This document shows, one piece after another, positions 1-56,933 of a stretch of 56,933 bases of DNA. The DNA lies in contig DGWX01000062.1 of the NCBI GenBank assembly GCA_002395405.1, positions 1 to 56,933 on the forward strand, in the 5' to 3' direction. The DNA is from Christensenella sp. UBA4247. GTDB lineage: Bacteria > Bacillota > Clostridia > Christensenellales > CAG-1252. Under the pieces are notes generated by a model. It had not been told where the DNA came from. It did not search any database and saw nothing but the letters and a program-made list of their open reading frames with translations. Both the position numbers and the translations under genes were made by a program. How positions within the stretch are numbered: the first letter of the stretch is position 1; the number at the start of each line of letters is the position of its first letter.

Positions 1-840
1 ACATCCGATGAGACGCGAACGCTTCATCTCTTTTTCCGACTTAATGGATATGTAACGAATAATGATATGCGGCATTCCGAAATAACCGAGTCCCCAACCG
101 AGGCCGGTCAAGATCGTCGCGATACTCGCCCAATCGAACTTTCCGGAAGAAAGCATATTGTAAAAGTTCGCGGGAAGCGCCGTGTTGACCCCCGATTCGA
201 CTTTCAACACGCAAACCGCAACGATCGGGGTCAGCATTAGCGCTATGAGCATGATCATTCCTTGGAAAAAGTCCGTCCAACAAACAGCGTTAAACCCTCC
301 GAGGAAGAGATAAAGAACGATGATCACGGTCGCAATACTCATCGCGATGCGTTCATCCATTCCGAATAAAGTCTTAAAAAGGGTTCCGCACGCGCTGATG
401 GAAGACGCGCCGTATACGCAATACACGATCATAAAGATGATCGCGCTTACGATCTGCAAGCTATGATCGCGGCTCTTGAAGCGGTTCGTCAGATACTGCG
501 GGATCGTAATACTGTCGTTTGCGAGAATGGAATAACGGCGCAAACGCGGCGCCACGAAGATCCAAGCGAGAACCGTTCCGATCAAAAGGCCGATCGAGAT
601 CCAAACCTGACCGAGACCGTATAGATAGATCGAACCGGGCAAACCCATCAGCACCCACGCGCTCATATCGGACGCCCCCGCGCTCAAAGCGGAGACCAAT
701 CCGTTCATTTTTCTGCCGCCGAGGAAAAATCCTTTTTCACCGGAATCTTTTCTCGTTTTAATAAAGAAGTAAACCCCGATCCCGATTACGAGCGCAAAAT
801 ACAAAACGAAAGCGAGTATATCGCCCCATTGGATTTTCAT
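1..840 (-). CDS. putP: Sodium/solute symporter (SSS family), PutP-like sodium/proline symporter. Only the N-terminal 280 codons are present; the gene runs off the window start.
   Basis: ATG at 838..840 (minus strand) is preceded by GGAGGG at 849..854. My translation reads MKIQWGDILAFVLYFALVIGIGVYFFIKTRKDSGEKGFFLGGRKMNGLVSALSAGASDMSAWVLMGLPGSIYLYG... and stays open to position 1. The frame is absent from the ORF track because it has no stop inside the window. The block GGR-x7-ALSAGASDMS-W-LMGLPG is the classic N-terminal PutP/SSS signature, and the sequence is multi-TM hydrophobic throughout. Confidence 0.8.
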   Translation of the reverse strand, partial: MKIQWGDILAFVLYFALVIGIGVYFFIKTRKDSGEKGFFLGGRKMNGLVSALSAGASDMSAWVLMGLPGSIYLYGLGQVWISIGLLIGTVLAWIFVAPRLRRYSILANDSITIPQYLTNRFKSRDHSLQIVSAIIFMIVYCVYGASSISACGTLFKTLFGMDERIAMSIATVIIVLYLFLGGFNAVCWTDFFQGMIMLIALMLTPIVAVCVLKVESGVNTALPANFYNMLSSGKFDWASIATILTGLGWGLGYFGMPHIIIRYISIKSEKEMKRSRLIGC

Positions 841-853
841 GTTTTACGCCCTC

Positions 854-1555
854 CTACTGTTTATACAGGATCCTGCCGCAATCCGGACACTCGATAAAGC
901 TTTGCCCGTTTAGCTTTACGATCGCGTCACCCGCAAGTTCCATAAAGCATCCGCCGCAGCTTCTGCCGTCCATCAAAGGAACGACGGCAGGCAGCCTTTT
1001 TTGCTTTCTGAGCCGCTTATAAACTTCAAGGAATTTCGGCGAGCATTTCGCTTCCACCTTCGAGATCTCCTCTTTTACCGTTTGCGCTTCGGGAAGGATC
1101 TTCGCGCGCTCTTCTTCATATTTCGCCTTGCTTTGATTCAGTTTTTTCGCAGCGTCCTTTCCCGCCGCCATGGATTGCGCGTGGTTTTGATTGAGCTCTA
1201 CGATGCGTTGGCTCATCTTGCCGATCTCCTGCGAAAGGGTTTTGAGCTGGTTCAAAAGCTTTTGCACGTTACGGATAAAGAAATCCGCGCCGTTTACGTC
1301 CGAAACTTCCGGAATCGAATCTTCCGCTTCTTTGAGCTCTTTTTCAAGAGATTCGTACTCTTGGATGAGCGCATTCATTTGCTTGATCATTTCGCCCGCG
1401 TCACGATTTTGCTTTACGACTTGTTCTTGCGCGGTCGAAACGGTATGTTTATTCTGCGCGTATTCCTTCGCCGCGTCGCTGCCCATGAGCTCGTTTTCAA
1501 GCTTCATCAGCTTTCTGTCAAGATCCTGGTATTCCAGTATGACGGATAATTCCAT
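854..1555 (-). CDS. Zinc-ribbon/coiled-coil protein of the COG1579 (DUF164) type
   Basis: 233-aa ORF with an ATG start at 1553..1555 and an AAGGAGAGG RBS upstream. It has a long charged heptad-like region (KLENEL...LEKELKEAE...) and then a C-terminal C4 zinc ribbon (SCGGCFMEL...FIECPDCGRILY). Its position just downstream of nif3 matches the usual Bacillota synteny. Confidence 0.75.
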   Translation of the reverse strand: MELSVILEYQDLDRKLMKLENELMGSDAAKEYAQNKHTVSTAQEQVVKQNRDAGEMIKQMNALIQEYESLEKELKEAEDSIPEVSDVNGADFFIRNVQKLLNQLKTLSQEIGKMSQRIVELNQNHAQSMAAGKDAAKKLNQSKAKYEEERAKILPEAQTVKEEISKVEAKCSPKFLEVYKRLRKQKRLPAVVPLMDGRSCGGCFMELAGDAIVKLNGQSFIECPDCGRILYKQ

Positions 1556-1576
1556 GTTGCCTCTCCTTCCCTTACT

Positions 1577-2338
1577 TTATTCGTTGTAAGGATTCGTATT
1601 TTCTCGGCTGATCACGCATTCCGTTTCCGGCGCCTTCATAGCCAATATTTTTTTGATTTCTTCGTTAAACGCCCATTCTCCGGCGTAATGCGTGGGTTCG
1701 ATCAATCGAACGCCGAGATCTTTTGCCATCTCCGCCAAATTGTGTTTTACGTCCGACGTAACGATCGCCGCGCCCGTTTCTTTCGCGCGCAGGATCAAGC
1801 TTTCCGAAGCGCCCGCGCCGCAAGACGCGATCACTTTCGAGACCTTCCCTTGCCCCACGGAGCGGATCGCCTTTTCCGAAAGCGATTTCTTTACGAAGTC
1901 TTTCAGCTCGGACAATTCCCATTCCGCGGGAAGATCGAATTCCGTTGCGAAGCCGTCGTCTATAACGGCAAAGTCTTTCGCTCCGAGCGCGCGCGCAAGA
2001 AGGTAGTTGTTTCCGTTTTCGGCGGCGTCGAAATTCGTATGCAATGCGATCGCCGCTATATTTTTTTCCGCAAGGGATAAAACCAGATTGCCCGTATAGC
2101 TCTCGTCCGTTACCCTTTTGATCTCGCGGAAAATAACCGGGTGATGCGAAATGATGAGATCCGCCTTTTCGCGCGCCGCTTCCTCGATAACGGAAAGCGA
2201 AACGTCGAGAGAAAGAAGGATCTTCGAAACTTTTTTCTCGCCTCTTCCGACGATCAATCCGACGTTATCGTAAGACAGCGCCCGATCGAATGGATACAAA
2301 TTTTCAAACAGTTCGAGAATTTCTTTTACCGTACGCAT
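1577..2338 (-). CDS. Nif3-like dinuclear metal center protein (YqfO/YbgI family)
   Basis: I moved the start to the ATG at 2336..2338 ([31 protein letters not shown]...). Family hallmarks are present: DLIISHHPVIF, ALHTNFD, EPTHYAGEW. The 97-codon 5' extension in the ORF track is Arg-rich and lies inside trmK. The corrected start overlaps the trmK stop by 13 nt. Confidence 0.85.
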   Translation of the reverse strand: MRTVKEILELFENLYPFDRALSYDNVGLIVGRGEKKVSKILLSLDVSLSVIEEAAREKADLIISHHPVIFREIKRVTDESYTGNLVLSLAEKNIAAIALHTNFDAAENGNNYLLARALGAKDFAVIDDGFATEFDLPAEWELSELKDFVKKSLSEKAIRSVGQGKVSKVIASCGAGASESLILRAKETGAAIVTSDVKHNLAEMAKDLGVRLIEPTHYAGEWAFNEEIKKILAMKAPETECVISRENTNPYNE

Positions 2339-2958
2339 CGCAAAATCTCCCTCTCTTCCTCTAACGCTTCGTCCTCTTTCAAAGATAGAAGCTCTTCGAT
2401 TTTTTTCAGTCGGGCGGCGGCGTATTCCGCGCCGTCCATATCCCCGTCTCCGAAGTAGAGCGAATGGTCCCGCCAAGGAAGCGAAAGATCCGCCTGCATA
2501 ACGGGATAAAACTTCCCGCTCTCTTTTACGTACGCGTCGCGCACGATCCGCACGTTTTCCTCTTGCAAATAAGCGCGAAGAAGAGGCGCGTGCGTATGCG
2601 GGATCAAGACAAGTTTTCCGATTTCGCAATCTCTTTCGCGAAGGATCTTAACGATCTCGTGCGCGCCCATACCCGCGATCACGGCGCAATCCGTCCTCTC
2701 TCCTTTTATAGGAGAAAGTCCGTCTCCGACTCTGCAATCGAGGCTTACGCCTTGCTCTATCGCGAGAAGGCTCGCCTTTGCGAGGCTCTTTTCGCTGATG
2801 TCGATCGCGATCGCCCTTTTCGCCCTTCCTTCGAGAAGCGCGGCGACGGGAAGTTTCCCGTGATCGGTGCCTACGTCGCAAAGAACGGAAACGGGATCGA
2901 TGAGCGAGAGCGCGAAAGATAACCTTTTCCCGAGGATCAATCTCACTTGTCCACGCAT
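2326..2958 (-). CDS. trmK: tRNA (adenine(22)-N1)-methyltransferase TrmK (YqfN family)
   Basis: 210-aa ORF with an ATG at 2956..2958. It carries the motifs [15 protein letters not shown] and [14 protein letters not shown], typical of the TrmK SAM-methyltransferase fold. It sits between sigA and nif3, as in Bacillus yqfN. Confidence 0.8.
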
Positions 2959-4016
2959 CCGCGAAGCTTGTCCTTCCTCTTCGGATGACGCAATTTTCTC
3001 AAAGCCTTCGCTTCGATCTGACGAATACGCTCCCTCGTTACTCCGAACGCTTGTCCGACTTCTTCGAGCGTGCGGGCGCGATTGTCGTCAAGCCCGTAAC
3101 GCATGCGAATAACCTTTTCTTCGCGCGGAGTCAGGGTGGAAAGAACTTGCATCAACTGCTCTTTGACCATACTTTGCTCCGCCTTTTCGGCAGGCTGCGC
3201 GGCGGTCGTATCTTCGATAAAATCGCCGAGGTGACTGTCTTCCTCTTCGCCGATCGGGGTTTCGAGAGAAACGGGGTCTTGCGCGGTGCGCTGGATCTCG
3301 CGAATGCGCTCGACCGTCATTCCCATCGCTTCCGCGATCTCTTCCGTCGTGGGATCGCGCCCGAGTTGCTGGGTCAACGTGCGCGTAACGCGGGTCGTCT
3401 TATTGATCGTCTCGACCATATGGACGGGGAGACGGATCGTTCTCGCCTGATCGGCGATCGCGCGCGTGATCGCTTGGCGGATCCACCAAGTCGCGTACGT
3501 GCTGAACTTAAAGCCCTTCGTGTAATCGAATTTTTCGACCGCTTTCAACAGACCTTGGTTGCCTTCCTGAATGAGGTCAAGAAACGCCATTCCGCGCGAC
3601 GTGTAGCGCTTCGCGATGGAAACGACGAGGCGGAGATTTGCTTCCGCAAGACGCTTTTTCGCGTTCTCGTCTCCGTTCGCCATTGCTTTCGCGAGTTCTT
3701 TTTCTTCGTCCACGGAAAGAAGCGCGTAGCTGCCGATGTCGCGCAAATAAAGCTTGACCGCGTCATCCACCGAAACGTCGGAGAGCATTTTATTGATCGC
3801 GTCCGGTTTTACGTCTTCTTCATCCGCGGCGGTTATTTTGATCCCCGCTTTTTCGATCTCCGCATAAACGCGTTCAATATCTTCCGAAGTTATGTCGAGC
3901 TTTTGCAAGCGAACGACCAAATCTTCCTCCGGAATGCTACCCTTTGCTTTGAACGTCTCCACGATCTTATCGATCTGCGCCTGCAACAAGGTTTCTTTTT
4001 CGTTATTTACTTCCAT
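2943..4016 (-). CDS. sigA: Primary RNA polymerase sigma factor (sigma-70 family, SigA/RpoD)
   Basis: Region 2 ([56 protein letters not shown]), region 3, and region 4.2 ([29 protein letters not shown]) are all present. I chose the ATG at 4014..4016, preceded by GGAGG (ACAGGAGGTCTTATG). The ORF-track start at 4049 is a TTG with no RBS. Confidence 0.95.
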
Positions 4017-5763
4017 AAGACCTCCTGTATTTTGCTTCTTCTTCGGCAATCGCTTTCATATATTTTGACCTTTCTTCATCCGAGGTACTCAGCTTATATT
4101 TTTCATTTAATTCCGCGATCTTGCTTTTTTGATACTCTTTTTGAAGGAGTAACAAGCAATCTTCGTAAGCGGCTTTTTCCGAGCCTTCGTACCTTTTTGC
4201 GTCCAGGTTTATGATCTTATCCGCTTCCTCTTCCGTCGTAACGTGATAGAGCGTTCCGACGTCGGGAGGGGCGCTTTTCAAAGCGCATTCGTTTAAGTAA
4301 TCCGCCGCCGATCGAAGAGCGGGAGTGGGCATCAGATCGGCGTAATTTTCCCATTTTTCCAGTCCCATAATACATTCCCGTATGACGAAGCGGGCGGCCT
4401 CCACGTTTGCGTCCGATGCGCTAGTCGTTGCCGAAATGGCAACGGCGGACGCGTCGCCCGCGCTTTCTATCGCTTTTACTTCCGACGTTACGACCGATTT
4501 ATTGATCCCGGTCAGTTTGGAAACGAACTCGGCGTACACGTCTCTTTCCACACCGCTCGGCAGTTCGGACACGATCTTCGCCGCCTCTTTCGCGTAAGAC
4601 GCACGCCCGAAGGGAGAAGCCAGATCGTGTTTCTCTTTGAGCCTCGTAAGCTTATATTCCGTCAGCTCCACCGCGGCGTTTTTATATTTCAAGAACTCTT
4701 CTTTGCCCGCTCTTTTGATGACCTCGTCAGGGTCTTCGCCGTTCGGAAGCGAGATAACGCGTACTTTAAGTCCGTGATTCTTTAAGATCTCCAAGCCGCG
4801 GAGGGTTGCGTTTTGCCCCGCCGCGTCGCCGTCGTAACAAATATATATGTCTTCCACGTAACGCTTCGCAAGTTTTGCCTGCTCTTCCGTTAACGACGTT
4901 CCCATACTCGCAACGACGTTTTCGACTCCCGCCTGAACGAGCGCGAGGGTATCCATATATCCTTCCACCATAATAAGGTCGGAAACCTTTTCTCTTTGGC
5001 GAAGCTTTTTGATCATATTCAACCCGTACAAGTTTCTGTTTTTCTGAAACAGGACCGTGTTATCCGTGTTTTTATATTTCGCGAAATCGGTTTTCCCGAG
5101 AACCCGTCCTCCGAAGGCGACTACCTTTCCGAACGCGTCGATAATAGGGAAAACGAGTCGGTTCGCCATCGCGTCAAAGAACTTCCCGTCTCTTTCCTGT
5201 ATGACTCCCGCTTTCAGCATCTCCTGACGGGAATATCCGAGCGCTTTCAAATCCTCGATCAAAGAGGTATAACCATCCGAATAGCCGAGTCCGAATTTTC
5301 GAACGGAAGACTCAAAGATCCCGCGCTTTGAAATATATTCGACCGCTCTTTCCGCGGAAGGTTTTTTCAAGTTCGCGTGATAGATCCTTGCGGTATCGCG
5401 CGTAAGGGCGAAGAGCCTTTCTTTTTGTTTTTTGAAGGCTTCGTCTTCCGCGTTTATGCGTTTCGGAACTTCGAGATGCGCCCTTTCGGCGAGATGGCGA
5501 ACGGCTTCCATAAAGGTCATATTCTCCTCTTCCATAATAAAGGAGATAACGTCGCCCCCTTTTCCGCAGCCGAAGCACTTATAAAAGCCTTGCTCGCGAT
5601 TAACGGAGAAAGACGGCGTCTTTTCGTGATGAAACGGGCAATTTCCCCAATAGTTCGAGCCTTTTTTTTGCAGTCCCGGAACATAGGAAGAGACGACGTC
5701 CACGATGTCCGAACGCCCTTTCAGCTCTTCTATAAAATTTCCGTCCACACCCCGAATTTCCAT
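4003..5763 (-). CDS. dnaG: DNA primase DnaG
   Basis: Zinc-finger motif [40 protein letters not shown] region with [11 protein letters not shown] and [10 protein letters not shown]. The start was set to the ATG at 5761..5763, which forms a TGATG overlap with the dgt stop and follows a GGAGA RBS. The longer track start (5847) would lie inside dgt. Confidence 0.95.
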
Positions 5764-6758
5764 CAACTTCTCCAATCGTTCGGAATAAACAGCCTCTCGT
5801 ACGTCGCCACGGCGTAACGATCGGTCATACTCGCGAGATAATCGCAAACGGAAACGTCCTTTCCGTCCGTTTGAGACATCGTACGGTAGGGTTCGGGCAC
5901 CTCGTCAAAATGCTCGAAGTAATAATAATACAAGGTTTCAAGCAGCTTTTTCGCTTTCGCTTCCTCCCCTTTCGCCGCGTGATACGCGTACACGTTTTCG
6001 TTCATAAAGGAGTACAGACGGTTCAGCGCGGTTTGCACGTCAGGCGAAAGCGCGACTTCGGGCTTATCGTAAGAATAATTCACCATATCGAGAACGAGCG
6101 TGTTGACCCTCTGGCTCTTGGTCGAGCCCAAAACTTCCACCGCCTCTTTCGGGATCCGATCTTCCGTTATAACGCCCGCCATGATCGCGTCGTCTATATC
6201 GTGATTGATATAAGCGATCCTGTCGGAATAACTGACGACTCTGCCTTCCAACGTCGCGGGGTGCAGGGCGAGCTTATGGTTCTCGATCCCGTCTCTTACT
6301 TCCCAAGTAAGATTCAGCCCTTTCCCGTCGTTTTCAAGTTTCTCAACGACGCGCCTGCTTTGCTCGTTATGCCGAAAAGGTCTTCCGAGGATCTTCGAAA
6401 AAACGTCTTCGCCGGCGTGTCCGAAAGGAGTATGTCCCACGTCGTGCCCGAGCGCGATGGCTTCGGTCAAATCGGGATTCAAACAAAGCCCCGTGGCGAT
6501 CGTACGCGCGATCTGACAAACTTCGAGCGTATGCGTAAGGCGCGTTCTGTAATGGTCGCCTTCGGGCGAGATAAAAACCTGCGTTTTATGTTTCAGGCGG
6601 CGGAAAGCCTTACTGTGAATGATCCTGTCGCGGTCGCGCTGAAATTCCGTTCGAAGCGGACAGGGCGGGATCGGGATCTCGCGCCCTTTGGAACTCGAAG
6701 AAGGCGTTGCGTATTTGGATAAAAATAATGCTTCGATTTCGAGATATTTTTCTTTCAT
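5763..6758 (-). CDS. dgt: dGTP/dNTP triphosphohydrolase-like HD-domain protein
   Basis: 331-aa ORF with an ATG at 6756..6758 after AAGGAGGAGG. Motifs FQRDRDRIIHSKAFRRLKHKTQVF, DHYRTRLTHTLEV and ALGHDVGHTPFGHAGE match the Dgt/HD phosphohydrolase family. Confidence 0.85.
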   Translation of the reverse strand: MKEKYLEIEALFLSKYATPSSSSKGREIPIPPCPLRTEFQRDRDRIIHSKAFRRLKHKTQVFISPEGDHYRTRLTHTLEVCQIARTIATGLCLNPDLTEAIALGHDVGHTPFGHAGEDVFSKILGRPFRHNEQSRRVVEKLENDGKGLNLTWEVRDGIENHKLALHPATLEGRVVSYSDRIAYINHDIDDAIMAGVITEDRIPKEAVEVLGSTKSQRVNTLVLDMVNYSYDKPEVALSPDVQTALNRLYSFMNENVYAYHAAKGEEAKAKKLLETLYYYYFEHFDEVPEPYRTMSQTDGKDVSVCDYLASMTDRYAVATYERLFIPNDWRS

Positions 6759-6873
6759 AACCTCCTCCTTCGCCGATTTTCCGTTAAAAAATCACTTTTT
6801 TAGCCCGATTTTTCCTCTCAAACGGCACTTTTTCACGCAAAAAAGATACCGTCACTTACAGTTAGGCTATTTA

Positions 6874-6902
6874 AGCATATCACGCGACTTTTCAAATTGC
6901 AA
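6874..6902 (-). promoter_or_regulatory. Candidate sigma-70-type promoter for the dgt-dnaG-sigA operon
   Basis: The minus strand reads TTGCAA (6897..6902), a 17-nt spacer, then TGATATGCT (extended -10; the hexamer TATGCT is at 6874..6879). This is about 115 nt upstream of the dgt ATG. A second TTGCAA hexamer lies at 6915..6920. The call rests on consensus matching only. Confidence 0.3.
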
Positions 6903-6932
6903 GCATTATTTTTATTGCAAAATGATTTTTTT

Positions 6933-6964
6933 CAAAAAAAAGAACCGACGGAACGTCCGTCGGT
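6933..6964 (-). terminator. Rho-independent terminator downstream of the ECF-S-like gene
   Basis: On the minus strand there is a 9-bp GC-rich stem (ACCGACGGA/TCCGTCGGT, 6944..6952 pairing with 6956..6964) with a 3-nt loop. It is followed directly by TCTTTTTTTTG (6933..6943) and lies about 37 nt after the TAA stop at 7003..7005. Confidence 0.8.
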
Positions 6965-7002
6965 CTCCCGTAAACGATCGATAGGATCCATTCTTTCGTT
7001 TT

Positions 7003-7686
7003 TTATTCTTTCTCTTCCCCTTTTTCGGTCGGCGCGGCTTCTTGCCCTTCCGGCATATTCACCGCCGCGTCCTCGGCAGCGGGCGACTTTTTCTTTCTCT
7101 TGTCTTTCCCGAGCGCCAAACGGAGCGCCGTACAAACGATGGGCGTAATAAGCGCGCACGAAGCAAGTTCGATCACGAAATTTACGCCGAGAAGGCTGAC
7201 AAGAAATGCTTTTCCGATCGTAACGCCGCCGAAAGTCTTCCCAAAGTTAAACGCCGCCATCATGGATACGACGAGCGCCGTGTTCGTTACGACGCCGCAA
7301 AGAGCGGAAACCGTGCTTGCGATAAACGTGCTTGCGTCGTCGCTTCTGTTTTTCAAAAGTTTCTTAACGAGCTTAAACGCAAAATAAGCGGAGATCGGAA
7401 TGATGAGCCTCGGCACGATTGATACGAGAGGATTATAAAAAATCGGGGATAAAAGCCCCGGACGGAGAAACGCCGAGGTCAAAGACGCAAGTCCGAAACA
7501 CAGCCCCGAGAACAGTCCCATTCCAAACCCTTCCACGTCCGCCGCGATAAAGATCGCGATCAGGGGAATAAACGCAACGTCGATCCCCATAAAATTGATC
7601 GGTACGAATACGAAGAGCAAGATCAAGGACAAAAACAAAGCGGCAACCGCAATATCCTTTGACGTGATCTTAATTCTTTTGGTCAT
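7003..7686 (-). CDS. ECF-transporter S-component-like integral membrane protein with an unusual charged C-terminal tail
   Basis: 227-aa ORF with an ATG at 7684..7686 after GGAGG. It has about six hydrophobic segments. NPLVSIVPRLIIPISAYFAF and GVVTNTALVV resemble S-component (PanT/RibU-like) motifs as I remember them. The last ~35 aa (GKDKRKKKSPAAEDAAVNMPEGQEAAPTEKGEEKE) are basic and then acidic. Confidence 0.55.
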   Translation of the reverse strand: MTKRIKITSKDIAVAALFLSLILLFVFVPINFMGIDVAFIPLIAIFIAADVEGFGMGLFSGLCFGLASLTSAFLRPGLLSPIFYNPLVSIVPRLIIPISAYFAFKLVKKLLKNRSDDASTFIASTVSALCGVVTNTALVVSMMAAFNFGKTFGGVTIGKAFLVSLLGVNFVIELASCALITPIVCTALRLALGKDKRKKKSPAAEDAAVNMPEGQEAAPTEKGEEKE

Positions 7687-7705
7687 TTTTGCCTCCGAGG
7701 GAACG

Positions 7706-7727
7706 AGGGCGGCTTTTCCGCCGCCCT
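7706..7727 (-). other. GC-rich stem-loop between the giant ORF 1 stop and the ECF-S-like start
   Basis: AGGGCGGC (7706..7713) pairs with GCCGCCCT (7720..7727) around a 6-nt loop. No U-tract follows on the minus strand, so it is not a canonical terminator. It lies within the 50-nt spacer. Confidence 0.4.
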
Positions 7728-7736
7728 ACGCTTTCA

Positions 7737-10700
7737 TTATTGCTCTTCCTTTTCTTCGCCGTCAAGGGAATCGGCGATGTTTTCGGGATCTTCCGCCGAA
7801 TTTTGCGCTTCGGACGGCGCTTCGGACGGCTCTTCCGCCTGCCCTTCGCCCGCGCTTTCGCCTTCGGAAACGGTTTCTCCCGTCTCTTCGGGTTCAGCCT
7901 TCGTTTCTTCTTCCGCGCCCTTTTCGCTCTCTTTCTCCGATTCGTCCTTTTCCCCTTTCTTTTTATTCTTTTTGGGCTTTTTGGGTTTCGGAGAGAGTTT
8001 TCTCTTTTTTCTTGCCTTGGGGATCAAGATGATCGCGACCACCGTTCCCGCCGCAAGAAGGAGAACGGCGCCTCCGTAGATCACGATCTTTCCGATCGTG
8101 GTTTTAATGAAAGACTTTTGACGGATCTCGAGTTTTGCGTTCGACACACCTTCTTTCGAGATATTTCCCTTAAACGCCGCGCCCGTATCGGTGGAAGTAT
8201 CGAAGAGGGATTCGCCGGAGTAGGCGTTTACAACGTCGATCTTCACGTTCGAATAATGATAGCTGCCGAGCGTTTCGCCCTCCGTTCTGTCTCCCGTAAT
8301 CGAAACGACGAAGGTTCCGTCCGCAAGGTCGAAGTAATTCTTGATCTCCTTGAAATCGTCGTAAGGATCTTCCGCGATCAAAACGTACGAAATGCCGGGG
8401 TCCACTTCGCCTATCACCTTTTCGGAGGGAACAACGCGAACGATAATGGACACGGGCGCGACCGTCACGCTCGCGGTAAAGGTTGCCTTAACGTTATTAT
8501 TCGCAGAGATCAAACCAAGCTCGTCGATGGTCTTTTTGCCGTCGGAAGGCACGAGCTTCGAAAGCTTGTTATAGGAGATTTTAAGCGCGGACGCGATCGC
8601 GTCGGAGGCTTCTTTGTCGCTGCTGCCCGCAGGAACGTTTATGAAAGCGCCTCCTTTTTCGATCGTAAAGCGCAGGATCGCCTTGTTATCTCCGTAATAG
8701 ATCGTATTAAAGAATTCGAGATCTCCTCTTTCGATAGACGCCGAAGTAAACGAGCCTTGATCGTCATAATATCCGACTTCCGCTTTGATGCTGACCGAAG
8801 CGGGATTGATGATAAAGTTACCCGAAACGACCTGAATGAAATAGTTGTTAACGAGGCTTTCGTCTCCCGTCTTCGTTGCTTGCAAGGCAAACGTTCCGTT
8901 GATCTTATAGCTGCCGACCGTAACCGCGTTTTGGACGTCGTATCCGGTGGACACGACCTTGATCTCGCTCTTATCCTTTTCGAGCAGTCCTTCCGTTTTG
9001 AAACTGACGAGGGATTCTCTGAAATCGCTGACGCCGTTATACGTTTTGGTGAAGTCGGAGATCGTTACGGTCAGATACTTCTTGGTAACGATGACCATTC
9101 GTTGTCCGCTTTGCATCGTTACGCCCGAAATACATTTGATCGCTTCGTCCGATACGAGTTCCGCGCTGAACACTGCGTCATATTCGCCTACGTTCAATAT
9201 CGTTTCGCTGTCAAATCCGACGATGGCTCTTACGCCGACATCCGAAAGCGTCGCGTCTTTCTTTTCCGTTCCGAACATCGCAAAGTAAAGATCGGAAACG
9301 GTAATGCTACCGTCGCCCACGATGGTTGAGTACTTGATCGAGCTGACGGGAGTTCCGTAATTGACCGTCGTTTTTCCGGGTTTCAGGCGAATGGCGACTT
9401 TCTTGATCTCGTAATAATATCCGCCCTCTTTAACGGATAGGATCTCGTAACGATCGCTGATATCCTCGCCGTTCGCGTCCGTAACGCCATAGCGAAGAGC
9501 GTATCGACCGACGCTCTCTCCTTCTTCTCTCGAAAGAACGAGTTTATGCGATCTTTCCACGAAGGAATTGCCCTGAGAAAGCGAAGCGTAAATGGTTTCG
9601 TTCCTCTTTCCGAAGAACTTGACGTTCCTATCTTCATCCGCGACGACGTACAGTTTTTTCGGAGTAACACGCAAAACATTCTCCGCTTTGAGGATCGCCT
9701 TGGCGCTGCCGCCCTCGATCTCGTAACCGTCCGACGCCGATACGACGTAATTCTTATTGCGATCGGAGAAGAGGCATACGAGGTCGTAACGTTCTTCGGA
9801 AGGCAAAAGCGTTCCGCCTGCGTTATAAACGATGGAATCGAAGTACAGTTCGTCTCCTTCTCTCATCCCCTTATGCGAGCAACCGCTACTGCATTCCGTT
9901 CCGTCGCAAACGTGATATTTCGGGCGGAAGGAAGAAGAGCCGTATTCGATCTCGTCGAGATCGAAGAAGATCTTAACTTCGGTAGGACGAACGATGTAAT
10001 ACGCTTCTTTACCCGTCATGACAACGTTATAGTTCGGAAGCGCGAGGTTGTCGCCCACGATTATGCGATACGCTCCCGCGTCAAATTCATTCGATCTTTC
10101 GCGCGTCATCAAGGTGGAAGCGACCGCTTCGTAGGCGGCTCTGTCTTTTTCGAGAAGTCCGCTCTTTACGGTCGGATAGAATACGGCGGCTCCTTCGAAT
10201 TGCGCGAGATAATCGACTTCGATAGAGGAAACTTCAAGTTCCAGGGTCGCGCGCTCGATATTCGCGCGGATCAAACCTTCCTGCGCGGAAGAAATGGATC
10301 CGCCGTCAAAGACATAATCGAGATAGGCGAATTGATTCGCGCCGCTTTCGTCAAATTCGGGATCGTAAACGAGTTTTGCGTCTCCGCTGACATATACGAG
10401 CTTTCCTTGTTCGGCGTTTGCGTCCTTAAACGAGAAAACAATTCCCGAAACGGATACGAACGTTTCGTCGTTTCCTTTGAAGCCGTCAATGATCATACTG
10501 CCGGGGAGAAGTTCCGCGCGGGTCGTTCCGTCGTACACTTTATCCTTGATCGCCAAGCTCTTAAAGGTCAACTCGGCGGGAAGGATTTCAAGTCCCGAGA
10601 ACGCGTCGCAAAGCTGTCTTGAACCCGCGTGTACGCGATAGGAAATCAGGTAGTTACCCGCATGATACGGCAGTCCGCCTACGAGCGGCGGAGTCGCCCC

Positions 10701-13700
10701 GAGCGGCGAATAGGAATAAACGACGCTGTAACCGAGGCTTTCGGCGCGCGATGTGATCGCGCTGAGAGAATCGGTGGACGATGCGATCGCGGAAGCGCGA
10801 TAGGTCTCGGAGACCCATTCCATCGGAATGGAAGAAAGTTCCGCGGTCAAAACGATATCGTAATGTCCCGCCGTCCAGGAAATCGAATACTTCCAAGCGT
10901 CGGAAGCGTCTTTCGAAACGGTCTCGAACGCGGTCGTTGCGCCGAGGCCCCAGAACATATAGCCGGAACCGATGTTTTTGACCTTAACTTCTATTTTGTT
11001 TCCGGTAGCTTCGAGTTCATCCGCGAAATACACGCCGAGTCCGCTGAAAGAAGGCATATTCGCGCTTTCGTTCTTGATTTCGTCTTCGCTGACGCCAATA
11101 TAACGAACGCTGACGAGATAGCGGAGCGCGAAGTACGCCGACACGGGCTCGCTTCCCTCGTATATCGATAACGGATCGCCGTTCTCATCTTGATTTACTT
11201 CCGCGTCCGAAGAATTTTTCCAAGCGCGAAGCGCGTAATTGCCGAGCGTGGTCGCTTCATAACGAAGCGTTTCGCCGAATTGAACGGAAATCGTTCCTTC
11301 GCCGTACACGTTCAAATACGCCGACTTTTCTTCTTCGTGCGTTTCGGAAAGTGCGCCGTGATAAGCGATGACCGCAACGCGGGAAATATTCTCTCCGAGA
11401 ACGGCGGAAGAGGAAAGCGAAACGCCTTTGAGCGCGAGCGCCACGCCGTTTATCGAGCCGCCTTCGCCTAAGGTAATGATACCGCTCGGGAAGGAGCCGC
11501 CCGTAATCGTGATCGTCCTATCGCCCGAGATCGCGCCTCTAAACGAGAGAAGAGGCAGCAGCGTATTGCCGTCCGCCGCGAAGTCGGACGTTATCGTGAT
11601 CGACGAACCGGCGAGGTGATTCGGAGAAACTTCGTTTGCGCGGGCAAGTTTGTTGAAATCGGTTTGATCGTTGACGGAAGAAGGCGCGTAAACGGCCTCT
11701 TTTTCCGTCTCCGAGAGAGATACGATCGCGCTGAAATAGAACGCGTCGTTATCCGATCCCGTAAAGACGGGCGTTCCGTTCGAGAAGGAAGCGTTCAGGA
11801 TCGCGCCCTTTTCGTAATACACGAAACCATAATCGCCCGCTTCCGCGGTAAGGCTTGTTTTATACGCTTGATCGAAGGTCATAACGATCGCGCCCTTTAC
11901 CGAGTAAGCAGGAAGGATCATTCCGGAATCGGACAAGGAAAGAACGATATTTTCGAGTTTCGCACCCGCTACGGAAAGTCCGTTGTAACCTTTCTTTAAG
12001 TACACGACGCCGTTTCGGAACGTACCGTCTTCCGAGCGCGCCGTAAACAAATTCCCGTCGCCCATCGAGTTGATCGTCAAAGAGTATCCCGCAAGATCGA
12101 GAACGATCCCGTCGAAATAGATCGGGGTCAAGTTGCGGCGAACGGTCAGATCGCCGGCAAGCGAGATCACGCTTCCTTCCGCAAGCGCGCCTTCCGCCGT
12201 CAGGTAGCCGAGATACACGAGTTCGTCTTCCTTCGCGATCGAACGAATGCTTCTGACCTCGAATTTTTGTCCGGAAGCGCTTTCGGGAGAAGTATAGAAT
12301 CCGGTTCCGTAGTTATAAGCGCCGGGGAATACCACGTTCCCTTCGTAATCATACAAGCAAACGAAATGACCTACGAGCGGCATAAATTCGAAAGAAACTC
12401 TCGTACCTACGCCGGTTTTTTGATAGGTTACGGAAACGAAAGTATTGAGGTCCGCGCGGATCTCGTTTACGCCGATGAGGCTACCCTCTCCGACCGCGCT
12501 TTCCTTGCTTCCCGTTACGAGCCAGCAATTTCTCATTTCGCCGCCGTTTATACCGCAAAGCGCCGAGCCGCCGTCAAAGGTGGGATCGGCAGACGAAGCC
12601 AAGACGACGACTCCGCTCATCAAGCCTCTGTTTATCCTTACAAGGCAGGGGCTCGCTCCCTTTACGATACAGCCGCTTTCAAATTCGAAAGCAACGTCTT
12701 TCAGAGCGCCGTATAACGTATGGATCAAGGGGGCGGTATCCGCGGCAAAGCGGATCACGCTGTTTATGCCGCCTTCGATACTGCCTTTGAACGGATGGGT
12801 TTCGCTGCCGATGGTCATGAGCGAAGAGGAAACGGTAAATCCGCCGTCCGCGACGCGGAAGGTAATACCGTCGAAATCAAACGCGCCGAGAACCGCCGTC
12901 GAGAGGCGATCGAGATCGTTCGCGGAAGAGAGCGTGCGATTCACGTAATTCAGCATATAGCCGTTTCCGCTTTGCGAAGAAAGCTCCAATCTCTTCTCGC
13001 GGAAAACCGATCCATGAACGGTTCCGAGCTCGCCGAACCAGCCCGCGAAGACCTGAGATTCGGTATCCGCCGCCGTGGCGCCGATCGAATCTCCGAAGGA
13101 ATAAGCGATCGAGCCGAGTCCGTTCCCGTAAATAATGGAGTAGCTTTCGCGATAGGCCGCGATCGATTTGAACGCTTCGTACAAAGAAGCGTTCGACGTT
13201 TCAAAGTAAACGTTCTTCGCGCTGACGGGCGCTCCCACGGAGAGGACCGAGCGGTTTTCCACGAACACGACGTTTTCCAAGTTTACTTTCGCCGTGCCTT
13301 CGAAAATCTTAACGCCGGAAGCAAGGTTCGAAAGATCCATTCTGACGTTTTTGATCGTGCCGGCGAAAAGTCCGAGCGCACTATCCGTAAATCCGCTTTC
13401 GAAAATAAGCGAATAACCGTTGCCGTCCAAAACGCCTTTGAACGCATTCGTCTTGAACCCGGAAAGAGGTGCGGGAGCGGTGACGTCCGCGCCGAGCGTA
13501 AAGGTTACGCCTTCGCCCGTATAGCCGAGCGCGGCTGCGTCGGAAAGAACGGTCAATTTATAGGTCGTGTCGATCAAAGTGGAAACAAATTCCGCCGTAT
13601 AAAGGTCTTTTTCGCAGTTCGAAGACGCAAAAGAAGGATCGGAAGAGAAGATCGAACCGTTTCTCGTCCAACCGATAAAGATCATCGTTCCGTCCGTTTC

Positions 13701-16700
13701 GGCGGAAAACATCATTGCGTCGTTTCCGCCTTGGACAACGCTGCCTACGCCGTTTATGCGGATCACCGCATATTCTTTCGATCCTACGCCGAGCGCATAA
13801 TCTACGCGCGTTACGACGAAGAGATTATCCGCCGAGCCGGAACCGTCTCTTTGGAACAGAGCGCCCGAGACTTCCGCCCCTTCTTCGAGATACACGACCG
13901 CGTTTCGGATCGAGCCGTCGTTCTTCATCGCAAAGCAAGCGTTTTCTTCCTCTTTCGTAAGGCGCAACCCGATATTTCGAATGGCGGCGGCAGTCGTTCC
14001 GAATAAGCCGCCCGTAAGCGTCGTATCGCCCACGGTAATAACGTGATGCCATCCTTCGATCGTTACGGACGACGAGAGCGCCTCCCCGCTTCCGATTGCT
14101 CGGAAATAACCGTCGGGCAAAAGCTCGTTTGCGGGAAGCGCAAAGTCGCTTGCAATCGTAAACACGGCGTTATGGAACGCGTACGCACCTCCGTTGACCG
14201 CGCTCGAGAAAGCGGCGAGTTCCATTCCGCTGCCGATCGCTTTCCGCAAAGAAAGCATAGCCGAAACGCCGGAAACGCGCCTCGATGTAACGACGTCCGA
14301 GTCTTCGTCGAAGGTGACGTACGAGAGATCCGATCCGTCGTAAACCGCGTTTTTAACGTGCGCGCCCGAACCGACCTTCGCTTCTCCATCTCGGATCTCG
14401 GCGAAGATCGCAAAAGAATCGGTCAGATCCGAAACGCTCGCGGTAAAGGAGATCTTGCCCGCAAGGACGTCCGCCGCCGTCGGGCAGGAAAGGAGCAAAC
14501 CTTCTTCAAAGGTCATATTGTTTATGAGATCGCAATTCGAGATCTCGCTCAAAGAATCGGTATAGACCCAAACGTTATTGACTTTACTTTCGTCCCTGAC
14601 GAGAGAGGCACCGACCGCGCTGTCCCTTCCGCCGAGAGAACCATTTACGATTTTGATCAAGCTATCCGTCAAAGCGTTTACGTTATTTCCGATAAAGCCG
14701 CCGCTGACGCCGCCTTCGATCGTTCCGCCGAGAACTTCGATATAACATTTATCGAGATATCCGAGGTTCAAGCCGACGCCGACGCCCGCGTAAGGACTCA
14801 TCGAAGCGGCAACGGATATTTGACCCGCATAAGCGACCGTCGCGCGGGCGATCCCCGTATAGTTTTCGCCCACTATGCCGCCAACGTACGCCATTGCGGA
14901 ACCTTCCGCGCCGATAGAAGCGCCGGAGAGGATCTCGAGAGCGACTTTTTCCAAAGATCCGTTGTTAACGCCGATCACGCCGCCCGCAACGTTCGTGTTC
15001 GAGCTGCCGAACGCTTTGATCGAACCTTCCAAACGGACGGAAACGTTTTCCACCGCTCCGAGTGAATAACCCGCGATCGTACCGACCGCTTGACCCATGA
15101 GATTCGCGTTCGTTTCCAGAGTTACGGAAACGTTTTTGATCGAACCTTGCGCATAAGCGGAGAGTATGCCCGTATGCAAGGATCTTTCGGAACCGTACGA
15201 TCCTTCCTTTACGACGACGTTTAAGTTTTCGATCAAACTTGCGCCGCCCGTATAACCGAAGATTCCTCTGTACTCGCTTCCCGGGATCGCGCCGTCGTTT
15301 ACGGTCAGCGTATATCCCTGCCCGTCGAACACGTTGTTAAACGGATAGTTCTCGCTTCCCACGTTTTCGGTCAGGTCTCCCGCAAAAAGAGTCAGATCGT
15401 TCATCAACTTAAACACGATATCCTCGCCCGAAAGTCCGCTGCTGACGGAAGACGCCATATCGGCAAGATCTTGCGCCGTACGGATCTCGGTATTGACGAA
15501 CACGACCATAACGTATTTATTTTGAACGTTGCTCTTAGGCAAGAAGGTATTTTCGTTTTCGCCCACGTTACCCGTAGCCGCGTCCACTTGGATCCCCGAA
15601 GAGAGATACCAGCCGTCCAGCTTACTGCCGTTATCGTCCGTCATATTGGTAAAGAGAACGCTCTTCGCCGTCGTATCGATCGAAGCTTTGACCGTTCCGT
15701 TTCCTTTTACGTTCAACGTATTTACGGATTTCGCTCCGGCGCCCGCCGCTTCCACTACGCGGTTATCCGTAACTTGCCAAACGTTCATTGCCGTTACGCC
15801 GTCCAAGTAACCGGCCGTTCCTCCCGCAAGAGAGGGAGAAAGAACGTCGCCGAACAAGAAGACAACGTTGTGGTTGACGGAAGAGTGCGTATAACCGACG
15901 AGACCGCCTGCGCGCGCGCCGTCTTTCGTCAGGGAATTCGCTTCCACGAGTCCGCCTTTCATAACGTACGTAATAAGATAGCTCGCGGAACCTTGATAGT
16001 TATTTCCGATCGCGCCGCCCGCATTTGCTACGCCGCCTTGCGCGCCGGAAAGAGCGGACACTTTTCCGTACAAGAACGCGTTCGCTTCCAGATCGTACTG
16101 CCTTAAAACGAAGGCATTCCCTTCTTTTGCGTAACGCGCAGCCTTGGGAAGTAGCCCGCGCGAAATCCATTCTTCGAAATTCTCGCTGCCTTCGATCGTT
16201 CCGTAATTGATACCCGCAAGAGCGCCGGCGGAGATCGTATTTCCTTCGCGGCTTTCGGCAAGGATAGTTCCTTTTACTACGACAACGGAATCTTTCAGCG
16301 TTCCGTTGTTTCTTCCTACGACGCCGCCCGCCGTATATCCGACGACTTTGCCCGTTTCTTTGATCTCAACAAACGTTCCCGTAATAACGCCGTTATTGAC
16401 GGCGGCGACCGTTCCGTATATATGATCGGAAGAACTCGTTACCTCGCCGACCGTTCCGCTTACGCGAACGATCAAATCGCGGATCTCGCCCGCGTTATTG
16501 CCGAAAATACCGTTTATCGAATAGTTCTCGCGGATCGTGATCGAATGATATTCGTTTCCGAGCTTTCCGGAGAAGGTTCCCTTAAACGGATATTTTTCCG
16601 TTCCGATCGAAACGTAACGGCCCGTCGTAATCGAGGGGATCTCGATATCCGCGCCGAGCGTAAAGATCAACGTTTCGAAAGAATAGCCGCCCACGTTTAC

Positions 16701-19700
16701 GTCTTCCGCAACCGCGATGAGTTCTTCCGCGTTCTCGATCGTCGTTTTGATGACGGCGACTTCGTAGCGGGCGGCGGCTTCGCCGATCGGAGCCACGAGA
16801 TAGCCCGCGTCGCCGTTTCGCAGCTCACCGCCGGAGAGCATCGCTTCGGAGATCTGCAAACTCTTTTCAAAGGACTTGAACCAGCCCATAACGGGGACCG
16901 CGGAAGTGGAAACGAACTTGACTCTGTAATCGCCGTGCGCCACGTCGCTAAAAGAGGCGTCCATCGTTCCGATACCGACGATCTTCATCGTGTTGACCGA
17001 AGTATCGCCCGTGCCGGCTTCGCCGACTGCAAGAACGAGATCGGACGCGTCGATCAATCCCCACACGTTCCTTACGAGGTTCGTATTGTCGTATCCGATT
17101 ACGAGACCCGAAACGCCGTTCAGCGTGCGAAGCGAGGCACCGGAAGAAATAACGATCACGTTCTCGATCTGTCCGTTATTATAGGCGATCGCGCCCGCGA
17201 ACAGGGTATTGACCGCACCCATTTCGACTTGGGTCGAAGTATAATCGTTGTTTCCGAGCGCGCCTTCGATCGCGATGCGAAGATTGCGGATCGTTCCGTC
17301 TTCTTTGACGTATCCGAAAATACCCGCGTACTTTCCTCCGATCACGGCGCCCGAAGATAAGAGGATCGAATGACCTTGCCCGTCAAAGACGCCGTTCATT
17401 CCCGATCTTTCGTTTCCGATCGCTTCAAACCCGTCTCCTTCTCCGATAACGAGGTCGCGCGTTAAGGTAAAGGTCAGTTTGTAGAAATCGTAACCGTCGT
17501 TTACGTTCTTCGCATACTCTTTGAGCCCTTGCAGAGTGGAGATCTCGCTGTTCAGGAAACTGACGTTAAAGCCTTCGCGCGTCAGCGTTTTATCGGGAGA
17601 GTACTGCCCGCCCGTAGCGCCGATCGCGGCCGCTCTGTCTCCCGAGAACTCGTTTAAGGGATACCAATAGGAAGTCCCGCCGTAAGTAAAGTGGAAGGAA
17701 GAAGCGTCGTTTTGCTGGCGGATCACTCCCACCTGCCCCGCGGCAACGACCATTATGTTATTAACGCCGCCTTGGTTCGCACCTTCGTCCGCATAGGAAG
17801 AAGCGGAAACAAACGATCGATTGAACTTGATCTCTTCCGCGTTCAATTCGTAATTCGCTTTGCTGTTATACGAAACGACCCAACAATTCGAAGCGACGTT
17901 GCCCGCGCTTCTCGGCAAATAGCCGAAGGTGCGACCCGTTCCGACAGAACCGTAAAGCGAAGAGAGTTTATCGAGAATGATAACGTTATTCTGATAGCTT
18001 CCGCCGAGCGCATAAGCGGCGAGAACGCCCGCGTAGATCGTGCGCGTCGTATTGACCCCGGTATCAACGCCGAGACGGCTCTTGCAATGGATCGTCAGGT
18101 TCTTGATCCTCGCGCTTTCGCCCACTCTTCCGAAAAGACCCGCATAGCGCGCGCCGATAACAAGCCCTTCGGGCATCGTGATCGTATGGCCTTTCCCGTC
18201 AAAGCCGCCGATGAAATCGCGTTCCACGTAATTGAGGAAAGAAGTTCCGCTTCCCGTAACGACTTCGCCGCCGATCGGCTCGAATCCTTCGGCGGAAAGC
18301 GTAACGTCCGCCGTTAGTTCGTAAGTGATTCCGCGATAGTTTCTTCCGAGGCGCACGTTTTGCGACACGCGTTCGAGATCGTCCAAGCTCGACACGTATT
18401 TATTGATAAACACGGCAAGCATATCGTTGCTGACGCTGTCGCCGGGTTTGACCGTCCAAACGTAGATAGAAGAACCGGCTCCGCCGTCGTGGATCGGGGT
18501 AACGACCTCGTCCGTTACGTTATTGTTATCGATATAACCGTAAAATCCGTCGCGACCGTCTTCATCCACCTCGGTGGAATCGAAGGTGATCTTCGTTCCG
18601 TCCGATTCGATCTCGATCATCAAAGAGCCCACGCCGACTTGCTGCATAACGCGGCCTTCGCCCTTCGTCGCGCGGTTTTCGATATAGTAGGTATCCAAAC
18701 CGACGGGATTCAATACCGTTGCGTTTTCCGCAAGAACGAGCCACGCGTTATTGATAGAGTAGCCGTCCTCCGCCCTTCCCGCAATACCGCCGGACGAAGG
18801 CAACCCTTGCGTCGTAAACACAACGGTGTCCGCGCGAGCCGAAACGACGACGTTTCTGAGTTCGCCTCTCAAAAGCGCGACGCCGATACCTGCGTACAAA
18901 GTGGAATTATCTCCGATCTTAACGTTTTCTCCGATCACTTTGATATGCACGTTTCTGACCGTTCCGCCGCGCCCTACGTAACCGAACACACCGGCATAAT
19001 CTCTCTTGATCATACTGCCAACGACGCTGAGCACGTGGCCGTTTCCTTCAAACAGTCCGGTAAAAGGTCTTTCCGCGCTACCGACAGATTCGCATTGCGA
19101 GAAATCCACGGTAATGTCGTTCAAGAGGGTAAACTTGGCGCCTTGGTCGCCGTAAGTATTGATATCGCTCGCAAAACGAACGAAATCCTTTTCGTCTGCA
19201 ATCGAAAGATTGATAAAGGAGAGAATGACCCTTACGTTGCTTACGTTATACGCAGTGGAAAGGGAGACGTCGAGATCGTCCGCATTGTAAGTCAATTCGC
19301 CGATGATCGCTTCGTAATTCGGGATCGCGATCGCGAATTCTCCCGAACGGATATCCGAATACCAACCGCCGAATCCTTCGAAATAAGCTTCGCAAGTTCT
19401 CTTATAGGTTGCGTTTCCGCCTTCTCCATTCGGGACGTAATACTTAACGCGAATATCCTGATCGGTATCGCGATCGTAAGAAGAGAGGAAGGAAACTTTC
19501 GTCAGTCCGAATCCGAGAACGCCTATGTTATTTACGCCGAAGAACTCCGTTTCCGTTCCGTTTCCGACGATCTTATCTTTTCCGTTCAAAACGCTGATCC
19601 AAGTATTGATCGCGTTTCCGCCCGAAACATAACCCGCGAAAGAGCCCGCATAGCGCGCCTGCGAGTTATAAACGAGACCGGACGACAAATTCACGAACAC

Positions 19701-22700
19701 GTTCTTGACTTCTCCGAGGCTTCTCCCGGCGAGAGCGCCGATCTCAAAGCTGTTTACGCCGCCGATCGTAACGCCTTCTTCAATATCGAGAATGAAATTG
19801 CGAACGACGGAAGAAGCGGATGTATAACCGAAAAGCCCCGTATATTCCGTTCCGCTGATCGCGCTGCCCGACGCGAAGGTGATCTTGTGATAGCCGCCGT
19901 CAAAGATCGCGTTAAAGGGATGTTCTGCGGAACCGATCGGGCGCAGGATCCCGTTTCGGTTGATTTGAACGTCGTTATCGAGAACGAAGAGCACGCCCCT
20001 GTAATAATCGCGACTGTTGATCAAATTCGAAAGATTGATAAGCCCGCTTGCGGATGTAATGCGAAGTTCGGTATAGCTGAGATGGATATTCAAGTTTTGA
20101 ACGCTGCTCTTCGGCGAATAGGTCGAAGTATTAACGAGACCTTCGGTCAATACGCCCTCATCGTTATCATCCCAAGCGGAAATATCCGTGTACCAACCCT
20201 TTACGCCGTTTATCATCGAGCGGAAAGTAAAGAGATTTACGGTATAGTTCAAAGTAACGCGAAGGAGCGTATCGTTCATAACGCGGATCGCGTTAAAACC
20301 GGTATCTTCGCTTCCCGAGGTGGGCGTTGCGGTCGCGTTGCTGATTTGGATCCAGCTGTTGGTCGCGCTTCCCGAAGGAGCCGTCGCAGCGCCGAGACCC
20401 GTCGCGTCGCCGTAAAAATCGGCGTAACAAGTAACCGCGCTGTTCGAAACGAACCCCGTGGAGCGACCGGCAAAACCGCCCGCGTGGGTCGTTTTTACGA
20501 TGCCGTTCGCGCCTTCCGCGCTTGATCCGACATTTCCGCGGATCGTAACGAGAACGTCAACCAAACTTCCCGAATGATCGCCTACCGCGCCGCCCGCAAA
20601 CTTCGCGGACAAAGCGGAGCCGTTCGTGCTTTCCGCGGTAGAATAAGAAATTCCGCCCGAGTTTTGACCGGCAAGAAGACCGGCGCTGTTTTCCGCGTAA
20701 GACGAGGCGGAAAGTTCGGCAAGACAAGAGAAGATCTGTCCGTTCGCTTTGTTAACCCCCACGATCACGCCGAAGTTTTTGGTTTTCCTCGCGGCGGTGG
20801 TATAAGAGAAAGTTCCGGCAACGGGGATCGCATAAGCGCTTCCGTAGCTCGGGCTTTCCGAAACGTAAGCTTTAACGACTTCGTCGAAATCGTCGCGAAC
20901 GTTTCCGATCGCGCCTTCGTTTTCGCCCGAAATACCGCCGAATGAGTTCGTCGCGAAATAGATCGATCCTTTTTCCACGGAAACGATCGCGTCTTCGATC
21001 GTTGCCTGATTGATTCCCGTTACGCCGCCTACCGCGCCGCCCGCAAGAACGCCTTTTACCGTTACGATCGCGGAACGAATGATTCCGTTTTCGCGGTTCA
21101 AGCCCGCAATACCGCCCGCGGCGGTCGAACCGTACAGCGCGCCTTGCTGCCCGTTCGTCGTCAGGATCGATACGAACACCGCGCTCGCCGTTTTGCTTCC
21201 GATCACGCCTTCGTTGATACCCGCGATACCGCCCACGTATTTGCCGAGGATCGCGCCCCTGCCTTCCGTTCCGAGATAGTTCGCGAAATCAAACGTAACG
21301 TTCGAAGATTCTATAATGCCTCTGTTCAGCCCCGCGATCGCGCCGCCGTTTCCTTTTTCGTTCGAGATATAGCCTCTGACGGTCATCGTTATACCGGAGA
21401 TCGTTCCGTAATTGTCGTACGTTAAGAAACCGCGGTTCGCGTCCGTCGCAGTCGAGACCGTTCGAGAGCCAGACTGAACAAGTACCTTTAAATTCTTGAT
21501 TTCGGCATACGGCGTTTTATCTTTTTCTCCAAGCACGTTCACGATCGCGTGCATATCCGAATCGGAATCGAGCGTTACGGTAAACCCGTTTCCGTTTAAG
21601 CTTCCGAGGAAAGGATGGGTGACGTCCTTGCCGATCGCCGTGGCAGAGGAAGAAGCGTCCAACTTGAAGGAGTTTATGATCTGATAACGAACGTACAGCC
21701 TGTAATCCTTGTTGATCTTGTTCGCAACGTAGTTATAATCGGAAGCGTTCGAGATCATATTGTTTTGGAAGCCCGCGTAAAAAACTTTTCCGGAAAGCCC
21801 CACGGCGGGCGAGAAAACCGTTCCGGTATTTCCGTCCGTAACCGTTACGAGTTCGCCCGTTTCAAATGAAGCGACGTAATCGTAAAAATCGGGATCGTCC
21901 GCTTTTAAGATCGAACTGTCCGCGTATTTTGCGGAATTAAATCGGATCTGTCCGCCGAGCGCGCCGGTCGAGGCCACGTATTTTACGATCGAAACGCTGA
22001 TTTCGCCCTTTCCGTATTGAATCAGAATATTGGCTTTGTCATAGTTCGTTCCGCTCATCAAAACCGCCGCGTTCGAAACGGTGGGCGCGGAATCGCCCTT
22101 TTCGCGATAAACGGAAAGCGGGTTTCCGAAAGCGGGGTCGGTTTTGGAATTTCCCTCCGCGGAAATCGAGCGATACAAGCACCAAAGCGCGTCGGTATGT
22201 ACGGACTCGTTATATCCGATGATATAACCGCGATATTTTCCGTTATCTCCGTCGCTGCCGTTCATACCGTTCATAAAGTAACCGGCGCTTACGATCGACA
22301 CGACGGAATACGCCGCGGTTTCCGCCCCGTTTCTCCCGATAACGCCGCCAAGCGCGTATTTCCTTTGCGAAGAAACGAGTCCCATCGTTCCCGCGTCCAA
22401 ATAGAAATTAACGATAACGTTTTTAACAACGGGCGTCGCGTCGGTTTTCTTGTTATATCCGACCGCGCCTCCCGCGATCCCCTCGTCGCCGATATCGGGT
22501 GAGAGCGAATGCAATCTGCCGTAGTTCGTGCCGTTGTTTGTAAAGAGAACTTCGGTATTCTGCAAAAGATTACGGTTCTCGCCGACCGCTCCGCCTACGA
22601 TCTTTCCCGTGAGTTGCGCGGTGAGCTTTACATATACTTTGGCGGAAGCGGAATCTTGCCCGATCGTTCCGCAGTTGATCGCAGCCACGGCGCCCGCCGC

Positions 22701-25700
22701 TTGAACGGAAGCCGCACCCGTTGCGGATTCCACCCACACCGTTATGTTCTTTACGACGCCTTGCGCACCCACGCACCCGAAAAGACCGGCGAGGGTAGCC
22801 GAACTCGAAACGTTATTCAAACGAACGGTCAATCCGTTTCCGTTCAAGCTTCCGAGGAAGGGGTTCGCTTCCGTTCCGATCGGCGTATAGTTCGAATCGA
22901 GAACGATATTCGTTCCGAGACTGAATTCCACGCCCTCATACGTTCTTCCCTCGTTCGTGGATAAAGCGATTTTCATCAAATCCGCTTTTTCGAAGATTTG
23001 GAGAGGAACGACTTCCACGATAAAGAGTTTCCCGCTTTCGTTTTGATTGGGCGGCGTAAACTCGTTTCCGTCCAGCCCGTTCGTTTCCATCTTGCGAACG
23101 CCGTTCTTGATCTCGTACCATCCGGAGAACGTAACGCCCTCTTTGGATTCGAGGCTGAACACAATGTTTCCGTCCGTCGGACGACCGACCGCGATCGTCG
23201 TTTGCACGTACGCTCTGCTTGCGCTGGAATTCGAGCTGTCGCCCGCTTTGTTTCCGACGATCGCTCTGCCGTTATCCTCTTTCAAATACTCTTCGTACGG
23301 CATGACCGCCCAAGCGTTTTGGAACGTAACGAGCGCGTTGTCTTGCACTTTTCCGACAAGCGCGCCTACGTACACGTTATATGTGGAATCGCAGTGGATC
23401 GTGTCGGTATTAAACTCGCCTTTGATACCGCAAGAACCGGAGGCGTTTACGAGCGAGCAAGCGTAAGCGTTCCGCCCGAAGATCACGCCTACGGATTGCT
23501 CTCCGAACAACTCCGCCGGATAATGCATTATTAAGGAATCTCCGCCGAATTTCTCCGTTATACCCGAAGAAGGATCGGGCTTTTCCGCTCCGAAAATTTT
23601 CTCCGTTTTCGTTCCGAGCTGATTTTCGGCAAAAATTGCATATGTATACTTGGGAGCTGAATTTTGATAATTTTGAAGTTTTCCGCCGATGAGATTGTCC
23701 TCATCCATATCGAAGCTCCCGTGTTTTGCTTCGACTTTTTCATACAGGTAATACGAAGCTTTATGATAAGTCGCGATATGCTCAACGTTGATTTCGCCCG
23801 CAATATACGCGCTGACGTTTTCGAAAGACGTACTCAGCTTATTCTGTCCGGCAATGCCGCCGACGTTCGCCATATATTTCGCGCGAGCGTTTAGTTTTCC
23901 GCGAACGGTTACGTTTACGTTGTTAAAATACCCTATATTCAATCCGATCAATCCGCCCACGTTCGAATTTGCGGCGGCGCCGAGAATATAGGCGGATTTG
24001 GATATCTCGAGATCCACGTACGAGATCGTTCCTACGTTTTTACCTACAAGAGCGCCCACGTTCCCCGTTACGACGATACATTTGGTTTTATACGGAACAA
24101 CCTCCACATAGCCGGGGTTTTTCGTTCCTCTCGTCCAATCGAAATCGTTTCCGGTAAAGAAATAAACGTAACAAGAATTCGCGTCCAGCGAATCGGGCGA
24201 AAGGATCGTTGACTTTTGCGCGTCGAAATTTTGATAGGTATAAACGTTATTACTAATCTCGCTCTCGTCACCATATGTTACTTTTTTATTGGGCAAGTCG
24301 TCTGCATTGCCTTTGTATTCCACGCCGCTCGTTTCCATGATCGAGGCGCCGAATCGGATATTGATATTCGTGATCGTTCCGTAGTTTTCTCCGAACAGTC
24401 CTGTATTATATTCAGAGTAATAAGGATCATCATCGTTATTATTGTCGGGTTTCTTTTCATAATCGTGCGAGATCTCGGAACCCGCGGCAAACGTGATCGT
24501 ATGCCCTTGCCCATTGAATTTACCTCTGAATTCTTCGATGACGGGCGTTCCGCTCGAAACGGTAAAGTCATTGCCGACTTTAACGTCCAGCCAGGAAAGC
24601 GTTACGCCTTGCGCGCCCGAGAAATACGCGCGGTGATCGGAATTGGAAGTTCCGAGTTGCGCCCAAACGTCTTCCTTAATGAGGTTTACGTCGTAAGCAA
24701 ATTGCGTAAGCTCGCCGCCCGAGCGAATATCGGTATCAACGAACATCGCGTAAAGCGTCGTTCCGCTCTTTCCCGAAAGGGTATAGTTCTTGGTTTTGGT
24801 AAAGGTAGGCGTTGCCGACCAAGGTTCGCTCGTCCAACCGTAAAACGGAGAGGTATCTTCTTTGGCGTTTATGGTGATAGAGGTTCCGCTCGAAGTCGGC
24901 GTGGCGGTAATTCCGCCTGAACCGAAGATATTCAAGTGGTTCATGCGCGACGTCAGCATCGTATTTCTGCTTTCTCGATCCGTATTGCATTCGGCAAGAC
25001 GCCTGACGAGCCAGTTATTCGTTCCGATCAAGCCGTCCAGATCGCTGTTTCCGCAGAAGAGGCCGGCGAATGCGTCGAACTCGTTATCGAAGTCCACGCC
25101 GTCTTCCACAATGCCGTTGTCTCCGTCTATATAAATAACGTTATTCGCAATGGATAGTCCTTTCGACGTACGGCTCTTTCCGACGAAGCCGCCCGAGAAG
25201 AAACGGATACGATCCCACCTGCCGCTGAGAAGTTCGTCCGCAACGCCGCTCATCGAAAGAGGATCGTTTACTTTAAGGAAGAATGCGCTGGTCATGGATT
25301 TGATCCTGACAAAGTTTCCGGTCAAAGCAGCTCCCGCGCAATTTGGTTCCACCATTCCGATAAAGGATCCGGCGACCGAACCTTCGTTGTTCGAACCGAC
25401 AAGACCGAAGGAGATCGCGCTGCCGAGGCATTCCACGTTACAAGACGTTACTTTCGCGGCGTTATTGATCGCGCCGAACACGACGCCCGCAGGGTGAACG
25501 TGCTTACTGTCGTTATATGCGGTTTTCGTACTGAAAAAAGTCGAGTTGTTATCCCAAGTATCGGTAATGTCGCAAGCCGTAACGGCAGCTTCCGATTTGA
25601 TCGTGGAAGAAGTAACCGTTCCGCCGAGAATATTCCCTATGACGCCGCCGGCATAAATTACGTTGTGTTTTTTGGTATTATCGGTCAGAGAGTTTTGCGC

Positions 25701-26426
25701 GGTAACGTTCACGCTCGAAACGATCGTGCAATTCGAAAGAATGCCGGAATGCGTTCCGATGACGCCGCCCGCGTAGCTGTACATATCGTTATCCACGTCG
25801 CCGCTGTTCGGGGCGGAAAGGACGCTGCCGCCGCAATCGATGGTGCAGTGATTGATCGTGCCGAGGTTAGAGCCGATCATTCCGCCCGTTCGAATATCGC
25901 GCGATCCGCTTTTATAAGAGTTATACAAACCGCCGCTGTAATAATAATTGAGGTTCATGATCGTTCCGGAGTTTTCGCCGGCAAGACCGCCCACGTTATT
26001 CGGAGTCAGCGGAGAAGTATTGATTTGATTCGCCCAAATCGTGCAGTTATTCCCGTTCAACACGGCACCCTGCGGAATAATGGGGTTCTTTTCCGACCAA
26101 GACAAAGCCGAGATCTTGAAATTCTTCGTAAGCTGATAGGTCATCGCGTTGCCGGAGAAGAAAATATACATAAATTCGTCCGCCGTATCCACGATGCCGT
26201 CCTCGGGGACTTTTTCCGCCATTTGCGAACCGGATAAGCCAGTAAAGGTCGTAAGAAGACCTTCCGTTATCTCCTCGTAAGACAGCGTGGCGTAATCCAC
26301 CGCTTCCGCCGTCAACGTAGATCGGAAAGCGAAAGACACCGATAGCACTGCGATCAAAAAAACGATCGCAAACGCAATAATCAGTATCGATCCGAATCTT
26401 GTCCTTCTTTTAGCCTGAGTCGTCAT
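7737..26426 (-). CDS. Giant surface protein 1 (about 6,229 aa): signal peptide, GLUG-motif super-repeats, MBG-like domains, C-terminal TM anchor and charged tail
   Basis: Uninterrupted 18.7-kb ORF. I preferred the ATG at 26424..26426 (GAGG 8 nt upstream) over the track ATG at 26468, which has no RBS. Many GLUG-type motifs are present (GGLAGENSGTI, GGIAGINEGVI, GGIAGLNRENGII and others). MBG-like units with KVYDGT / AGNY / VGSY motifs lie near the C-terminus. Confidence 0.9.
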   Translation of the reverse strand: MTTQAKRRTRFGSILIIAFAIVFLIAVLSVSFAFRSTLTAEAVDYATLSYEEITEGLLTTFTGLSGSQMAEKVPEDGIVDTADEFMYIFFSGNAMTYQLTKNFKISALSWSEKNPIIPQGAVLNGNNCTIWANQINTSPLTPNNVGGLAGENSGTIMNLNYYYSGGLYNSYKSGSRDIRTGGMIGSNLGTINHCTIDCGGSVLSAPNSGDVDNDMYSYAGGVIGTHSGILSNCTIVSSVNVTAQNSLTDNTKKHNVIYAGGVIGNILGGTVTSSTIKSEAAVTACDITDTWDNNSTFFSTKTAYNDSKHVHPAGVVFGAINNAAKVTSCNVECLGSAISFGLVGSNNEGSVAGSFIGMVEPNCAGAALTGNFVRIKSMTSAFFLKVNDPLSMSGVADELLSGRWDRIRFFSGGFVGKSRTSKGLSIANNVIYIDGDNGIVEDGVDFDNEFDAFAGLFCGNSDLDGLIGTNNWLVRRLAECNTDRESRNTMLTSRMNHLNIFGSGGITATPTSSGTSITINAKEDTSPFYGWTSEPWSATPTFTKTKNYTLSGKSGTTLYAMFVDTDIRSGGELTQFAYDVNLIKEDVWAQLGTSNSDHRAYFSGAQGVTLSWLDVKVGNDFTVSSGTPVIEEFRGKFNGQGHTITFAAGSEISHDYEKKPDNNNDDDPYYSEYNTGLFGENYGTITNINIRFGASIMETSGVEYKGNADDLPNKKVTYGDESEISNNVYTYQNFDAQKSTILSPDSLDANSCYVYFFTGNDFDWTRGTKNPGYVEVVPYKTKCIVVTGNVGALVGKNVGTISYVDLEISKSAYILGAAANSNVGGLIGLNIGYFNNVNVTVRGKLNARAKYMANVGGIAGQNKLSTSFENVSAYIAGEINVEHIATYHKASYYLYEKVEAKHGSFDMDEDNLIGGKLQNYQNSAPKYTYAIFAENQLGTKTEKIFGAEKPDPSSGITEKFGGDSLIMHYPAELFGEQSVGVIFGRNAYACSLVNASGSCGIKGEFNTDTIHCDSTYNVYVGALVGKVQDNALVTFQNAWAVMPYEEYLKEDNGRAIVGNKAGDSSNSSASRAYVQTTIAVGRPTDGNIVFSLESKEGVTFSGWYEIKNGVRKMETNGLDGNEFTPPNQNESGKLFIVEVVPLQIFEKADLMKIALSTNEGRTYEGVEFSLGTNIVLDSNYTPIGTEANPFLGSLNGNGLTVRLNNVSSSATLAGLFGCVGAQGVVKNITVWVESATGAASVQAAGAVAAINCGTIGQDSASAKVYVKLTAQLTGKIVGGAVGENRNLLQNTEVLFTNNGTNYGRLHSLSPDIGDEGIAGGAVGYNKKTDATPVVKNVIVNFYLDAGTMGLVSSQRKYALGGVIGRNGAETAAYSVVSIVSAGYFMNGMNGSDGDNGKYRGYIIGYNESVHTDALWCLYRSISAEGNSKTDPAFGNPLSVYREKGDSAPTVSNAAVLMSGTNYDKANILIQYGKGEISVSIVKYVASTGALGGQIRFNSAKYADSSILKADDPDFYDYVASFETGELVTVTDGNTGTVFSPAVGLSGKVFYAGFQNNMISNASDYNYVANKINKDYRLYVRYQIINSFKLDASSSATAIGKDVTHPFLGSLNGNGFTVTLDSDSDMHAIVNVLGEKDKTPYAEIKNLKVLVQSGSRTVSTATDANRGFLTYDNYGTISGITMTVRGYISNEKGNGGAIAGLNRGIIESSNVTFDFANYLGTEGRGAILGKYVGGIAGINEGVIGSKTASAVFVSILTTNGQQGALYGSTAAGGIAGLNRENGIIRSAIVTVKGVLAGGAVGGVTGINQATIEDAIVSVEKGSIYFATNSFGGISGENEGAIGNVRDDFDEVVKAYVSESPSYGSAYAIPVAGTFSYTTAARKTKNFGVIVGVNKANGQIFSCLAELSASSYAENSAGLLAGQNSGGISYSTAESTNGSALSAKFAGGAVGDHSGSLVDVLVTIRGNVGSSAEGANGIVKTTHAGGFAGRSTGFVSNSAVTCYADFYGDATGLGAATAPSGSATNSWIQISNATATPTSGSEDTGFNAIRVMNDTLLRVTLNYTVNLFTFRSMINGVKGWYTDISAWDDNDEGVLTEGLVNTSTYSPKSSVQNLNIHLSYTELRITSASGLINLSNLINSRDYYRGVLFVLDNDVQINRNGILRPIGSAEHPFNAIFDGGYHKITFASGSAISGTEYTGLFGYTSASSVVRNFILDIEEGVTIGGVNSFEIGALAGRSLGEVKNVFVNLSSGLVYNSQARYAGSFAGYVSGGNAINTWISVLNGKDKIVGNGTETEFFGVNNIGVLGFGLTKVSFLSSYDRDTDQDIRVKYYVPNGEGGNATYKRTCEAYFEGFGGWYSDIRSGEFAIAIPNYEAIIGELTYNADDLDVSLSTAYNVSNVRVILSFINLSIADEKDFVRFASDINTYGDQGAKFTLLNDITVDFSQCESVGSAERPFTGLFEGNGHVLSVVGSMIKRDYAGVFGYVGRGGTVRNVHIKVIGENVKIGDNSTLYAGIGVALLRGELRNVVVSARADTVVFTTQGLPSSGGIAGRAEDGYSINNAWLVLAENATVLNPVGLDTYYIENRATKGEGRVMQQVGVGSLMIEIESDGTKITFDSTEVDEDGRDGFYGYIDNNNVTDEVVTPIHDGGAGSSIYVWTVKPGDSVSNDMLAVFINKYVSSLDDLERVSQNVRLGRNYRGITYELTADVTLSAEGFEPIGGEVVTGSGTSFLNYVERDFIGGFDGKGHTITMPEGLVIGARYAGLFGRVGESARIKNLTIHCKSRLGVDTGVNTTRTIYAGVLAAYALGGSYQNNVIILDKLSSLYGSVGTGRTFGYLPRSAGNVASNCWVVSYNSKANYELNAEEIKFNRSFVSASSYADEGANQGGVNNIMVVAAGQVGVIRQQNDASSFHFTYGGTSYWYPLNEFSGDRAAAIGATGGQYSPDKTLTREGFNVSFLNSEISTLQGLKEYAKNVNDGYDFYKLTFTLTRDLVIGEGDGFEAIGNERSGMNGVFDGQGHSILLSSGAVIGGKYAGIFGYVKEDGTIRNLRIAIEGALGNNDYTSTQVEMGAVNTLFAGAIAYNNGQIENVIVISSGASLRTLNGVSGLVIGYDNTNLVRNVWGLIDASDLVLAVGEAGTGDTSVNTMKIVGIGTMDASFSDVAHGDYRVKFVSTSAVPVMGWFKSFEKSLQISEAMLSGGELRNGDAGYLVAPIGEAAARYEVAVIKTTIENAEELIAVAEDVNVGGYSFETLIFTLGADIEIPSITTGRYVSIGTEKYPFKGTFSGKLGNEYHSITIRENYSINGIFGNNAGEIRDLIVRVSGTVGEVTSSSDHIYGTVAAVNNGVITGTFVEIKETGKVVGYTAGGVVGRNNGTLKDSVVVVKGTILAESREGNTISAGALAGINYGTIEGSENFEEWISRGLLPKAARYAKEGNAFVLRQYDLEANAFLYGKVSALSGAQGGVANAGGAIGNNYQGSASYLITYVMKGGLVEANSLTKDGARAGGLVGYTHSSVNHNVVFLFGDVLSPSLAGGTAGYLDGVTAMNVWQVTDNRVVEAAGAGAKSVNTLNVKGNGTVKASIDTTAKSVLFTNMTDDNGSKLDGWYLSSGIQVDAATGNVGENENTFLPKSNVQNKYVMVVFVNTEIRTAQDLADMASSVSSGLSGEDIVFKLMNDLTLFAGDLTENVGSENYPFNNVFDGQGYTLTVNDGAIPGSEYRGIFGYTGGASLIENLNVVVKEGSYGSERSLHTGILSAYAQGSIKNVSVTLETNANLMGQAVGTIAGYSLGAVENVSVRLEGSIKAFGSSNTNVAGGVIGVNNGSLEKVALEILSGASIGAEGSAMAYVGGIVGENYTGIARATVAYAGQISVAASMSPYAGVGVGLNLGYLDKCYIEVLGGTIEGGVSGGFIGNNVNALTDSLIKIVNGSLGGRDSAVGASLVRDESKVNNVWVYTDSLSEISNCDLINNMTFEEGLLLSCPTAADVLAGKISFTASVSDLTDSFAIFAEIRDGEAKVGSGAHVKNAVYDGSDLSYVTFDEDSDVVTSRRVSGVSAMLSLRKAIGSGMELAAFSSAVNGGAYAFHNAVFTIASDFALPANELLPDGYFRAIGSGEALSSSVTIEGWHHVITVGDTTLTGGLFGTTAAAIRNIGLRLTKEEENACFAMKNDGSIRNAVVYLEEGAEVSGALFQRDGSGSADNLFVVTRVDYALGVGSKEYAVIRINGVGSVVQGGNDAMMFSAETDGTMIFIGWTRNGSIFSSDPSFASSNCEKDLYTAEFVSTLIDTTYKLTVLSDAAALGYTGEGVTFTLGADVTAPAPLSGFKTNAFKGVLDGNGYSLIFESGFTDSALGLFAGTIKNVRMDLSNLASGVKIFEGTAKVNLENVVFVENRSVLSVGAPVSAKNVYFETSNASLYEAFKSIAAYRESYSIIYGNGLGSIAYSFGDSIGATAADTESQVFAGWFGELGTVHGSVFREKRLELSSQSGNGYMLNYVNRTLSSANDLDRLSTAVLGAFDFDGITFRVADGGFTVSSSLMTIGSETHPFKGSIEGGINSVIRFAADTAPLIHTLYGALKDVAFEFESGCIVKGASPCLVRINRGLMSGVVVLASSADPTFDGGSALCGINGGEMRNCWLVTGSKESAVGEGSLIGVNEIRADLNTFVSVTYQKTGVGTRVSFEFMPLVGHFVCLYDYEGNVVFPGAYNYGTGFYTSPESASGQKFEVRSIRSIAKEDELVYLGYLTAEGALAEGSVISLAGDLTVRRNLTPIYFDGIVLDLAGYSLTINSMGDGNLFTARSEDGTFRNGVVYLKKGYNGLSVAGAKLENIVLSLSDSGMILPAYSVKGAIVMTFDQAYKTSLTAEAGDYGFVYYEKGAILNASFSNGTPVFTGSDNDAFYFSAIVSLSETEKEAVYAPSSVNDQTDFNKLARANEVSPNHLAGSSITITSDFAADGNTLLPLLSFRGAISGDRTITITGGSFPSGIITLGEGGSINGVALALKGVSLSSSAVLGENISRVAVIAYHGALSETHEEEKSAYLNVYGEGTISVQFGETLRYEATTLGNYALRAWKNSSDAEVNQDENGDPLSIYEGSEPVSAYFALRYLVSVRYIGVSEDEIKNESANMPSFSGLGVYFADELEATGNKIEVKVKNIGSGYMFWGLGATTAFETVSKDASDAWKYSISWTAGHYDIVLTAELSSIPMEWVSETYRASAIASSTDSLSAITSRAESLGYSVVYSYSPLGATPPLVGGLPYHAGNYLISYRVHAGSRQLCDAFSGLEILPAELTFKSLAIKDKVYDGTTRAELLPGSMIIDGFKGNDETFVSVSGIVFSFKDANAEQGKLVYVSGDAKLVYDPEFDESGANQFAYLDYVFDGGSISSAQEGLIRANIERATLELEVSSIEVDYLAQFEGAAVFYPTVKSGLLEKDRAAYEAVASTLMTRERSNEFDAGAYRIIVGDNLALPNYNVVMTGKEAYYIVRPTEVKIFFDLDEIEYGSSSFRPKYHVCDGTECSSGCSHKGMREGDELYFDSIVYNAGGTLLPSEERYDLVCLFSDRNKNYVVSASDGYEIEGGSAKAILKAENVLRVTPKKLYVVADEDRNVKFFGKRNETIYASLSQGNSFVERSHKLVLSREEGESVGRYALRYGVTDANGEDISDRYEILSVKEGGYYYEIKKVAIRLKPGKTTVNYGTPVSSIKYSTIVGDGSITVSDLYFAMFGTEKKDATLSDVGVRAIVGFDSETILNVGEYDAVFSAELVSDEAIKCISGVTMQSGQRMVIVTKKYLTVTISDFTKTYNGVSDFRESLVSFKTEGLLEKDKSEIKVVSTGYDVQNAVTVGSYKINGTFALQATKTGDESLVNNYFIQVVSGNFIINPASVSIKAEVGYYDDQGSFTSASIERGDLEFFNTIYYGDNKAILRFTIEKGGAFINVPAGSSDKEASDAIASALKISYNKLSKLVPSDGKKTIDELGLISANNNVKATFTASVTVAPVSIIVRVVPSEKVIGEVDPGISYVLIAEDPYDDFKEIKNYFDLADGTFVVSITGDRTEGETLGSYHYSNVKIDVVNAYSGESLFDTSTDTGAAFKGNISKEGVSNAKLEIRQKSFIKTTIGKIVIYGGAVLLLAAGTVVAIILIPKARKKRKLSPKPKKPKKNKKKGEKDESEKESEKGAEEETKAEPEETGETVSEGESAGEGQAEEPSEAPSEAQNSAEDPENIADSLDGEEKEEQ
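7740..8018 (-). other. 93-aa cytoplasmic tail of giant protein 1: a Lys/Pro-rich basic block followed by a Glu/Ser/Ala/Pro-rich acidic block
   Basis: KARKKRKLSPKPKKPKKNKKKGEKDESEKESEKGAEEETKAEPEETGETVSEGESAGEGQAEEPSEAPSEAQNSAEDPENIADSLDGEEKEEQ*. Confidence 0.7.
8019..8087 (-). other. C-terminal transmembrane helix of giant protein 1
   Basis: IVIYGGAVLLLAAGTVVAIILIP (23 hydrophobic residues), followed directly by KARKKRK (positive-inside rule). Confidence 0.8.
8088..10830 (-). repeat. MBG-like (YDGT / AGxY type) domain array in the C-terminal region of giant protein 1
   Basis: Repeated roughly 90-110 aa units, for example GLPYHAGNYLISY...LEILPAELTFKSLAIKDKVYDGTTRAEL, DAGAYRIIVGDNLALPNYNVV...YIVRPTEV, VGRYALRYGV...YEIKKVAIRL and VGSYKINGTF...NFIINPASVSI. 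The family assignment is from memory of the MBG signature. Boundaries are approximate. Confidence 0.5.
11400..26100 (-). repeat. About 12-14 divergent protein super-repeats (270-630 aa each) containing GLUG-type motifs
   Basis: I read seed motifs of the form PF-x-G-x-[FL]-x-G-x-G-[HY]-x-[IL], followed by [AT]G[LI]FG[YR], at about 12721-12820, 13381-13460, 15241-15350, 16541-16630, 17301-17400, 18121-18225, 19021-19100, 19861-19950, 21541-21640, 22801-22890 and 24481-24560. Degenerate copies lie near 11420-11600, 12000-12160 and 25960-26070. Boundaries are approximate. Confidence 0.6.
26301..26426 (-). other. Predicted Sec signal peptide / signal anchor of giant protein 1
   Basis: MTTQAKRRTRFGSILIIAFAIVFLIAVLSVSFAFRSTLTAEA|VDY: a basic n-region, a ~22-aa hydrophobic core, and an AEA motif as a plausible signal-peptidase site. 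Confidence 0.6.
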
Positions 26427-26507
26427 ATTGTTTACCTCTGTTTCTATTGTACTATGTCCGTCGGGCATAAGTAACTTAAATATACTTAATATTATTATTT
26501 ATATGCG

Positions 26508-26526
26508 CTCGCGCGCCTTGCGCGAG
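26508..26526 (-). other. GC-rich hairpin about 10 nt downstream of the giant ORF 2 stop
   Basis: CTCGCGC (26508..26514) pairs with GCGCGAG (26520..26526) around a 5-nt loop. On the minus strand it is followed by an AT-rich stretch (CGCATATAAATAATAATATTAAGTATATTTAAG) rather than a clean U-tract. It could be a weak terminator or attenuator, or an RNA-stabilising element. Confidence 0.35.
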
Positions 26527-26535
26527 GCCGTTTTG

Positions 26536-29500
26536 TCATTCCGCGGAAACGAATTTTGCGTACAAGTTAAGCGTCAGAGCTTGAACGTAAGGATTGCTTG
26601 CCGAAACCTTTTCCGATACGGCGAAAGCATTCGCTCCTTCCTCGTCATAATACCAACCGGCGAACACGAATCCGCTCTTGGTCGGGGTGGGAACGCCCGC
26701 AAGGTACATACCGTCGCCGACTTCCGTTGAAGAGATCTTCGCGCCGTCGCGGTAGAAGTTTACCGTTATGCTTTCGGTAACTTTGAGTTCCACCGTGACG
26801 GAGCCCGTGTAGTTCAATCCGCTTGCCGAGATAACGGCGCGGTAGGTTCCGACCGCGCAAGGCAATCCGCCAAGAAGGCTTCCCGCCTCGCCCTCGATCA
26901 AGGAGTAAACCGCGCGGAGAGCCACGCCGCCCGACCTCGTCCCGTAGGTCAATTCATACGTTTCGCTTCCGCCTTTATAGCGTTGCAAAGTATTGATCAC
27001 GACGATCTCGCTTGTAACGTCTTTTGCGTTTACAATATACGGACTTTCCACGACCGCCGTCTTTTCGTAACCTACAAGGCAAATGCGCGCAAGATATTCT
27101 CCCGCGTCCGTCGGATAGCCGGAATCGGCAAGTAGCGCGCCCGTTATCGGATCATAACTGACGCCGCCTACGATTTCGCCGTCTTTCAAATACTCGATCG
27201 ATTGAATGCTGACGCCGACCGCAAGAGAAAGTTCGATGTGTCGAGTCTCTCCGAAGATAAATTCGTTTTGCGAAACGGCGTACATTTCCGCGATATTGAC
27301 GTTTTCGGATACTTCGACCGTATAGGTCAAGTTTTCGCCGTTTGCGAAAGTAACTTCCCTTCCGTACCGATCGAGGATCTCGCCGGTCAAAACGTAGCGG
27401 TAACCCGCCTTAGAAGTGTCGAGAACGCGGAGGTCATTGATCTCGCCGTTTATGGGCAGGATATTTCCTTCTGCGTCCAAAGCGTAAGATACGCGCCAAT
27501 TCGCCGCGGTGGTCTTGGTGATCTCGGCGGCGCCGTCGTAAACGGCGATCAAGATCTCGGGCAGATCGGAAGCGGTAAAGGAAGAGCCGACCTCAACCTT
27601 CGCCCTTCTCTCGCCTTCTTCAGAACCGAAGGCTTCGGAAGGCGCGAGAGTGCGAATGAAGGTAACGTAGTTGCTATGGAAATACAGCTTGACCTTCTTG
27701 ATCCAGCGGAAAGTTCCGTTCGAAATAACGCCTTCAAGCTCGTAACTGTCTTCTACGGAAGACGAGGGCAATACGCCCCAATCGATCTTCATTTCGGGCG
27801 CAAGCTCGCTTTGCGGGGTGAATCCGCCCGCCTGCGACTTAACGTATATCGTTTGACGGATCGAAGAAGGCAGGCTGTAAGCGCCTCCGCGCGGGAGGAC
27901 GAACAAGGTAACGACGTCGTCCGAATAGACGAGGCGGTCGTCCGTAATCTCAATCGTTACGCTGACGGTTTGTTCGAGAACCGTCGCGCTGACCGTATAA
28001 ACGCCCGCTTTCGTAAGATCCACGCCCTCCGTGTTCCAAGTTACGTCCACTTCCGTTCCCGTTCCGTCTTCGAAGGTGATCCAAAGTTCGGTGGGCAATT
28101 CGAAGTACTCGCCGATCGCGGCGCGGATCACGGTTTCAAACGGAGCCAACGTTACGCCGCCCGAAGAACGAGCGCTGACGTATTGCAGTTTTTCGTAATC
28201 GATCTTCTTTTCCACGACCTCAACGGGAACTCTGACTTTTTGGTAGCCCGATCTTTCGTTTCCGTAAAGGTAAATTGCGTAATACGTTCCTCCCGTATAG
28301 GTAAGATCCACGTTTTCGAAGATCCAGCTGCCCGTTTTGCCGTCCTGCGCAACGAGAACGTACTTACCGTCTTTCAGCGCGACCGTCCAGTTCCCGTTAT
28401 CGATAAGACCGTTTTCCACCGAGCAAGTGATCGTCTTGGTTCCTTGTCCGTTACGAACTGTCAAAACGAGCGATTCGGGCAAGCGCACGCGCGCTTCGAG
28501 TTGATCGATCGTGATCAGCGTATCGGAATACAATCCCGTAACGAGCGATTGCCTTACGTTCAGCTTAAAGGGAACGGATTGTCTGCCACCCATATCGTCC
28601 CCGACCAAAGCGGTAACGGAGAAGCTGCCGCCCGTGTAACGAACGAGTGAAGAGTCGAAGTTAACGCCGTTTGCAACGTACAATGCGGGGAGAGAAGCGG
28701 AATCGCCGTCTTTGAAGTACACCGTTACTTCTTTGGGCAAAGTATAGCTGAACGGATCGACCCACATATCGGAAAGCTCCGGTACCGAATCGATGACCTT
28801 CGCCGCCACGCTGATCGTATAGGAGAAGGTTTGCGTTCCGTGCGCATCGTCTCCCACCACGATCTCGTACACGATATTCGAGCCGCCACTGTAACTGACG
28901 CCTTCGCGTCTGACGCCGTCTTGCGTAAAGTAAACGCCGACGACGCTAAGCTCGGTAAAGCTATCGTCTTGCATCAAAGCGACGAGTTTGTCTCCCTTCT
29001 TAACGTTCGGCATCGCGTAAGGATTTTGCGGCAAGGGCAAGTTATAGTACTCCACGATGTTTTTCAAGCCGTTATCCTCAACGTAAAGCGTACGGATCAG
29101 TTGCGCGTTTACACGGACAGACAGGAGAATTTCATTTCCATCGTCCGTTTCGGACATATAGCCCGTCAACTCGTTTCCGACTTCCGCTTTTACGCTGAAC
29201 AATCCGCCGTAATAGCTATACGCCGGCGTTTCGAGCAATTTGACGTAAAGCTCGGAATACACCCCTTCTCCCACTTCGGAAAGCAAGGTAAAGAGATTGC
29301 CGTTTCCGTCCAAAAGTCTGCCCTCTTCGTCCGTACGGATCAAGTCGTACGCGCCGATCTCGAACACGCGCGACTGCACCGTCAAAAGCGTGATCTCGGA
29401 GAGCGGCAAAGTTACGGGGATCCATTGATATCCGCTGACCTCGTTCCCGACCTTTACCGACGAGCGGTAAACGCCGTTTTCGCGATCCACGACGAAAGTA

Positions 29501-32500
29501 TTGCTCCATTCTACCGCGGGCAACGTCATCGCACTGAGGTAGCTGTTTTTATCCATCGCCACCACGACGTTTTCGGGGAGACCCGCCGCGCCGAGGAGCG
29601 TATTGTAAAGGAAGCCTTCTTCCGCGACGGCAGAAAGGGCGACCGCGCGCTCCACGCGGGCGTCGAGGATCACCCTCTGATAACCGCCTTCTGCGTTTCC
29701 GACGAGAAGTCCGAGCTTGGTATATGCCGCGCCTTGATAACCGTAATCGATCGCAACGCTCGACCAAAGAACTTTCAAAGTCGCGCTGTCGCCTCCCTCG
29801 AAGAGAACGGTCAACATTTCGTCCGGTTTCTTCGTTAAGCCACCGATCTCACCGTACGTTTTTACGGTAAATCCTTCTTCCATAACGTTTACGCCGTCGA
29901 TCAAAAGGCCTTTGATCGTTCTGTCCTTGACCCTCAGTTTGATTCTTTGCGCCTGATAGCCGCCCGTTCTGTCGCCCAGGTAAGCGGTGATCGTATATAA
30001 GCCGCCCTGGAAGAATCCGATCGCGTCGTTTCCTTCCGCTTTGACGGCGTTCGAGATGTTCGCGGTCAATTTGAGTTCGCCCGAAGTGTTATCGGTAAAG
30101 GTAACGCTCGTAGATTGCGGCAAGGTGCTGTAATCGTAAGGATCGATCTCGAATTCTTCGACCGAAACCGATTGCACCGTCTTATCGAGGACCCTTACTT
30201 TAATGCGTCCGGGTTGATAGCCGCAAGAAGAATTTCCGATATACACGAGCACGTCTTCTCTGTAACTTCCGCGATAATTGTAATCGATAGACGCTTTGCT
30301 CCAATCGAGACGGAAGGTAGAACGGATCGCGTTACACGAGCAACCGCAATCGCAATCGGAAGTAAGAACGCCCGTGTTCGGATCGACCGTTCCGCAGTAG
30401 CCGCGCTCCACGCAAGAAGCGCAGGTACAGCCGCAAACGTCGGGCGTAAGCGCGTAATACTTGCCCGTTTCGAAGTTATAACCGACCGCGCCGCCGACGT
30501 TTACCGTCAACGTTTGCGGGAGAGAGATCTGGTAGGGATTGATCTCAATGACGACGTCCTCCGGAACCGTCAAACTGCGGAACACGGTCAAAACGTCAAA
30601 GCTGTACGTTCTGTCTCCCGCTTTTTCGCTTCCGAGCGAGAAGGAGGCTTTCACGGGAACGTTATTGCCGTTCGCGTCTTTACGATATTCGAGATTCCAA
30701 TTCGAGATCATCTTGATCATCGGAGCGGAAGACGTAAGCGCGTTTACGCCCGTTCTCTCTCTGAATTCGAGATACACGTTGTTCGGGAAAGCGGAATCGA
30801 GATACGCGTCGTTTACGATCGCGGAGATCAAATCGCCCTTTTGTCCCGTTTGTACGTCGTAAGAATAGATGGCGGGAACGTACCTTCCGCTTCCCACGGA
30901 TACCGTCTTTAACACGCGGTTTTTAACGACGACCATAAATTCAACGTTGATATAGCCCGTGCGCGCGTTGCCGATCTTCAAGATCGCACCGTGCGTATCC
31001 GGATTGTATCCGCCGTACACTCCGCCTTCGAGATCGATCTTAACGTTGCGCATATCCCATACCGCGTTGATATAGGTATCCGTTCCGTCGTTAAACGCAA
31101 GGCGAACGGTCGAAGGCAGATCGTACGAGTTCTCGTAAGGATCGATCTCGATGCGGTAACGCTCGTAATCGATTTCGAGGTCGTCCGTAACGTTCGCTTT
31201 ATCTTTGGACACTTTTACGTTATCGATATAAAGCGCGGTCGCGAGTCTCTTATAGATCTTAACGGGAACGGTAATGATCTGATAACCGCCGATCGCGTCG
31301 CCGATGCGCGCGTCCGCCGTAAAGTCTTGATCGTCCCAATCGGGGAAGTCGATCGAGTTGATATCGGTACGGTAATTCTCGTTGATCCAAGAAACGTTCA
31401 TCGACCTTTCCGTTCCGTCCTTAAAGGTAACGGTAACGACGGAGGCGAGATCGTTGTCCGAATAGACGTCCAATTTTTGCTCCGTAATAGAAGAACCTAC
31501 GATCTCGCGATTGAGAATGCGAACTTTAATATCGGTATAAGTTTGATAACCGCACACGCTGTTACCCGCGCGGATCGCCACGGGGAACTCCTCGAAGAGA
31601 TCCGAACCGGAAGCGCTCTTGAAGCCTCTGTATCCGTTGATCACGTTACTGATATCCCAAATGACGTCCACAACGCCCTTCTCGCCGTTCGAGAAGGTAA
31701 CGTTTACGCGCTCGTAATAATTCGCTTCGAGCCTCGGATCCACGCCGCCATAGGGATCGAAGATAATGGTGTTTTCTTCGTTCAGCTCAACCGACGCGAT
31801 CTCGCGGCATGCAACCGTTACGGGGACGGAATAGGTTTGATAGCCGCCGTACTCGTTTCCGAATTTAACGGTAACGAAGCAGCTTCCGCCTTTGTAGTTC
31901 CAGATCTTACCGATTTCGGTAATATCCCAAATCAAATTGCTGAAAGTATGCGTCGAGTCGTCCTTAAAGACGGCGATCGCGCTCTTAACGTAAGGCGAAT
32001 GAACGGTTGCGCCCGAAGCGTCCGTATAATCGTCCATCGAGAGCGGGTTGATCGACTCGTCGTACGGATCAAAGGAAAGCGCCTCGATCTGCAAGTTCTT
32101 AATGATCTTGCTCTTTACGACGACGGTAAACGGAACGAGCTGATAGCCCGCGCTGTCCGTTCCGACGCGCGCGTAAGCGGTAAAGGTTCCGCCCTTGTAG
32201 CTTTGATCCACTTCCGAAAGATCCCAAGTCAACGGATATTGACCGCTGTTTTGAGACGAGAACACGACCGTAGCTTTGTTGCCGCCCGAGGTGTTTTCCG
32301 GATACCACTTCGCGTCCACCGCATTCTCCTCGTAAGGATCGAATTCGTATTTCGCGCGAACCGAGGTCAGGTCGATCGCGGTGACCGATCTGTCTTCGAT
32401 CGTAATGGGAAGGCGGATCGTTTGATAGCCGCCGAGTTCGTTTCCGACCTTCAAGCTGACGTATTGCACGCCCGCGTTGTATTTAACGGAAACGGAAGAC

Positions 32501-35500
32501 GCATTCCACTCAACGTCCTTATCCGAGAAGGTGTAAGCGATATTCGAGCCTGCGTCGTAAGTAACTTTGACCGTCTTGGGATAGTTGTTATCATCCGTCG
32601 GATCGTATCCTTCGATACGGCTCGAACCCTTGATACCCGCAACGACGATATCGCCGGTACGGGTCAAGTACATCGGATCGACGTCCGTAACGATATCGAG
32701 CGCGGTCGTATCGAGCATAGACGCGGTAAACACGCGCTCTTTGATCTTTACGAACACACGGAAGAATTGATATCCGATATTCTCGTTTCCGTAACGGAAA
32801 GTCGCATACGAGCTGTTGCTTCCGAGATAGGTATTATCCACGTTTTCGAGATTCCAATCCACGAGAGTCTTTTTGTAGATCCTCTCGCCCGATTCGTCCG
32901 TTTCTCCTTCAAAGGCAAGTTCGACATAACGCGGATAGCTGTACAAGCTCTTACTTTCGGGCAGTCCGTCCACCGCCGCCTTATAGGGATCGAATTCAAA
33001 CGTATAGCTTTCGTCGATCTTGTAATCCACAATAAGCTCACTCTTGAACACGATCGGAATATGCGGATAGAGATGATATCCGATCTCGCTGTTTCCGATA
33101 TAGGCGTCCGTATAATAGGTCGCGCCCGCGTAACCCGAGGTAAAGTCGGATTCCGTCCAGCGGATCTCGTACTCATGAACGCCCATCGTTCCGAATTCCG
33201 CCGTAACGCGATCGGGGAGGGTCGGATGATCGCCCGCGGCGAAGGTCAGGAAGTTACCGCTGACCTGCTTGCCGTTCTCCGTCCAACGGAAACCGAGGAT
33301 CTCGGAGATGGGTTGCGGCGTGACGATGATTTGAATATCGACGTGATAGTTCGCCGTATCCCCCGTTCCGTACGTCAAATGCAGGTTATATTTTCCTCCG
33401 GCGTAGGAATCGGATACTTCGCTGACGTCCCAAGTAACGACTTGACCGCCCGCTTCCGTTCCGTCAAACGCGTAATACATTCCGTTCTCGCCGTAGCCGT
33501 TCGTCATGTAAACGTTGATGATCTTCGGCAAATAGTCTTCGAGATCTTTGACCTTATCGGGCGTAATGGTCAGCGGGAGTTCTAAGTTCTCGCCTTTTAT
33601 GATCGGCGTCCAAACGCCGTTTATCTCCGCATACTTGGGCAAGCGGATCGCGCTGTACGGAACTTGAAGCGGAATTTCTTTATTGTAATTCAAAACGCTT
33701 CCGAGGAGATAATAGGTGATGGCGATCTTATCGCTGCCGTCCGAGGGGCGCGCGATCGATCCGGGAACGGCGTTCGAAGCGTTCGGAGTCGAGCCTTGAA
33801 TTACGTCACCCGTCGGATCCACGAGGAAGGTGCTGTCTTGCCATACGATCGAAACGGTATCCTCTTCATCGTGCGGTTCGAGCGTTCCGGAAACGTATTT
33901 GACTTTCGCCTTATCGGGAAGATCTTCGAGATAATCCGCAACGCCGTCGCCATTTTGGTCGATGTTAAACACGTCGCCGAGAGTCCTTACGACGCTGCCG
34001 TCAAAATCCATCGTGACGCTGTTTTCGTCCACGACGCCGAGACGAATGCCCGTCGAAGTCAAAACGATCTGATAGAACTCGCCCGTTCTGTTATTCGCCA
34101 TACGGAGCAAGATCTTTCTGAACAGAGACGTTCCGCCGTATCGGTTGGAGTCGAATTCCACGAGGACGTACGCCGTGTCGCCGCGCTTCAAGGTAATGAA
34201 AGGCAGGATCTTGGCAAGAACGTGGATGACCTGATCGCCCAAGACGGAGCTGATCGCCGCGTCGATCGCGCCGTTCAAAAGACGAACGAGTACTCTCGTA
34301 ACGGTATTGCCCGGATCGATCGCGTCGTGGATCGCGCCTTTCAGCATTCCGAGGATGCCGCGATAGGTAGCATAGGTCATTTGTGCGGGAACCGAGGCAG
34401 GCGTTCCGGTAAATTCGGCGATCATTTCGCTCAAAGAATCCAGGATGCCTTTCAGCGCAAGCGCGTCGATATCGATCCTGACGCTGCTGACCGTTTTCGC
34501 GATACCGCTGTTTGCGTTTTGACCGTAAGCGCTTTGCAAAACGCTGTCCTGCTTGGATTTCTCCATGATCGTGCCCGTCGTTTCGTCGATCATACCGTAT
34601 CCGAGATTGAGTTCGATACCCGTGATCGGATGCTCTTTTGCGGCTTTGATCGCGTCTTCATCGTCCGCTTCCTCGTCCAGGGGTTCCGGTTTGTCATACT
34701 TGGATACCGTTTTTCCGGAAACCATATCCGAAATATCGATGGACGCGACCTTGAAGTCGATACCCGGTCTGTAATCTCCGAGGAAGATAATGGAGATCTT
34801 AAACTGGATATAGAGATACAAGTCCGAATCACTGTAAAATACCGAAACTCTGTCGATATGACCCGCAATGATCTGCAACGCGTCGGACAAAAGGCTCGCT
34901 ATACCCGAAGCGTAATTCTCCGCAGCGATCATTCCGATATCCTTTCCTATGCTCACGATACCGGGCGTATCGGTGTAATCGGTCAACACGTCGAACAACG
35001 TTGCGCGGATCGCGTGTATAAACTTGGAATCCGCACGGGAAAGTTGCAAAAGCACGGAGCGCTTTTGTCCCGAGACCACCGTTCCGACTTTGTCGGTGTA
35101 ATCCATATTTTGGGTGATCTTAATGCGCATCGAATCCGGTCTGAACTCGTCGTCGTTATCGGTTTCGACCTTGGGCGGATATAAGCCGTCCACAACCGAT
35201 TCGAGCAAACTGCCGAGCCAGCTTTGACCGTTATGGTTGGCAAGACCGATCGCACCGCCGAGCGGAAGCGCGCTGTACTCGGATGTATCGATACCCAACG
35301 CCATGAAGTTCGAAGAAGTATAGTCGATCGAGAAGGAAGAAACCGCGAACGAGATCGTGTTCGAACGCGTGTTCGTTCCCAATCTTTCGGGCGCGTCGAT
35401 CGTAATGCCGATTTCGTCGATCCCTTCGTCCAGTTTGAGTTTGAGGGTCGCGCCGATCGTCTTCGGCAAGCCTACCCTGTCGATCGCCTGACTGACCACG

Positions 35501-38500
35501 CCTTCTTGGATATTAAAGAGTCCGAGGAATCTTTCAAGCATTCCGGCGTCCAGATAGAGAGAAGCTTCGTAGGGCGTTTGCGGTTTCGAACCCGCGGCAA
35601 GCGCTTTCAAAGTCAAAGTCAAATTCGCGTTATCGATCGTGTACTCCTTATCCGATTCGGCGGAAGAAGATTCTTCTCCATCTTCCTCGCTTTCCTCTTC
35701 GTCTTCCGTAACGTTCGTAGCTTCACGGATCAACTTTTCGATGATCTCTCCGATGGATTCGACTTTGAGAACGTCTTTCATGATCGTCAATCCGCCTTCT
35801 TTAAGATCGGCGTCCAAAACTTTCGAAAGAGTTTGTTCGAGGTTGATACCGCTCGCGCGCAGTTTTACGAATCCGAGATCGGACAAGTCGAGATAGAGAC
35901 TGCCGCCGTCCTCGTCCAAAGTCGAGCCGTCGTAATAAATGCCCAACAATGTCAGGTTGTTATAACCGTCCGAGAAGTTGACCTTGATTTTGAAACAGGT
36001 CTTCGAGAAGTTCTTAAAGTTCAGCGCAAGGTCGATATTGATATTAAACGACCAAGTGGACGCGGCGTTTCTCTTAACCGTGACCGAACCTTTCTCCGAA
36101 CCGAGAATGCATTCCACGAGCGCTTCGAAGAACTCGAAGGTCTGATTGCGATAGGCGTCAAGCGATAAGCCCGAACCCGTATTCGCGGCAACGGCGAAAT
36201 CGAGAGTCGCGTTCAATTTGAAGTTCAAAACGTCAAGCTGCATGATGTCGGAATAGTTTTCGAGCTGCTTGTATCCGTCGAAGTTCGTATTTCTCGCGCC
36301 GACGTAGTAGGTAAAGGTCCCGCCCGATTTTCCGGCATAGGTATCGGACGCGTTTTTGGAATCGGGGAGGTAAATATGCGTGCTGACGGAAGAATCATAT
36401 CTCTGATTGATTCCGATCCTATTCGTCGGACTTCCCACGCGCAATTTCGCCCCGTTTACTTTGGCGGTAACGCCGACCCAGTTCGATCCCGTCGTTCCGA
36501 AATCGTCTCCCGAAACTTTTTTATTCAGATAACCGTTCAGCGTAATCGACCAACCGGAAGGCGAAGCGCTGTCGTTATTGTCATAATAGAGTTCCGCCTT
36601 AAAGGTTTTCTTATAATCTTCGATCGGGCCGAGGATCGAACTCGGAATATTTACGCCGAGCATATCGATCAAAAGCATCAACATCGATACGTTGAGTCCC
36701 ACGCCGATCTGCGAATTGCTCATCGACAAAATAAAGCGCGCCGCCGTTCCGTAATCCGTCTTCATATCCGATCCGGTGTTATTGATCAAATCGATGTAGT
36801 TTTGCAAAACGGAGGGGATCGCCTCTTCGTCTTCCGTATCGATTCCGAGGAGGAGCCAAAGCGCGTTTTTGAGTTTTACGCCGTCGCTCGCAGCAGCGGC
36901 CTCCGCGGGTGCCTCGGCTGCCGCCGCCTCCGCCGCGGAATCAGACGACTTCGTGTAATCGTTCCAGAAACTGATGTCGAACACGTCCGCCAAAACGCCC
37001 GAAAGATCCAGCCCCGTAACTTTGAGTCCGCTGAGACCGAGCATCGGCAATGCCGCGTAAGCCGTTTCGTTCGCGTTCAAATAATACAAACCGATGAGAA
37101 GCGTCGTTTGATTCGTGGACGGGTTCACTTGCGCGATTTCGAGAAGAAGCTCGGTTTTGCTGCTGTCAGCCAAATCCAAGAACATTTCGAGGCTGATCCT
37201 GAGATTCAATCTCGTGGTTTCTTCGCCGTTATCCACGATGAGGTTCGCCGTATCGTTTTCGGTCAGTCCGAGCGACTTTTCAAACAGCGATTTCATCGCG
37301 ATCGTAACCGTTTCCACGCCGCCCGAGATCGCAAGATCGATCGAGGTGGAGAGATGGATCTCCATTTCGTCGATCGTCGGGTATTTCAGATAACCGGAAA
37401 GCTTAGACGCAAAGTTATGCGCGTTATTGAAGGAAGTATAGCTTGCGCCGGCGCTGCTGACGACCGATTCCGCCTTAAAGCGAGTTAAAGTAATACCCAC
37501 GCTGTAATCGTCGTTCTCGGAAGCGAGTTTGATATACGTATCGCGCATTCCTTGCGCCGTGGTCGCTTTGAGTTCCGCTTTGATGTAAGCAAAGTTATCG
37601 TTGCAAAGATAGGTTTCGTATCCCATCATCAACAGCAAGTTATTAAACACGTTCGGGTTAAGAACGATCATACTCATCTTGTTTCCGAGCTGGATCGCGG
37701 AAACGAGGCTGTCGATATACGGGGTATATTGCGCCACGCTCTTCGGCAACGAAGTGGATCCGGAGCCTCCGGAAGGAAGAACGGCTTCGTCCTTGCAATC
37801 GCATTCGCATTCTTTATTTGCGCAAAGCAGCACGCCGTTTTCGCCTTTACAGCTACCGTTATCGATACATTCCTGATCGGTACAGCCGCAGGAAAGCATG
37901 CAATGACGGCAAGTACATTGCTCTCTTTCCGACTGACCGGCAAAATCGCAGTACTCGTCAAACACGCAGTAATGGTTCGGGCTTCTCTGGCAGTAAACGC
38001 TCGTACAAACGTAGCAAAGCAGATAACCGCCCTCGCTCATACAGCCGCCGTGATCGATACACGCTTGGTTCGTACAGCCGCATTCGAGATACGTGCAATC
38101 GCAACCGCAGTTTTCTCCGTCGCAGATACGAACGCCGTCTTTATAACAGCCGCCGTTCAAAAGGCAAGATTGATCGGTACAACCGCATTTCAATTTGCAG
38201 TGCGAGCAAGTGCAATCCGTTCCCGCGCAACGGACGACTCTCTTACCGAACGCGTAAGTAATACAGCTTCCCGCTTCCACGCAATCGGGGTGCGAGCAGC
38301 CGCAGGGAAGAACGATCGCGCCGAGCGAAGAATAGGTATCCACCGAGCGCGCTCTTTCAAACGCGTTTACGATGGGCGACACGATATCCGCTTCGATACG
38401 GTAACTTCCGAGCTCGAACGCGTCGAGGTTGATATAGAGATAGCTCGTAACGTTCTCGCCCTTTCCTTCGTAATAAACGTAAGCGCACTTTGCGCCCGCC

Positions 38501-41500
38501 GCTTCCACGTCGTCAAAGGCAAAGGTAAAGAGAACGGAAGAAGCCCATACGTCTTCCGCCACGAGTTTCAATTCGATCTTCAAACTGATCGTTTTGTTCA
38601 AACGCCCGCTCTCGGTCATGCGAAGAACGCCGATCACTTCGTCGATCACGCTTCCGAGACCGACCGTTTTATTCCCGAAGAGTGAATATCCGACGGTGTT
38701 CTCTTTGAAACTTGCGTCGATCAAAAGGGTCGTGGTCAAATAGTATTCCTGCTCTCTCCAATTTACATAATCGGAAAGCGCAAGACCGTTTACGGAACTA
38801 ACCGCTCCGGTTTCGTAATTATAGGTATATTTCTTTTGTTCGTTCGTAAGATAAACGCCGCCCGTCGCATAAGCGGATGCGCCCGATTTATAGCGCGCGG
38901 GCAGTTCGGGAGCGATCTCGATATCTTTCAAAACGATTTTCGTTGAGAAAGTTTGATCCGCCGTGTAATTCTTAAAGGGATTTCCCTTTCTGTCAAGGAA
39001 GATAGTCTCGTCTTCCGTCTTATTCACGGCGTAGCTTTGGAACTCGGGTGCCTTTTCGCTCGAAGTAAAGTTCCTTACGAACACGATTTTTCCGAGGTTC
39101 GCTTCGGTAATGCCCGATGCCGTGATCGTAACGTCCGATCCGGTTTGCACGGTGTAGCCTTTTACGCCGACCGCCGTCGTTTTTCCGAAGAAGTACGCGG
39201 TATACGATTTCCCGCCGAGCGAAGAGAGCGCCTGCTTGGAGAAGGTAAACTTATTCCCCGAAACGGACTTGAAGAAATAATCGAATTCGCTCTTACCCGA
39301 GATCTTTACCGTTTCTATACCCGTCAGTTCCACAGCGCGCGCAACGGTGCTTGCGGTAACGCCCGTTTCGGAAACGGACAAAGGAATGCGCAAATACGAC
39401 AGCTCCACGCGAACGCTTGCGATATTGTTCGGGTTGATCCCGTTCAAAGTAACGTAAGACGCGGTTCCCGAAAGGAGGCAAGTAGCGGAAGCGGAGCGCG
39501 TCGTTCCGTCCGTCAAAGTGAAGGTAACTTTATACACGCCCGATTCGTATTTGCCCGTGTTGATGCGGAAGCGATTGGTTTGAACGGAGATCATCTCGGA
39601 CCAAACGTGCTTATCGGTGTAAAGATACGTCTTCTTCATATCGTCCACATTGATCGGATAGCGAACCGTACCGCCGGAGAGCGTGGCGGTCAAAAGATAG
39701 CTTCCGGAAAGGTCGGCGATCGCGTCGCCGTTGAAGACTTTCAAGTACGCTTCGTTTTGACTGACGTAATCCACTCCGACGTAGCTCGACGCACCGAACA
39801 CGACGTACTTTTCGGGCTCGAACACGCCCGCCGTCGTCAAGCCGAGCTCGACCTCGCCGTCCAAGAGATTGACCTGAACGTACGTATCGTCCAAGAGGAG
39901 TGAAACGCCCTCGAATTCGGGGAGCAACATCGCGAGAAGTCCGCCCACGAAGTTTTCGCTGAGATTCAACGCGATCTTACCCTTTCCGATCGTTGCGCCG
40001 CTGACGAGTTTCATAACGGAAGCTATATTAAATCCGTTCGTCGCGGAATCTTCCTCCGCCTGCGCCGCCGCGCCCACGATCACGTCTTCCGACCAGAAGT
40101 CGATCGCACTGTCGAGATCGATCAAAGTCGAGCTTACGCTGACGTAGGGGAAGTACTCGGGATTGAGGTTCAAATAGAGATACATTCCGTCGAAGTAGAT
40201 CGTCAGAACTTCGAAGTAAGAGTTTCCGTTCTTCTCCGAAATCTGCAAATATGCGTTCAAATCGGAAAGCGTCAGAGTGTCGAAATCGGTATTTTTAAGA
40301 TAGGCGCGCAGCGTCATCTCGTACGTTCCGTTCAAGCTGCTGTCCAGCCCGAGGTTTACGAGAACGTTTCCGATCATCTCCGCAAAGGTATCTCCGAAGG
40401 TAAAGAGCGCGCCGTTCGGATAGAAGATACTGCTGTTCTTTCCGCTGACGGAAGACGCGGAATCGCCCGAAGCGTTCAAAGTAATATCCGCCGTTAAGGA
40501 CGCGTACGCCGTTGTCAAATCGTTCATAACGTCCGAATAAGCGGTGGTATCGAGTACGCCGGACTGAACGTAGGATTTCATCGAGTTTTTCGCGTCAAGC
40601 AAGGAAAGAAGATTTACTTTCCCGATCTCTATGCTGAAAGAGCCGAGAGAAAGATCCACTTCCACGCCCTTTCCGTTCTCGTCGGAAATACCGACCGTCG
40701 CGCCGAGATAGATCGTATCGTCCAAACCGAGTCTGACGGCGGCGTCCGCATTGGGCGCGTTCAAACTCATGCCGAAGAATTCTTCGAAGATCTTCATCGC
40801 GTTCTTATTGAGGTTTACGACGATCTCGTCCAGCTTGAAAGTAACGTTTCCGAGAACGCCGATGATCATCGCGATCGTTGCGTTCGAAGGAGAAACGTAA
40901 GCGTCTGCCGAAGCAACTTTGAGTTGCAAGCTGACGGCGCCGCCCTCCGTTACGATATATACGGTATAATAGTTATTTCCGTCCTTCGCGAGCGCTTCCA
41001 CTTCTTTATTGATCGGCATTTCGACGATGGTGTCTCCGTAGCGCGGATCGGAAGAAGTTCCGGCATATGTAAAGGTGAAATATTTGTCGATCAGGTCGCC
41101 CGTCGCGGTGATCTCCTCGTCCGTGGAGTTATTCACGATTACGACTTTTTCAACGGCGTAACCCTTCAAAGCGACGCGGAATTCGGGGCTGCCTCCCGAT
41201 TGATAATGATACATTCTTCCGATCGTTACGAGTTCGGGAACGTCGGAATAATAATCCACGTCGTAGGTTTTCTTTTGATCTCCGTCCGCCGTCGAGATCT
41301 TTTCTTCGTCCGCCGTTTCGATCAAGGAAAGGACGTCAAAGCAAACGGGAGGCGCGCTCTTGATAATGCCGAGATTGACGTAAGCGTAACCGCCCGTTAC
41401 GTACATCGAAAGGAAGGTCTTATCGTTCGTTTTGTCTATTACTTCGAACAAAAGATCCGCTTCCTGAACGACCTTTTTAACGTCGAGCGTTTTTCCGGCA

Positions 41501-44500
41501 AGAACGCCTTTTACGTCGATCGATCCAAGCGAGATATTGCCCGCAATCTTGTAAGCGAACGTCGCCCTTCCGTCCGTAAAGGCAAGATTGAAATCCACCT
41601 GTTCTCCGAGGATAGCGGAGATCGTATTTCCGAGGGCGATCACCGTTTTACTCGTATCGAAGCTCATTTCTCCCGAGAAAGCAAAGTTAACGTAGCTGTC
41701 TTCCGTCAGCTCGCTGTAAGTGGCGAGAGAACCTACGAGGTCGGTCGGTACTTCCAAAAGATTTTTATTGAGATCGATCTTGATATTGTCTATCGTCATG
41801 CGGATATACGAAGGCTTATCGGCGTCCGCGTCGTTACGGAAGTCCACTTCGGCGTTGATCGAAATATCGCTGAGCGCGTCCACTTTGAAACCGACGCGCA
41901 ACGTTCCGATGCTATCGATCCCGCTGAGTTCCATATCATAGCCGAGCGCAATCAAAATATTCGTAATGAGCGAAGGCTTGAATTCCGCCTGTACGCCCGC
42001 CGCTTCGGATATCGTTATGCTCGTAATATGTTTCGCAATGCCGAAAATAATATCCTCGGTGCTGTTAAACATTTCTTCCGCAGTCTCTTTATCGTGGCAA
42101 CTGCCGTCGCCGCAGTTTTTACAAGTCGAGAAGCAGCTTCCTCTCTCCAAGCAAACGGGATCGGTACAGCCGCAAGAAAGAGGAACGACGAGCGTCGTAG
42201 TAAAGTGACAGCTTCCGTCGCAGTTTGTCGGGCAAGTCGGAGTACAGCTTCCGCGTACGAGACATTCTTCTTCCGCGCAACCGCAGATCAACGCTCCGCT
42301 TTCCGCCGCGGAAGACGCGTGATGATCGCAGGCGCAGTTTGCTTCGCAGCGCGTCCCGTCGCACACGCCCGCTTTTACGCAAGAGGCGCAGTTACACTCG
42401 CATTCGAACGCGGCGCACTTGCAACCGCAATCTTCTCCGTCGCAGATGCGAACGCCGTACTCGTCGTAACAGCTGCCGTTATCCACACACAAAACGTTCG
42501 TACAGCCGCAAGGCAGCGGATCCACGGTATAAGAGAGGAAATCCTCGATGGTTACGCCGCCGAACCACGTTCCCTTGATACCGAGCGCGGGGATCTTGGC
42601 GTAGAGTTTCGGGGCTTCGTCTTCCCCGTCGTAGAACAAGAAGGCAAGGACGGAAGACGCGGTCGGATTCGCTCCTTTCGTTACGGTCAGCATGATCTGC
42701 GTCCTTTCGAGGTTGTTCATATCGAGAGAGATCTCGACGGCAACGTTCAAAAGGGTATTCTCCGTCCAAGTCGTTGCGTCCACAACGATCTGCATCAGGG
42801 TATCGATGCCGGGGAACAAACCGTTCAGCATCGGCCCCAGCTCGACCTCGGTGTTCTCGGGATGGATCTCGATATGCATCTCCGCTTTCGCCGTGATCTT
42901 CTGCAAGCGATCCATCGGTTGATAGGTCGTAAAGTCGGCGGCAACGGAAGGATCCCTGACGTCTCTGACGTCCATCATTTGCTTTCCGCTTCTGATCGTC
43001 AGCCCGCCGAATCCGATCCCGATGGTCGAATAGTTCCCCGTGTACGAACCGTTCAAAGATTGTTCGATGGCGATATTCGCGCGGAGAGCGAGATTGGCAA
43101 GGAAGTCGTGGCTCGTTCCGCTGTACATTTCGTACTCGAAGGTCGCGACGGGAGAGGTGCCGGAGGTATAGATCTTAACCGTCCAAGCATAATCGGGAAG
43201 CGCGGAAAGTTTTTCGTTTCCGTCGCTGAACGTTATGGCGCCGTTGGAGATCGTCATATAAGAAGCGATCTCGCTTCCGGTAAGAGTCGTCGTTCCGCTC
43301 TTTCCGATAAGCTCAACTTTCGTTACGTTCTGCGCCGTGATCCCGCTGACCTGAACGGTCTTCTCGCGCGTAATATAGTTAAGCGCAAAATCCACCGCGA
43401 TCTTCGGAACCTCGATATCGTCTATGGTATTGCCCGAGATCAGGTAGAATACCGAAGCGAGGAACGTGTCGGACGAACGGAAGGAAAGCCCTGCCGGCGT
43501 AAAGGTAACGTTATCAAAGATACCCGAAATCGAGTTGCTGTAATAGGTACGGCAAGCGCCGTTACAGTATTCGCAGTTCATCGGGCAAGTTCCGGCTTTG
43601 ATGTGATTGGGATTGGTGCAGTAGCAAGCGAGGAGCCCGGTATGGCACTTACATTCGTTCAAATAAACGCAGCTTGCGCCCGCGATCTTATACGTTAAAG
43701 TACGGAACGGCGAAGACGACCCGGTATAGATTTTGACCGTCCAAGCATAATCGTCCATCGCGAGCAGATAATCGTTCGCGTCGTTAAACGCGATCGTTCC
43801 GTCCACGATCGTCATGTATTTTTTCCAATCTCCGTTTGTCAAAGCAGTATTCGTTCCGCTATGCATTCCTACGAATTCCACCTTCGTTACGGCGTCTCTT
43901 ACGAGTCCGCCCACGGAGAACAAGTCGTTTTTATCGCAATAGCAGATCGGCGTAACTTTGCCGTCTATGAGCTTAAAGGTCTTGATACATTGACCGTGCA
44001 AAATACATTCGGGGTTGCGACAATAGCAAGCAAGGCGATACACGAGCGAGCAAGTGCATTTTTCCTCTTCGCAGCCCGCGCGATGGATCGCTTCGATACG
44101 AACGATCTTGGGAAGCGAGGTCGCCTCGTCCGAAACGAGGGTCGCGCGCTCCGCGTTCGTGAGATCGGATCTTTCCGCTCCCTTTTCACCCGCAACGTAT
44201 CTATAATAGGTATCGTTTTCTTTATCATAATAAACGGCGCCCGTTTCTCCCGCTACTTGATACACGTTTCTGTAACCGGCAACGCAGCCCTTTTCCAAAC
44301 ATTCCGCATTGTTGCATTCGCATTTTTCCGGCGCGTGGCAACTGCAGCATTCCTCACCGTAATCCTTGCAGTAAACGCCGAATTCACCGCACGACCCTAT
44401 GGAAACGCAATACGGATTGGTACAGCCGCAAGGCAAAACGCAATGTTCGCAAGAGCATTTTTCATCGCAAAGTTTTCTGCCCGACGCGTCGTAACAGCCA

Positions 44501-47500
44501 CCGTTCAGTTCACACTTCGCGCAAGTGCAACCGTCTTCCAGTTTTGTGCAATCGCAACCGCAGGTTATACCGTCGCAAGCGCGAATACCGTTTACATAAC
44601 ATCCGCCCCTTGCCTGACAGGCGGGATCGGAACAACCGCAAGTCAAAGACGTGCAAGAACAATCACAATCGCCCTCGCAGATCTTTTTGCCGTTTGAATC
44701 GTAACAGCTTCCGTTTTGAACGCATTCCTCGCAATCGCAGCCGCAACCTTTGACCACGCAGCACGTGCAATCGCAACCCTCTTCGCAGTGCTTGATCGAA
44801 CCGACGCAAGAACCGTTCAAATAGCATTCCATATTGTTACAGCCGCAAGAGAGGCGGGTGCAACCGCAATCGCAATCGCAGCGTTTTACGCCGTTTTCAT
44901 CGTAGCAGCTGCCCATCGCCACGCATACGGGATGGATACAAGTACAGCCGGGAACGACGCAATGCGAGCAATTGCAGTTCGAATCGCAAAGGCGAGTCAA
45001 TACTCCGTTTACCGTTCCGTAGCAACCGCCGTTTTTGACGCATTCCGCGCAATCGCAGCCGCAATCGAGATCCGCCGTCGTTTCGCTTTCTCCGCTTTCA
45101 TTCGATCCGCCGAGCAGTTTTCCGATATCCACACCCGTAACTTTTACGCCGTAAAGCCCGAGAAGAGGCGCGTCGATATAGATCGCCTGATCCAGCCCCA
45201 CGAGATAGCCGCGGATAAAGAGATTTTCCACACCGCGCGACGTCATATATAGGTCGATCAAAAGTTCGCTTCTTTCGAATCTTTGAACGTTTAAGTTACC
45301 CGAGATATGCAAGCGGAAAGCGGCGTTTATAACTTCGCTTTTCAGCGCGAAGCCTTCGCCGAATATATACATAAAGATATCGTCCAAATTCAGCCTTTGT
45401 TCGATAAATTCCGCGCCGAGATACAATTCCGTATCCACGTAAACGTATTCGAGAACGAGGGGCGATTCTTCCGCATAATCCAAAAGCGTCGTAAATTCGG
45501 TTACGTTTTGCGTAACTTCGGGGCGGATATTGACTTCGGTGAATCCGAAGCGTTTGATCCTAAACTCGCCCGAAATAAAGCCGTCTTGCTCTTCGTTCTC
45601 GAAATCGAGATCGAAGGTCATGAGGTTTTTACGGATCGCGAGTTTAACGCCCGTAAAGTCGATCGGAAGTTCGATTTCGAGCGCGGACGCGAATTCGGAA
45701 AGCAAAACGTCGAGGAAGTTATTGCTTACGTTTACGATCGCGCCCTTCTCGCCGTAGGAAGGATTGGAACCGTCCGTGATCACGATGCCGTCGATGATCC
45801 TCGCAACGAGGGTCGCATAGCGAGCGGCGGCAGAGGAAGCGAGGCCGGAACTTTCCGCCGCCGAAACTTCCGAGGTGGAAGCCGAGGGAAGCAGATCGGA
45901 AATAAACGAGGTGTCCACGTTCTTGATCAAAACTTTTTGAACGTCGAACCAAGGCAAATAGAGATAGATCTCTCCTTGGAGCATATCCATATACGCTTGA
46001 ACGACGTAATTATCGTTCCAAACGAGTTCGATCAATATTTCGCTCTTTTTGATCTCCTCCACACAGATCTTCATTTCCACGTTGAGCTTAAAGTCGCCGC
46101 GCAAACCTTGGAAAGTAACGGGAATGTTTACGTTGTCCGCAACGGTCTTGATGAGTCCGCCGAAATCGTAAACGCCGTCCGGGAAGGAGTACGATACGTC
46201 GCCCGTCAGCTTAAAGTGCAAGTAGCTGTAATCGTCCGTCGTGTTGTAAAGGGACTTATCGAATCCAAGGTCCTTTTGAACGAGGGCAACGCCGTAATCG
46301 TGCAGTTTCAAAGAAAGTTCGTTATTCGGAATATTCGCTCCGTTTCTCAGCTCCGTTTCCAGCCCGATCTCCTGATGAATGAGATCGGCGTACAATTCGA
46401 GATATTCCATATCGCCGAGGCTCAAAGTACTTCCGAGCATATAATCGGTAAAACGCTCGACCACGTCGCCCGCGAAGTGAACCACGATACGACCCGCCGA
46501 AGTCAGACTTATGCTTTCGATAACGGAAAGCGCTACGTCCAAAACGTCGCTCGAGCCTTCTTCCTCATTTTCGCCTTCCTCTTCCGCCGCGGCGATCGCA
46601 TCCGTACCGATCGCGTTATAAATCGCGCTCGAAATGCGTTCGGAGAGTCCGTTTATCGTTTCGGTGAGTTCCTTTCCGAGAAGTTTGGAGAGATCGAAAT
46701 CGAAGGTCATATTGAACGTATCGTCGATCCAGGGGAGATAGGCAACGAGGTCGTATTCTCCTCCGTAATACAAAACGATTTGATCTTCCCCTTCGCTCGT
46801 AATTCTGAGAAGGATCTCGGAGCGGTTTACGTCTTTCAAATGAACGTTGCCCGCAACGGTCAGCGTAATATCGCCTTGAATATCGCCGAGCAAGGAAACG
46901 GGTAAACGCTCGCCGCCGAAGAGTTCGGAGAGGAATCCGTCCATATAATACACACCCGCTTCCGCCGAGTTCTTAAAGAGCGCTTTAAGATCGAGGCTAA
47001 ACGATACATGCAGATATTCGAGATCGTTCAAATATCCGTAATCGGACGTATCTTCGATCAAACCGTTGATCAAACCACCGAGAACGATCTCCGGCTTTTC
47101 CACGGAAAGCGCGACCGAAGTATATGCGGGATCGCCTACGCCATCTACCCCTTTGAACGTTAACGTCGCGCTGACGCCGTCTTCCTTATGCAAGCGCGCG
47201 TTAAAGCTCATATCGAGCGTGGCGTCTATATCAAGGAGCGAAAGAGCTTTCGCAAACATCGCGCTCTCCATCTTAATAAGGAGTCCGCGCGCGTTATAAA
47301 TCAAACTGAGCGTTTCGTCGAGGGAAGACGAGCAATAGCTGCAAGAGCAACCGTCGTATCGATCTCCGAGCGCGTTTTTACGGCAAGGATGCGAATAATC
47401 GAAGGAACCTCCGTGCGATACGCATTCGGGATTCGTACAGCCGCAGAGAAGCCCGCTTTCCGCCGCCGCGCTTCCGCCGTTCGGAATAAGATCCGCGAGG

Positions 47501-50500
47501 TTTACGGGGAGCGCGATCTTGGGCATTCCGAGATAAGAGAGATCCACGTACAAACAGTTGTTATAGAAATACGCTTCGAACAAGCTTCCCTCGCTCGTTA
47601 TCGTTCCGTCCACCGAAGTCATGCGCTCGAAAGATACGTGCGCATAAAGATCCTTCAAGAGCGAGCGAAGCATTCCGCTGACGGAAAGCGTACCTCCGTC
47701 GATCAAGCCCAAGAGATCGTTATAAACGCCCGAAACCGAGAGGATAACGGAAGCGTTCAAAGAATAAGTCGTAGTTGCCTTGTCGGTTTTGATCAAAAGA
47801 TGCCTTTCCTCTTCTTTGTTCGCTTTGGCAAGGAGCAAGCTCGCCAAAGAGCCTACGTCGATATTATTATCTTCGCTGCTATCGATCTCAACGCTTGCGG
47901 AAAGGTCGATACTGATCGAACCCGCTTCGGAGATACTCTCGAAGAAGCCGAGATTACTCTTGTATTCCATTTTGCCGTTCAAGGTGATCTCGGGCTGATT
48001 TACGACGAGGGAAAGCGAAGAATTCGCATTCGTGTCGAAAACAAGATCGAGTTCGAGGAGCTTATCTATATCCTTATCTATATAGAGACGAAGCTTCGAT
48101 TCATCCTTCAAAGAAGGCAGAGAAACGCTTTCGAGACCCGCGAGTTTCGCCGCGATGTTCAAAAGATCGGAAGCAAACTTTACCTGAACGCCGTTTTGAT
48201 ATAAATCTACGCCGAACAGCATCGAAAGGATGAGCGCGCCGGTCGAAACGCTTCCGCTCTCCTCTCCCTCTTCCGCCGCGGCGGAAGGCAGCGAGAAGAC
48301 GCCCAGTCGATCGATCATGGAAACGAAATCGATCTCATTGATTTTGAGTTTCAAATCAAAATAGGGAATATTGACGTAAAGCGCACCGGTCGGTTCTTCC
48401 GTTCCCACGTAATATACGGAGAAAACTTCCGAATCATCGTCTCTGTCGATGATCGCAACAGAGAGCTCGCTATGCGCAAGATCCACGGTATTATCGTCAA
48501 ATTTAACGTTTGCGGAAATATCAAGCGTATAATCGAGGTCAATGGATTCGTCCACGTTGAACGCGATATCCGCGTCTTTCAAAAGTCCGCCGAGAAGGCT
48601 GTCAAAAAGCGATCCGACCGCCTCGTCCAGGTCGATGGAAAGCCCCTTCGCCGCCCTTGCGGTAAGGTCCACCGAGAAGTCGAAACGAACGGATTTGATA
48701 TTGTCCGTATAGATCTCCACCTCTCCGTTTTTATCTTTGCGTTCCACGCCCGCGCTCGTCATCGAGATGCTGACGTCTTCCACCGAAACTTCGAGGTAGG
48801 TGTCCTCCTTGAGCGAGAGATTCGCTTTAATGCCTTCGCCGAGCGACAAAGTCAATCCGCCTACGTAATGATTGATCGCGAAATAATCTCCGATCGCGCC
48901 CGTCGCTATGGTCGCTTCGGGAGTTAAGATAATATCCGCTCCCGCTTCACCCGCGCCGAGTATAACGAGCGATTCGACCTTTTTGCCCGTCAGATGCAGA
49001 CCCTCTTTATAGGTGTACGAAGAGATCTTTTTGGTCATCTTAAACTTACTCGTTTGTCCGTTCGTTTTGACCACGATCACGTCGTACGTTCCGAGTTTGA
49101 GAGCGGCAAACGCTTCGCTCTTCGCCCAAGTAAGAGTACCTGCGCGCGCGTCTATATCGAATATCTTTTCCCATTCCGATTCGTAATTGAAGGTTCTGTC
49201 GTAACCGTTTTCTCGAGACAAGAGACGGATGGACGCAACGTTCGTTCCGGTAAGGGAAAGGATCAACTTTTTGCGCGCGTACGAATGCGAATAGGTAAAG
49301 GTTTCCGAAGTATCGTTATCGTAATTCAAGCGAACGGTATAATCGCCTTCCGCGATCGCGTTCATCGCCTCGGTCGAATGAGGCGTAACGCCTTCCGCCG
49401 TAACGGGGAAATAATTTTCGTATCCGAGGAAAACGAGCGCGGTATGTAAAACCGTTCCCGCAACGGAAAGAGCGACGGAACGATCCCCCACGTAAACCGA
49501 AACGAGACCCGACAGCGCCGAGACAAGGGAGGCGAAATCTTTTTTGCCCGCGTTTACAGGATCACCGTCCTCCGCGGCGGAAGCGCTGTTTCGCGCGAAG
49601 ATTCCGCCCACGATCGATCCGAGATCCAAATCAAGTTCGAAAGGATCCACGCCGAGAAGCGGCTCGAAATTCAATCCGAGTACGCCTTTTCCGTAATACA
49701 CGCTGAACTCTTTTTCATACGCGCCGTTATCCACCGAGTACAAAGCAAGATAGATTTCAAGACCGTACAGGTTCTCGATCCCTTCGGCAACGTTTACGCT
49801 TGCGTTTATCGCGAGCTTATAATGCCCTTTCAGATTTTCGAGGATCCCGATTCCGAAGTTCAAATCGAGATCGGACAAAAGAGATTCGAAGCGCCAAGCG
49901 TTTCCGTCTCCGTTCGATACGTTCTCACCGAGCCCGAAAGAAAGGTCGGCTTCGAATTGAACGTTCGCCTGCAAGGAATCCACGGTCGCATAGTTTTGGA
50001 GATTTCCGAAGAAATCCGTCATCGGTTCGAGAAGATCGGAAGCCGTTTCTTCGAGATACATATCGAAGGATCCGATTTTCAGGTCAAACATAAATTCAGG
50101 CAGAAGCGCCGAAGCCACGTGGACGCCGATCCCTTCGTTTACGCTGTTTGCAACGGAAGAAAGGTTCCCGACGGTCACCGTCGAGTAGATTTCGGGGAGC
50201 GTCAGTTCGATTCCCGCAAGAAGCATGACGCGGCTTAAAATCTGCGAAGACAGGTCGATCGCGATCGCCGTATCGGACAAGCTGATCGCGTCTATGAATT
50301 TCAAGATATCCGGCGCTTCGAATCCGCCTTCCGTCGTTCCGCCGGCTTCCGCCGTCTCCTCGGGGATCAAGGACGAAAGAATTGACGCGAGATCCACAAG
50401 ATTCGGGATCTGCAAGCTGAGATCGAAAGCGGGAACGCGAACGTAAACGATATCTGTTTCATCGTAATCGTAATAAACGCCGAGAACGGGCTTGCCGTTT

Positions 50501-53500
50501 TCGTAAACGGTATCGCCTTCTCTCGTAACGAGAAGATCGGAGATCGTGATCGTGGCTTGCAGTTTCAATCCGGAAACCATCTTACCGATCGCGTCTTTCA
50601 AAGCGCTTCCTTTCAGAGAAGCGAGATTCAAGCCTTCGGCTTTAAGCCCGCTTGCGGCGAGTTCGACTTTTACGGAATAATGCGCGTGATTTTGCGCGTC
50701 GGAGGTAAGAAGGAATTCCAGCGCGCCGAGATAACCCCCTTCGGTCGAAGCAACGTGCTCGCCGATGATCTCGCCCTGCTCGTTCATCGTGGCGCCCGTT
50801 TTCGCTTCCACGCTCATTTCGGCGGCGATATGGAACGCGCCCGCTTCGCCGAGAGCGCTCGCACCGGCGGTAATACCTTCGTTTCCTATGATCTTATCCT
50901 TCCATTCCGTTCTTTCCGTAAGGGAAGAATCGAAGAAAAGCGAAGCGCGATGCACCGCGACTTCGAGGAAGGAATTCTCGTTCATTTGTAACACGACGCT
51001 AAGTCCGTCGGAAGAAAGAGTCGCTTTCAGCCCGTCGGTCGGAGGCACGAGCGCGGAAAGTCTGTAACTGCCGAGTCGCATCAACGACAGCACCAAATCA
51101 AGCGCTCCGCCGTCCGCGCTGACAACGAGACCGTCCTCTTCCGAGAACACGACTTGCAGGATCTTCGCCAGCAATCCGCTCGTTTCTTCAAGGGTTCCGT
51201 TTCCTTCGCTCTCCGCCGCGGAAGGCTGCATCCTTTGGAGATAAGGCGCGATAAGATCGAGAACGGCGCCGTGCAATCCGAGTCCGGAAATGCGAACGGC
51301 GTTCTCCGCGCCGTAAGCGGAACCGCTGATATAGAGCGCTTCCTCCTTTCCGAATTGCGTTTCTTCCGCCGAATTGTAATAGAGAGAGATCAAGCTCGAC
51401 GTTCTGCCGTAAAGTTCGCCGTCACCCGTTTTCAAATAGAAGGAAAGCCAAAGTTCGGCGTCGGGTTCGAGAAGCCCGTTCAAAGTTACGTTCGCGGCGA
51501 GTTCCAGCCCGAGCGCCATCGTAACGAGGTCTTCCGCCGTGTTGTTTCCGATTTGTACTTTCAGCGCTTCGCCTTCGATATTTTCGCTTACGAAATTTGT
51601 TATGGTCTTCGCGTACTCGCCGTCCATAGAGAAGGTAACGTCCGCCGCAACGGAAAATCCGACGGAAAGCTCTCGCCAATCGCGGAATCGGGAGAGATCG
51701 CCGAACAGATCGCGCGACTTGAATCCGACCGCGAGATTTCCGATCCCGATGCCGAGATCGAGGTGGAGATCGTCTCCGTCCTTCGCGAGAATGCCGATAT
51801 CAACGGCAACGTCTTCCAAATTTACGTTTGCGGACACCACGAATTCGGGCAAGATCAATTTCAGTCCGAGGAGCGACGTAACGACGGCTAAACTGTTCGC
51901 CTTGGTCACCACACCGACTACGCCCACCGTTCCGTCCAAATACACATAATCCACAACGTCGTTTATGATTTCGAGAACGCTCTTGCGCGCGTGAACGCGG
52001 CAGTCGCAACCTTCGTTCAAAACTTGCTCGCCGTTTTCCTCGTGGAAGCAACTCTGAAGCGTCTTACACGCGGGGTTCATACAGCCGCATTCAAGATCGG
52101 GATAATGGCAAGTGCAGGTGCAAGAAGAAGAACAGGTCGCGGTAGCGGCGCTCTTTCCGCACGTTCCGTTTTGCAAGCATTCGTCGCAATTACAGCCGCA
52201 AGAAAGAACGGGTTCGCTTGCCTCCGCGGAAGAGATCGCCCCGCGGATATATTCCATTAACGAAGTTCCCGTGATCTTGATTTCCGGAAGTCCGATCAAT
52301 CCGAGCGAAACGTAAGCGGTATCGGTTTCGCTGTCATAGGCAACGTAAGCGTATTCCGAGCCGTCTCCGCCTTTTACAGACAGCGCGAATTGCAGGAATT
52401 CAAAGGAGGCGAGATCCGCGTTTACGTCGAGACGGATCGTCAAAGGCGCGTTCAAAGCGGCGCCCACGTTTCCATCCGCGCCGAGATATAAAGATAACTC
52501 GCTCGCAATGTCGCCGATCAGATCGTCGAGTTTCAGCATATCCAAAACGCTGCGGATCGAATCCGTCGCGTCATAACGGAATGTGCCCGTTTCGAGATCC
52601 AAAGTAACGGTAATTCCCGCCGAAACGCGGCTGAGATCAAGGTCGGTTCCCCTGCCGAGGAACACATAGTCTTCTTTGGAAAGCCCGTTTCCGTACATAT
52701 AAGAGGAAAGCGAAAGGCTCTTATCCAGTCCGAGAACAATGCCGTCGATAGACGCGTTTACGAAAGCCCCGGGGAGAACCGCGCCGAGGTTTACGCTAAC
52801 GCCGCCGTCAAGCGTAATGCCCACTTTCACGCTTTCTATGAGCTTCTCGAAATCCAAAGATCCGACGTTCAGCTCCATTGCGGAAATAACGCCCGCGATG
52901 AGCGCGCCCGAAATCGAAACGCTGATCCCGTTTTGATCCAGCATCAACACGGCGAGTCTGCCGAGAGATTCCGCCGTCTCTTCCGCTTCGGACAAGGATT
53001 CGAATGCCGCGGCTACTTCGGAAAGGAAGAGAGCGTCTATATCCACTGCGTAAGAGATCGGTTCCACGCCGAGCCAAGGCGCTCTGAGATACGCCGTGCT
53101 CGAAGGTCCGTCGAAATAAAGGGCAAGCATCAACTCTCGCGTTCCGAGAATGCGATCGTCTTCAAAGAGCGCGAAGTAGATCTCCGCGGTCGGAACGACG
53201 GCGGAAACGGTCGAGAGATCCGAGAAATCCATTTCCGTCAGATCCACGTTCGCTTTCAAGTCGAAGGACAGATCCCAGCGCGTCATACGGCGAACGTCAA
53301 TGCCGAACTTAGCGCCGTCCACGAACTGCCTAACGAGCGCGGCGAGCTTTTCGTTTCCTTGCTCGAAAGACACAGTCAGCGAGCCGCTGACTTCCGCGGA
53401 AACCTTTCCGAACGATCCGAAATTCAATTCGCCGTACTGCGATCGATCAAGACCGAGATCGCGATGGGCAAATTGAACTCCGAGGTTTCCGACCGTCAGA

Positions 53501-56500
53501 TCCACGTAATTATTTTCGTCATAAGCGAGTTTTACGCCTACGTCGATTCCGTCGATAAAGTTTACGCGAAGAGACGGCGTCAGTCTCGGGAGCGAATCGC
53601 CGAGTCCGCCCACGCCGAGGATACTCATTACGCGCTTAAAGCTGTCTTGCATTAGCGTAACGCCGATGCCGCGCTTCGTAAGATCGATGCGATCGAAAAG
53701 CCCGATGACGCCGTCAAGCGCGTCCGCCTCTGCCGCGCTTTCCGAAACGCAGTGCGAACAGGTGCAACCGTAAGCGCAGCTCGATCCGTCGCAATAAGCG
53801 GCATTCAAACATTCTTCGCAGTTACAACCGCAAGAAAGATTGGATACTTTGATACGGAATTTCGGAACGTCCATTCCGTAAACGGCGCCGTCGCTTGCGA
53901 GAGTGGAAAGACCCTCCGCGTCCACGTACAAATACAATCCGTCGAAATAGACTCTGACGAGAAGATCGCCGTCTTTCAAAAGCTCTATGCGCGCGTTAAA
54001 ATGCAACCCGTCCGAAAGATCGAAATTCGAACTGACGCGCAAAACGAATCGGCCCGAGAAATCTTCTTTAACGTCGAAAGTCAGCGCTGTGTTCATCAAT
54101 ACTTCGCCGATGCTGTTCGGAACGATCCCTCCGAGCTCTTCCATAAAGTCGGTAAAATCGTACTGCATATCGGAGAAGGCGTAATCGAGATCCGCTTCGA
54201 ATTGAACGTAGATCGAATCGAGCGAAGTCGCGTCGCGGTATTCCCTGCCGGCGCTCTCATATACGCTTTGCGGAACGACCTCTCTTCTTGCGAGAGTTGC
54301 GGAAATATCGGATACTTTCATAGCCACGTATGGGTTTTTATATCCGAGCGCGCCTTCGGAGGTATCGAAAGCGATCTTCGCGCCGATCTCGAATCCGTCC
54401 ACGAGGCGAACGTAAACTTTGCTCGAAGAATCGAGATCCAAAACGGTATCGGTGTTCTTATCGTCCGTCAAAAGATCGATCAAAGTCGCGATAAAGCGAT
54501 CGGCGAGAAGAACGGAGATCTCGTCTCCGATATATACGCCGCCCATCATTCCGCCTACGATATCCAAGATTTGCTTACTCGAAAGCGCGCTCTCCGCCGC
54601 CGCGGGGATCGAGGGCGTTTCTCTTTCCGCTCCGATTGCGGTTCGGAAGAAATCTTCGAGCTTGATCTTATACATAAACTTCGGAAGCGTCGTTCCGTCC
54701 GCGCTGATAGAAAGCCCCGTTGCGTCCACAAACACGGCGCTTTCGCCCGCCGCGTATTCTCCGTAATAAAGCGCGATCACAAGGTCGCCCAAAGCGCCCG
54801 ACGCGTCTTGCTTATAGATCTTTACGGCAAGCTCGACGTTCGCAAGGTTCAGTTCGACGTTCGCGCCTCCGAAGAAGTTGGACATTTTGATAGGATCAAA
54901 AGCGATATTCGCGTCCACTTGAATATCCAGCCCGCCCGAGATCGGCTCTTTTACTCCGAGCACGCAGGCAAGTTCGGCAACGATATTGCCGAGCGCGTCG
55001 CCGAGATTGACTTCTTTTAAGCTGCCCGTATCGCCCGAAAGGGATAAGAGGGCGGAAAGGGAAATATTCGAAAATTCTTCGAGCGAAGAATAACCCGCCG
55101 AAGAAAAATCGTCTTTATCCACGATAAATTTCGGTCTGTATCCGAAAGAAAGTTGATCCAAAGAAACGCGAATAAACGTATCTTCGGTTAGTTTAACGTC
55201 GGCGTTCAGGAACAAGCCGAACCCGGAGATCAATCCGAGTTCCACTCTGATCGAGCGGATCGCCACGTCCACGCTGGACAAGGTCTCGTTTACTCCGTTT
55301 ACGATACTTGCGAACAAGTCGAATTTATCTTGCGCGGACTTGATGTCGGCGGCATAATCGGCGATCAATTGCTCTTTTGCGCGAAGAAGGATCTCTTTTC
55401 CCTCTTTCAACCTGTCGAGCTTGTTGTTCTCTTCGGTGATCCTGCCTTCCAAGCGAACGATCTCGCCTATTCCGATACTGCCCGACGATCTACCGTCCGC
55501 AAGTTGGCGTTCGAGAGCGGCGATCTCGGCTTCTTTTTCCTCGATCTCCTTCTGTTTCGCTTCTATATCCTTCTCCACGGCGGCGACCGACGTGTCGTTC
55601 GCTTCAGCGTCGATGGCTTTTTTAAGATCGTCCGACGCGTCGCGAGCCAAGCCTTCCACAACGGACAAAATAACCGAACGATCCATTGTTACCGCAACGG
55701 ACTTACGCCCGCCCGGACGGCGTTCCATCGTGTTCAAAACGCGAACGATAATATCGAACACGTCAAGCTTCGCGTAACTTCTGTCTTCTCCCGCCGCCGC
55801 CACGTAAGCGTACGTTCCGGTTTGCGTAATGTTCGAAAGCGCCTCGTCATAATCGTCGCCCTCTTCTCCGAAAGTTTCCACGATAAGCGAACGGATCGCT
55901 TCGCCTTCCGCGGTCGCTTCGCTCGCCGTTCCGAGAAGCGATGCGAGCGTTTCGGTGACAAAGGAATTCAAAACGTCCGCAACGTTCAATCCTTCGTACA
56001 CGAATTTCGGGAGATTCGCGTAAGAGAAATCCACGTACAGGGAATTTTTGGTCCCTATATAATAAACCGTTCCGAGAAGGACGTTTCCTTTCGTCGTAAC
56101 TTCATAAAGGTAAAGCTCTATGTAGTTCTTTTCGTTATAATTCCAGCTGATCTCGGCGTTTACGTCCACATACAAGCCGATCGTTCCTTCTCCGAGCGTC
56201 AACGTACGCTCGCCGAACGATCCGAGCGACGAAAGCCCGAAGAACTCGGTCAGGACGCCGCCGATCAAATTGTCGATCGTTACCTGCTTTTCGCTTCCGT
56301 TTTCAAGATCGACTTTGAAAGAAACTTCGAAGTTCGTAAGCCCGAACTTGCGGTAATCGGTAAACTCGGGGAACACGATGGCTTCCACCTGACGGGAATC
56401 GGAACCGTAATACTCGTTGTCCATAATGAAGTCCACGGCGAAGGTTTCCGCTCCGTAACCGAGATCCACGTCGATATTCGTCAGCTTTCCGTCCGAAACG

Positions 56501-56933
56501 TTGATCACGAAATCGCAGGTAATATTTTCGAAGGTATAGTTCGTGATCGTGGTCAGCGTAATGCCGAACACGGAAGTTAAGATGCTGTCCACCCGGAATT
56601 CGGCAAGCAAAGTTTTAACGACGGGGTTGCCGATCAAGCTCATGACGGAATTGAGCATTTTGTTGAGATCGGTCGTAACCGCGATCCTCGTCAATCCGTC
56701 TTTTTCGGTCTTGGTCGCGCTCTTAACGGCAGAGGAGGTAATGTTGTTTACGAGAGATCCGACCGATGTATTCAAACCGGGGATCGAAATATCCATAACG
56801 CCGTCGATCACGTTTACGACTTTATCGCCGAGCCTGTCCGCAACGTCCAGCGCGTCTCTCAAACTGAAATCGTCCAAATAAACGCTTGCTCCGCCCTTCT
56901 CGTTCGGAACGTTGAGATAGAACACGCTGTTCA
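26536..56933 (-). CDS. Giant surface protein 2 (at least 10,131 codons, 5'-truncated by the window): beta-rich module array with Cys-rich linkers, an Ig-like domain array and a C-terminal Listeria-Bacteroides-type repeat
   Basis: Uninterrupted 30.4-kb ORF. The track 'M' at 56925 is an internal GTG, and the two codons upstream of it (56926..56931, Asn-Ser) are also sense codons, so the true start lies beyond the window. The TGA stop is at 26536..26538. Confidence 0.9.
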   Translation of the reverse strand, partial: NSVFYLNVPNEKGGASVYLDDFSLRDALDVADRLGDKVVNVIDGVMDISIPGLNTSVGSLVNNITSSAVKSATKTEKDGLTRIAVTTDLNKMLNSVMSLIGNPVVKTLLAEFRVDSILTSVFGITLTTITNYTFENITCDFVINVSDGKLTNIDVDLGYGAETFAVDFIMDNEYYGSDSRQVEAIVFPEFTDYRKFGLTNFEVSFKVDLENGSEKQVTIDNLIGGVLTEFFGLSSLGSFGERTLTLGEGTIGLYVDVNAEISWNYNEKNYIELYLYEVTTKGNVLLGTVYYIGTKNSLYVDFSYANLPKFVYEGLNVADVLNSFVTETLASLLGTASEATAEGEAIRSLIVETFGEEGDDYDEALSNITQTGTYAYVAAAGEDRSYAKLDVFDIIVRVLNTMERRPGGRKSVAVTMDRSVILSVVEGLARDASDDLKKAIDAEANDTSVAAVEKDIEAKQKEIEEKEAEIAALERQLADGRSSGSIGIGEIVRLEGRITEENNKLDRLKEGKEILLRAKEQLIADYAADIKSAQDKFDLFASIVNGVNETLSSVDVAIRSIRVELGLISGFGLFLNADVKLTEDTFIRVSLDQLSFGYRPKFIVDKDDFSSAGYSSLEEFSNISLSALLSLSGDTGSLKEVNLGDALGNIVAELACVLGVKEPISGGLDIQVDANIAFDPIKMSNFFGGANVELNLANVELAVKIYKQDASGALGDLVIALYYGEYAAGESAVFVDATGLSISADGTTLPKFMYKIKLEDFFRTAIGAERETPSIPAAAESALSSKQILDIVGGMMGGVYIGDEISVLLADRFIATLIDLLTDDKNTDTVLDLDSSSKVYVRLVDGFEIGAKIAFDTSEGALGYKNPYVAMKVSDISATLARREVVPQSVYESAGREYRDATSLDSIYVQFEADLDYAFSDMQYDFTDFMEELGGIVPNSIGEVLMNTALTFDVKEDFSGRFVLRVSSNFDLSDGLHFNARIELLKDGDLLVRVYFDGLYLYVDAEGLSTLASDGAVYGMDVPKFRIKVSNLSCGCNCEECLNAAYCDGSSCAYGCTCSHCVSESAAEADALDGVIGLFDRIDLTKRGIGVTLMQDSFKRVMSILGVGGLGDSLPRLTPSLRVNFIDGIDVGVKLAYDENNYVDLTVGNLGVQFAHRDLGLDRSQYGELNFGSFGKVSAEVSGSLTVSFEQGNEKLAALVRQFVDGAKFGIDVRRMTRWDLSFDLKANVDLTEMDFSDLSTVSAVVPTAEIYFALFEDDRILGTRELMLALYFDGPSSTAYLRAPWLGVEPISYAVDIDALFLSEVAAAFESLSEAEETAESLGRLAVLMLDQNGISVSISGALIAGVISAMELNVGSLDFEKLIESVKVGITLDGGVSVNLGAVLPGAFVNASIDGIVLGLDKSLSLSSYMYGNGLSKEDYVFLGRGTDLDLSRVSAGITVTLDLETGTFRYDATDSIRSVLDMLKLDDLIGDIASELSLYLGADGNVGAALNAPLTIRLDVNADLASFEFLQFALSVKGGDGSEYAYVAYDSETDTAYVSLGLIGLPEIKITGTSLMEYIRGAISSAEASEPVLSCGCNCDECLQNGTCGKSAATATCSSSCTCTCHYPDLECGCMNPACKTLQSCFHEENGEQVLNEGCDCRVHARKSVLEIINDVVDYVYLDGTVGVVGVVTKANSLAVVTSLLGLKLILPEFVVSANVNLEDVAVDIGILAKDGDDLHLDLGIGIGNLAVGFKSRDLFGDLSRFRDWRELSVGFSVAADVTFSMDGEYAKTITNFVSENIEGEALKVQIGNNTAEDLVTMALGLELAANVTLNGLLEPDAELWLSFYLKTGDGELYGRTSSLISLYYNSAEETQFGKEEALYISGSAYGAENAVRISGLGLHGAVLDLIAPYLQRMQPSAAESEGNGTLEETSGLLAKILQVVFSEEDGLVVSADGGALDLVLSLMRLGSYRLSALVPPTDGLKATLSSDGLSVVLQMNENSFLEVAVHRASLFFDSSLTERTEWKDKIIGNEGITAGASALGEAGAFHIAAEMSVEAKTGATMNEQGEIIGEHVASTEGGYLGALEFLLTSDAQNHAHYSVKVELAASGLKAEGLNLASLKGSALKDAIGKMVSGLKLQATITISDLLVTREGDTVYENGKPVLGVYYDYDETDIVYVRVPAFDLSLQIPNLVDLASILSSLIPEETAEAGGTTEGGFEAPDILKFIDAISLSDTAIAIDLSSQILSRVMLLAGIELTLPEIYSTVTVGNLSSVANSVNEGIGVHVASALLPEFMFDLKIGSFDMYLEETASDLLEPMTDFFGNLQNYATVDSLQANVQFEADLSFGLGENVSNGDGNAWRFESLLSDLDLNFGIGILENLKGHYKLAINASVNVAEGIENLYGLEIYLALYSVDNGAYEKEFSVYYGKGVLGLNFEPLLGVDPFELDLDLGSIVGGIFARNSASAAEDGDPVNAGKKDFASLVSALSGLVSVYVGDRSVALSVAGTVLHTALVFLGYENYFPVTAEGVTPHSTEAMNAIAEGDYTVRLNYDNDTSETFTYSHSYARKKLILSLTGTNVASIRLLSRENGYDRTFNYESEWEKIFDIDARAGTLTWAKSEAFAALKLGTYDVIVVKTNGQTSKFKMTKKISSYTYKEGLHLTGKKVESLVILGAGEAGADIILTPEATIATGAIGDYFAINHYVGGLTLSLGEGIKANLSLKEDTYLEVSVEDVSISMTSAGVERKDKNGEVEIYTDNIKSVRFDFSVDLTARAAKGLSIDLDEAVGSLFDSLLGGLLKDADIAFNVDESIDLDYTLDISANVKFDDNTVDLAHSELSVAIIDRDDDSEVFSVYYVGTEEPTGALYVNIPYFDLKLKINEIDFVSMIDRLGVFSLPSAAAEEGEESGSVSTGALILSMLFGVDLYQNGVQVKFASDLLNIAAKLAGLESVSLPSLKDESKLRLYIDKDIDKLLELDLVFDTNANSSLSLVVNQPEITLNGKMEYKSNLGFFESISEAGSISIDLSASVEIDSSEDNNIDVGSLASLLLAKANKEEERHLLIKTDKATTTYSLNASVILSVSGVYNDLLGLIDGGTLSVSGMLRSLLKDLYAHVSFERMTSVDGTITSEGSLFEAYFYNNCLYVDLSYLGMPKIALPVNLADLIPNGGSAAAESGLLCGCTNPECVSHGGSFDYSHPCRKNALGDRYDGCSCSYCSSSLDETLSLIYNARGLLIKMESAMFAKALSLLDIDATLDMSFNARLHKEDGVSATLTFKGVDGVGDPAYTSVALSVEKPEIVLGGLINGLIEDTSDYGYLNDLEYLHVSFSLDLKALFKNSAEAGVYYMDGFLSELFGGERLPVSLLGDIQGDITLTVAGNVHLKDVNRSEILLRITSEGEDQIVLYYGGEYDLVAYLPWIDDTFNMTFDFDLSKLLGKELTETINGLSERISSAIYNAIGTDAIAAAEEEGENEEEGSSDVLDVALSVIESISLTSAGRIVVHFAGDVVERFTDYMLGSTLSLGDMEYLELYADLIHQEIGLETELRNGANIPNNELSLKLHDYGVALVQKDLGFDKSLYNTTDDYSYLHFKLTGDVSYSFPDGVYDFGGLIKTVADNVNIPVTFQGLRGDFKLNVEMKICVEEIKKSEILIELVWNDNYVVQAYMDMLQGEIYLYLPWFDVQKVLIKNVDTSFISDLLPSASTSEVSAAESSGLASSAAARYATLVARIIDGIVITDGSNPSYGEKGAIVNVSNNFLDVLLSEFASALEIELPIDFTGVKLAIRKNLMTFDLDFENEEQDGFISGEFRIKRFGFTEVNIRPEVTQNVTEFTTLLDYAEESPLVLEYVYVDTELYLGAEFIEQRLNLDDIFMYIFGEGFALKSEVINAAFRLHISGNLNVQRFERSELLIDLYMTSRGVENLFIRGYLVGLDQAIYIDAPLLGLYGVKVTGVDIGKLLGGSNESGESETTADLDCGCDCAECVKNGGCYGTVNGVLTRLCDSNCNCSHCVVPGCTCIHPVCVAMGSCYDENGVKRCDCDCGCTRLSCGCNNMECYLNGSCVGSIKHCEEGCDCTCCVVKGCGCDCEECVQNGSCYDSNGKKICEGDCDCSCTSLTCGCSDPACQARGGCYVNGIRACDGITCGCDCTKLEDGCTCAKCELNGGCYDASGRKLCDEKCSCEHCVLPCGCTNPYCVSIGSCGEFGVYCKDYGEECCSCHAPEKCECNNAECLEKGCVAGYRNVYQVAGETGAVYYDKENDTYYRYVAGEKGAERSDLTNAERATLVSDEATSLPKIVRIEAIHRAGCEEEKCTCSLVYRLACYCRNPECILHGQCIKTFKLIDGKVTPICYCDKNDLFSVGGLVRDAVTKVEFVGMHSGTNTALTNGDWKKYMTIVDGTIAFNDANDYLLAMDDYAWTVKIYTGSSSPFRTLTYKIAGASCVYLNECKCHTGLLACYCTNPNHIKAGTCPMNCEYCNGACRTYYSNSISGIFDNVTFTPAGLSFRSSDTFLASVFYLISGNTIDDIEVPKIAVDFALNYITREKTVQVSGITAQNVTKVELIGKSGTTTLTGSEIASYMTISNGAITFSDGNEKLSALPDYAWTVKIYTSGTSPVATFEYEMYSGTSHDFLANLALRANIAIEQSLNGSYTGNYSTIGIGFGGLTIRSGKQMMDVRDVRDPSVAADFTTYQPMDRLQKITAKAEMHIEIHPENTEVELGPMLNGLFPGIDTLMQIVVDATTWTENTLLNVAVEISLDMNNLERTQIMLTVTKGANPTASSVLAFLFYDGEDEAPKLYAKIPALGIKGTWFGGVTIEDFLSYTVDPLPCGCTNVLCVDNGSCYDEYGVRICDGEDCGCKCAAFECECNCASCVKAGVCDGTRCEANCACDHHASSAAESGALICGCAEEECLVRGSCTPTCPTNCDGSCHFTTTLVVPLSCGCTDPVCLERGSCFSTCKNCGDGSCHDKETAEEMFNSTEDIIFGIAKHITSITISEAAGVQAEFKPSLITNILIALGYDMELSGIDSIGTLRVGFKVDALSDISINAEVDFRNDADADKPSYIRMTIDNIKIDLNKNLLEVPTDLVGSLATYSELTEDSYVNFAFSGEMSFDTSKTVIALGNTISAILGEQVDFNLAFTDGRATFAYKIAGNISLGSIDVKGVLAGKTLDVKKVVQEADLLFEVIDKTNDKTFLSMYVTGGYAYVNLGIIKSAPPVCFDVLSLIETADEEKISTADGDQKKTYDVDYYSDVPELVTIGRMYHYQSGGSPEFRVALKGYAVEKVVIVNNSTDEEITATGDLIDKYFTFTYAGTSSDPRYGDTIVEMPINKEVEALAKDGNNYYTVYIVTEGGAVSLQLKVASADAYVSPSNATIAMIIGVLGNVTFKLDEIVVNLNKNAMKIFEEFFGMSLNAPNADAAVRLGLDDTIYLGATVGISDENGKGVEVDLSLGSFSIEIGKVNLLSLLDAKNSMKSYVQSGVLDTTAYSDVMNDLTTAYASLTADITLNASGDSASSVSGKNSSIFYPNGALFTFGDTFAEMIGNVLVNLGLDSSLNGTYEMTLRAYLKNTDFDTLTLSDLNAYLQISEKNGNSYFEVLTIYFDGMYLYLNLNPEYFPYVSVSSTLIDLDSAIDFWSEDVIVGAAAQAEEDSATNGFNIASVMKLVSGATIGKGKIALNLSENFVGGLLAMLLPEFEGVSLLLDDTYVQVNLLDGEVELGLTTAGVFEPEKYVVFGASSYVGVDYVSQNEAYLKVFNGDAIADLSGSYLLTATLSGGTVRYPINVDDMKKTYLYTDKHVWSEMISVQTNRFRINTGKYESGVYKVTFTLTDGTTRSASATCLLSGTASYVTLNGINPNNIASVRVELSYLRIPLSVSETGVTASTVARAVELTGIETVKISGKSEFDYFFKSVSGNKFTFSKQALSSLGGKSYTAYFFGKTTAVGVKGYTVQTGSDVTITASGITEANLGKIVFVRNFTSSEKAPEFQSYAVNKTEDETIFLDRKGNPFKNYTADQTFSTKIVLKDIEIAPELPARYKSGASAYATGGVYLTNEQKKYTYNYETGAVSSVNGLALSDYVNWREQEYYLTTTLLIDASFKENTVGYSLFGNKTVGLGSVIDEVIGVLRMTESGRLNKTISLKIELKLVAEDVWASSVLFTFAFDDVEAAGAKCAYVYYEGKGENVTSYLYINLDAFELGSYRIEADIVSPIVNAFERARSVDTYSSLGAIVLPCGCSHPDCVEAGSCITYAFGKRVVRCAGTDCTCSHCKLKCGCTDQSCLLNGGCYKDGVRICDGENCGCDCTYLECGCTNQACIDHGGCMSEGGYLLCYVCTSVYCQRSPNHYCVFDEYCDFAGQSEREQCTCRHCMLSCGCTDQECIDNGSCKGENGVLLCANKECECDCKDEAVLPSGGSGSTSLPKSVAQYTPYIDSLVSAIQLGNKMSMIVLNPNVFNNLLLMMGYETYLCNDNFAYIKAELKATTAQGMRDTYIKLASENDDYSVGITLTRFKAESVVSSAGASYTSFNNAHNFASKLSGYLKYPTIDEMEIHLSTSIDLAISGGVETVTIAMKSLFEKSLGLTENDTANLIVDNGEETTRLNLRISLEMFLDLADSSKTELLLEIAQVNPSTNQTTLLIGLYYLNANETAYAALPMLGLSGLKVTGLDLSGVLADVFDISFWNDYTKSSDSAAEAAAAEAPAEAAAASDGVKLKNALWLLLGIDTEDEEAIPSVLQNYIDLINNTGSDMKTDYGTAARFILSMSNSQIGVGLNVSMLMLLIDMLGVNIPSSILGPIEDYKKTFKAELYYDNNDSASPSGWSITLNGYLNKKVSGDDFGTTGSNWVGVTAKVNGAKLRVGSPTNRIGINQRYDSSVSTHIYLPDSKNASDTYAGKSGGTFTYYVGARNTNFDGYKQLENYSDIMQLDVLNFKLNATLDFAVAANTGSGLSLDAYRNQTFEFFEALVECILGSEKGSVTVKRNAASTWSFNINIDLALNFKNFSKTCFKIKVNFSDGYNNLTLLGIYYDGSTLDEDGGSLYLDLSDLGFVKLRASGINLEQTLSKVLDADLKEGGLTIMKDVLKVESIGEIIEKLIREATNVTEDEEESEEDGEESSSAESDKEYTIDNANLTLTLKALAAGSKPQTPYEASLYLDAGMLERFLGLFNIQEGVVSQAIDRVGLPKTIGATLKLKLDEGIDEIGITIDAPERLGTNTRSNTISFAVSSFSIDYTSSNFMALGIDTSEYSALPLGGAIGLANHNGQSWLGSLLESVVDGLYPPKVETDNDDEFRPDSMRIKITQNMDYTDKVGTVVSGQKRSVLLQLSRADSKFIHAIRATLFDVLTDYTDTPGIVSIGKDIGMIAAENYASGIASLLSDALQIIAGHIDRVSVFYSDSDLYLYIQFKISIIFLGDYRPGIDFKVASIDISDMVSGKTVSKYDKPEPLDEEADDEDAIKAAKEHPITGIELNLGYGMIDETTGTIMEKSKQDSVLQSAYGQNANSGIAKTVSSVRIDIDALALKGILDSLSEMIAEFTGTPASVPAQMTYATYRGILGMLKGAIHDAIDPGNTVTRVLVRLLNGAIDAAISSVLGDQVIHVLAKILPFITLKRGDTAYVLVEFDSNRYGGTSLFRKILLRMANNRTGEFYQIVLTSTGIRLGVVDENSVTMDFDGSVVRTLGDVFNIDQNGDGVADYLEDLPDKAKVKYVSGTLEPHDEEDTVSIVWQDSTFLVDPTGDVIQGSTPNASNAVPGSIARPSDGSDKIAITYYLLGSVLNYNKEIPLQVPYSAIRLPKYAEINGVWTPIIKGENLELPLTITPDKVKDLEDYLPKIINVYMTNGYGENGMYYAFDGTEAGGQVVTWDVSEVSDSYAGGKYNLHLTYGTGDTANYHVDIQIIVTPQPISEILGFRWTENGKQVSGNFLTFAAGDHPTLPDRVTAEFGTMGVHEYEIRWTESDFTSGYAGATYYTDAYIGNSEIGYHLYPHIPIVFKSELIVDYKIDESYTFEFDPYKAAVDGLPESKSLYSYPRYVELAFEGETDESGERIYKKTLVDWNLENVDNTYLGSNSSYATFRYGNENIGYQFFRVFVKIKERVFTASMLDTTALDIVTDVDPMYLTRTGDIVVAGIKGSSRIEGYDPTDDNNYPKTVKVTYDAGSNIAYTFSDKDVEWNASSVSVKYNAGVQYVSLKVGNELGGYQTIRLPITIEDRSVTAIDLTSVRAKYEFDPYEENAVDAKWYPENTSGGNKATVVFSSQNSGQYPLTWDLSEVDQSYKGGTFTAYARVGTDSAGYQLVPFTVVVKSKIIKNLQIEALSFDPYDESINPLSMDDYTDASGATVHSPYVKSAIAVFKDDSTHTFSNLIWDITEIGKIWNYKGGSCFVTVKFGNEYGGYQTYSVPVTVACREIASVELNEENTIIFDPYGGVDPRLEANYYERVNVTFSNGEKGVVDVIWDISNVINGYRGFKSASGSDLFEEFPVAIRAGNSVCGYQTYTDIKVRILNREIVGSSITEQKLDVYSDNDLASVVTVTFKDGTERSMNVSWINENYRTDINSIDFPDWDDQDFTADARIGDAIGGYQIITVPVKIYKRLATALYIDNVKVSKDKANVTDDLEIDYERYRIEIDPYENSYDLPSTVRLAFNDGTDTYINAVWDMRNVKIDLEGGVYGGYNPDTHGAILKIGNARTGYINVEFMVVVKNRVLKTVSVGSGRYVPAIYSYDVQTGQKGDLISAIVNDAYLDSAFPNNVYLEFRERTGVNALTSSAPMIKMISNWNLEYRKDANGNNVPVKASFSLGSEKAGDRTYSFDVLTVFRSLTVPEDVVIEINPYQISLPQTLTVNVGGAVGYNFETGKYYALTPDVCGCTCASCVERGYCGTVDPNTGVLTSDCDCGCSCNAIRSTFRLDWSKASIDYNYRGSYREDVLVYIGNSSCGYQPGRIKVRVLDKTVQSVSVEEFEIDPYDYSTLPQSTSVTFTDNTSGELKLTANISNAVKAEGNDAIGFFQGGLYTITAYLGDRTGGYQAQRIKLRVKDRTIKGLLIDGVNVMEEGFTVKTYGEIGGLTKKPDEMLTVLFEGGDSATLKVLWSSVAIDYGYQGAAYTKLGLLVGNAEGGYQRVILDARVERAVALSAVAEEGFLYNTLLGAAGLPENVVVAMDKNSYLSAMTLPAVEWSNTFVVDRENGVYRSSVKVGNEVSGYQWIPVTLPLSEITLLTVQSRVFEIGAYDLIRTDEEGRLLDGNGNLFTLLSEVGEGVYSELYVKLLETPAYSYYGGLFSVKAEVGNELTGYMSETDDGNEILLSVRVNAQLIRTLYVEDNGLKNIVEYYNLPLPQNPYAMPNVKKGDKLVALMQDDSFTELSVVGVYFTQDGVRREGVSYSGGSNIVYEIVVGDDAHGTQTFSYTISVAAKVIDSVPELSDMWVDPFSYTLPKEVTVYFKDGDSASLPALYVANGVNFDSSLVRYTGGSFSVTALVGDDMGGRQSVPFKLNVRQSLVTGLYSDTLITIDQLEARVRLPESLVLTVRNGQGTKTITCSVENGLIDNGNWTVALKDGKYVLVAQDGKTGSWIFENVDLTYTGGTYYAIYLYGNERSGYQKVRVPVEVVEKKIDYEKLQYVSARSSGGVTLAPFETVIRAAIGEYFELPTELWITFEDGTGTEVDVTWNTEGVDLTKAGVYTVSATVLEQTVSVTIEITDDRLVYSDDVVTLFVLPRGGAYSLPSSIRQTIYVKSQAGGFTPQSELAPEMKIDWGVLPSSSVEDSYELEGVISNGTFRWIKKVKLYFHSNYVTFIRTLAPSEAFGSEEGERRAKVEVGSSFTASDLPEILIAVYDGAAEITKTTAANWRVSYALDAEGNILPINGEINDLRVLDTSKAGYRYVLTGEILDRYGREVTFANGENLTYTVEVSENVNIAEMYAVSQNEFIFGETRHIELSLAVGVSIQSIEYLKDGEIVGGVSYDPITGALLADSGYPTDAGEYLARICLVGYEKTAVVESPYIVNAKDVTSEIVVINTLQRYKGGSETYELTYGTRSGGVALRAVYSLIEGEAGSLLGGLPCAVGTYRAVISASGLNYTGSVTVELKVTESITVNFYRDGAKISSTEVGDGMYLAGVPTPTKSGFVFAGWYYDEEGANAFAVSEKVSASNPYVQALTLNLYAKFVSAE
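26539..26769 (-). other. C-terminal Listeria-Bacteroides repeat (Flg_new-type) domain of giant protein 2
   Basis: ITVNFYRDGAKISSTEVGDGMYLAGVPTPTKSGFVFAGWYYDEEGANAFAVSEKVSASNPYVQALTLNLYAKF. The [GY]-x-F-x-GWY-x-D...LYAKW/F pattern is the hallmark of this repeat. Confidence 0.7.
26770..27290 (-). repeat. Two MBG-like units preceding the terminal repeat
   Basis: GYPTDAGEYLARICLVGYEKTAVVESPYIVNAKDVT and GGLPCAVGTYRAVISASGLNYTGSVTVELKVTE resemble the AGxY...NY...I-x-P MBG pattern also seen in giant protein 1. Confidence 0.45.
27300..33960 (-). repeat. Array of roughly 24 tandem Ig-like (Big_4-like) domains of about 90-100 aa
   Basis: Recurrent pattern [LP]P-x-[TS]V-x-V-x-[FY]-x-DG...V-x-W[DN]...Y-x-GG-x-[YF]...[VI]GN-x-x-GGYQ-x-x-x-[VI]P[VI]-x-V-x-x-[RK]. 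By eye I counted at least 15-17 GYQ-type endings (for example GNELGGYQTIRLPITIEDR, GNEYGGYQTYSVPVTVACR, GDAIGGYQIITVPVKIYKR, GNERSGYQKVRVPVEVVEK). There is also a canonical-looking Big_4 unit (LPTELWITFEDGTGTEVDVTWNTEGVDLTKAGVYTVSATV). Confidence 0.6.
30334..30435 (-). repeat. Cys-rich module locus 9 (1 copy embedded in an Ig-like domain, visible aa 8831-8864)
   Basis: CGCTCASCVERGYCGTVDPNTGVLTSDCDCGCSC. It is flanked by Ig-like domain sequence (...LPQTLTVNVGGAVGYNFETGKYYALTPDV | module | NAIRSTFRLDWSKASIDYNYRGSYREDVLVYIGNSSCGYQPGRIKVRVLDK). Confidence 0.8.
37795..38304 (-). repeat. Cys-rich module locus 8 (4 copies, visible aa 6208-6377)
   Basis: CGCSHPDCVEAGSCITYAFGKRVVRCAGTDCTCSHC / CGCTDQSCLLNGGCYKDGVRICDGENCGCDC / CGCTNQACIDHGGCMSEGGYLLCYVCTSVYC...CTCRHC / CGCTDQECIDNGSCKGENGVLLCANKECECDC. 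Confidence 0.8.
42097..42510 (-). repeat. Cys-rich module locus 7 (4 copies, visible aa 4806-4943)
   Basis: CGCTNVLCVDNGSCYDEYGVRICDGEDCGCKC / CECNCASCVKAGVCDGTRCEANCACDHH / CGCAEEECLVRGSCTPTCPTNCDGSCH / CGCTDPVCLERGSCFSTCKNCGDGSCH. Confidence 0.8.
43552..43671 (-). repeat. Cys-rich module locus 6 (variant copy with a His at one Cys position, visible aa 4419-4458)
   Basis: CVYLNECKCHTGLLACYCTNPNHIKAGTCPMNCEYCNGAC. CYCTNPNH aligns with CGCTNPEC in other copies. Confidence 0.7.
43936..44073 (-). repeat. Cys-rich module locus 5 (variant copy, visible aa 4285-4330)
   Basis: CEEEKCTCSLVYRLACYCRNPECILHGQCIKTFKLIDGKVTPICYC. Confidence 0.7.
44284..45063 (-). repeat. Cys-rich module locus 4: about 7.5 tandem copies, 63 Cys in 260 aa (visible aa 3955-4214)
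   Basis: CGCDCAECVKNGGCYGTVNGVLTRLCDSNCNCSHCVVPG / CTCIHPVCVAMGSCYDENGVKRCDCDCGCTRLS / CGCNNMECYLNGSCVGSIKHCEEGCDCTCCVVKG / CGCDCEECVQNGSCYDSNGKKICEGDCDCSCTSLT / CGCSDPACQARGGCYVNGIRACDGITCGCDCTKLEDG / CTCAKCELNGGCYDASGRKLCDEKCSCEHCVLP / CGCTNPYCVSIGSCGEFGVYCKDYGEECCSCHAPEK / CECNNAECLEKGC. The Cys count was done by hand. Confidence 0.85.
47332..47445 (-). repeat. Cys-rich module locus 3 (1 degenerate copy, visible aa 3161-3198)
   Basis: CGCTNPECVSHGGSFDYSHPCRKNALGDRYDGCSCSYC, preceded by GGSAAAESGLL. Confidence 0.75.
52000..52200 (-). repeat. Cys-rich module locus 2 (2 copies, visible aa 1576-1642)
   Basis: CGCNCDECLQNGTCGKSAATATCSSSCTCTCHYPDLECGCMNPACKTLQSCFHEENGEQVLNEGCDC. Confidence 0.8.
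53749..53832 (-). repeat. Cys-rich module locus 1 (1 copy, visible aa 1032-1059)
   Basis: CGCNCEECLNAAYCDGSSCAYGCTCSHC, read directly from the reverse complement. It follows ...VPKFRIKVSNLS. Confidence 0.8.
55312..55629 (-). other. Predicted coiled-coil insert of about 106 aa (aa 433-538 of the visible ORF)
   Basis: DLKKAIDAEANDTSVAAVEKDIEAKQKEIEEKEAEIAALERQLADGRSS...RLEGRITEENNKLDRLKEGKEILLRAKEQLIADYAADIKSAQDKFDLF. The segment is heptad-like and rich in Glu/Lys/Ala/Leu. Confidence 0.5.

Follow-up and report, generated by a model that had tools for sequence, protein, structure and literature searches.

We report a pair of giant genes that, as far as can be read from their sequences, fairly probably form a conserved cassette, its two products being giant surface proteins, fibres or adhesins, that are exported by Sec and tethered to the membrane. 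The window, by which we mean the whole stretch of 56,933 nucleotides that was analysed, comes from an uncultured gut or rumen Clostridia bacterium, and the two genes take up 86% of it. As the initial annotation had described, they are co-directional and lie about 109 nt apart; both are on the minus strand:

7737..26426 (minus strand): gene A, complete, 6,229 aa; ATG at 26426, with GAGG before the start
26536..56933, the window edge (minus strand): gene B, at least 10,131 codons, cut by the edge; full protein 10,269 aa

An alternative in-frame ATG at 26468 would extend A to 6,243 aa, and the visible part of B consists of 10,131 full codons read without a stop in the frame from 56931. There are zero stops in the 16,360 codons of both genes. 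Base composition gives probabilities of about 1e-126 and 1e-204 for such open frames, and the longest open frame among 100 shuffles had 276 codons; an origin by chance, already dismissed in the initial annotation, is therefore excluded. Long plus-strand ORFs within A and B were considered as antisense genes and rejected as shadow ORFs. The sequence of gene A is found exactly in NCBI, ENA and Logan, and an independent 99-kb contig also gives a call of 6,229 aa for it.

Three independent assemblies are 99.97-99.99% identical to the window, with no gaps over 14-17.6 kb. What independent assemblies have in common with the window is, in A, the 10 kb at its 3' end and, in B, 679 nt at its 5' end, the latter covered by a metagenome contig (L093) that is identical to the window end at 679/679 nt. 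The giant ORFs hold no near-identical repeats, and no DNA repeat in them exceeds 88 bp at 77% identity. Over aa 1-4200 and 7099-10110, the homologues in other species (P0001, P0008, P0009 and P0038) are colinear with B. Given the near-identical independent assemblies, the lack of long DNA repeats and the colinear homologues, an assembly error is unlikely. Between the window and a sister species A shows 64.5% amino acid identity and a dN/dS of 0.22, and between sister and sister (dS 0.068) a dN/dS of 0.19, to be compared with 0.05-0.09 for Dgt, DnaG and SigA. For B against a homologue from another locus (L001), pN is 0.32 and pS 0.69, and dN/dS is at most about 0.22. Both genes are under purifying selection, as had been claimed, yet they are evolving 3-4 times faster than the adjoining housekeeping genes.

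Protein A has the layout of an exported protein held by its C-terminus, and the hydropathy scan, with an N-terminal hydrophobic stretch at aa 9-30 and a helix at aa 6114-6136, bears out the signal peptide and membrane anchor that had been proposed for it. Its features are the following:

26301..26426 (minus strand): signal peptide, aa 1-42, with a KRRTR n-region and a hydrophobic core; cleavage probably after AEA, judged by eye
12465..26165 (minus strand): GLUG-type region, aa 88-4654, about 13 full module copies plus partial ones, from an internal HMM
10383..10580 (minus strand): YDG domain, aa 5283-5348; PF18657, 27.4 bits against a cut-off of 25
8814..9074 (minus strand): MBG_2 domain, aa 5785-5871; PF18676, 29.6 bits against a cut-off of 25
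8019..8087 (minus strand): C-terminal transmembrane helix, aa 6114-6136, from the hydropathy scan
7740..8018 (minus strand): charged tail of 93 aa, KARKKRK...KKPKKNKKK followed by an acidic stretch

The modules follow the consensus ...IGxExxPFxGxFxGxGHxI...GLFGxxxxGxIxN... (alignment A3). A profile built from 13 of them retrieved 138 proteins, with E-values down to 4e-23, nearly all annotated with PF07581, so that A is assigned to the GLUG proteins at profile level, by homology to PF07581 carriers. As a single sequence A stays below the GLUG threshold (best 13.1 bits against a cut-off of 20.5, E 0.14); its aa 1-1200 used as a single query found no homologue, only the module profile being successful, and a scan of metagenome contigs with an alignment of its N-terminus gave no match. 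AF2 modelled the module with pLDDT 85-97 over residues 20-190. Since a Foldseek search with this model returned no significant match, we describe the module only as consistent with a beta-solenoid; beta-solenoids dominate the list, which has IgA1 protease 6xjb among its non-significant entries. The MBG_2 domain sits in a membrane-proximal, beta-rich stalk (aa ~5280-6100), and it and the YDG domain place A in the MBG/YDG families. The tail, with 19 K/R and 29 D/E, is presumably cytoplasmic. Sortase anchoring through a C-terminal LPXTG finds no motif in either protein, there being none in B and only loose matches in A far from the C-terminus; A does have a hydrophobic segment and a basic tail, though without a C-terminal LPXTG.

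The N-terminus of B had been placed outside the window, and the overlap with contig L093 agrees: it puts the ATG 138 codons past the window edge, so that the full protein has 10,269 aa. These 138 codons, taken from L093, encode a lipoprotein signal peptide, MTKNLHTKILFVLLLCFVIALVAFAC / TPK, with a basic n-region, a hydrophobic core and a lipobox with the invariant Cys. Such a signal is present in every B-family member with an intact N-terminus, and B is a predicted lipoprotein on the strength of its signal peptide and lipobox. The hydropathy scan detected no hydrophobic segment in its visible part. The features of B, numbered from the window edge, are:

35017..56727 (minus strand): module core, window-aa 69-7305, at least 17 diverged leucine-rich alpha/beta modules of 200-300 aa each
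55282..55680 (minus strand): helical/coiled-coil segment, window-aa ~418-550, from AF2 secondary structure, pLDDT 70-90
53731..53838 (minus strand): single inter-module cysteine knot, window-aa 1032-1067, Cys positions conserved in P0001-P0003
51997..52206 (minus strand): cysteine knot, window-aa 1576-1645
43546..45069 (minus strand): main cysteine-rich block, window-aa 3955-4462, tandem knots of ~35-70 aa
42088..42534 (minus strand): second cysteine-rich block, window-aa 4800-4948, from an internal HMM
37792..38310 (minus strand): third cysteine-rich block, window-aa 6208-6380
27991..33567 (minus strand): Ig-like array, window-aa 7789-9647, 16 tandem Big_4-type repeats of ~100 aa each
26593..26766 (minus strand): C-terminal Listeria-Bacteroides repeat, window-aa 10056-10113, one copy

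The undescribed module makes up about 75% of B. Its copies, found by internal HMM iteration, are 16-25% identical to the first one (alignment A2) and contain up to 13.8% Leu. No match to it was obtained in Pfam, NCBIfam or the PDB, where searches by sequence and by profile returned nothing useful, and a scan of genome contigs with aa 1-400 of B also gave no match. The AF2 model of aa 1-1200 of B, built from 8 sequences, has a pLDDT of 41, with long beta-hairpins alternating with helices; within these 1,200 N-terminal residues the coiled-coil segment is the only part modelled with confidence. The Foldseek matches of the model were Rad50/SMC coiled coils only, and these were dismissed as coiled-coil artefacts. 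In view of this low confidence and of the artefactual matches, no fold is assigned to the module.

The second type of element in B is the cysteine knot, which in the main block follows the motif CGCxCxxCxxxGxC. Knot regions hold 187 of the 204 Cys of the protein, a 500-aa stretch from aa 4001 is 14% Cys, and the Cys positions are conserved in homologues. Speculatively, the knots would rigidify B, through metal binding or through disulfides, the latter being doubtful given the anaerobic host. Towards the C-terminus B passes into more familiar repeats. Big_4 (PF07532) reaches 95.9 bits against a cut-off of 22.1, and 1,000-aa pieces of B reach 54-60 bits, the matches falling in 5 and 2 stretches; the count of 16 Ig-like repeats is that of the internal HMM. 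The terminal repeat is recognised as Listeria-Bacteroides type by Flg_new (PF09479) with 34.8 bits against a cut-off of 27 and by TIGR02543 with 21.4 bits against 20.95, which was the only result of the NCBIfam scan over A and most of B.

A cell-surface location had been suggested for the two proteins, and it agrees with their signal peptides and anchors as well as with the Big_4, Flg_new, YDG, MBG and GLUG domains. Their cores are indeed different, with no BLAST or profile match between A and B. The initial annotation had also attributed to them an overlapping domain vocabulary of GW[YF] and MBG-like units, which could not be established and is at best below threshold: of the six GW[YF] sites in A, one is matched by Flg_new, at 16 bits against a cut-off of 27, the single MBG-like signal in B reaches 13.5 bits, also below threshold, and cross-searches with HMMs (A MBG against B, B Ig against A) were negative or below threshold.

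What ties A to B is their gene order in other genomes. The profile of the B module matches only 62 of 1.84 billion representative proteins, and B-type members of 6.5-7.9k aa contain 10-14 matched stretches. A protein of the P0012 type is present without change in 9 NCBI assemblies, some of which may come from cultured strains. We define the B-type family by a lipobox, several leucine-rich modules, C-terminal Ig-like repeats and a GLUG/MBG membrane-anchored gene directly downstream, all of which B possesses, with the partner gene also seen in L085, L086 and L087; no description of such a family was found in the literature. In all three other loci with a visible B-type 3' end, the next gene, 14-94 nt away, is a GLUG/MBG partner. 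In L085 the gene that comes 94 nt after the B homologue is colinear with A, at 28.5% identity over 2,753 aa. In L086 the two genes are separated by 14 nt, and the partner combines a signal peptide with MBG_2/MBG_3 domains and a membrane helix at its C-terminus; in L087 there are 90 nt between the genes, and the partner carries an MBG_2 domain. Both of these partners pass the MBG gathering threshold, and the partner heads are homologous to the A module (hhalign probability 94.5%, E 8e-8). Counting the window, the ordered pair of B-type and then A-type gene, 14-109 nt apart, occurs in 4/4 checkable loci, with protein identities between loci that fall to 29% or are visible only by profiles. The B/A length ratio is 1.65 and 1.67 in the two pairs that are complete. 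The spacer between the two genes in the window is:

26427..26535 (minus strand): B-A spacer, 109 nt, with a GC-rich hairpin after the B stop, without a U-run on the coding strand

Ahead of the A start it also has AT-rich sequence and the ribosome-binding site GAGG. The hairpin and the AT-rich sequence would allow separate transcription of B and A.

Several known giant proteins resemble A or B in part. Ebh of Staphylococcus aureus, a giant surface protein that spans the cell wall, is many thousands of residues long. It opens with a signal sequence, continues as a long rod of repeats and crosses the membrane once near its C-terminus, its cytoplasmic tail starting with a positively charged stretch; A has the same topology. 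The Ebh repeats (FIVAR/GA, DUF1542) are alpha-helical, and neither type gave a Pfam match in A; Ebh is not known to have a lipoprotein partner gene. Surface proteins with the GLUG motif (PF07581) include relatives of the ZmpA/B/C IgA1-protease family. Those retrieved by the A profile often carry PF09479, PF05342, SLH or dockerin domains, and all the relatives listed are shorter than 550 aa, in a search that may favour short proteins, whereas A strings together about 13 modules, is free of peptidase domains and has its anchor in a C-terminal membrane helix.

Among Bacillota, a likeness in gene arrangement is seen with Giant1-5 of Apilactobacillus kunkeei, consecutive co-directional genes for extracellular proteins of 3,000-8,000 aa with signal peptides, beta-solenoid heads and long imperfect-repeat arrays forming beta-sheet 'beads on a string', which diverge quickly and in which adjoining giants co-evolve (PMC12863079). 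Tandem giant surface-protein genes, repeat arrays and quick divergence are common to both systems. However, Giant1-5 carry DUF5776/SH3b-like domains for cell-wall binding at their C-termini and lack any lipid or transmembrane anchor, whereas B has an N-terminal lipobox and A a C-terminal membrane helix; DUF5776 gave no match to A or B in any Pfam scan, and the B module and its Cys knots have no counterpart in the description of Giant1-5. Gut Clostridia proteins of 10,000-30,000 aa with Listeria-Bacteroides repeats, presumed glycan binders (West-Roberts et al. 2023, 10.1101/2023.11.21.568195), come from the same organism class and habitat, fall in the same size range and likewise contain these repeats. 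Those giants are described as consisting largely of known repeats (RCC1, Listeria-Bacteroides, YG, dockerin, LRR), unlike B with its ~75% of undescribed module, and a pairing of a lipoprotein with a GLUG protein is not among the features that we saw reported for them. The Omnitrophota giants (10.1101/2023.11.21.568195) contain many transmembrane regions together with divergent SecA/DEAD domains; they resemble A and B in extreme length and beta-helix-like repeat segments. In contrast, A has one membrane helix besides its signal peptide and B a signal peptide only, the hydropathy scan giving two hydrophobic segments in A and none in visible B, and neither protein matches a SecA DEAD domain.

We think that A and B probably work together on the cell surface, since very distant relatives have the same pair of genes. 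For physical cooperation between them the one argument is that their adjacency is conserved in four loci. In the arrangement that we propose, B would be lipidated at Cys26, with its N-terminus fixed on the outer side of the membrane and its Ig-like and Listeria-Bacteroides end distal from it, while A would be held by its C-terminal helix, the MBG stalk projecting the GLUG heads outward. The two proteins would act jointly as a long surface fibre or coat by which the cell attaches to glycans, particles or other cells. Three quarters of B can be called a fibre only by assumption, because the core has no recognisable fold and an AF2 pLDDT of 41.

Alternatively, A and B might be independent giant adhesins, each working alone, and their adjacency that of a surface-protein gene island, a reading that we find rather unlikely. 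It would suit the lack of sequence similarity between them and a spacer with a hairpin and an AT-rich, possibly promoter-bearing stretch, and A. kunkeei indeed has tandem giant surface-protein genes without a shown interaction (PMC12863079); the same ordered pair in all four checkable loci despite deep divergence, and the scaling of lengths in the two complete pairs, argue the other way. That scaling, a ratio of ~1.65 over a five-fold size range, would be explained if the chains were assembled side by side from the same membrane, as part of an undescribed Clostridia surface organelle in which A and B were obligatory subunits and B had a new fold and metal-binding Cys knots. This more ambitious proposal is tentative, and we hold it to be unlikely. 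An improbable reading is that B is a conduit or transfer device, whose amphipathic leucine-rich modules form a groove for moving lipids or polymers, with A as membrane partner. The leucine content of the modules, the alternation of beta-hairpins and helices in the low-confidence model, the membrane tether of B and the ECF transporter genes that adjoin the pair in two unrelated loci would all accord with it, but the model is unreliable, no similarity to transport or lipid-transfer families appears in Pfam, NCBIfam or the PDB, the distal end carries typical adhesin-type repeats, and no ECF gene is seen beside the pair in L086.

Two further readings have little left in their favour. A link to cell-wall degradation has been drawn for giant proteins of predatory bacteria (10.1101/2023.11.21.568195), and A and B could be offensive giants of the Omnitrophota type or polymorphic toxins, which degrade or attack other cells; with no multiple transmembrane regions and no SecA/DEAD-like, hydrolase, peptidase or toxin domain in either protein, this is very improbable. 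That the ORFs are assembly chimeras or decaying pseudogenes is hardly credible and has been largely refuted. Giant repetitive genes are prone to mis-assembly, and the homologue in L001 carries a frameshift and that in L085 an in-frame TGA at a conserved Cys position, but independent assemblies agree over the shared stretches of A and B, near-identical DNA repeats are lacking, the order is colinear across species, and a dN/dS of ~0.2 goes together with uninterrupted reading frames.

Few gene products of the microbiome are as poorly understood as the giant surface proteins of anaerobes from the gut and rumen, which are usually broken in assemblies and labelled 'hypothetical' by annotation pipelines. 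This locus supplies a complete, cross-validated predicted lipoprotein of 10,269 aa, three quarters of which is a module without a described relative, from a family that is rare. It also supplies a testable rule, that B-type lipoproteins accompany a GLUG/MBG membrane-anchored partner. Should A and B form one structure, they would represent a new route to very long appendages without LPXTG/SLH anchoring on these proteins, and a handle on rumen or gut attachment. The Cys knots of B would add a new type of extracellular Cys-rich repeat in an anaerobe.

Downstream of A, the neighbours are those given in the initial annotation, a small membrane protein and then dgt, dnaG and sigA:

7003..7686 (minus strand): 227-aa polytopic membrane protein, ECF-transporter S component-like, starting ~50 nt after the A stop
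6943..6965 (minus strand): intrinsic-terminator-like hairpin plus T8, closing the unit of giant gene and ECF-S-like gene before a promoter-like site of dgt

The 227-aa protein scores 35.6 bits for the ECF S family PF12822 (cut-off 30.7), aligning to profile positions 1-168 of 169, and has no match in NCBIfam; its gene is probably co-transcribed with A. None of 80 Dgt loci of other Clostridia (up to 60% identity) has an ORF over 1,606 aa nearby, for which reason we judge the position of the giant genes beside dgt-dnaG-sigA to be incidental or lineage-specific. The synteny check that had been suggested for the two giant genes and the small membrane gene thus came out in two parts: the B-type/A-type pair recurs in L085, L086 and L087, and the small membrane gene with the dgt-dnaG-sigA neighbourhood is conserved only in the sister species and absent from the 80 more distant Clostridia loci; in the sister species the 227-aa protein also follows A, with 61% identity.

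The two giant co-directional ORFs described in the initial annotation are confirmed on the minus strand, where they occupy 86% of the window with a spacer of 109 nt between them. The genes and elements discussed here are the following, L093 being a metagenome contig that overlaps the window edge:

26536 to window edge, minus strand: gene B, giant lipoprotein, stop at 26536, 10,131 full codons without a stop
within 26427–26535: GC-rich hairpin (CTCGCGCAAGGCGCGCGAG) directly after the B stop, without a U-run
7737–26426, minus strand: gene A, 6,229 aa, ATG at 26426 preceded by GAGG
7003–7686: S-component-like ECF gene (227-aa membrane protein), directly 3' of A, also in the sister species
6943–6965: sole strong terminator, after the ECF-S-like gene
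2326–2958 and 854–2629, minus strand: trmK-like (Methyltransf_18/TrmK), NIF3 and Zn_ribbon_9 genes, downstream of sigA
L093 355–1212, just past the window end: gene for a 285-aa lipoprotein, with a terminator of its own, upstream of the B promoter-like site

With the in-frame ATG at 26468 as an alternative start, A would have 6,243 aa. Base composition puts the probability of open frames this long by chance at about 1e-126 for A and 1e-204 for B, and none of 100 shuffles gave an open frame above 276 codons. In a DNA self-comparison of the window no repeat exceeded 88 bp (77% identity) and the internal protein repeats are just 25–48% identical, so that there is no substrate for repeat collapse or mis-joining. 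With the 227-aa downstream protein as lead, three independent assemblies were reached (ENA ERZ28612963, ENA/NCBI ERZ1756110 and Logan SRR5322622), which match the window at 99.97–99.99% identity over 14–17.6 kb with no gaps. Gene calling on a 99-kb contig of an independent assembly also gives A precisely 6,229 aa, and the exact A sequence is found, as a singleton cluster, in a collection of 15 billion proteins. B is colinear with homologue fragments from other species: P0008 (B 2–3165, 47% identity), P0009 (2096–4200, 54%) and P0038 (7099–10110, 29%). For these reasons an assembly artefact is an unlikely origin of the giant ORFs, and we give almost no weight to their being an artefact or pseudogenes. 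Long plus-strand ORFs inside both giants (e.g., 40924–43698, 30991–33585 and 18360–20525) were rejected as genes; they are shadow ORFs, since all 11 checked (up to 924 aa) share codon register with the sense frame and TTA, CTA and TCA make up a scarce 0.35–0.53% of sense codons in the giant genes.

The N-terminus of B had been placed outside the window, which holds: an exact 46-mer of the window edge matched contig OCTW011201616.1 (L093), identical in 679 of 679 overlapping bases and reaching 1,827 nt further, and the start lies 138 codons past the edge. Full-length B has 10,269 aa. Its N-terminus, MTKNLHTKILFVLLLCFVIALVAFAC followed by TPK, is a lipoprotein signal peptide, and the start is preceded by GGAGG and a promoter-like TTGACA-18-TAAAAT (11 of 12 matches). 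The 285-aa lipoprotein upstream had no Pfam match and is 46% identical to the product of the gene upstream of the B homologue in locus L001 of another species (L001 886–1767).

The features of A are the following:

aa 1–42: signal peptide
aa 88–4654: GLUG-type modules of ~160 aa, about 13 full plus partial copies (internal HMM)
aa 5283–5348: YDG domain near the membrane helix (Pfam, above threshold)
aa 5785–5871: MBG_2 domain near the membrane helix (Pfam, above threshold)
aa 6114–6136: single C-terminal membrane helix
C-terminal 93 aa: tail beginning KARKKRK, then acidic

The module consensus of A is ...PFxGxFxGxGHxI...GLFGxxxxGxIxN...; the Pfam Glug match is weak (13.1 bits, below threshold), and a profile of 13 copies retrieves 138 proteins, almost all with PF07581 and often also with PF09479, PF05342, SLH or dockerin. 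AF2 gave pLDDT 85–97 at residues 20–190 of one module, and Foldseek with this model returned no significant match, beta-solenoids, including IgA1 protease 6xjb, dominating the list. No LPXTG motif was found in A.

The features of B, numbered from the window edge, are the following:

69–7305: leucine-rich modules of 200–300 aa, at least 17 diverged copies
about 418–550: long helical segment
cysteine-rich knots, motif CGCxCxxCxxxGxC, with 187 of the 204 B cysteines
7789–9647: 16 Big_4-type Ig-like repeats
very C-terminal end, after the Ig-like repeats: one Listeria-Bacteroides repeat

The leucine-rich copies are 16–25% identical to the first one, and sequence and profile searches with the module gave no match in Pfam, NCBIfam or PDB. 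In an exhaustive HMMER search (E ≤ 1e-3), the module profile matched just 62 of 1.84 billion representative proteins, 18 of them at E ≤ 1e-30. Complete B-type members among the 62 have 6,529–7,881 aa with 10–14 matched module stretches, a lipobox is present in all members whose N-terminus is intact, and the sole source name retrieved was 'carboxypeptidase-like regulatory domain-containing protein [Clostridia bacterium]'. Homologues of the first 1,200 aa of B (AF2 pLDDT 41) number seven, all partial, three from Clostridia/Clostridiales MAGs (NCBI) and four from ENA. Knot cysteine positions are conserved in B homologues. The L001 homologue has a frameshift within a knot, and that of locus L085 has one in-frame TGA (9998–10000), aligned exactly to a conserved Cys of a CGCxxxxC knot, which may reflect an error in sequencing, a nonsense mutation or a codon for selenocysteine.

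Purifying selection, claimed earlier for both giants, is upheld by the substitution ratios, which indicate that A and B are constrained. In the sister lineage (L088, NCBI GCA_024685775.1, 'Clostridia bacterium'; L089, ENA ERZ27317913) the order A, 226-aa membrane protein, dgt, dnaG, sigA is kept, the A orthologue being complete in L089 (6,308 aa) and ending at the contig end in L088 (5,753-aa call). For A, dN/dS is 0.22 between window and L088 (last ~2,900 aligned residues, 64.5% amino acid identity, dS near saturation) and 0.19 between L088 and L089 (97.7%, dS 0.068); window against L088, it is 0.07 for Dgt, 0.09 for DnaG and 0.05 for SigA (89%, 82% and 91% identity). B against its L001 homologue has pN 0.32, below pS 0.69. 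The giants thus evolve 3–4 times faster than their housekeeping neighbours, as is usual in surface proteins. The last 3,000 A residues (L088/L089 1–9058 against window 7737–17400) align with about 470–500 gap columns, which implies gain and loss of modules or linkers among close lineages. Record labels (SHIW14, STEW19, LIUQ22, ruminant-MAG-like locus tags) suggest a rumen or animal gut origin of the lineage.

Synteny of A and B was checked in three other loci with a visible B-type 3' end, and the ordered pair recurs in all of them. In L085, the B homologue has at least 9,296 aa (29% identical), and 94 nt further on begins a partner that aligns colinearly to A (28.5% identity across 2,753 aa, at least nine GLUG modules). 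L086 has a 3,758-aa lipoprotein, a 14-nt gap and a 2,254-aa partner with signal peptide, DGNGYTV head, MBG_2/MBG_3, C-terminal membrane helix and KKKK tail; L087 (10001–19756) has a 2,042-aa lipoprotein, a 90-nt gap and a related partner (at least 1,179 aa, MBG_2 domain), the contig ending where its membrane helix is expected. Both of these partner heads are homologous to the A module (hhalign probability 94.5%, E 8e-8), so the ordered pair outlasts divergence down to the detection limit. Such retention favours a functional unit over chance adjacency, and speaks against A and B being two independent adhesins, which we consider unlikely. Partner lengths scale together in the two complete pairs (10,269/6,229 = 1.65, window plus L093; 3,758/2,254 = 1.67, L086 10001–28055), which may be a coincidence.

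As read from sequence, A and B are established as exported, membrane-tethered giants with adhesin-type domains, under selection and encoded by a conserved gene pair. We think that B would hang from its lipidated N-terminus and A would be held by its C-terminal helix, both together probably forming a long surface fibre or coat for attachment. A conduit-like role of the amphipathic B modules seems quite improbable, and an offensive giant protein more improbable still. The initial interpretation is partly supported: the ORFs, their selection and their pairing stand. The dgt-dnaG-sigA surroundings are judged not to be part of the A/B unit, as a giant ORF occurs at 0 of 80 other Clostridia Dgt loci. 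Among described systems, the tandem Giant1-5 genes of A. kunkeei (PMC12863079) come closest, together with the 10–30k-aa Clostridia gut proteins noted by West-Roberts et al. (10.1101/2023.11.21.568195); from the former, and from what the passages considered describe of the latter, this locus differs in its anchoring, its undescribed B module, its Cys knots and the conserved pairing of heterologous genes. Giant surface proteins are already known; to these the locus adds a B module family not described before and a two-gene rule that can be put to the test.

The terminator after the ECF-S-like gene and a promoter-like site before dgt make co-transcription of A with the small membrane gene probable, and B may belong to the same transcript. 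An AT-rich stretch of about 40 nt separates the spacer hairpin from the A ribosome-binding site, and this region could act as an attenuator, stabilise the RNA or harbour an internal promoter. In L086, the pair had no ECF gene in view beside it. Two unrelated loci have ECF-transporter genes beside the giants, that of the window and sister species and L087, where a full CbiQ/ABC/S module (6520–9735) lies just upstream. The trmK-like/NIF3/Zn_ribbon_9 order is also kept in the sister species.

Follow-up and report, generated by a model that had tools for sequence, protein, structure and literature searches.

What is the short Cys-rich unit that recurs at nine places along a giant protein of a Christensenella species, and what might it do there? 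The window, that is, the whole stretch of DNA analysed here, comprises 56,933 nt of contig DGWX01000062.1 (GCA_002395405.1, Christensenella sp. UBA4247). An earlier note had put forward nine coordinate ranges as Cys loci, and all nine indeed coincide with Cys clusters encoded by a single minus-strand ORF, here termed A (protein position = (56925-nt)/3+1). The features that matter for the argument are the following:

26536..56925, minus strand: giant ORF A, at least 10,129 aa, host of all nine Cys loci
53749..53832, minus strand: Cys locus 1 (aa 1032-1059), one unit with 9 Cys and 1 His
52000..52200, minus strand: Cys locus 2 (aa 1576-1642), two units, the second without C5 and C8
47332..47445, minus strand: Cys locus 3 (aa 3161-3198), one unit with 7 Cys (C4 missing)
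45826..45876, minus strand: SASTSEVSAAESSG, one of the plain acidic 'SAAES' junction linkers present where a supermodule ends and no Cys unit follows
45085..45342, minus strand: example of a supermodule end before locus 4, C-terminus of module X (...AIYIDAPLLGLYGVKVTGVDIGKLL)
44284..45063, minus strand: Cys locus 4 (aa 3955-4214), 63 Cys in seven full units and an N-terminal half-unit (CECNNAECLEKGC)
44074..44283, minus strand: Cys-free insert of 70 aa between the half-units of loci 4 and 5
43936..44073, minus strand: Cys locus 5 (aa 4285-4330), one unit, preceded by a C-terminal half-unit (CEEEKCTC)
43672..43935, minus strand: beta-rich (Ig-like) module of 88 aa between loci 5 and 6
43552..43671, minus strand: Cys locus 6 (aa 4419-4458), a degenerate unit, preceded by a C-terminal half-unit
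42097..42510, minus strand: Cys locus 7 (aa 4806-4943), four units
37795..38304, minus strand: Cys locus 8 (aa 6208-6377), four units, 36 Cys in all four species
36871..36960, minus strand: second plain acidic/Ala-rich junction linker, DYTKSSDSAAEAAAAEAPAEAAAASDG
30334..30435, minus strand: Cys locus 9 (aa 8831-8864), a single unit forming a loop insertion in an Ig-like module
30157..30558, minus strand: the Ig-like C-terminal module hosting locus 9, ~100 aa (INPY...GNSSCGYQ...)

Protein A is built of about 19 supermodules, beta-rich and ~280 aa long (19 copies, whose 19 ends were placed by a module-end HMM between aa 226 and 7043), and about 18 Ig-like modules of ~100 aa. The window stops about 147 residues short of the N-terminus, signal peptide included, which is why a signal peptide is documented only in the N-terminal ortholog P0007 (43% identity to A): it ends in ...LVAFA, followed by C, and P0007 residue 148 aligns with the first residue of A. 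The C-terminus of A contains Big_4 and Flg_new (Listeria-Bacteroides repeat) domains; a search there for LPXTG or another cell-wall anchor found none. Because of the P0007 signal peptide, the Big_4 and Flg_new domains and a Cys content of only 0.18% outside the arrays, we infer that A is exported and surface-located. Orthologs of A are present as uninterrupted ORFs in three genomes at 51-55% (~52%) identity, and the host organisms of A and its orthologs are Christensenella/Clostridia MAGs. A resembles the giant repetitive surface proteins of Gram-positive bacteria in its length (>10,000 aa), in its beta-rich modules joined by linkers and, through its ortholog, in the signal peptide. It differs from them in the missing anchor and in a supermodule that belongs to no Pfam family and has hardly any relatives in the databases. 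To our knowledge, no giant Gram-positive surface protein carries Cys-rich arrays. The adjoining gene encodes a second giant surface protein, of 6,243 aa, in which a profile HMM of the Cys unit found no match.

The unit itself is ~34 residues long and has eight nearly invariant Cys (consensus C-G-C-T-[NDC]-P-x-C-[VLI]-x-N-G-[SG]-C-Y-D-x-x-G-x-[RK]-x-C-[DE]-G-x-x-C-x-C-x(1,2)-C). Besides Cys, its logo features G2, P6, G12, Y15, G19 and a hydrophobic position 9, while position 5 alternates between N/D and C/H. A conserved Gly/Pro/aromatic framework of this kind suggests that the fold contains a hairpin. The profile HMM yielded 22 domain matches in A and missed a degenerate copy at aa 4434-4458, which brings the total to 23, in line with the earlier estimate of about 23. 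The counts per locus (1, 2, 1, 7.5, 1, 1, 4, 4 and 1) likewise agree with those claimed (1, 2, 1, ~8, 1, 1, 4, 4 and 1), and the seven junction strings quoted in the earlier note (KVSNLS-CGC etc.) are all present in A. Cys is strikingly concentrated: 187 of the 204 residues lie within 8.1% of the sequence (binomial p ~5e-181), amounting to 22.8% of the arrays. The four most canonical units, at aa 4096, 4806, 6247 and 6346, have exactly eight Cys and zero His. Other units are more idiosyncratic. Locus 7 consists of two canonical units, an internal SSAAESGALI linker and two variant units with 7 Cys and an invariant C-terminal His (...CDGSCH), and the third unit of locus 8 contains an insertion with four extra Cys, about 30-60 aa long across orthologs.

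Are these units elements in their own right or parts of the neighbouring folds? The proposal that they almost always sit at module boundaries stands for loci 1, 2, 3, 4, 7 and 8, which start 0-15 residues from a supermodule end (directly after it in locus 1). It does not stand for locus 9, which lies inside a ~100-aa Ig-like module, between two strands, nor for loci 5 and 6, which are not preceded by a supermodule end. Since locus 4 ends with an N-terminal half-unit and loci 5 and 6 each open with a C-terminal one, the three are probably a single array broken by the 70-aa and 88-aa inserts. The 70-aa segment would then be a nested insertion; the 88-aa module has a paralogous copy at aa 4515-4609. 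These inserts, together with that in locus 8, show that units tolerate large insertions. At 13 of the 19 supermodule junctions there is no Cys unit but an acidic Ala/Glu/Ser ('SAAES') linker instead; the motif AAE[STAG] occurs eight times in A against 1.2 expected, always at junctions. In alignments of supermodule pairs, Cys arrays and acidic linkers occupy the same columns. To call the two interchangeable, as suggested earlier, is nevertheless too strong, because an acidic stretch persists beside the array at locus 1 (where SESAAEADALDG follows the unit), locus 2, locus 3 (preceded by SAAAESGLL) and locus 4, and within locus 7; units are added while the linker persists.

The comparison with relatives is equally telling. 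In ortholog L001, the unit of locus 9 is cleanly absent (~36 aa), yet the host module is intact. P0004, a distant relative, has two consecutive supermodules whose best counterparts in A are aa 3543-3660 and 3825-3980; its two junctions have one Cys unit each, whereas the collinear junctions of A have a plain SAAES linker (45826..45876) followed by the eight-unit array. It could be argued that the Cys stretches are integral to the flanking beta-rich folds, for example as capping strands, given that at six loci the first CGC comes 0-15 residues past the last strand-like supermodule segment and that BLAST matches between paralogous junctions continue past the module end and into the first unit. 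Yet the 13 homologous module ends lacking a unit, the range of 1 to 8 units per junction, the deletion in L001 and the P0004 junctions largely refute this idea, the least probable of those we considered. The same junctions without units, the locus 9 indel and the P0004 differences support the view, already voiced in the earlier note, of separate inter-module elements; the units are thus autonomous insertable mini-domains. A related idea, that the loci are dynamic hinges of variable length, akin to contingency-type repeats whose copy number changes between strains, could draw on the range of 1 to about 8 copies per locus and on the junction that, over very long distances, has one unit in P0004 and eight in A. 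The comparison of orthologs and strains revealed no such expansion or contraction. In four species at 51-55% identity, every locus that can be compared has the same number of units: locus 1 is one unit also in P0007 and P0010, locus 2 has 15 Cys in each of three species, and locus 4 keeps its unit number. Nor do the arrays differ between two MAGs of a single species. Individual units retain their own idiosyncrasies across orthologs, unit-to-unit DNA identity is 60-75%, and Tandem Repeats Finder finds no tandem array in the DNA. We consider dynamic hinges highly improbable and, given the fixed unit numbers, largely refuted. What is conserved above all is Cys itself (97.4-99.4% across the four species), while other array positions are 50-57% identical, much like the protein as a whole. 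Such extreme conservation points to a structural constraint on the arrays.

The unit has no family match in Pfam (even at E<=10), NCBIfam or PDB. Among 1.84 billion representative proteins only six real matches were found, all of them fragments of the same Clostridia/Christensenella giant proteins. The unit is thus all but absent from the rest of the public sequence data and is a new, previously undescribed Cys-rich repeat family, whose role is putative. The cysteine-rich repeat of Myxococcus (TIGR02232 / DUF4215) is likewise short, tandem, bacterial and extracellular, but the unit matches no such Pfam or NCBIfam model, and we take the Cys patterns to differ. An AlphaFold2 model of two units (pLDDT 61.7, pTM 0.37) had no Foldseek match in PDB, and a 585-aa supermodule-array-supermodule model reached a pLDDT of 45; these low-confidence models favour neither cross-linking chemistry and do not speak for unit independence.

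How, then, might the Cys be cross-linked? On one hand, eight-Cys EGF-like domains (integrin I-EGF, laminin-type) are, like the unit, Cys-rich, 30-40 aa long and arranged head-to-tail in very large extracellular proteins, with a spacer stiffness that the unit likely shares. In eukaryotes, many extracellular proteins are familiar for stiff stalks made of tandem eight-Cys domains. A rigid rod of this style, with four disulfides per unit, would leave placement and role unchanged. The eight-Cys core is an even number, and the four most canonical units, devoid of His, fit four disulfides as well as they fit metal. Moreover, the first half of the unit (...NP.C..NG.C.[YF].D..G...C) has what we take to be EGF-like character: its C-x4-C-x5-C-x7-9-C spacing presumably resembles the N-terminal half of the disulfide-bonded EGF-like domains, as do NP before the second Cys, NG before the third and the ensuing aromatic residue and D..G turn. 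It is only within this half that hhalign aligned human EGF (CLHDGVC with CLLNGGC), at a non-significant probability of 0.3%; the PDB profile match, to the EGF domain of P-selectin, is weak (E=3.5). The C-terminal half, C-x3-C-x-C-x1-2-C, is unlike EGF, no EGF, laminin-EGF or other Pfam profile matches even at E<=10, and AlphaFold2 gave no confident EGF-like fold. The host is, in addition, bacterial, and cultured Christensenella is a strict anaerobe.

On the other hand, His behaves as a partner of Cys. It is the only other residue enriched in the arrays (2.56% versus 0.63%, 4x) and the second most conserved residue class within them (78%). Twelve His beside or replacing a Cys are invariant in four species, among them that before C5 in locus 3 and that in place of C3 in the degenerate unit of locus 6. 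The two residues also exchange among orthologs: C8 in the second unit of locus 7 is either His or Cys, and locus 1 reads '...SHC' in A and '...DCH' in P0007. Where a unit stands alone, its odd number of Cys is retained across species (seven in locus 3, nine in locus 1), and the parity of locus 4 varies (63/62/61/60). Exported Firmicutes proteins mostly exclude Cys, and anaerobes show no even-number bias that would be a sign of pairing (PMC2823432). Because of these features and the anaerobic hosts, metal-thiolate cross-links seem more probable than disulfides, and we regard the EGF-like disulfide rod as possible but rather unlikely. Zn-thiolate domains (tesmin/TSO1 CXC (CRC), pre-SET Zn3Cys9, metallothioneins) share with the unit a very high Cys content, the CxC, CxxxxC and CxCxxC motifs, Cys/His interchange and, in some units, nine Cys. 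The outer spacing, C-x-C-x4-C ... C-x2-4-C-x-C-x2-C, presumably resembles the CXC domain, which we treat as a lead only. The canonical unit, however, has eight Cys rather than nine and no profile match to these domains, which are intracellular/nuclear or free small proteins and not tandem spacers in an exported giant. Could the arrays then function through metal itself, by metallothionein-like sequestration, storage or detoxification, or else by redox chemistry or by binding a partner cell or mineral? A Cys content of 23%, CxC and CxCxC motifs, the conserved and enriched His, about 187 thiols per exported molecule and the alternation at position 5, as possible at ligand positions, would fit. 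Yet similarity to metallothionein or the CXC family is lacking (hhalign to MT2A 1.4%), the framework residues suggest a folded hairpin mini-domain rather than a thiolate-cluster peptide, the arrays lie between modules rather than at a distal tip, and the window has no metal-transport or redox genes. We therefore find such functions improbable.

Overall, among the hinges, stiffeners and metal sites proposed earlier, the sequence evidence leans towards metal-stabilised stiffeners. The explanation that we favour, with modest confidence, is that the Cys unit is a lineage-restricted, self-contained mini-domain of ~34 residues organised around eight near-invariant Cys, and that it entered the protein either alone or in fixed tandem arrays with 2-8 (perhaps 10) units. 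Most of these insertions lie in the flexible acidic 'SAAES' junctions that separate the supermodules of this giant, presumably exported surface protein in Christensenella-like Clostridia; one lies in a loop of an Ig-like module. Cross-links through Cys would hold each unit together, most likely by way of metal ions (Zn-type Cys4/Cys3His) and less likely as four disulfides. At defined points of the molecule, such units may stiffen an otherwise floppy junction and make it a protease-resistant spacer with a defined length.

All nine cysteine clusters belong to one protein. The nine clusters and the seven junction strings quoted in the earlier note were reproduced exactly, and all lie within a giant minus-strand open reading frame, designated A (residue numbers below refer to A and were converted as aa = (56925-nt)/3+1). 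The window is organized as follows.

Features of the window
26536-56925, minus strand: giant ORF A, 10,129 aa, N-terminus beyond the window end
7737-26468, minus strand: giant ORF B, 6,243 aa, directly downstream of A
1-7700, minus strand: housekeeping cluster downstream of the giant genes (ECF-transporter S component, dGTPase-like HD protein, dnaG, rpoD/sigA, trmK, NIF3-family gene, zinc-ribbon protein)

Ortholog conservation across more than 7,000 aa rules out a non-coding or artefactual frame for A. Residue 1 of A aligns to residue 148 of P0007, its N-terminal ortholog (3,340 aa, 43% identity), which places the first ~147 residues of A outside the window. Since P0007, collinear with A from its residue 148, opens with a typical Sec signal peptide (MTKNLHTKLLLIVLLCVVVVLVAFA, then C), we infer that A is exported. 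At its C-terminus A carries surface-protein domains detected by hmmscan, Big_4 (E=5.8e-28) and Flg_new/Listeria-Bacteroides repeat (E=1.7e-8); the Flg_new domain forms the end, and direct reading of the C-terminal 480 aa revealed neither an LPXTG sortase signal nor a hydrophobic tail. The neighbouring protein B is rich in Gly (11.7%), contains 0.64% Cys and a YDG domain, lacks Cys units, and has a hydrophobic segment at its N-terminus and, at its C-terminus, a transmembrane anchor with a tail that is first Lys-rich and then acidic. Only 67 bp separate the two genes, which probably form an operon of two surface giants. The gene set downstream of them is a Firmicutes-type chromosomal neighbourhood, and the same order with identical proteins is seen in contigs from samples SRR873595, SRR5322622 and ERZ1756110.

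The concentration of cysteine in A is extreme: 187 of its 204 Cys fall within 821 array residues, or 8.1% of its length (binomial p about 5e-181), giving a Cys content of 22.8% in the arrays vs 0.18% elsewhere. The profile HMM of the repeated mini-domain (Cys unit) finds 22 matches in A and none in B, in agreement with manual parsing; together with one degenerate copy (aa 4434-4458) this gives 23 units, the number estimated earlier. From the N-terminus, loci 1-9 hold 1, 2, 1, 7.5, 1, 1, 4, 4 and 1 units. The alignment and logo of all copies, for which the earlier note had called, were built from 97 instances taken from A, three orthologs and database fragments; they define eight core Cys per about 34 residues and an optional ninth at position 5.

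Consensus of the Cys unit (percentage of instances in brackets)
First part: C1(100%) G(84) C3(100) T/N/S [N43 D28 C23] P(39) x C8(100)
Second part: [V/L/I 81] x N(35) G(80) [S/G 74] C14(95)
Third part: Y(47) D/G x x G(68) V [R/K] [L/I] C23(93)
Tail: [D/E] G x C27(88) x C29(86) x C31(94; H 6), His often after or within the tail

Position 5 is N/D in most units and C (or H) in about a quarter of them (e.g. 53749-53832, 44947-45063 and 38188-38304). By eye, C/H at this position tends to accompany a longer C-x-C-x-H-C tail or an extra tail Cys (8/9 vs 3/8 unit families), and in sequence P0002 a Cys at position 5 coincides with a lost tail His; position 5 and the tail His/Cys may thus represent a possible, statistically weak, ligand pair. 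A different elaboration is found in unit 3 of locus 8 (37918-38013, aa 6305-6336), where an insertion carries four additional conserved Cys (C..C....C........C....C). Its further part ranges from 0 to about 30 aa by ortholog, being longest in the Clostridia MAG (L003), and the whole insertion measures 30 to about 60 aa depending on species.

No described family accounted for the unit. Searches of Pfam with both giant proteins entire (hmmscan E<=0.1) and with five isolated arrays (E<=10), of NCBIfam, and of PDB sequences using one array and the unit profile as queries returned nothing for it. EGF-type families gave no Pfam match for the whole protein or the isolated arrays, and the sole EGF entry in the PDB-sequence profile search was the P-selectin EGF (E=3.5). 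Profile-profile comparison by hhalign with human EGF yielded a probability of 0.3%, with only CLLNGGC aligned to CLHDGVC, and with human MT2A a probability of 1.4% over one aligned column. Tesmin/TSO1 CXC, pre-SET and metallothionein profiles were not matched in Pfam at E<=10, nor were known bacterial Cys-rich repeats, such as the Myxococcus cysteine-rich repeat, in Pfam or NCBIfam. The six-Cys EGF pattern, C-x4-C-x5-C-x8-C-x-C-x8-12-C, is fitted only in the spacing of C2-C5; unlike it, the Cys unit has an extra N-terminal C-x-C and a C-x3-4-C-x-C-x1-2-C remainder. In the way it works, the unit comes closest to the Cys-rich spacers that stand in tandem in extracellular proteins of eukaryotes (EGF, I-EGF, laminin-EGF) or, if metal-bound, Zn-thiolate mini-domains of the CXC/pre-SET type. 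Ferredoxin-type Fe-S motifs and Radical-SAM/RiPP-type Cys peptides were rejected, as there is no CxxCxxCxxxC pattern and the window contains no maturase genes. Judged by these comparisons, the Cys unit lies outside every described family and is most aptly regarded as a new family of a known general kind.

Both structure predictions were of low confidence. The AlphaFold2 model of a two-unit segment (16-row paralog/ortholog alignment) reached a pLDDT of 61.7 and a pTM of 0.37, with zero Foldseek matches in the PDB. A supermodule-array-supermodule segment, i.e. an array between two of the beta-rich modules described below (585 aa, aa 1311-1895, 51241-52995; 12-row alignment), reached a pLDDT of 45 and a pTM of 0.29, and all its Foldseek matches (E>0.1, TM<0.15) are meaningless. 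The top non-significant matches include TamB, LptD and ApoB100 (E 0.16-0.8, TM<0.15), long beta-sheet lipid-handling proteins, which are not evidence and only a lead for the supermodule.

The 230 residues preceding five of the loci are mutually homologous. An HMM built on the last ~100 residues of this module ('...lYYdg....lYVdlP.LGl..ikv.G.dl..ll') detects 19 copies from aa 226 to aa 7043, at intervals of about 275-300 aa. The first two thirds of A, counted from the N-terminus, therefore form a chain of about 19 supermodules of ~280 aa, whose apparent beta-rich character is consistent with the low-confidence AlphaFold model. Near the N-terminus the chain is broken up by a charged heptad-like helical stretch (EKDIEAKQKEIEEKEAEIAALERQLA..., 55306-55638, aa ~430-540), which is kept in P0007 and has a weak DUF4407 match (E=0.031) under the curated threshold. 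The C-terminal third of A instead consists of ~100-aa Ig-like modules (...DPY..LP..V.V.F.DG....V.WD.S.V...Y.GG.Y......GN..GGYQ...).

A Cys array begins 0-15 residues after six of the 19 module ends (loci 1, 2, 3, 4, 7 and 8), and the other 13 are followed by an acidic Ala/Glu/Ser-rich linker, often with SAAES; AAE[STAG] occurs 8 times in A against 1.2 expected, always at junctions. The S-A-A-E-S/T motif of the junction linkers (35797-56250; e.g. 51181-51240, 45826-45876 and 36871-36960) is conserved in orthologs; conserved as it is amid low-complexity linkers, it could mark a site of processing or modification. When twelve supermodule pairs are aligned with MAFFT, the arrays fall in the columns of the acidic linkers. 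The earlier proposal that the Cys units are interchangeable with these linkers is thus borne out as regards position, but not as strict exchange: because most arrays still have an acidic stretch next to them (locus 1 is followed by SESAAEADALDG, locus 3 is preceded by SAAAESGLL, and locus 7 has SSAAESGALI at its centre, conserved in orthologs), units are added at linkers rather than strictly swapped for them.

The general rule that the loci sit at module boundaries likewise holds for those six loci, but not for loci 5, 6 and 9. At locus 9 the unit and its short flanks form an insertion that separates two strands of a single Ig-like module. Locus 4 ends in an N-terminal half-unit (C1-C4, aa 4202-4214), and loci 5 and 6 each open with a C-terminal half-unit (C5-C7, aa 4285-4299 and 4419-4433); they are separated by 70 aa free of Cys and by an Ig-like module of 88 aa. 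Given these half-units, loci 4-6 (43552-45063, aa 3955-4458) are most simply read as a single array of some ten units whose loops have taken up two nested domains. The Cys unit may therefore be a scaffold that tolerates domain insertion.

Are the units autonomous, or are they integral parts of the flanking folds? The comparison supports the former, as the earlier note had proposed in calling them separate inter-module elements. Integration into the flanking folds is contradicted by the 13 homologous junctions without units, by unit numbers ranging from 1 to 8 per junction, and by the ortholog in Christensenella sp. UBA3217, in which the locus 9 unit is missing through a clean ~36-aa indel with the host module aligned on both sides. 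A more distant view is provided by P0004 (GCA_036648595.1, contig JAVWDG010000072.1), a Lys/Asn/Ile-rich relative whose variant units have a C-x3-C-x3-4-C tail, as do the two variant units of locus 7. Two consecutive supermodules of P0004 best match A 3543-3660 and 3825-3980; at the first junction P0004 has one unit vs a plain SAAES linker in A, and at the second a single unit vs the eight units of locus 4. At 22-32% identity the orthology of these junctions is supported by collinearity but is not certain. Because the units of P0004 also follow supermodule ends, the association of unit and junction appears to be older than the Christensenella-like clade.

Copy number, by contrast with that distant relative, is fixed among the closer orthologs. 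A scan of 185,579 species genomes identified three orthologous loci, in Christensenella sp. UBA3217, Christensenella sp. UBA3798 and an uncultured Clostridia MAG, each with a single open frame across the 21.5 kb fetched and 51-55% identity to A.

Cys per locus in A / UBA3217 / UBA3798 / Clostridia MAG
Locus 3: 7/7/7/7
Locus 4: 63/62/61/60
Locus 5: 9/10/10/10
Locus 6: 9/9/8/8
Locus 7: 30/31/31/31
Locus 8: 36/36/36/36

Unit numbers at loci 3-8 are the same in all four species, unit-specific oddities included, and in three species locus 1 has one unit and locus 2 has two. Two MAGs of one species (the UBA3217 locus and P0010) have identical arrays except for point substitutions at locus 7. The idea that the loci expand and contract is thus refuted across the four species and the two strains. 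Cys residues of the arrays are 97.4-99.4% conserved across orthologs; non-Cys positions are 50-57% identical, which is the protein-wide level. A contingency-type variable tandem repeat is rejected by the constant counts, by a DNA identity between units of only 60-75%, and by Tandem Repeats Finder detecting no array. By all these comparisons, the Cys loci are old and stable.

In protein databases the family is barely represented. Among 1.84 billion representative proteins, a profile built from 26 units (E<=1e-3) had seven matches, one spurious and six fragments of the same kind of giant protein, annotated only as 'hypothetical protein, partial [Clostridia/Clostridiales bacterium]'. A word-indexed search of 5.8 billion proteins returned two relatives with an 800-aa query and one with the supermodule alignment, and literature searches found no papers on Christensenella giant or Cys-rich surface proteins.

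What holds such a unit together? The four most canonical units, with eight Cys and no His, as well as the EGF-like spacing and residues of the first half, speak for disulfides within the unit. Against them stands the behaviour of His, the only residue besides Cys clearly enriched in the arrays (4x) and the second most conserved residue class there (78%). Twelve His that lie beside a Cys or replace one do not vary among four species. In unit 2 of locus 7, C8 is either His or Cys depending on the ortholog, all four species have His for C3 of the unit at locus 6, and both variant units of locus 7 contain seven Cys and an invariant terminal His; the tail of locus 1 reads '...CTCSHC' in A vs '...CTCDCH' in P0007. 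Exported proteins of Firmicutes mostly exclude Cys, and those of anaerobes show no even-number Cys bias (PMC2823432). In the arrays, isolated units keep odd Cys counts, a further point against disulfides, and the parity of locus 4 drifts. A constant nine-ligand rule (Cys plus His per unit) was rejected, the counts ranging from 7 to 10.

Cultured members of the host group are strict anaerobes. Taken together, the enrichment and conservation of His, its exchange with Cys, the odd Cys counts, the anaerobic group and the Cys pattern of exported proteins make us lean towards metal ligation. We regard cross-linking of the unit by metal-thiolate bonds as nearly an even call and disulfides as less likely, with anything else taking the rest. 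Among the roles suggested earlier (hinges, stiffeners or metal sites), we lean to arrays acting as metal-stabilised stiffeners. More tentatively, and with a likelihood somewhat short of even, the arrays might be chains of extracellular metal-thiolate sites (Zn or another soft metal) in a strict anaerobe, a new metal-binding fold that replaces disulfides in rigidifying a giant protein.

Both the domain family and the ~280-aa supermodule defined by the analysis are new and could enter databases. The Cys unit is also a clean case of a giant modular protein whose linkers have been colonised by a small, autonomous module. The mini-domain is absent from domain databases and, among 1.84 billion representative proteins, occurs only in this Christensenella/Clostridia giant-protein family. 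Outside its arrays A obeys the Firmicutes avoidance of Cys, yet it bears 187 nearly perfectly conserved Cys in 23 units. From its sequence, then, the Cys unit appears to be a new, extremely rare domain with a chemistry unusual for an exported Firmicute protein. Christensenellaceae attract interest as gut bacteria that are heritable and associated with health. If the arrays were indeed metal chains, each molecule would hold roughly 40-50 metal ions, and its stiffness or the metal economy of the cell could respond to the availability of metal and sulfide in the gut or rumen. Metal sites of this kind would show how a strict anaerobe that needs rigid extracellular spacers answers the problem of 'no disulfides outside the cell'.

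Follow-up and report, generated by a model that had tools for sequence, protein, structure and literature searches.

The window analysed here, a stretch of 56,933 nucleotides, carries on its minus strand a giant open reading frame, G1, of at least 10,131 aa, in which an array of divergent modules is best read as a domain family without counterpart in Pfam, NCBIfam, or the PDB, new as a family although the protein is of a familiar kind. G1 belongs to an uncultured Christensenella-like bacterium (Bacillota) of gut or rumen. On balance, we think that it works as a lipid-anchored, acidic surface tether of the beads-on-a-string type, which presents a C-terminal region of Ig-like domains and Listeria-Bacteroides repeats.

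A giant gene with an array of divergent modules

The N-terminus of G1 lies beyond the window edge. Alignment with its orthologs, which the window sequence joins at ortholog residue ~147, indicates that the window lacks only ~148 residues of the N-terminus, among them the lipobox, and that the full-length protein has ~10,300 aa. G1 is a real gene under purifying selection (dN/dS = 0.15 against the L012 ortholog over 3,435 codons). Its product is strongly acidic (D+E 13.9% versus K+R 7.5%), and no transmembrane segment was found in its visible part. Directly downstream, in the same orientation, lies the gene for a second giant membrane-anchored protein, G2, in which the module HMM detected no copy of the module.

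A first-pass annotation of the sequence had described about 20 copies of a ~300-aa module at 33961-56933 on the minus strand. These coordinates correspond indeed to the first ~7,657 residues of one open reading frame, and 20 modules were found, at residues 26-7400, together with the C-terminal 25 residues of one more module in front of them (Table 1). The core is ~245-320 aa long and residues ~7401-7657, where the HMM recognised no module, fall outside the array. Since a whole-protein self-BLAST of G1 returned only the identity match and chunked BLAST gave a sparse dot-plot, the copies had to be delineated by HMM iteration. A model seeded with five hand-cut units retrieved 13 further copies straight away; unit borders were then curated by hand because naive iteration drifted into the linkers. 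The periodicity proposed earlier is objective: each of the 20 units was recognised by an HMM of the other 19 (E-values from 2e-6 to 7e-38; most matches cover the entire model), and ten residue shuffles of the module region produced no match. The copies share only a skeleton, as had been noticed, with a pairwise identity of 11-22% in place of the 20-35% estimated by eye. The family consensus reproduces the motifs first described, with ...LLxLLGxxLxLP... near the module start and SELLLELY...GVYYDG...LYVDL..LGLPKVKI at its end, the tyrosine of LYVD being the most conserved residue (85%).

Table 1. Features of G1 in the window, with residues numbered from the first visible residue.
Feature	G1 residues	Position	Strand	Remarks
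G1 open reading frame		26536..56933	-	at least 10,131 aa; missing N-terminus of ~148 aa includes lipoprotein signal peptide
G1 stop codon		26536-26538	-	
C-terminal tail of preceding half-module	1-25	56857..56931	-	VFYLNVPNEKGG, with the LYVD..LP motif
U01	26-345	55897..56856	-	module HMM, leave-one-out
U02	346-775	54607..55896	-	coiled-coil insert at residues ~430-545
U03	775-1036	53824..54609	-	module HMM, leave-one-out
Cys-rich linker after U03	1034-1065	53737-53832	-	
U04	1066-1315	52987..53736	-	leave-one-out E-value 7e-38
U05	1316-1566	52234..52986	-	followed by Cys-rich linker, residues 1570-1640
U06	1640-1904	51220..52014	-	module HMM, leave-one-out
U07	1905-2188	50368..51219	-	module HMM, leave-one-out
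U08	2189-2452	49576..50367	-	module HMM, leave-one-out
U09	2453-2885	48277..49575	-	separate HMM matches for N-part and C-part
U10	2885-3155	47467..48279	-	followed by Cys-rich linker, residues 3160-3198
U11	3198-3447	46591..47340	-	module HMM, leave-one-out
U12	3448-3690	45862..46590	-	modelled alone and as pair with U13
U13	3691-3945	45097..45861	-	module HMM, leave-one-out; modelled with U12
Long inter-module region	3946-4465	43537..45096	-	8-Cys repeat array and small beta domain
U14	4466-4806	42514..43536	-	inserted small beta domain, residues ~4530-4600
Cys-rich repeat array	4807-4945	42097..42513	-	
U15	4946-5210	41302..42096	-	followed by inserted beta domain, residues 5211-5339
U16	5340-5625	40057..40914	-	module HMM, leave-one-out
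U17	5626-6200	38332..40056	-	N-part 5629-5697, C-part 6087-6190
Cys-rich repeat array	6208-6385	37777..38310	-	
U18	6396-6668	36928..37746	-	module HMM, leave-one-out
U19	6685-7090	35662..36879	-	insert past N-terminal subdomain
U20	7095-7400	34732..35649	-	most divergent copy, leave-one-out E-value 2e-6
C-terminal ~2,730 aa without module		26539..34731	-	~85-110-aa repeats, two Big_4, terminal Flg_new

Five modules exceed the core length because of extra domains or coiled coil inserted at a single hot-spot past the second helix, where whole domains can be nested. Thus, the insert of U02 has weak coiled-coil-type database matches (residues 431-542), U09 is split by ~200 aa of small beta domains (residues ~2530-2728), and U17 by ~300-390 aa of inserted beta domains. 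The linkers between modules vary from ~5 to >500 aa; acidic and Cys-rich ones, which the first-pass annotation had remarked, are both real, the acidic ones being of an 'AAE' type. In the long inter-module region (residues 3946-4465) the 8-Cys repeats measure ~35 aa each and follow the pattern CGC-x4-C-x3-G-x-C...C...C-x-C-x-C; searches of protein database and PDB sequences yielded no matches for the Cys-rich region. Downstream of the array, and confined to the C-terminal part (residues 7458-10131), Pfam models above their gathering scores identify two Big_4 Ig-like domains (PF07532, 99.5 bits) and a Listeria-Bacteroides repeat, Flg_new (PF09479, 35.5 bits), which forms the C-terminus and ends in ...LYAKFVSAE. 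No LPXTG motif was evident on inspection of the last 300 residues, and the analysis recognised in G1 no adhesin 'head' of known ligand.

Family searches and predicted fold of the module

The earlier statement that the module cannot be assigned to a known family withstood searches of Pfam-A, NCBIfam, and PDB sequences and Foldseek comparison with the PDB and BFVD. Pfam-A gave nothing over 7,657 residues of G1 at E≤1, and among 67 units, taken singly or in pairs and scanned at E≤10, none of the Pfam families matched more than one. Matches to NCBIfam in the module region were coiled-coil noise only, a module profile matched none of the PDB sequences, and the families typical of adhesin extenders (BIg, FIVAR, G5-E, Rib, Cna-B, MucBP, and others) had no Pfam or NCBIfam match in the array. 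Our literature searches did not retrieve any description of the module family.

Structural comparison, suggested in the first-pass annotation for consecutive units, was carried out with AlphaFold2 models of U12 and of the U12-U13 pair. Their mean pLDDT is a moderate 67-68 (55-80 in the N-terminal half of the unit), and the two models assign U12 and U13 one and the same pattern of ~11 strands and 3-4 short helices (7-15 residues). In the pair (pTM 0.46) the linker residues 236-252 have pLDDT<50. Direct coupling analysis (DCA) of 716 units (Meff 284) recovered the beta5-6-7-8-9 and beta10-11 ladders and contacts in the N-terminal subdomain; it also detected contacts between the non-adjacent strands beta7 and beta10/11, which argue for a compact domain. 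Models and couplings together speak for a compact unit with these strands and helices, whose predicted secondary structure can be considered established, as can some of the strand pairing. Foldseek comparison of the two models with the PDB and BFVD retrieved nothing at E≤0.001 (TM≤0.21), the two-unit model having no significant structural match.

Of the three architectures envisaged initially (solenoid or fibre, tandem beta-sandwiches, repeating beta-groove), the evidence favours tandem discrete globular beta-rich domains over a continuous groove of the AsmA/TamB/BLTP type. In the latter case, the array would be a conduit moving lipids outward from the membrane. Like AsmA/TamB/BLTP proteins, the family is long and beta-rich, with strand blocks, short helices, and an N-terminal membrane anchor. 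Repeating-beta-groove units consist of ~five strands and a short helix after them, and the AlphaFold2 unit shows roughly such a succession twice (beta3 to beta6b with alpha3, beta7 to beta11 with alpha4); moreover, its strands are long, and the curved-sheet proteins LptD and ApoB-100 appear among the non-significant Foldseek matches of the two-unit model. However, neither AsmA, AsmA_2, TamB (DUF490), nor Chorein_N matched the 7,657 aa (E≤1) or the 67 units and pairs (E≤10), and hhalign of the module alignment with Escherichia coli TamB gave a probability of 0.15%. Between the units lie acidic linkers modelled with low confidence, Cys arrays of up to ~500 aa, and whole inserted domains, the non-adjacent strand contacts are typical of a closed compact domain, and orthologs and relatives carry a lipobox instead of the transmembrane helix of AsmA/TamB/BLTP proteins. 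The host is also of Gram-positive type, a member of the Bacillota for which there appears to be no evidence of an outer membrane. We regard such a conduit as very improbable, although the modules may still contain a cavity or groove.

Distribution and membrane anchoring of the family

When 1.84 billion representative proteins were searched exhaustively with a module profile, a kind of search that the first-pass annotation had advised, the module turned up in only 127. These and members of their clusters supplied ~730 instances, and the family is restricted to one lineage of uncultured Bacillota. Most of these proteins have 5,000-7,900 aa, 8-16 copies of the module, and a lipoprotein signal peptide at their start. 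G1 has orthologs in the metagenome-assembled genomes (MAGs) of Christensenella sp. UBA1252 and UBA3217; a homologous-protein search with an 851-aa G1 query retrieved one partial ortholog. Along thousands of collinear residues the orthologs share 47-73% identity, against 11-22% between paralogous modules, which, with distant relatives of 8-16 units and without any DNA-level tandem repeat in the module region, bears out the idea of an ancient expansion.

The ortholog N-termini (MTKNLHTKIL...VACAC in L012, ...LVAFAC in L013) and those of the relatives P0002, P0004, P0005, and P0029 contain a lipoprotein signal peptide with lipobox. A PROSITE-type lipobox occurs in 28 of the 33 long relatives that start with methionine, the other five looking N-terminally truncated. 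In relatives, the first module-HMM match after the lipobox lacks the N-terminal half of the model. From the lipobox of its orthologs and relatives, itself located outside the window, we predict that G1 is a lipoprotein, which would be lipidated accordingly at its N-terminal cysteine.

Other traits vary within the family. Only the ortholog group has Cys arrays, and cysteine amounts to 2% there versus 0.1-0.3% in distant relatives; relatives bear CarboxypepD_reg and Big_1 beta-sandwiches on their C-terminal side. Conserved neighbours in distant relatives encode PIG-L, ROK, and GH20 proteins, a hint of a link to amino-sugar metabolism of which the tether model makes no use. The 280-aa gene that precedes the ortholog (L003) lacks homology to the neighbour of ~280 aa that distant relatives have in common, so that we do not claim any conserved partner gene family-wide.

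Possible roles at the cell surface

In the tether that we favour, a lipid-modified N-terminal cysteine would anchor G1 to the cytoplasmic membrane, in the outer leaflet. Next would come ~21 independently folded 250-aa domain copies, each predicted to combine an N-terminal alpha1-beta1-beta2-alpha2 subdomain with a body of ~9 antiparallel strands, three of them ~14 residues long, joined by acidic, probably flexible linkers, by arrays of 8-Cys knots, and by small nested beta domains. At ~4-5 nm per module, the array may form a spacer on the order of 100 nm, carrying the Big_4 and Listeria-Bacteroides-repeat region past the wall so that the cell could adhere to particles, to material of the host, or to partner cells.

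Such an arrangement recalls the giant repetitive surface adhesins with extender domains, such as Staphylococcus aureus Ebh, Salmonella SiiE, and Marinomonas MpIBP. Giant1-5 of Apilactobacillus kunkeei also belong to this kind (PMC12863079). Like G1, these are secreted acidic proteins of ~5,000 to >10,000 aa, with dozens of tandem folded stalk domains and distal Ig-like or repeat domains of ligand-binding type, and often encoded beside other giant genes. By contrast, the ~250-aa G1 unit, with its helices and ~11 strands, falls outside BIg, FIVAR-GA, G5-E, Rib, and SHIRT, its copies are far more divergent (11-22%), its linkers include 8-Cys repeat arrays, and its family has an N-terminal lipobox instead of an LPXTG or T1SS anchor. 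The large gut proteins of Clostridia with Listeria-Bacteroides repeats that West-Roberts et al. describe (bioRxiv 10.1101/2023.11.21.568195) are made up chiefly of known repeats (RCC1, Listeria-Bacteroides, YG, dockerin). G1 shares with them the host type (Clostridia of mammalian gut or rumen), a length of >10,000 aa, and the Listeria-Bacteroides repeat, and differs in that 75% of it is a module outside all Pfam models.

The low identity between modules could also reflect diversified binding functions in place of a passive spacer. In that case, G1 would serve as a multivalent binder or a sequestering surface whose modules bind glycans, in the manner of lectins or carbohydrate-binding modules (CBMs), or lipids in a LolA- or TULIP-like cavity. 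Paralogous modules that are so divergent, and yet so well conserved between species, fit such diversified specificities, and the amino-sugar neighbourhood of the distant relatives points the same way, unless it reflects only shared genome ancestry. LolA-like proteins have ~11 strands and 3-4 short helices, as does the predicted unit, and LolA/LppX-like and TULIP proteins, ~200-250 aa of antiparallel sheet with few helices, figure among the non-significant structural matches. Indeed, lipid-binding folds (ORP8, JHBP, SPLUNC1/BPIFA1, LolA-like) are over-represented among the top single-unit matches, but all matches have E≥0.2 and TM≤0.21 (in the PDB, the best ones, ORP8, JHBP, and SPLUNC1, have E-values of 0.2-1 and TM of 0.11-0.21), with no profile match and with helices too short for the central helix of the TULIP type. 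None of the 67 members matched a CBM or lectin family at E≤10, and we know of no LolA/LppX-like or TULIP fold in 20-copy tandem arrays. Ligand binding by the modules seems rather unlikely.

G1 might instead be a coat or scaffold of the envelope, in which lipid-anchored giants lie along the surface as an S-layer-like lateral sheath with Cys-knot arrays as rigid or metal-bridged joints. An N-terminal lipid anchor without visible C-terminal wall anchor, the extreme acidity of G1, the adjoining G2 gene, and the restriction of the family to one lineage would agree with this proposal, which we nonetheless judge improbable: Pfam scans of G1 revealed no SLH or other known coat domains, the flexible acidic linkers fit a tether better than a lattice, and the Cys arrays are absent outside the ortholog group. 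Similarly doubtful is a bolder version of the tether, with a truly new fold and ~21 modules extending >100 nm, specific to Christensenellales-like bacteria, that binds such partners as methanogens or plant particles, or carries hydrophobic or glycolipid cargo in module cavities and would constitute a new one-gene class of Gram-positive surface organelle.

Christensenellaceae and related rumen and gut Clostridia are abundant, heritable, and health-associated, and to our knowledge almost nothing is known of their cell-surface biology. Here, a single predicted lipoprotein takes up over 30 kb in a genome of small size, and three quarters of this protein consist of a family without Pfam, NCBIfam, or PDB counterpart. 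The rarity of the family limits its impact, and the function proposed for G1 is an inference. The 20-unit seed alignment, the ~730 instances, and the lipobox context provide a handle for annotating such giants, and the family definition opens a route to a possibly new fold and to the ways in which these bacteria may attach to particles, hosts, and syntrophic partners.

Two giant genes and a divergent module array

The minus strand of the window carries two giant open reading frames in tandem, G1 and G2, downstream of which a housekeeping cluster provides a typical Bacillota chromosomal context (see table). The long antisense ORFs that cross both giants on the plus strand look like by-products of coding-strand composition. 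G1 is strongly acidic (D+E 13.9% vs K+R 7.5%) and no transmembrane segment was found in its visible part. The first-pass annotation had described about 20 copies of a beta-rich module that it could not assign to a known family. An HMM seeded with five hand-cut units recovered 13 copies at once and ~22 after iteration, whereas ten shuffles of the module region gave no match, so that the periodicity is objective; after curation of the unit borders, 20 units of ~250 aa (U01 to U20, numbered from the N-terminus) were aligned. Residues 7401-7657 of the claimed stretch lack a recognisable module. Units are extremely divergent (11-22% identity to the reference unit). Chunked self-BLAST produced no more than a sparse dot-plot in residues 1-7650, and a search for a DNA-level tandem repeat in the module region found none. 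The family consensus reproduces the proposed motif skeleton at both ends of the unit: LLxLLGxxLxLP follows the first helix, and the unit closes with SELLLELY...GVYYDG..LYVDL..LGLPKVKI, in which the Tyr of LYVD reaches 85% conservation.

The failure to assign the module was borne out. Searches of all 7,657 residues against Pfam-A (E<=1) and of the module region against NCBIfam returned coiled-coil noise only, hmmscan with 67 queries, each a single unit or a pair (E<=10), revealed no family matched by more than one member, and the 20-unit profile matched nothing among all PDB sequences (best E=1).

Features of G1, G2 and their surroundings
Feature	Position	Strand	Description
G1	26536-56933	-	at least 10,131 aa, frame still open at window edge
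Stretch first annotated as modular	33961-56933	-	G1 residues 1-7,657
Module array	G1 residues 26-7400	-	20 modules, preceded by the tail of one more
U02 coiled-coil insert	55297-55644	-	~115 residues; rich in E, K, A, Q, L
Small beta-rich domains	48750-49344, 43132-43344, 40915-41301, about 38932-39819	-	~70-130 aa
8-Cys repeat arrays between modules	43537-45096, 42097-42513, 37777-38310, 53737-53832, 52012-52224, 47338-47454	-
C-terminal part of G1	26539-33960	-	own set of ~85-110-aa repeats, two Big_4, terminal Flg_new
G2	7737-26468	-	6,243 aa; start 67 nt downstream of G1
Housekeeping cluster downstream of G2	854-7686	-	ECF transporter S component, HD dGTPase, dnaG, rpoD, trmK, NIF3, Zn-ribbon protein

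Orthologs, relatives and gene neighbourhood

A word-indexed search yielded a single partial ortholog (P0001), encoded in a Clostridia MAG, and an exhaustive profile search, run over 1.84e9 representative proteins, only 127 members at E<=1e-3, 40 of them at E<=1e-30. Most are 5,000-7,900 aa long with 8-16 matched stretches; their first 4,000-5,600 residues consist of modules, and the C-terminal remainder is free of them but has occasional CarboxypepD_reg, Big_1 or Big_4 beta-sandwiches. The named ones are encoded by MAGs labelled "Clostridiales bacterium" or "Bacillota bacterium". Full-length members start with a lipoprotein signal peptide, the lipobox pattern being present in 28 of the 33 long sequences beginning with M (the other five look truncated). 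Orthologs of G1 occur in the MAGs of Christensenella sp. UBA1252 (73% amino-acid and 74% nucleotide identity), Christensenella sp. UBA3217 (52%) and Clostridiales bacterium UBA10307 (55%), and G1 can be aligned collinearly with P0130 (HCU55758.1) across 7,687 positions (52% identity). Ortholog N-termini read MTKNLHTKIL...VACAC and ...LVAFAC; since the alignment of the window copy begins at ortholog residue ~147, only ~148 residues, lipobox included, are missing from G1. At the level of sequence pattern, an N-terminal lipobox is established in the orthologs and relatives of G1. These orthologs, together with a dN/dS of 0.15 against that of UBA1252 (3,435 codons, dS near saturation), indicate that the gene is real and constrained. 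The array is older than the split of the ortholog lineages, in agreement with the ancient expansion initially proposed. An N-terminal ortholog fragment (P0002, locus L003) comes from metagenome sample ERZ28612943, scaffold SHIW14-1_SAMN02144231, whose name presumably denotes a sheep rumen data set; such an origin would agree with the organism of the window living in a rumen or gut.

Distant relatives (loci L001, L004, L006, L007, L008, L009, L005 and L011) have a common neighbourhood upstream of the giant gene: a conserved ~280-aa protein with the motifs VDVGPRII and YGGHRLWxSPE and no Pfam match, together with a variable set drawn from a PIG-L deacetylase, a ROK kinase, a GH20 hexosaminidase, and HGSNAT_cat or a transglutaminase-like protein. 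The shared neighbourhood could mean that the family is functionally tied to amino-sugar metabolism, or it could be mere synteny among related genomes. At L003, a different small lipoprotein lies upstream instead. G2 starts with a signal anchor and ends with a transmembrane helix, a Lys-rich stretch and an acidic tail, and its composition is dominated by Gly, Ser and Asn; a YDG domain is its sole Pfam match, and the module HMM found no G1 module in it. It is possibly a partner of G1, but in distant relatives the giant is followed by other genes, Mem_trans or a 2,046-aa RCC1/Big protein.

Probably compact modules and variable linkers

The acidic or Cys-rich linkers reported earlier are real in sequence: they either open with an acidic A-A/E-E motif or are rich in Cys, and vary greatly in length and nature (acidic stretches, 8-Cys arrays, nested domains). 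The 8-Cys unit (~35 aa) reads CGC-x4-C-x3-G-x-C ... C ... C-x-C-x-C; its strict first-four-Cys pattern occurs at 18 sites in G1, 17 of them in residues 1-7650 (looser copies recognised by eye would increase the total), a region holding 188 of the 204 Cys. Cys content reaches 0.9-3.8% in the ortholog group, which has the arrays, versus 0.1-0.3% in distant relatives, which lack them; searches of the protein database, Pfam and PDB gave nothing for the arrays. In the surface protein of an anaerobe, this repeat might either bind metal or form a disulfide knot. Inserts lengthen five modules, all at a single hot-spot behind helix alpha2 (HMM column ~55-62): a coiled coil in U02, with weak SMC/DUF4407-type matches and kept in P0130, and small beta domains in U09, U14, U17 and U19. 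Such small domains, within or between modules, carry motifs such as EGDYTV..Y and YAWTVKIYT and have no Pfam match.

AlphaFold2 modelled U12 from the 20-unit alignment with a mean pLDDT of 67 (83-95 in the C-terminal half), and the U12-U13 pair from a 67-row alignment of register-consistent pairs and singles with pLDDT 68.4 and pTM 0.46. Both units show an identical pattern (alpha1, beta1, beta2, alpha2, beta3, beta4, beta5, beta6, alpha3, beta7, beta8, beta9, beta10, beta11, alpha4), with ~14 residues in each of beta5, beta6 and beta7, helices of 7-15 residues and an intervening linker (model residues 236-252) of pLDDT <50. Independent mean-field DCA of 716 units (Meff 284) gave ladders for beta5-6, 6-7, 7-8, 8-9 and 10-11, contacts inside the N-terminal alpha1/beta1/beta2/alpha2 subdomain, and non-adjacent contacts beta7-beta10/11, beta9-beta11 and beta4-beta6, which in combination argue for a compact, folded-over sheet rather than an open ribbon. 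Foldseek found nothing at E<=0.001 in PDB or BFVD (single unit vs PDB, best E 0.2 and TM<=0.21; two units, best E 0.015 and TM<=0.16 in PDB and 0.02 in BFVD); lipid-binding folds were non-significantly enriched in the single-unit top list. The array is probably a series of ~21 discrete domains separated by variable linkers. Among the folds initially considered, these data favour discrete beta-rich domains in tandem over a repeating beta-groove (RBG). A lipid conduit of RBG type is the least supported reading of G1: there is no profile similarity to RBG proteins (hhalign probability of 0.15% against E. coli TamB), linkers interrupt the units, coevolution is of the compact-domain type, the predicted anchor is a lipobox and the host belongs to the Bacillota.

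A predicted tether among giant surface proteins

The most economical mechanism is a tether: G1 would be anchored to the membrane by its predicted N-terminal lipid, the modules would serve as novel extender domains in a beads-on-a-string array, and a distal binding region would be projected at the C-terminus. With 14-residue strands of ~4.6 nm, an array of 20 modules would be roughly 100 nm long. The C-terminal repeats give offset peaks at 80-110 aa, and the C-terminal 2,700 aa contain Ig-like Big_4 domains and, at the very end, a Listeria-Bacteroides repeat; P0051 and P0082 are relatives of this region (24-29% identity), and no wall-sorting signal is evident in the last 300 residues of G1. As rivals to the tether, the modules might be diversified ligand binders, or G1 an envelope coat.

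As a tether, G1 would functionally resemble the giant repetitive adhesins Ebh, SiiE and MpIBP and the A. kunkeei Giant proteins (PMC12863079), and likewise the large gut proteins of Clostridia carrying Listeria-Bacteroides repeats that West-Roberts et al. (bioRxiv 10.1101/2023.11.21.568195) mention. By contrast, its module falls outside all repeat families of these proteins, the unit being larger, mixed alpha/beta, extremely divergent and unannotated, and its anchor is a predicted N-terminal lipid. We therefore rate the module, set apart by the Pfam, NCBIfam, PDB-sequence and Foldseek searches, as a novel domain family, possibly a novel fold, within a giant surface protein. Orphan repeats in such proteins are unsurprising per se, and the function of G1 is one that we infer; the module family itself is clearly real and rare, in an ecologically important, poorly studied lineage.

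Follow-up and report, generated by a model that had tools for sequence, protein, structure and literature searches.

The 56,933 nt of Christensenella sp. UBA4247 DNA analyzed here (the window) contains two adjoining giant ORFs, p1 and p2 (Table 1), and its other genes include dnaG, rpoD, trmK, NIF3, an HD hydrolase and an ECF S-component. The closest genome is that of Christensenella sp. UBA3217. No in-frame stop lies upstream of p1, so its true start is outside the window; judged against ortholog P0006, about 147 aa of the N-terminus are missing. The only Pfam matches in p1, Big_4 and Flg_new, are both close to the C-terminus. Ortholog N-termini (MTKNLHTKLLL...LVAFAC and ...LVACAC) carry Sec/lipoprotein-type signals and have no twin-arginine motif, and the gene upstream at the ortholog locus is only a small lipoprotein-like ORF. 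In agreement with an earlier note on this DNA, which took the protein to be exported, the product of p1 is Sec-exported and probably held by a lipid anchor. The note also supposed an anaerobe, and the host is indeed related to the strictly anaerobic Christensenellaceae; Christensenella minuta is reported to be strictly anaerobic (PMC12692188). The cysteine-rich modules of p1 belong to a surface protein over 10,000 aa long, from a gut anaerobe of the Christensenellales (Clostridia).

Cysteine in p1 is concentrated in these modules, which hold about 187 Cys in 855 aa. The remaining 9,274 aa contain 17 Cys (0.18%), in line with a report that obligate anaerobes tend to keep Cys out of the proteins they export (PMC12453122). 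An HMM of the unit recovered 20 confident and 2-3 degenerate units in p1, about 22 copies in total and close to the estimate of about 23 made earlier, at aa 1032, 1576, 1613, 3161, 3955-4214, 4300, 4434, 4806-4950, 6208-6385 and 8831. The same HMM found no Cys modules in p2 (6,243 aa). The core of the module is [L]-x-C-G-C-x4-C-[VIL]-x2-G-x-C-x5-11-C-x2-4-C-x-C-x1-2-[C/H], and Gly, Tyr and hydrophobic positions are conserved in addition to Cys.

Table 1 Giant ORFs and cysteine modules of the window.
Feature	Positions	Strand	p1 residues	Content
Giant ORF p1	26536..56925	(-)		At least 10,129 aa; encodes all Cys modules; N-terminus beyond window edge
Giant ORF p2	7737..26468	(-)		6,243 aa; adjoins p1; N-terminal signal anchor, C-terminal TM anchor, YDG domain
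Isolated single module	53737..53832	(-)	1032-1063	9 Cys + 1 His
Double module	51982..52200	(-)	1576-1648	15 Cys in 4/5 lineages (window, P0009, P0016, P0006)
Isolated single module	47323..47445	(-)	3161-3201	7 Cys in all lineages; fourth Cys gone, conserved H-P-C
Main tandem array	44284..45063	(-)	3955-4214	63 Cys + 5 His in 260 aa; 7 full units + 1 half unit
Unit 1	44947..45063	(-)	3955-3993	CGCDCAEC...CNCSHC; 9 Cys + 1 His
Unit 2	44848..44946	(-)	3994-4026	8 Cys in window, 7 in three orthologs (C4018 to Ser)
Unit 3	44746..44847	(-)	4027-4060	9 Cys + conserved K-H-C
Unit 4	44641..44745	(-)	4061-4095	9 Cys; position-5 Cys to Asn in ortholog P0016
Unit 5	44533..44640	(-)	4096-4131	8 Cys
Unit 6	44431..44532	(-)	4132-4165	8 Cys + His (CSCEHC); entirely missing from ortholog L002
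Unit 7	44323..44430	(-)	4166-4201	8 Cys + His (CCSCH)
Half unit	44284..44322	(-)	4202-4214	13 aa, CECNNAECLEKGC; N-terminal four-Cys half on its own
Variant module	43936..44073	(-)	4285-4330	…ACYCRNPEC…
Variant module	43552..43671	(-)	4419-4458	CYCTNPNHIKAGTC; His in otherwise invariant third-Cys column
Four-unit array	42076..42510	(-)	4806-4950	SAAES linker interrupts; 7 Cys + conserved C-H in units 3 and 4
Four-unit array	37771..38304	(-)	6208-6385	36 Cys
Single module	30316..30435	(-)	8831-8870	9 Cys; C-terminal region, flanks unlike those of other modules

Translation of the main array confirmed the Cys count given by the earlier note (24.2% of residues), its 7.5 units and the runs CDCDCGC, CDCTCC and CDCSC, each of which is present. 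The opposite strand reads as an Ala/Thr-rich antisense shadow with a stop. At the protein-wide Cys frequency of 2%, the probability of at least 63 Cys in the array is ~4e-48. The strict Cys skeleton that the note proposed for the units held exactly in four of them; the others were off by one Cys or by spacing (unit 2 lacks the last Cys, unit 6 has C-x-C-x2-C and unit 7 has CC). By comparison, 5,000 shuffles of the array that preserved its composition gave 0.013 matches on average and never as many as four. The units are 30-55% identical to each other in amino acids and the array has no DNA-level tandem repeat, which indicates that they are old and diverged.

The modules occupy recurrent positions in p1. 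Six of the seven clusters lie 30-45 aa downstream of the large-repeat motif '...LY[VI][DN]xP...K[IV]xG', followed by a hydrophobic, helix-like segment, and the remaining large-repeat junctions have acidic 'SAAES' linkers only. A junction with modules carries between 1 and 7.5 of them, and the number varies among orthologs. This placement at equivalent junctions suggests a structural insert.

Orthologs are 41-53% identical overall and retain 97-99% of the Cys. Cys is the best-conserved residue over ~7,000 aligned aa (97% in ortholog L001, against ~52% overall identity). In L002 (41% identical), nearly all Cys losses are deletions of whole units; its copy of the aa 1576-1648 double module lacks the second unit and has 9 Cys left. 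The arrays of the window and UBA3217 align without gaps over 260 aa and have 62 of 63 Cys in common, 21 of which are encoded by a different synonymous codon. With a pS of 0.70 and a dN/dS of ~0.12, the array is under strong purifying selection. We had looked for loss of Cys positions among orthologs, the outcome that the earlier note named as counting against it, and found the positions conserved.

Searches with the module against Pfam, NCBIfam and PADLOC gave no matches at E<=10, and a PDB sequence search gave only non-significant ones, which bears out the view that the pattern fits no Cys repeat that can be named. Searched exhaustively with the HMM, 1.84 billion representative proteins yielded just six matches, each a piece of this same giant protein, unannotated, from metagenome-assembled genomes of Clostridia or Christensenellales. 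Judged from its sequence, the module is a previously undescribed mini-domain of ~33-39 residues. Two AlphaFold2 runs gave low-confidence models (mean pLDDT 58.1 and 59.6, pTM 0.34-0.37), neither of which had a Foldseek match in the PDB. Both predicted a short helix across the third Cys (C3) and then a hairpin in each unit, a layout that may be zinc-finger-like, at low confidence.

The variation among modules leans towards metal ligation over disulfides, a choice that the earlier note had left open. Isolated clusters are hundreds of residues from other Cys, and 23 of 37 such clusters from six lineages contain an odd number. Three clusters are consistently odd: one has 7 Cys in each of the four lineages where it occurs, another has 15 in four lineages out of five, and a third has 9, likewise in four out of five. 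Cys and His also interchange: the tail of the aa 1032-1063 module is CTCSHC, CKCSCC, CKCSCH or CTCDCH across orthologs, CACDHH stands against CTCSHC/CSCTHC, and the His in the C3 column of the aa 4434 module is kept in P0009 and P0016 (three lineages with the window). Degenerate units retain eight ligands, as 6 Cys with 2 conserved His, 7 Cys with H-P-C, or 7 Cys with C-H; the second unit at aa 1576-1648 keeps its 6 Cys and 2 His in every lineage having that unit. The half unit, moreover, shows that the four-Cys N-terminal half can stand alone. Lone Cys toggle without a change in any partner, as in the position-5 exchange of Cys and Asn. His accounts for 2.8% of module residues but 0.7% of those elsewhere (Fisher p = 9e-7), and 74% of module His are conserved, against 33% of the others (p = 0.002). 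However, the eight-ligand count fails in unit 2 of three orthologs, which has 7 Cys and no conserved His. A model with two metal sites leaves the extra Cys of the many units with 9-10 Cys unexplained, and the sum of Cys and His in a cluster is not always a multiple of 4.

Among the closest known systems are the Tesmin/TSO1-type CXC domain and pre-SET motifs, which form a Zn3Cys9 cluster, as in MSL2 and LIN54 (PMC3447885, PMC4974476). Like the module, the CXC domain is a Cys-only mini-domain of ~35-50 aa that opens with C-x-C-x4-C and a hydrophobic residue, closes with C-x2-4-C-x-C-x1-2-C and may replace a ligand Cys by His. Both have a single short helix and otherwise loops (low-confidence models for the modules; PMC4974476 for CXC), and hhalign aligns the second LIN54 CXC repeat collinearly across 32 columns, keeping 8 Cys in register. 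The similarity is, however, statistically undetectable (hhalign probability 0.9%, no PF03638 or PDB sequence match). No unit matches the CXC superfamily consensus in register, and the sole out-of-register match is at chance level. The modules lack the central C-x-C pair and signature C-x-N, and two four-ligand sites account for their ligand variants better than a bridged Zn3 cluster does. CXC domains are also eukaryotic, nuclear and DNA-binding, whereas the modules are bacterial, extracellular and present in up to 7.5 tandem copies.

Metallothioneins, bacterial SmtA and BmtA included, share the very high Cys density, C-x-C, occasional His ligands and freedom from Cys parity. They are small cytosolic proteins without sequence or profile similarity to the modules, which sit in fixed register inside an exported fibre protein and conserve non-ligand Gly, Tyr and hydrophobic positions. 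The metallothionein-type cluster raised earlier (for the family, see PMC3447885) is not borne out, as the SmtA profile and the Zn3Cys9 consensus both fail to match and two four-ligand sites fit better. EGF-like and laminin-type EGF rods are likewise extracellular head-to-tail arrays of small 6-8-Cys spacer modules with C-x-C and a Gly before a Cys, but our modules have no Pfam match, have 6-10 Cys (often an odd number), swap Cys for His and come from an anaerobic bacterium. The Myxococcus cysteine-rich repeat (TIGR02232) and DUF4215 are also bacterial, exported, tandem Cys-rich repeats of large surface proteins; their spacing differs, and neither NCBIfam nor Pfam matched at E<=10. Cyclotides (circulin A/B), cyclic cystine-knot peptides of plants that have 6 Cys, share the local motif L-x-C-x-C-x-N-x-x-C-x-x-N-G. 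This resemblance (E = 0.085, over 16 residues only) is almost certainly a coincidence.

We weighed metal ligation against a rod locked by disulfides, made of knotted EGF-, laminin-EGF- or knottin-like mini-domains with ~4 disulfides per unit and any odd Cys paired between neighbouring units or free. Disulfide-rich extracellular modules typically have C-x-C motifs and as many core Cys as these units (eight), inter-unit bonds could accommodate the Cys totals of whole arrays (62, 60 and 56 in the three of four lineages where the number is even), and the weak likeness to the cyclotide C-x-C-x4-C-x2-N-G loop points the same way. Some Clostridia also encode DsbA, VKOR or BdbD homologues (PMC12453122). 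This rod is nonetheless rather unlikely, given the conserved odd counts of isolated modules, the Cys/His swaps reaching the invariant C3, the unpaired Cys gains and losses between orthologs, the lack of any EGF, Laminin_EGF or other Pfam match, and a strictly anaerobic host clade with an otherwise Cys-avoiding p1 (PMC12453122, PMC12692188).

Metal binding could instead be the function itself, in a metallothionein-like surface store or sink for Zn, Cu, Cd or Fe. The thiol density, the Cys/His ligand signature and the collinearity with the CXC domain would suit such a buffer. We regard it as improbable, since the modules sit precisely at equivalent junctions of a fibre-like protein, conserve non-ligand positions as a folded domain does and match neither the SmtA profile nor a metallothionein Pfam family; among the genes of the window, moreover, none is for a metal-responsive regulator or transporter, the unrelated ECF S-component aside. 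A surface of reduced thiols, acting as a redox or oxygen buffer or attaching covalently, by thiol-disulfide exchange, to the Cys-rich mucins of the host or to partner cells, would agree with export by a gut anaerobe, with Cys counts free of parity, with the adhesin-like C-terminal Big_4 and Flg_new and with the adjoining adhesin-like giant gene. Fixed spacing and near-absolute conservation of every Cys column point to a specific fold or ligand geometry and not to thiol density as such, and the enrichment and swapping of His would go unexplained, which makes this account very improbable. The least credible reading makes the modules a target for post-translational crosslinking through thioether or other bonds, such as those that radical-SAM enzymes introduce into SCIFF or ranthipeptides. 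Repeats rich in Cys, with Thr, Asp and Asn close by, do resemble some RiPP cores, but p1 encodes a Sec-exported giant of over 10,000 aa and not a precursor with a leader peptide, the window encodes no maturase, the ortholog has just the small lipoprotein-like ORF upstream, and NCBIfam matches are absent.

Our preferred reading, to which we give about an even chance, is that the modules are an extracellular zinc-finger-like bead repeat, an insertable rigid spacer in the linkers of a giant surface protein. The protein would leave the cell unfolded, and each unit would then fold round two tetrahedral metal sites, most likely for Zn2+, with C1, C2, C3 and C4 from its N-terminal half as ligands of one and C5, C6, C7 and C8 or His from its C-terminal half as ligands of the other. 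We infer the binding of metal, its identity and the two-site topology from sequence patterns, and the spacer role from the position of the modules. Each metal-loaded unit would be a compact, rigid bead, and tandem beads would form a stiff rod, very roughly estimated at 15-20 nm for 7.5 units, that separates or projects the flanking large repeats. Such beads would be rigid without oxidative disulfide formation, a capacity largely missing from strict anaerobes. If this is true, metal beads would stiffen the linkers of the protein in place of disulfide knots.

The Cys-rich array is encoded on the minus strand within a giant ORF, p1. The composition described in the earlier note (63 Cys in 260 aa, with the runs CDCDCGC, CDCTCC and CDCSC) was found in full in the minus-strand translation; at the protein-wide rate of 2% Cys, the chance of at least 63 Cys in 260 aa is ~4e-48. 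The array does hold 7.5 units, but the strict skeleton that had been given for them fits only 4, a number not reached in any of 5,000 shuffles that preserved the array's composition (shuffle mean 0.013). The core of the units is C-G-C-x4-C-[VIL]-x2-G-x-C-x5-11-C-x2-4-C-x-C-x1-2-C, usually preceded by L-x. Searching p1 with a unit profile returned 20 confident copies and 2-3 degenerate ones, in line with the ~23 copies counted previously, and the same profile found no copies in the neighboring giant ORF, p2. Module residues (855) hold 187 of the 204 Cys of p1, leaving 17 Cys in the 9,274 residues (0.18%) outside the modules.

Coordinates of the array, its modules and the surrounding ORFs
Feature	Position	Strand	Description
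Giant ORF p1	26536..56925	-	10,129 aa as listed
Giant ORF p2	7737..26468	-	6,243 aa; immediately downstream of p1
Cys-rich array	44284-45063	-	63 Cys/260 aa in translation; aa 3955-4214 of p1
p1 module copies	aa 1032, 1576, 1613, 3161, 3955-4214, 4300, 4434, 4806-4950, 6208-6385, 8831	-	located with the unit profile
Variant module	43552-43671 (aa 4419-4458)	-	CYCTNPNHIKAGTC; His for third Cys
SAAES/AAAES pentapeptide	42310-42324 (aa 4872-4876)	-	in p1
Microrepeat (GCAATC)x3.5	44860-44880	+	CDCDC codons
Overlapping long ORFs	43861-44697 and 44716-45252	+	antisense shadows of the array
280-aa protein	486-1328 of ortholog contig L005		immediately upstream of the giant gene

Pairwise identity between units is only 30-55%, and TRF detected just one 6-bp microrepeat. 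Recent tandem duplication of the DNA was therefore rejected, and the array is old. At the microrepeat, the window has one extra Cys, C4018, which is Ser in all three orthologs compared and may have originated by slippage.

No in-frame stop occurs upstream of the listed GTG of p1, so the gene continues past the window edge. Residue 148 of the ortholog P0006 aligns to residue 1 of p1, indicating that ~147 N-terminal residues are missing. The protein is built of large, strongly diverged repeats, each closing with a '...YYxG...LY[VI][DN]xP...K[IV]xG' motif (for example at aa 296, 731, 997, 2849, 3125, 3653, 3915, and 6163). Blastp self-comparison at 1e-5 recovered none of these repeats, and they had no Pfam or PDB match. 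Pfam scans of the whole of p1 and p2 gave Big_4, Flg_new, and YDG only; matches within p1 were confined to the region near the C-terminus (Big_4 and Flg_new/InlB B-repeat, by Pfam and PDB sequence search). The Gly/Ser/Asn-rich p2 has an N-terminal signal anchor, one YDG domain, and, toward the C-terminus, a TM segment after which come KARKKRK and a long acidic tail. Together, p1 and p2 occupy ~49 kb of the window. The remaining genes (ECF S-component, HD hydrolase, dnaG, rpoD, trmK, NIF3, and a zinc-ribbon protein) form a typical Bacillota housekeeping block.

The plus strand over the array is Ala/Thr/Phe-rich in translation and interrupted by a stop. We rejected the long plus-strand ORFs here as genes. 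Their Ala/Thr-rich character arises because GCA and ACA are the reverse complements of TGC and TGT. In orthologs, the minus-frame ORF is open across 21 kb, and the other two forward frames contain ~250-360 stops each.

A scan of one GTDB genome per species returned a single locus, in Christensenella sp. UBA3217 (L001, array identity 68%), and a metagenome scan added one further locus (L002, 49%). Both are colinear with p1 across ~7,000 aa (52.5% identical for L001, 41% for L002), and their Cys clusters lie in the same places. Non-conservation of the Cys positions in orthologs, raised in the earlier note as a reason to abandon the module, was not observed: alignment of the window array with that of L001 needs no gaps, and the two have 62 of 63 Cys in common, 21 of these with a synonymous codon change (pS 0.70, dN/dS ~0.12 for the array). 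Of all residues in the long alignment, Cys is conserved best (97% in L001), and nearly all Cys losses in L002 are whole-unit deletions.

An exhaustive HMM search with the unit profile against 1.84 billion representative proteins (E<=1e-3) found only six proteins, all of them fragments of p1's own giant protein family. This makes the module very rare and, on present evidence, limited to one protein family. Of seven looked-up clusters, three were named 'hypothetical protein, partial', with Clostridia or Clostridiales MAGs as their source, and four were unnamed ENA records. The window sequence also lies within a 99-kb scaffold among ENA metagenomes. Word-indexed protein searches with the array or with a 65-unit alignment gave no matches, though the collection holds family members, as the exhaustive search revealed; these negatives are uninformative on rarity, and indexed-search negatives for Cys-rich, low-complexity queries should not be taken as absence. 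A word-indexed search with p1 aa 2700-3700 returned one partial MAG protein only. We found nothing relevant in the literature on giant or cysteine-rich proteins of Christensenella.

Modules are placed at specific junctions. In six of seven clusters they begin 30-45 residues past the strand-like closing motif of a large repeat, and a hydrophobic helix-like segment comes after them. Equivalent junctions elsewhere in p1 carry acidic linkers alone, often containing the pentapeptide SAAES. A junction with modules holds between 1 and 7.5 units, and this number is not the same among orthologs; in P0004, a distant, AT-rich relative, junctions of this type carry modules singly or in pairs. The modules thus behave as an optional structural insert or spacer. 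The variant modules at aa 4419-4458 and 4285-4330 lie inside a beta-rich region, not in a linker. SAAES/AAAES occurs in acidic inter-repeat linkers of p1 (aa 775, 1902, 3153, 3688, and 4872) and of the orthologs, often directly upstream of a Cys module, and is possibly a processing or modification site.

The ortholog N-termini (MTKNLHTKLLL...LVAFAC and ...LVACAC) are signals of the Sec type; their ends resemble a lipobox, and a twin-arginine motif is absent, so p1 would be exported unfolded via Sec. Immediately upstream of the giant gene on the ortholog contig L005 is a small gene for a protein of 280 aa, whose lipoprotein-like signal (…SIGAFAC) is similar to those of the giant proteins; it has no Pfam match, and the equivalent region lies outside the window.

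We compared the Cys content of clusters that are separated from other Cys by hundreds of residues. In 23 of 37 such clusters from six lineages, the total is odd, which makes full disulfide pairing impossible within them. The single module starting at aa 3161 is present in four lineages, always with 7 Cys; the double module at aa 1576 has 15 Cys in four of five (L002 lacks the second unit and has 9), and the single module at aa 1032 has 9 Cys in four of five. Cys and His also exchange. The tail of the aa 1032 module reads CTCSHC, CKCSCC, CKCSCH or CTCDCH depending on the lineage, and the aa 4842 unit ends in CACDHH, with CTCSHC or CSCTHC at this place in orthologs. The aa 4434 module (CYCTNPxHIxxGxC) has His in the otherwise invariant third-Cys column, and this His is kept in three lineages. 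Several degenerate units arrive at eight potential ligands by different routes: 6 Cys and two conserved His (aa 1613), 7 Cys and a conserved H-P-C (aa 3161), or 7 Cys and a conserved C-H (aa 4881 and 4918). A four-Cys N-terminal half unit stands alone at the array end, and single Cys toggle with no change in a partner (e.g., position-5 C<->N). Histidine is more frequent in modules than outside (2.8% versus 0.7%, p = 9e-7) and more often conserved (74% versus 33%, p = 0.002). Because of this parity, the swaps, the eight-ligand units, the half unit, the toggles, and the His statistics, we favor metal over disulfides, as judged from sequence, with two sites of four ligands in each unit and Zn2+ as the most plausible metal. 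The host clade comprises strict anaerobes (PMC12692188), and exported proteins of obligate anaerobes tend to exclude Cys (PMC12453122); together with unfolded Sec export, this also fits metal better than disulfide.

AlphaFold2 predictions of a di-unit reached pLDDT 58.1 with 14 paralog rows and 59.6 with 34 paralog and ortholog rows. Both place, at low confidence, a short helix across the third Cys of each unit and a hairpin next, and Foldseek found no PDB match for either model. The predicted structures do not decide between metal and disulfide.

The absence of a named family for the module, as the earlier note had it, was upheld by every library searched: the arrays matched zero families in Pfam-A and NCBIfam (E<=10) and PADLOC, and PDB sequence searches gave nothing for the array beyond a non-significant 16-residue cyclotide match (E = 0.085), with no solved CXC domain matched at E<=10. 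Among systems known to us, the Tesmin/TSO1 CXC domain has the nearest Cys spacing. In the CXC/pre-SET Zn3Cys9 cluster, three of the nine thiolates bridge Zn2+. The CXC domain encloses three Zn with nine Cys (PMC3447885, PMC4974476), and the CXC/pre-SET consensus, CX[C/H]X2-13CX4-7CXCX5-60CX2-4CX1-2CX2-15CXN, comprises nine ligands and a signature Asn (PMC3447885). Unlike CXC domains, the three arrays did not match PF03638 (TCR) in Pfam-A at E<=10. The consensus expression had no in-register match in any module and one out of register (shuffle mean 1.0). An hhalign comparison of the unit profile with a LIN54 CXC repeat was collinear with 8 Cys in register, but at a probability of 0.9% (E = 0.06). 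Membership in the CXC/Zn3Cys9 superfamily was rejected on these two results.

A relationship to metallothionein-type clusters, which had also been suggested, was rejected, as Pfam gave no metallothionein match and hhalign no alignment to SmtA. Metallothioneins, including SmtA/BmtA, are small, free-standing, cytosolic metal-buffering proteins, whereas the modules here are part of a far larger ORF (at least 10,129 aa), and an export signal is present in its orthologs. EGF-like and laminin-EGF modules have a fixed, even number of Cys (6 or 8), unlike the 6-10 Cys per unit and conserved odd totals in isolated clusters seen here, and had no Pfam match. There was likewise no match to the Myxococcus Cys-rich repeat (TIGR02232) or DUF4215 in NCBIfam and Pfam (E<=10). 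SCIFF/ranthipeptides derive from short precursors that have a leader peptide and are encoded next to their rSAM maturase; in contrast, the host protein here is giant and exported, NCBIfam gave no match, and neither the window genes nor the region upstream of the ortholog included an rSAM maturase. With four ligands in a short stretch and Cys-His interchange at ligand positions, the modules fit the sequence pattern of generic structural zinc-finger-type sites (tetrahedral Cys4 or Cys3His). We regard them as a new family of Cys/His mini-domains, unusual in being extracellular, in tandem, and from an anaerobe.

Our likeliest explanation, in which we place about even confidence on sequence grounds, is that the modules are beads of a new extracellular zinc-finger-like repeat, which would stiffen and lengthen the linkers of a giant lipoprotein-type surface fiber in a Christensenellales anaerobe. 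A rule that Cys plus His equals eight in every unit was rejected as not universal: many units have 9-10 Cys, and unit 2, with just 7 Cys, lacks a conserved His. These counts are caveats to the metal reading, as is the even Cys total of the whole array in three of four lineages, which a disulfide-locked rod could accommodate. We regard such a rod as a serious rival, if a rather unlikely one, since it does not account for the odd totals conserved in isolated clusters or for the Cys-His swaps. We consider three further readings less probable: a sink of metallothionein type, a surface of reactive thiols, and a substrate for PTM.

Fe-S clusters were rejected, as the ortholog signal has no twin-arginine motif and the chain would pass through Sec unfolded. 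The beads could instead be redox-active metal-thiolates, for example Fe(Cys)4 of the rubredoxin kind or Cu(I)-thiolate, acting as an extracellular redox or electron relay on the surface of a gut anaerobe that is syntrophic and produces H2. In that case, ~15 closely spaced centers would lie in the 7.5-unit array, and the protein would offer a non-heme, non-flavin route for extracellular electron handling. We consider this very improbable, because long Cys-free stretches separate the modules and unfolded Sec export favors simple, spontaneous Zn binding.

If the zinc-finger-like beads are indeed metal-stabilized, p1 would be an unusual bacterial extracellular protein made of tandem zinc-finger-like modules, and strict anaerobes would have a means to make their surface structures rigid and cross-braced that does not depend on oxidative disulfide formation. 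The small size of the module makes this quick to test biochemically. A profile of the family, which is absent from Pfam, NCBIfam, and the PDB, would better annotate MAG fragments now named 'hypothetical protein, partial'. The family marks barely sampled surface proteins of >10,000 aa in Christensenellales-like gut Clostridia, bacteria of interest for host health and for their physical association with methanogens.
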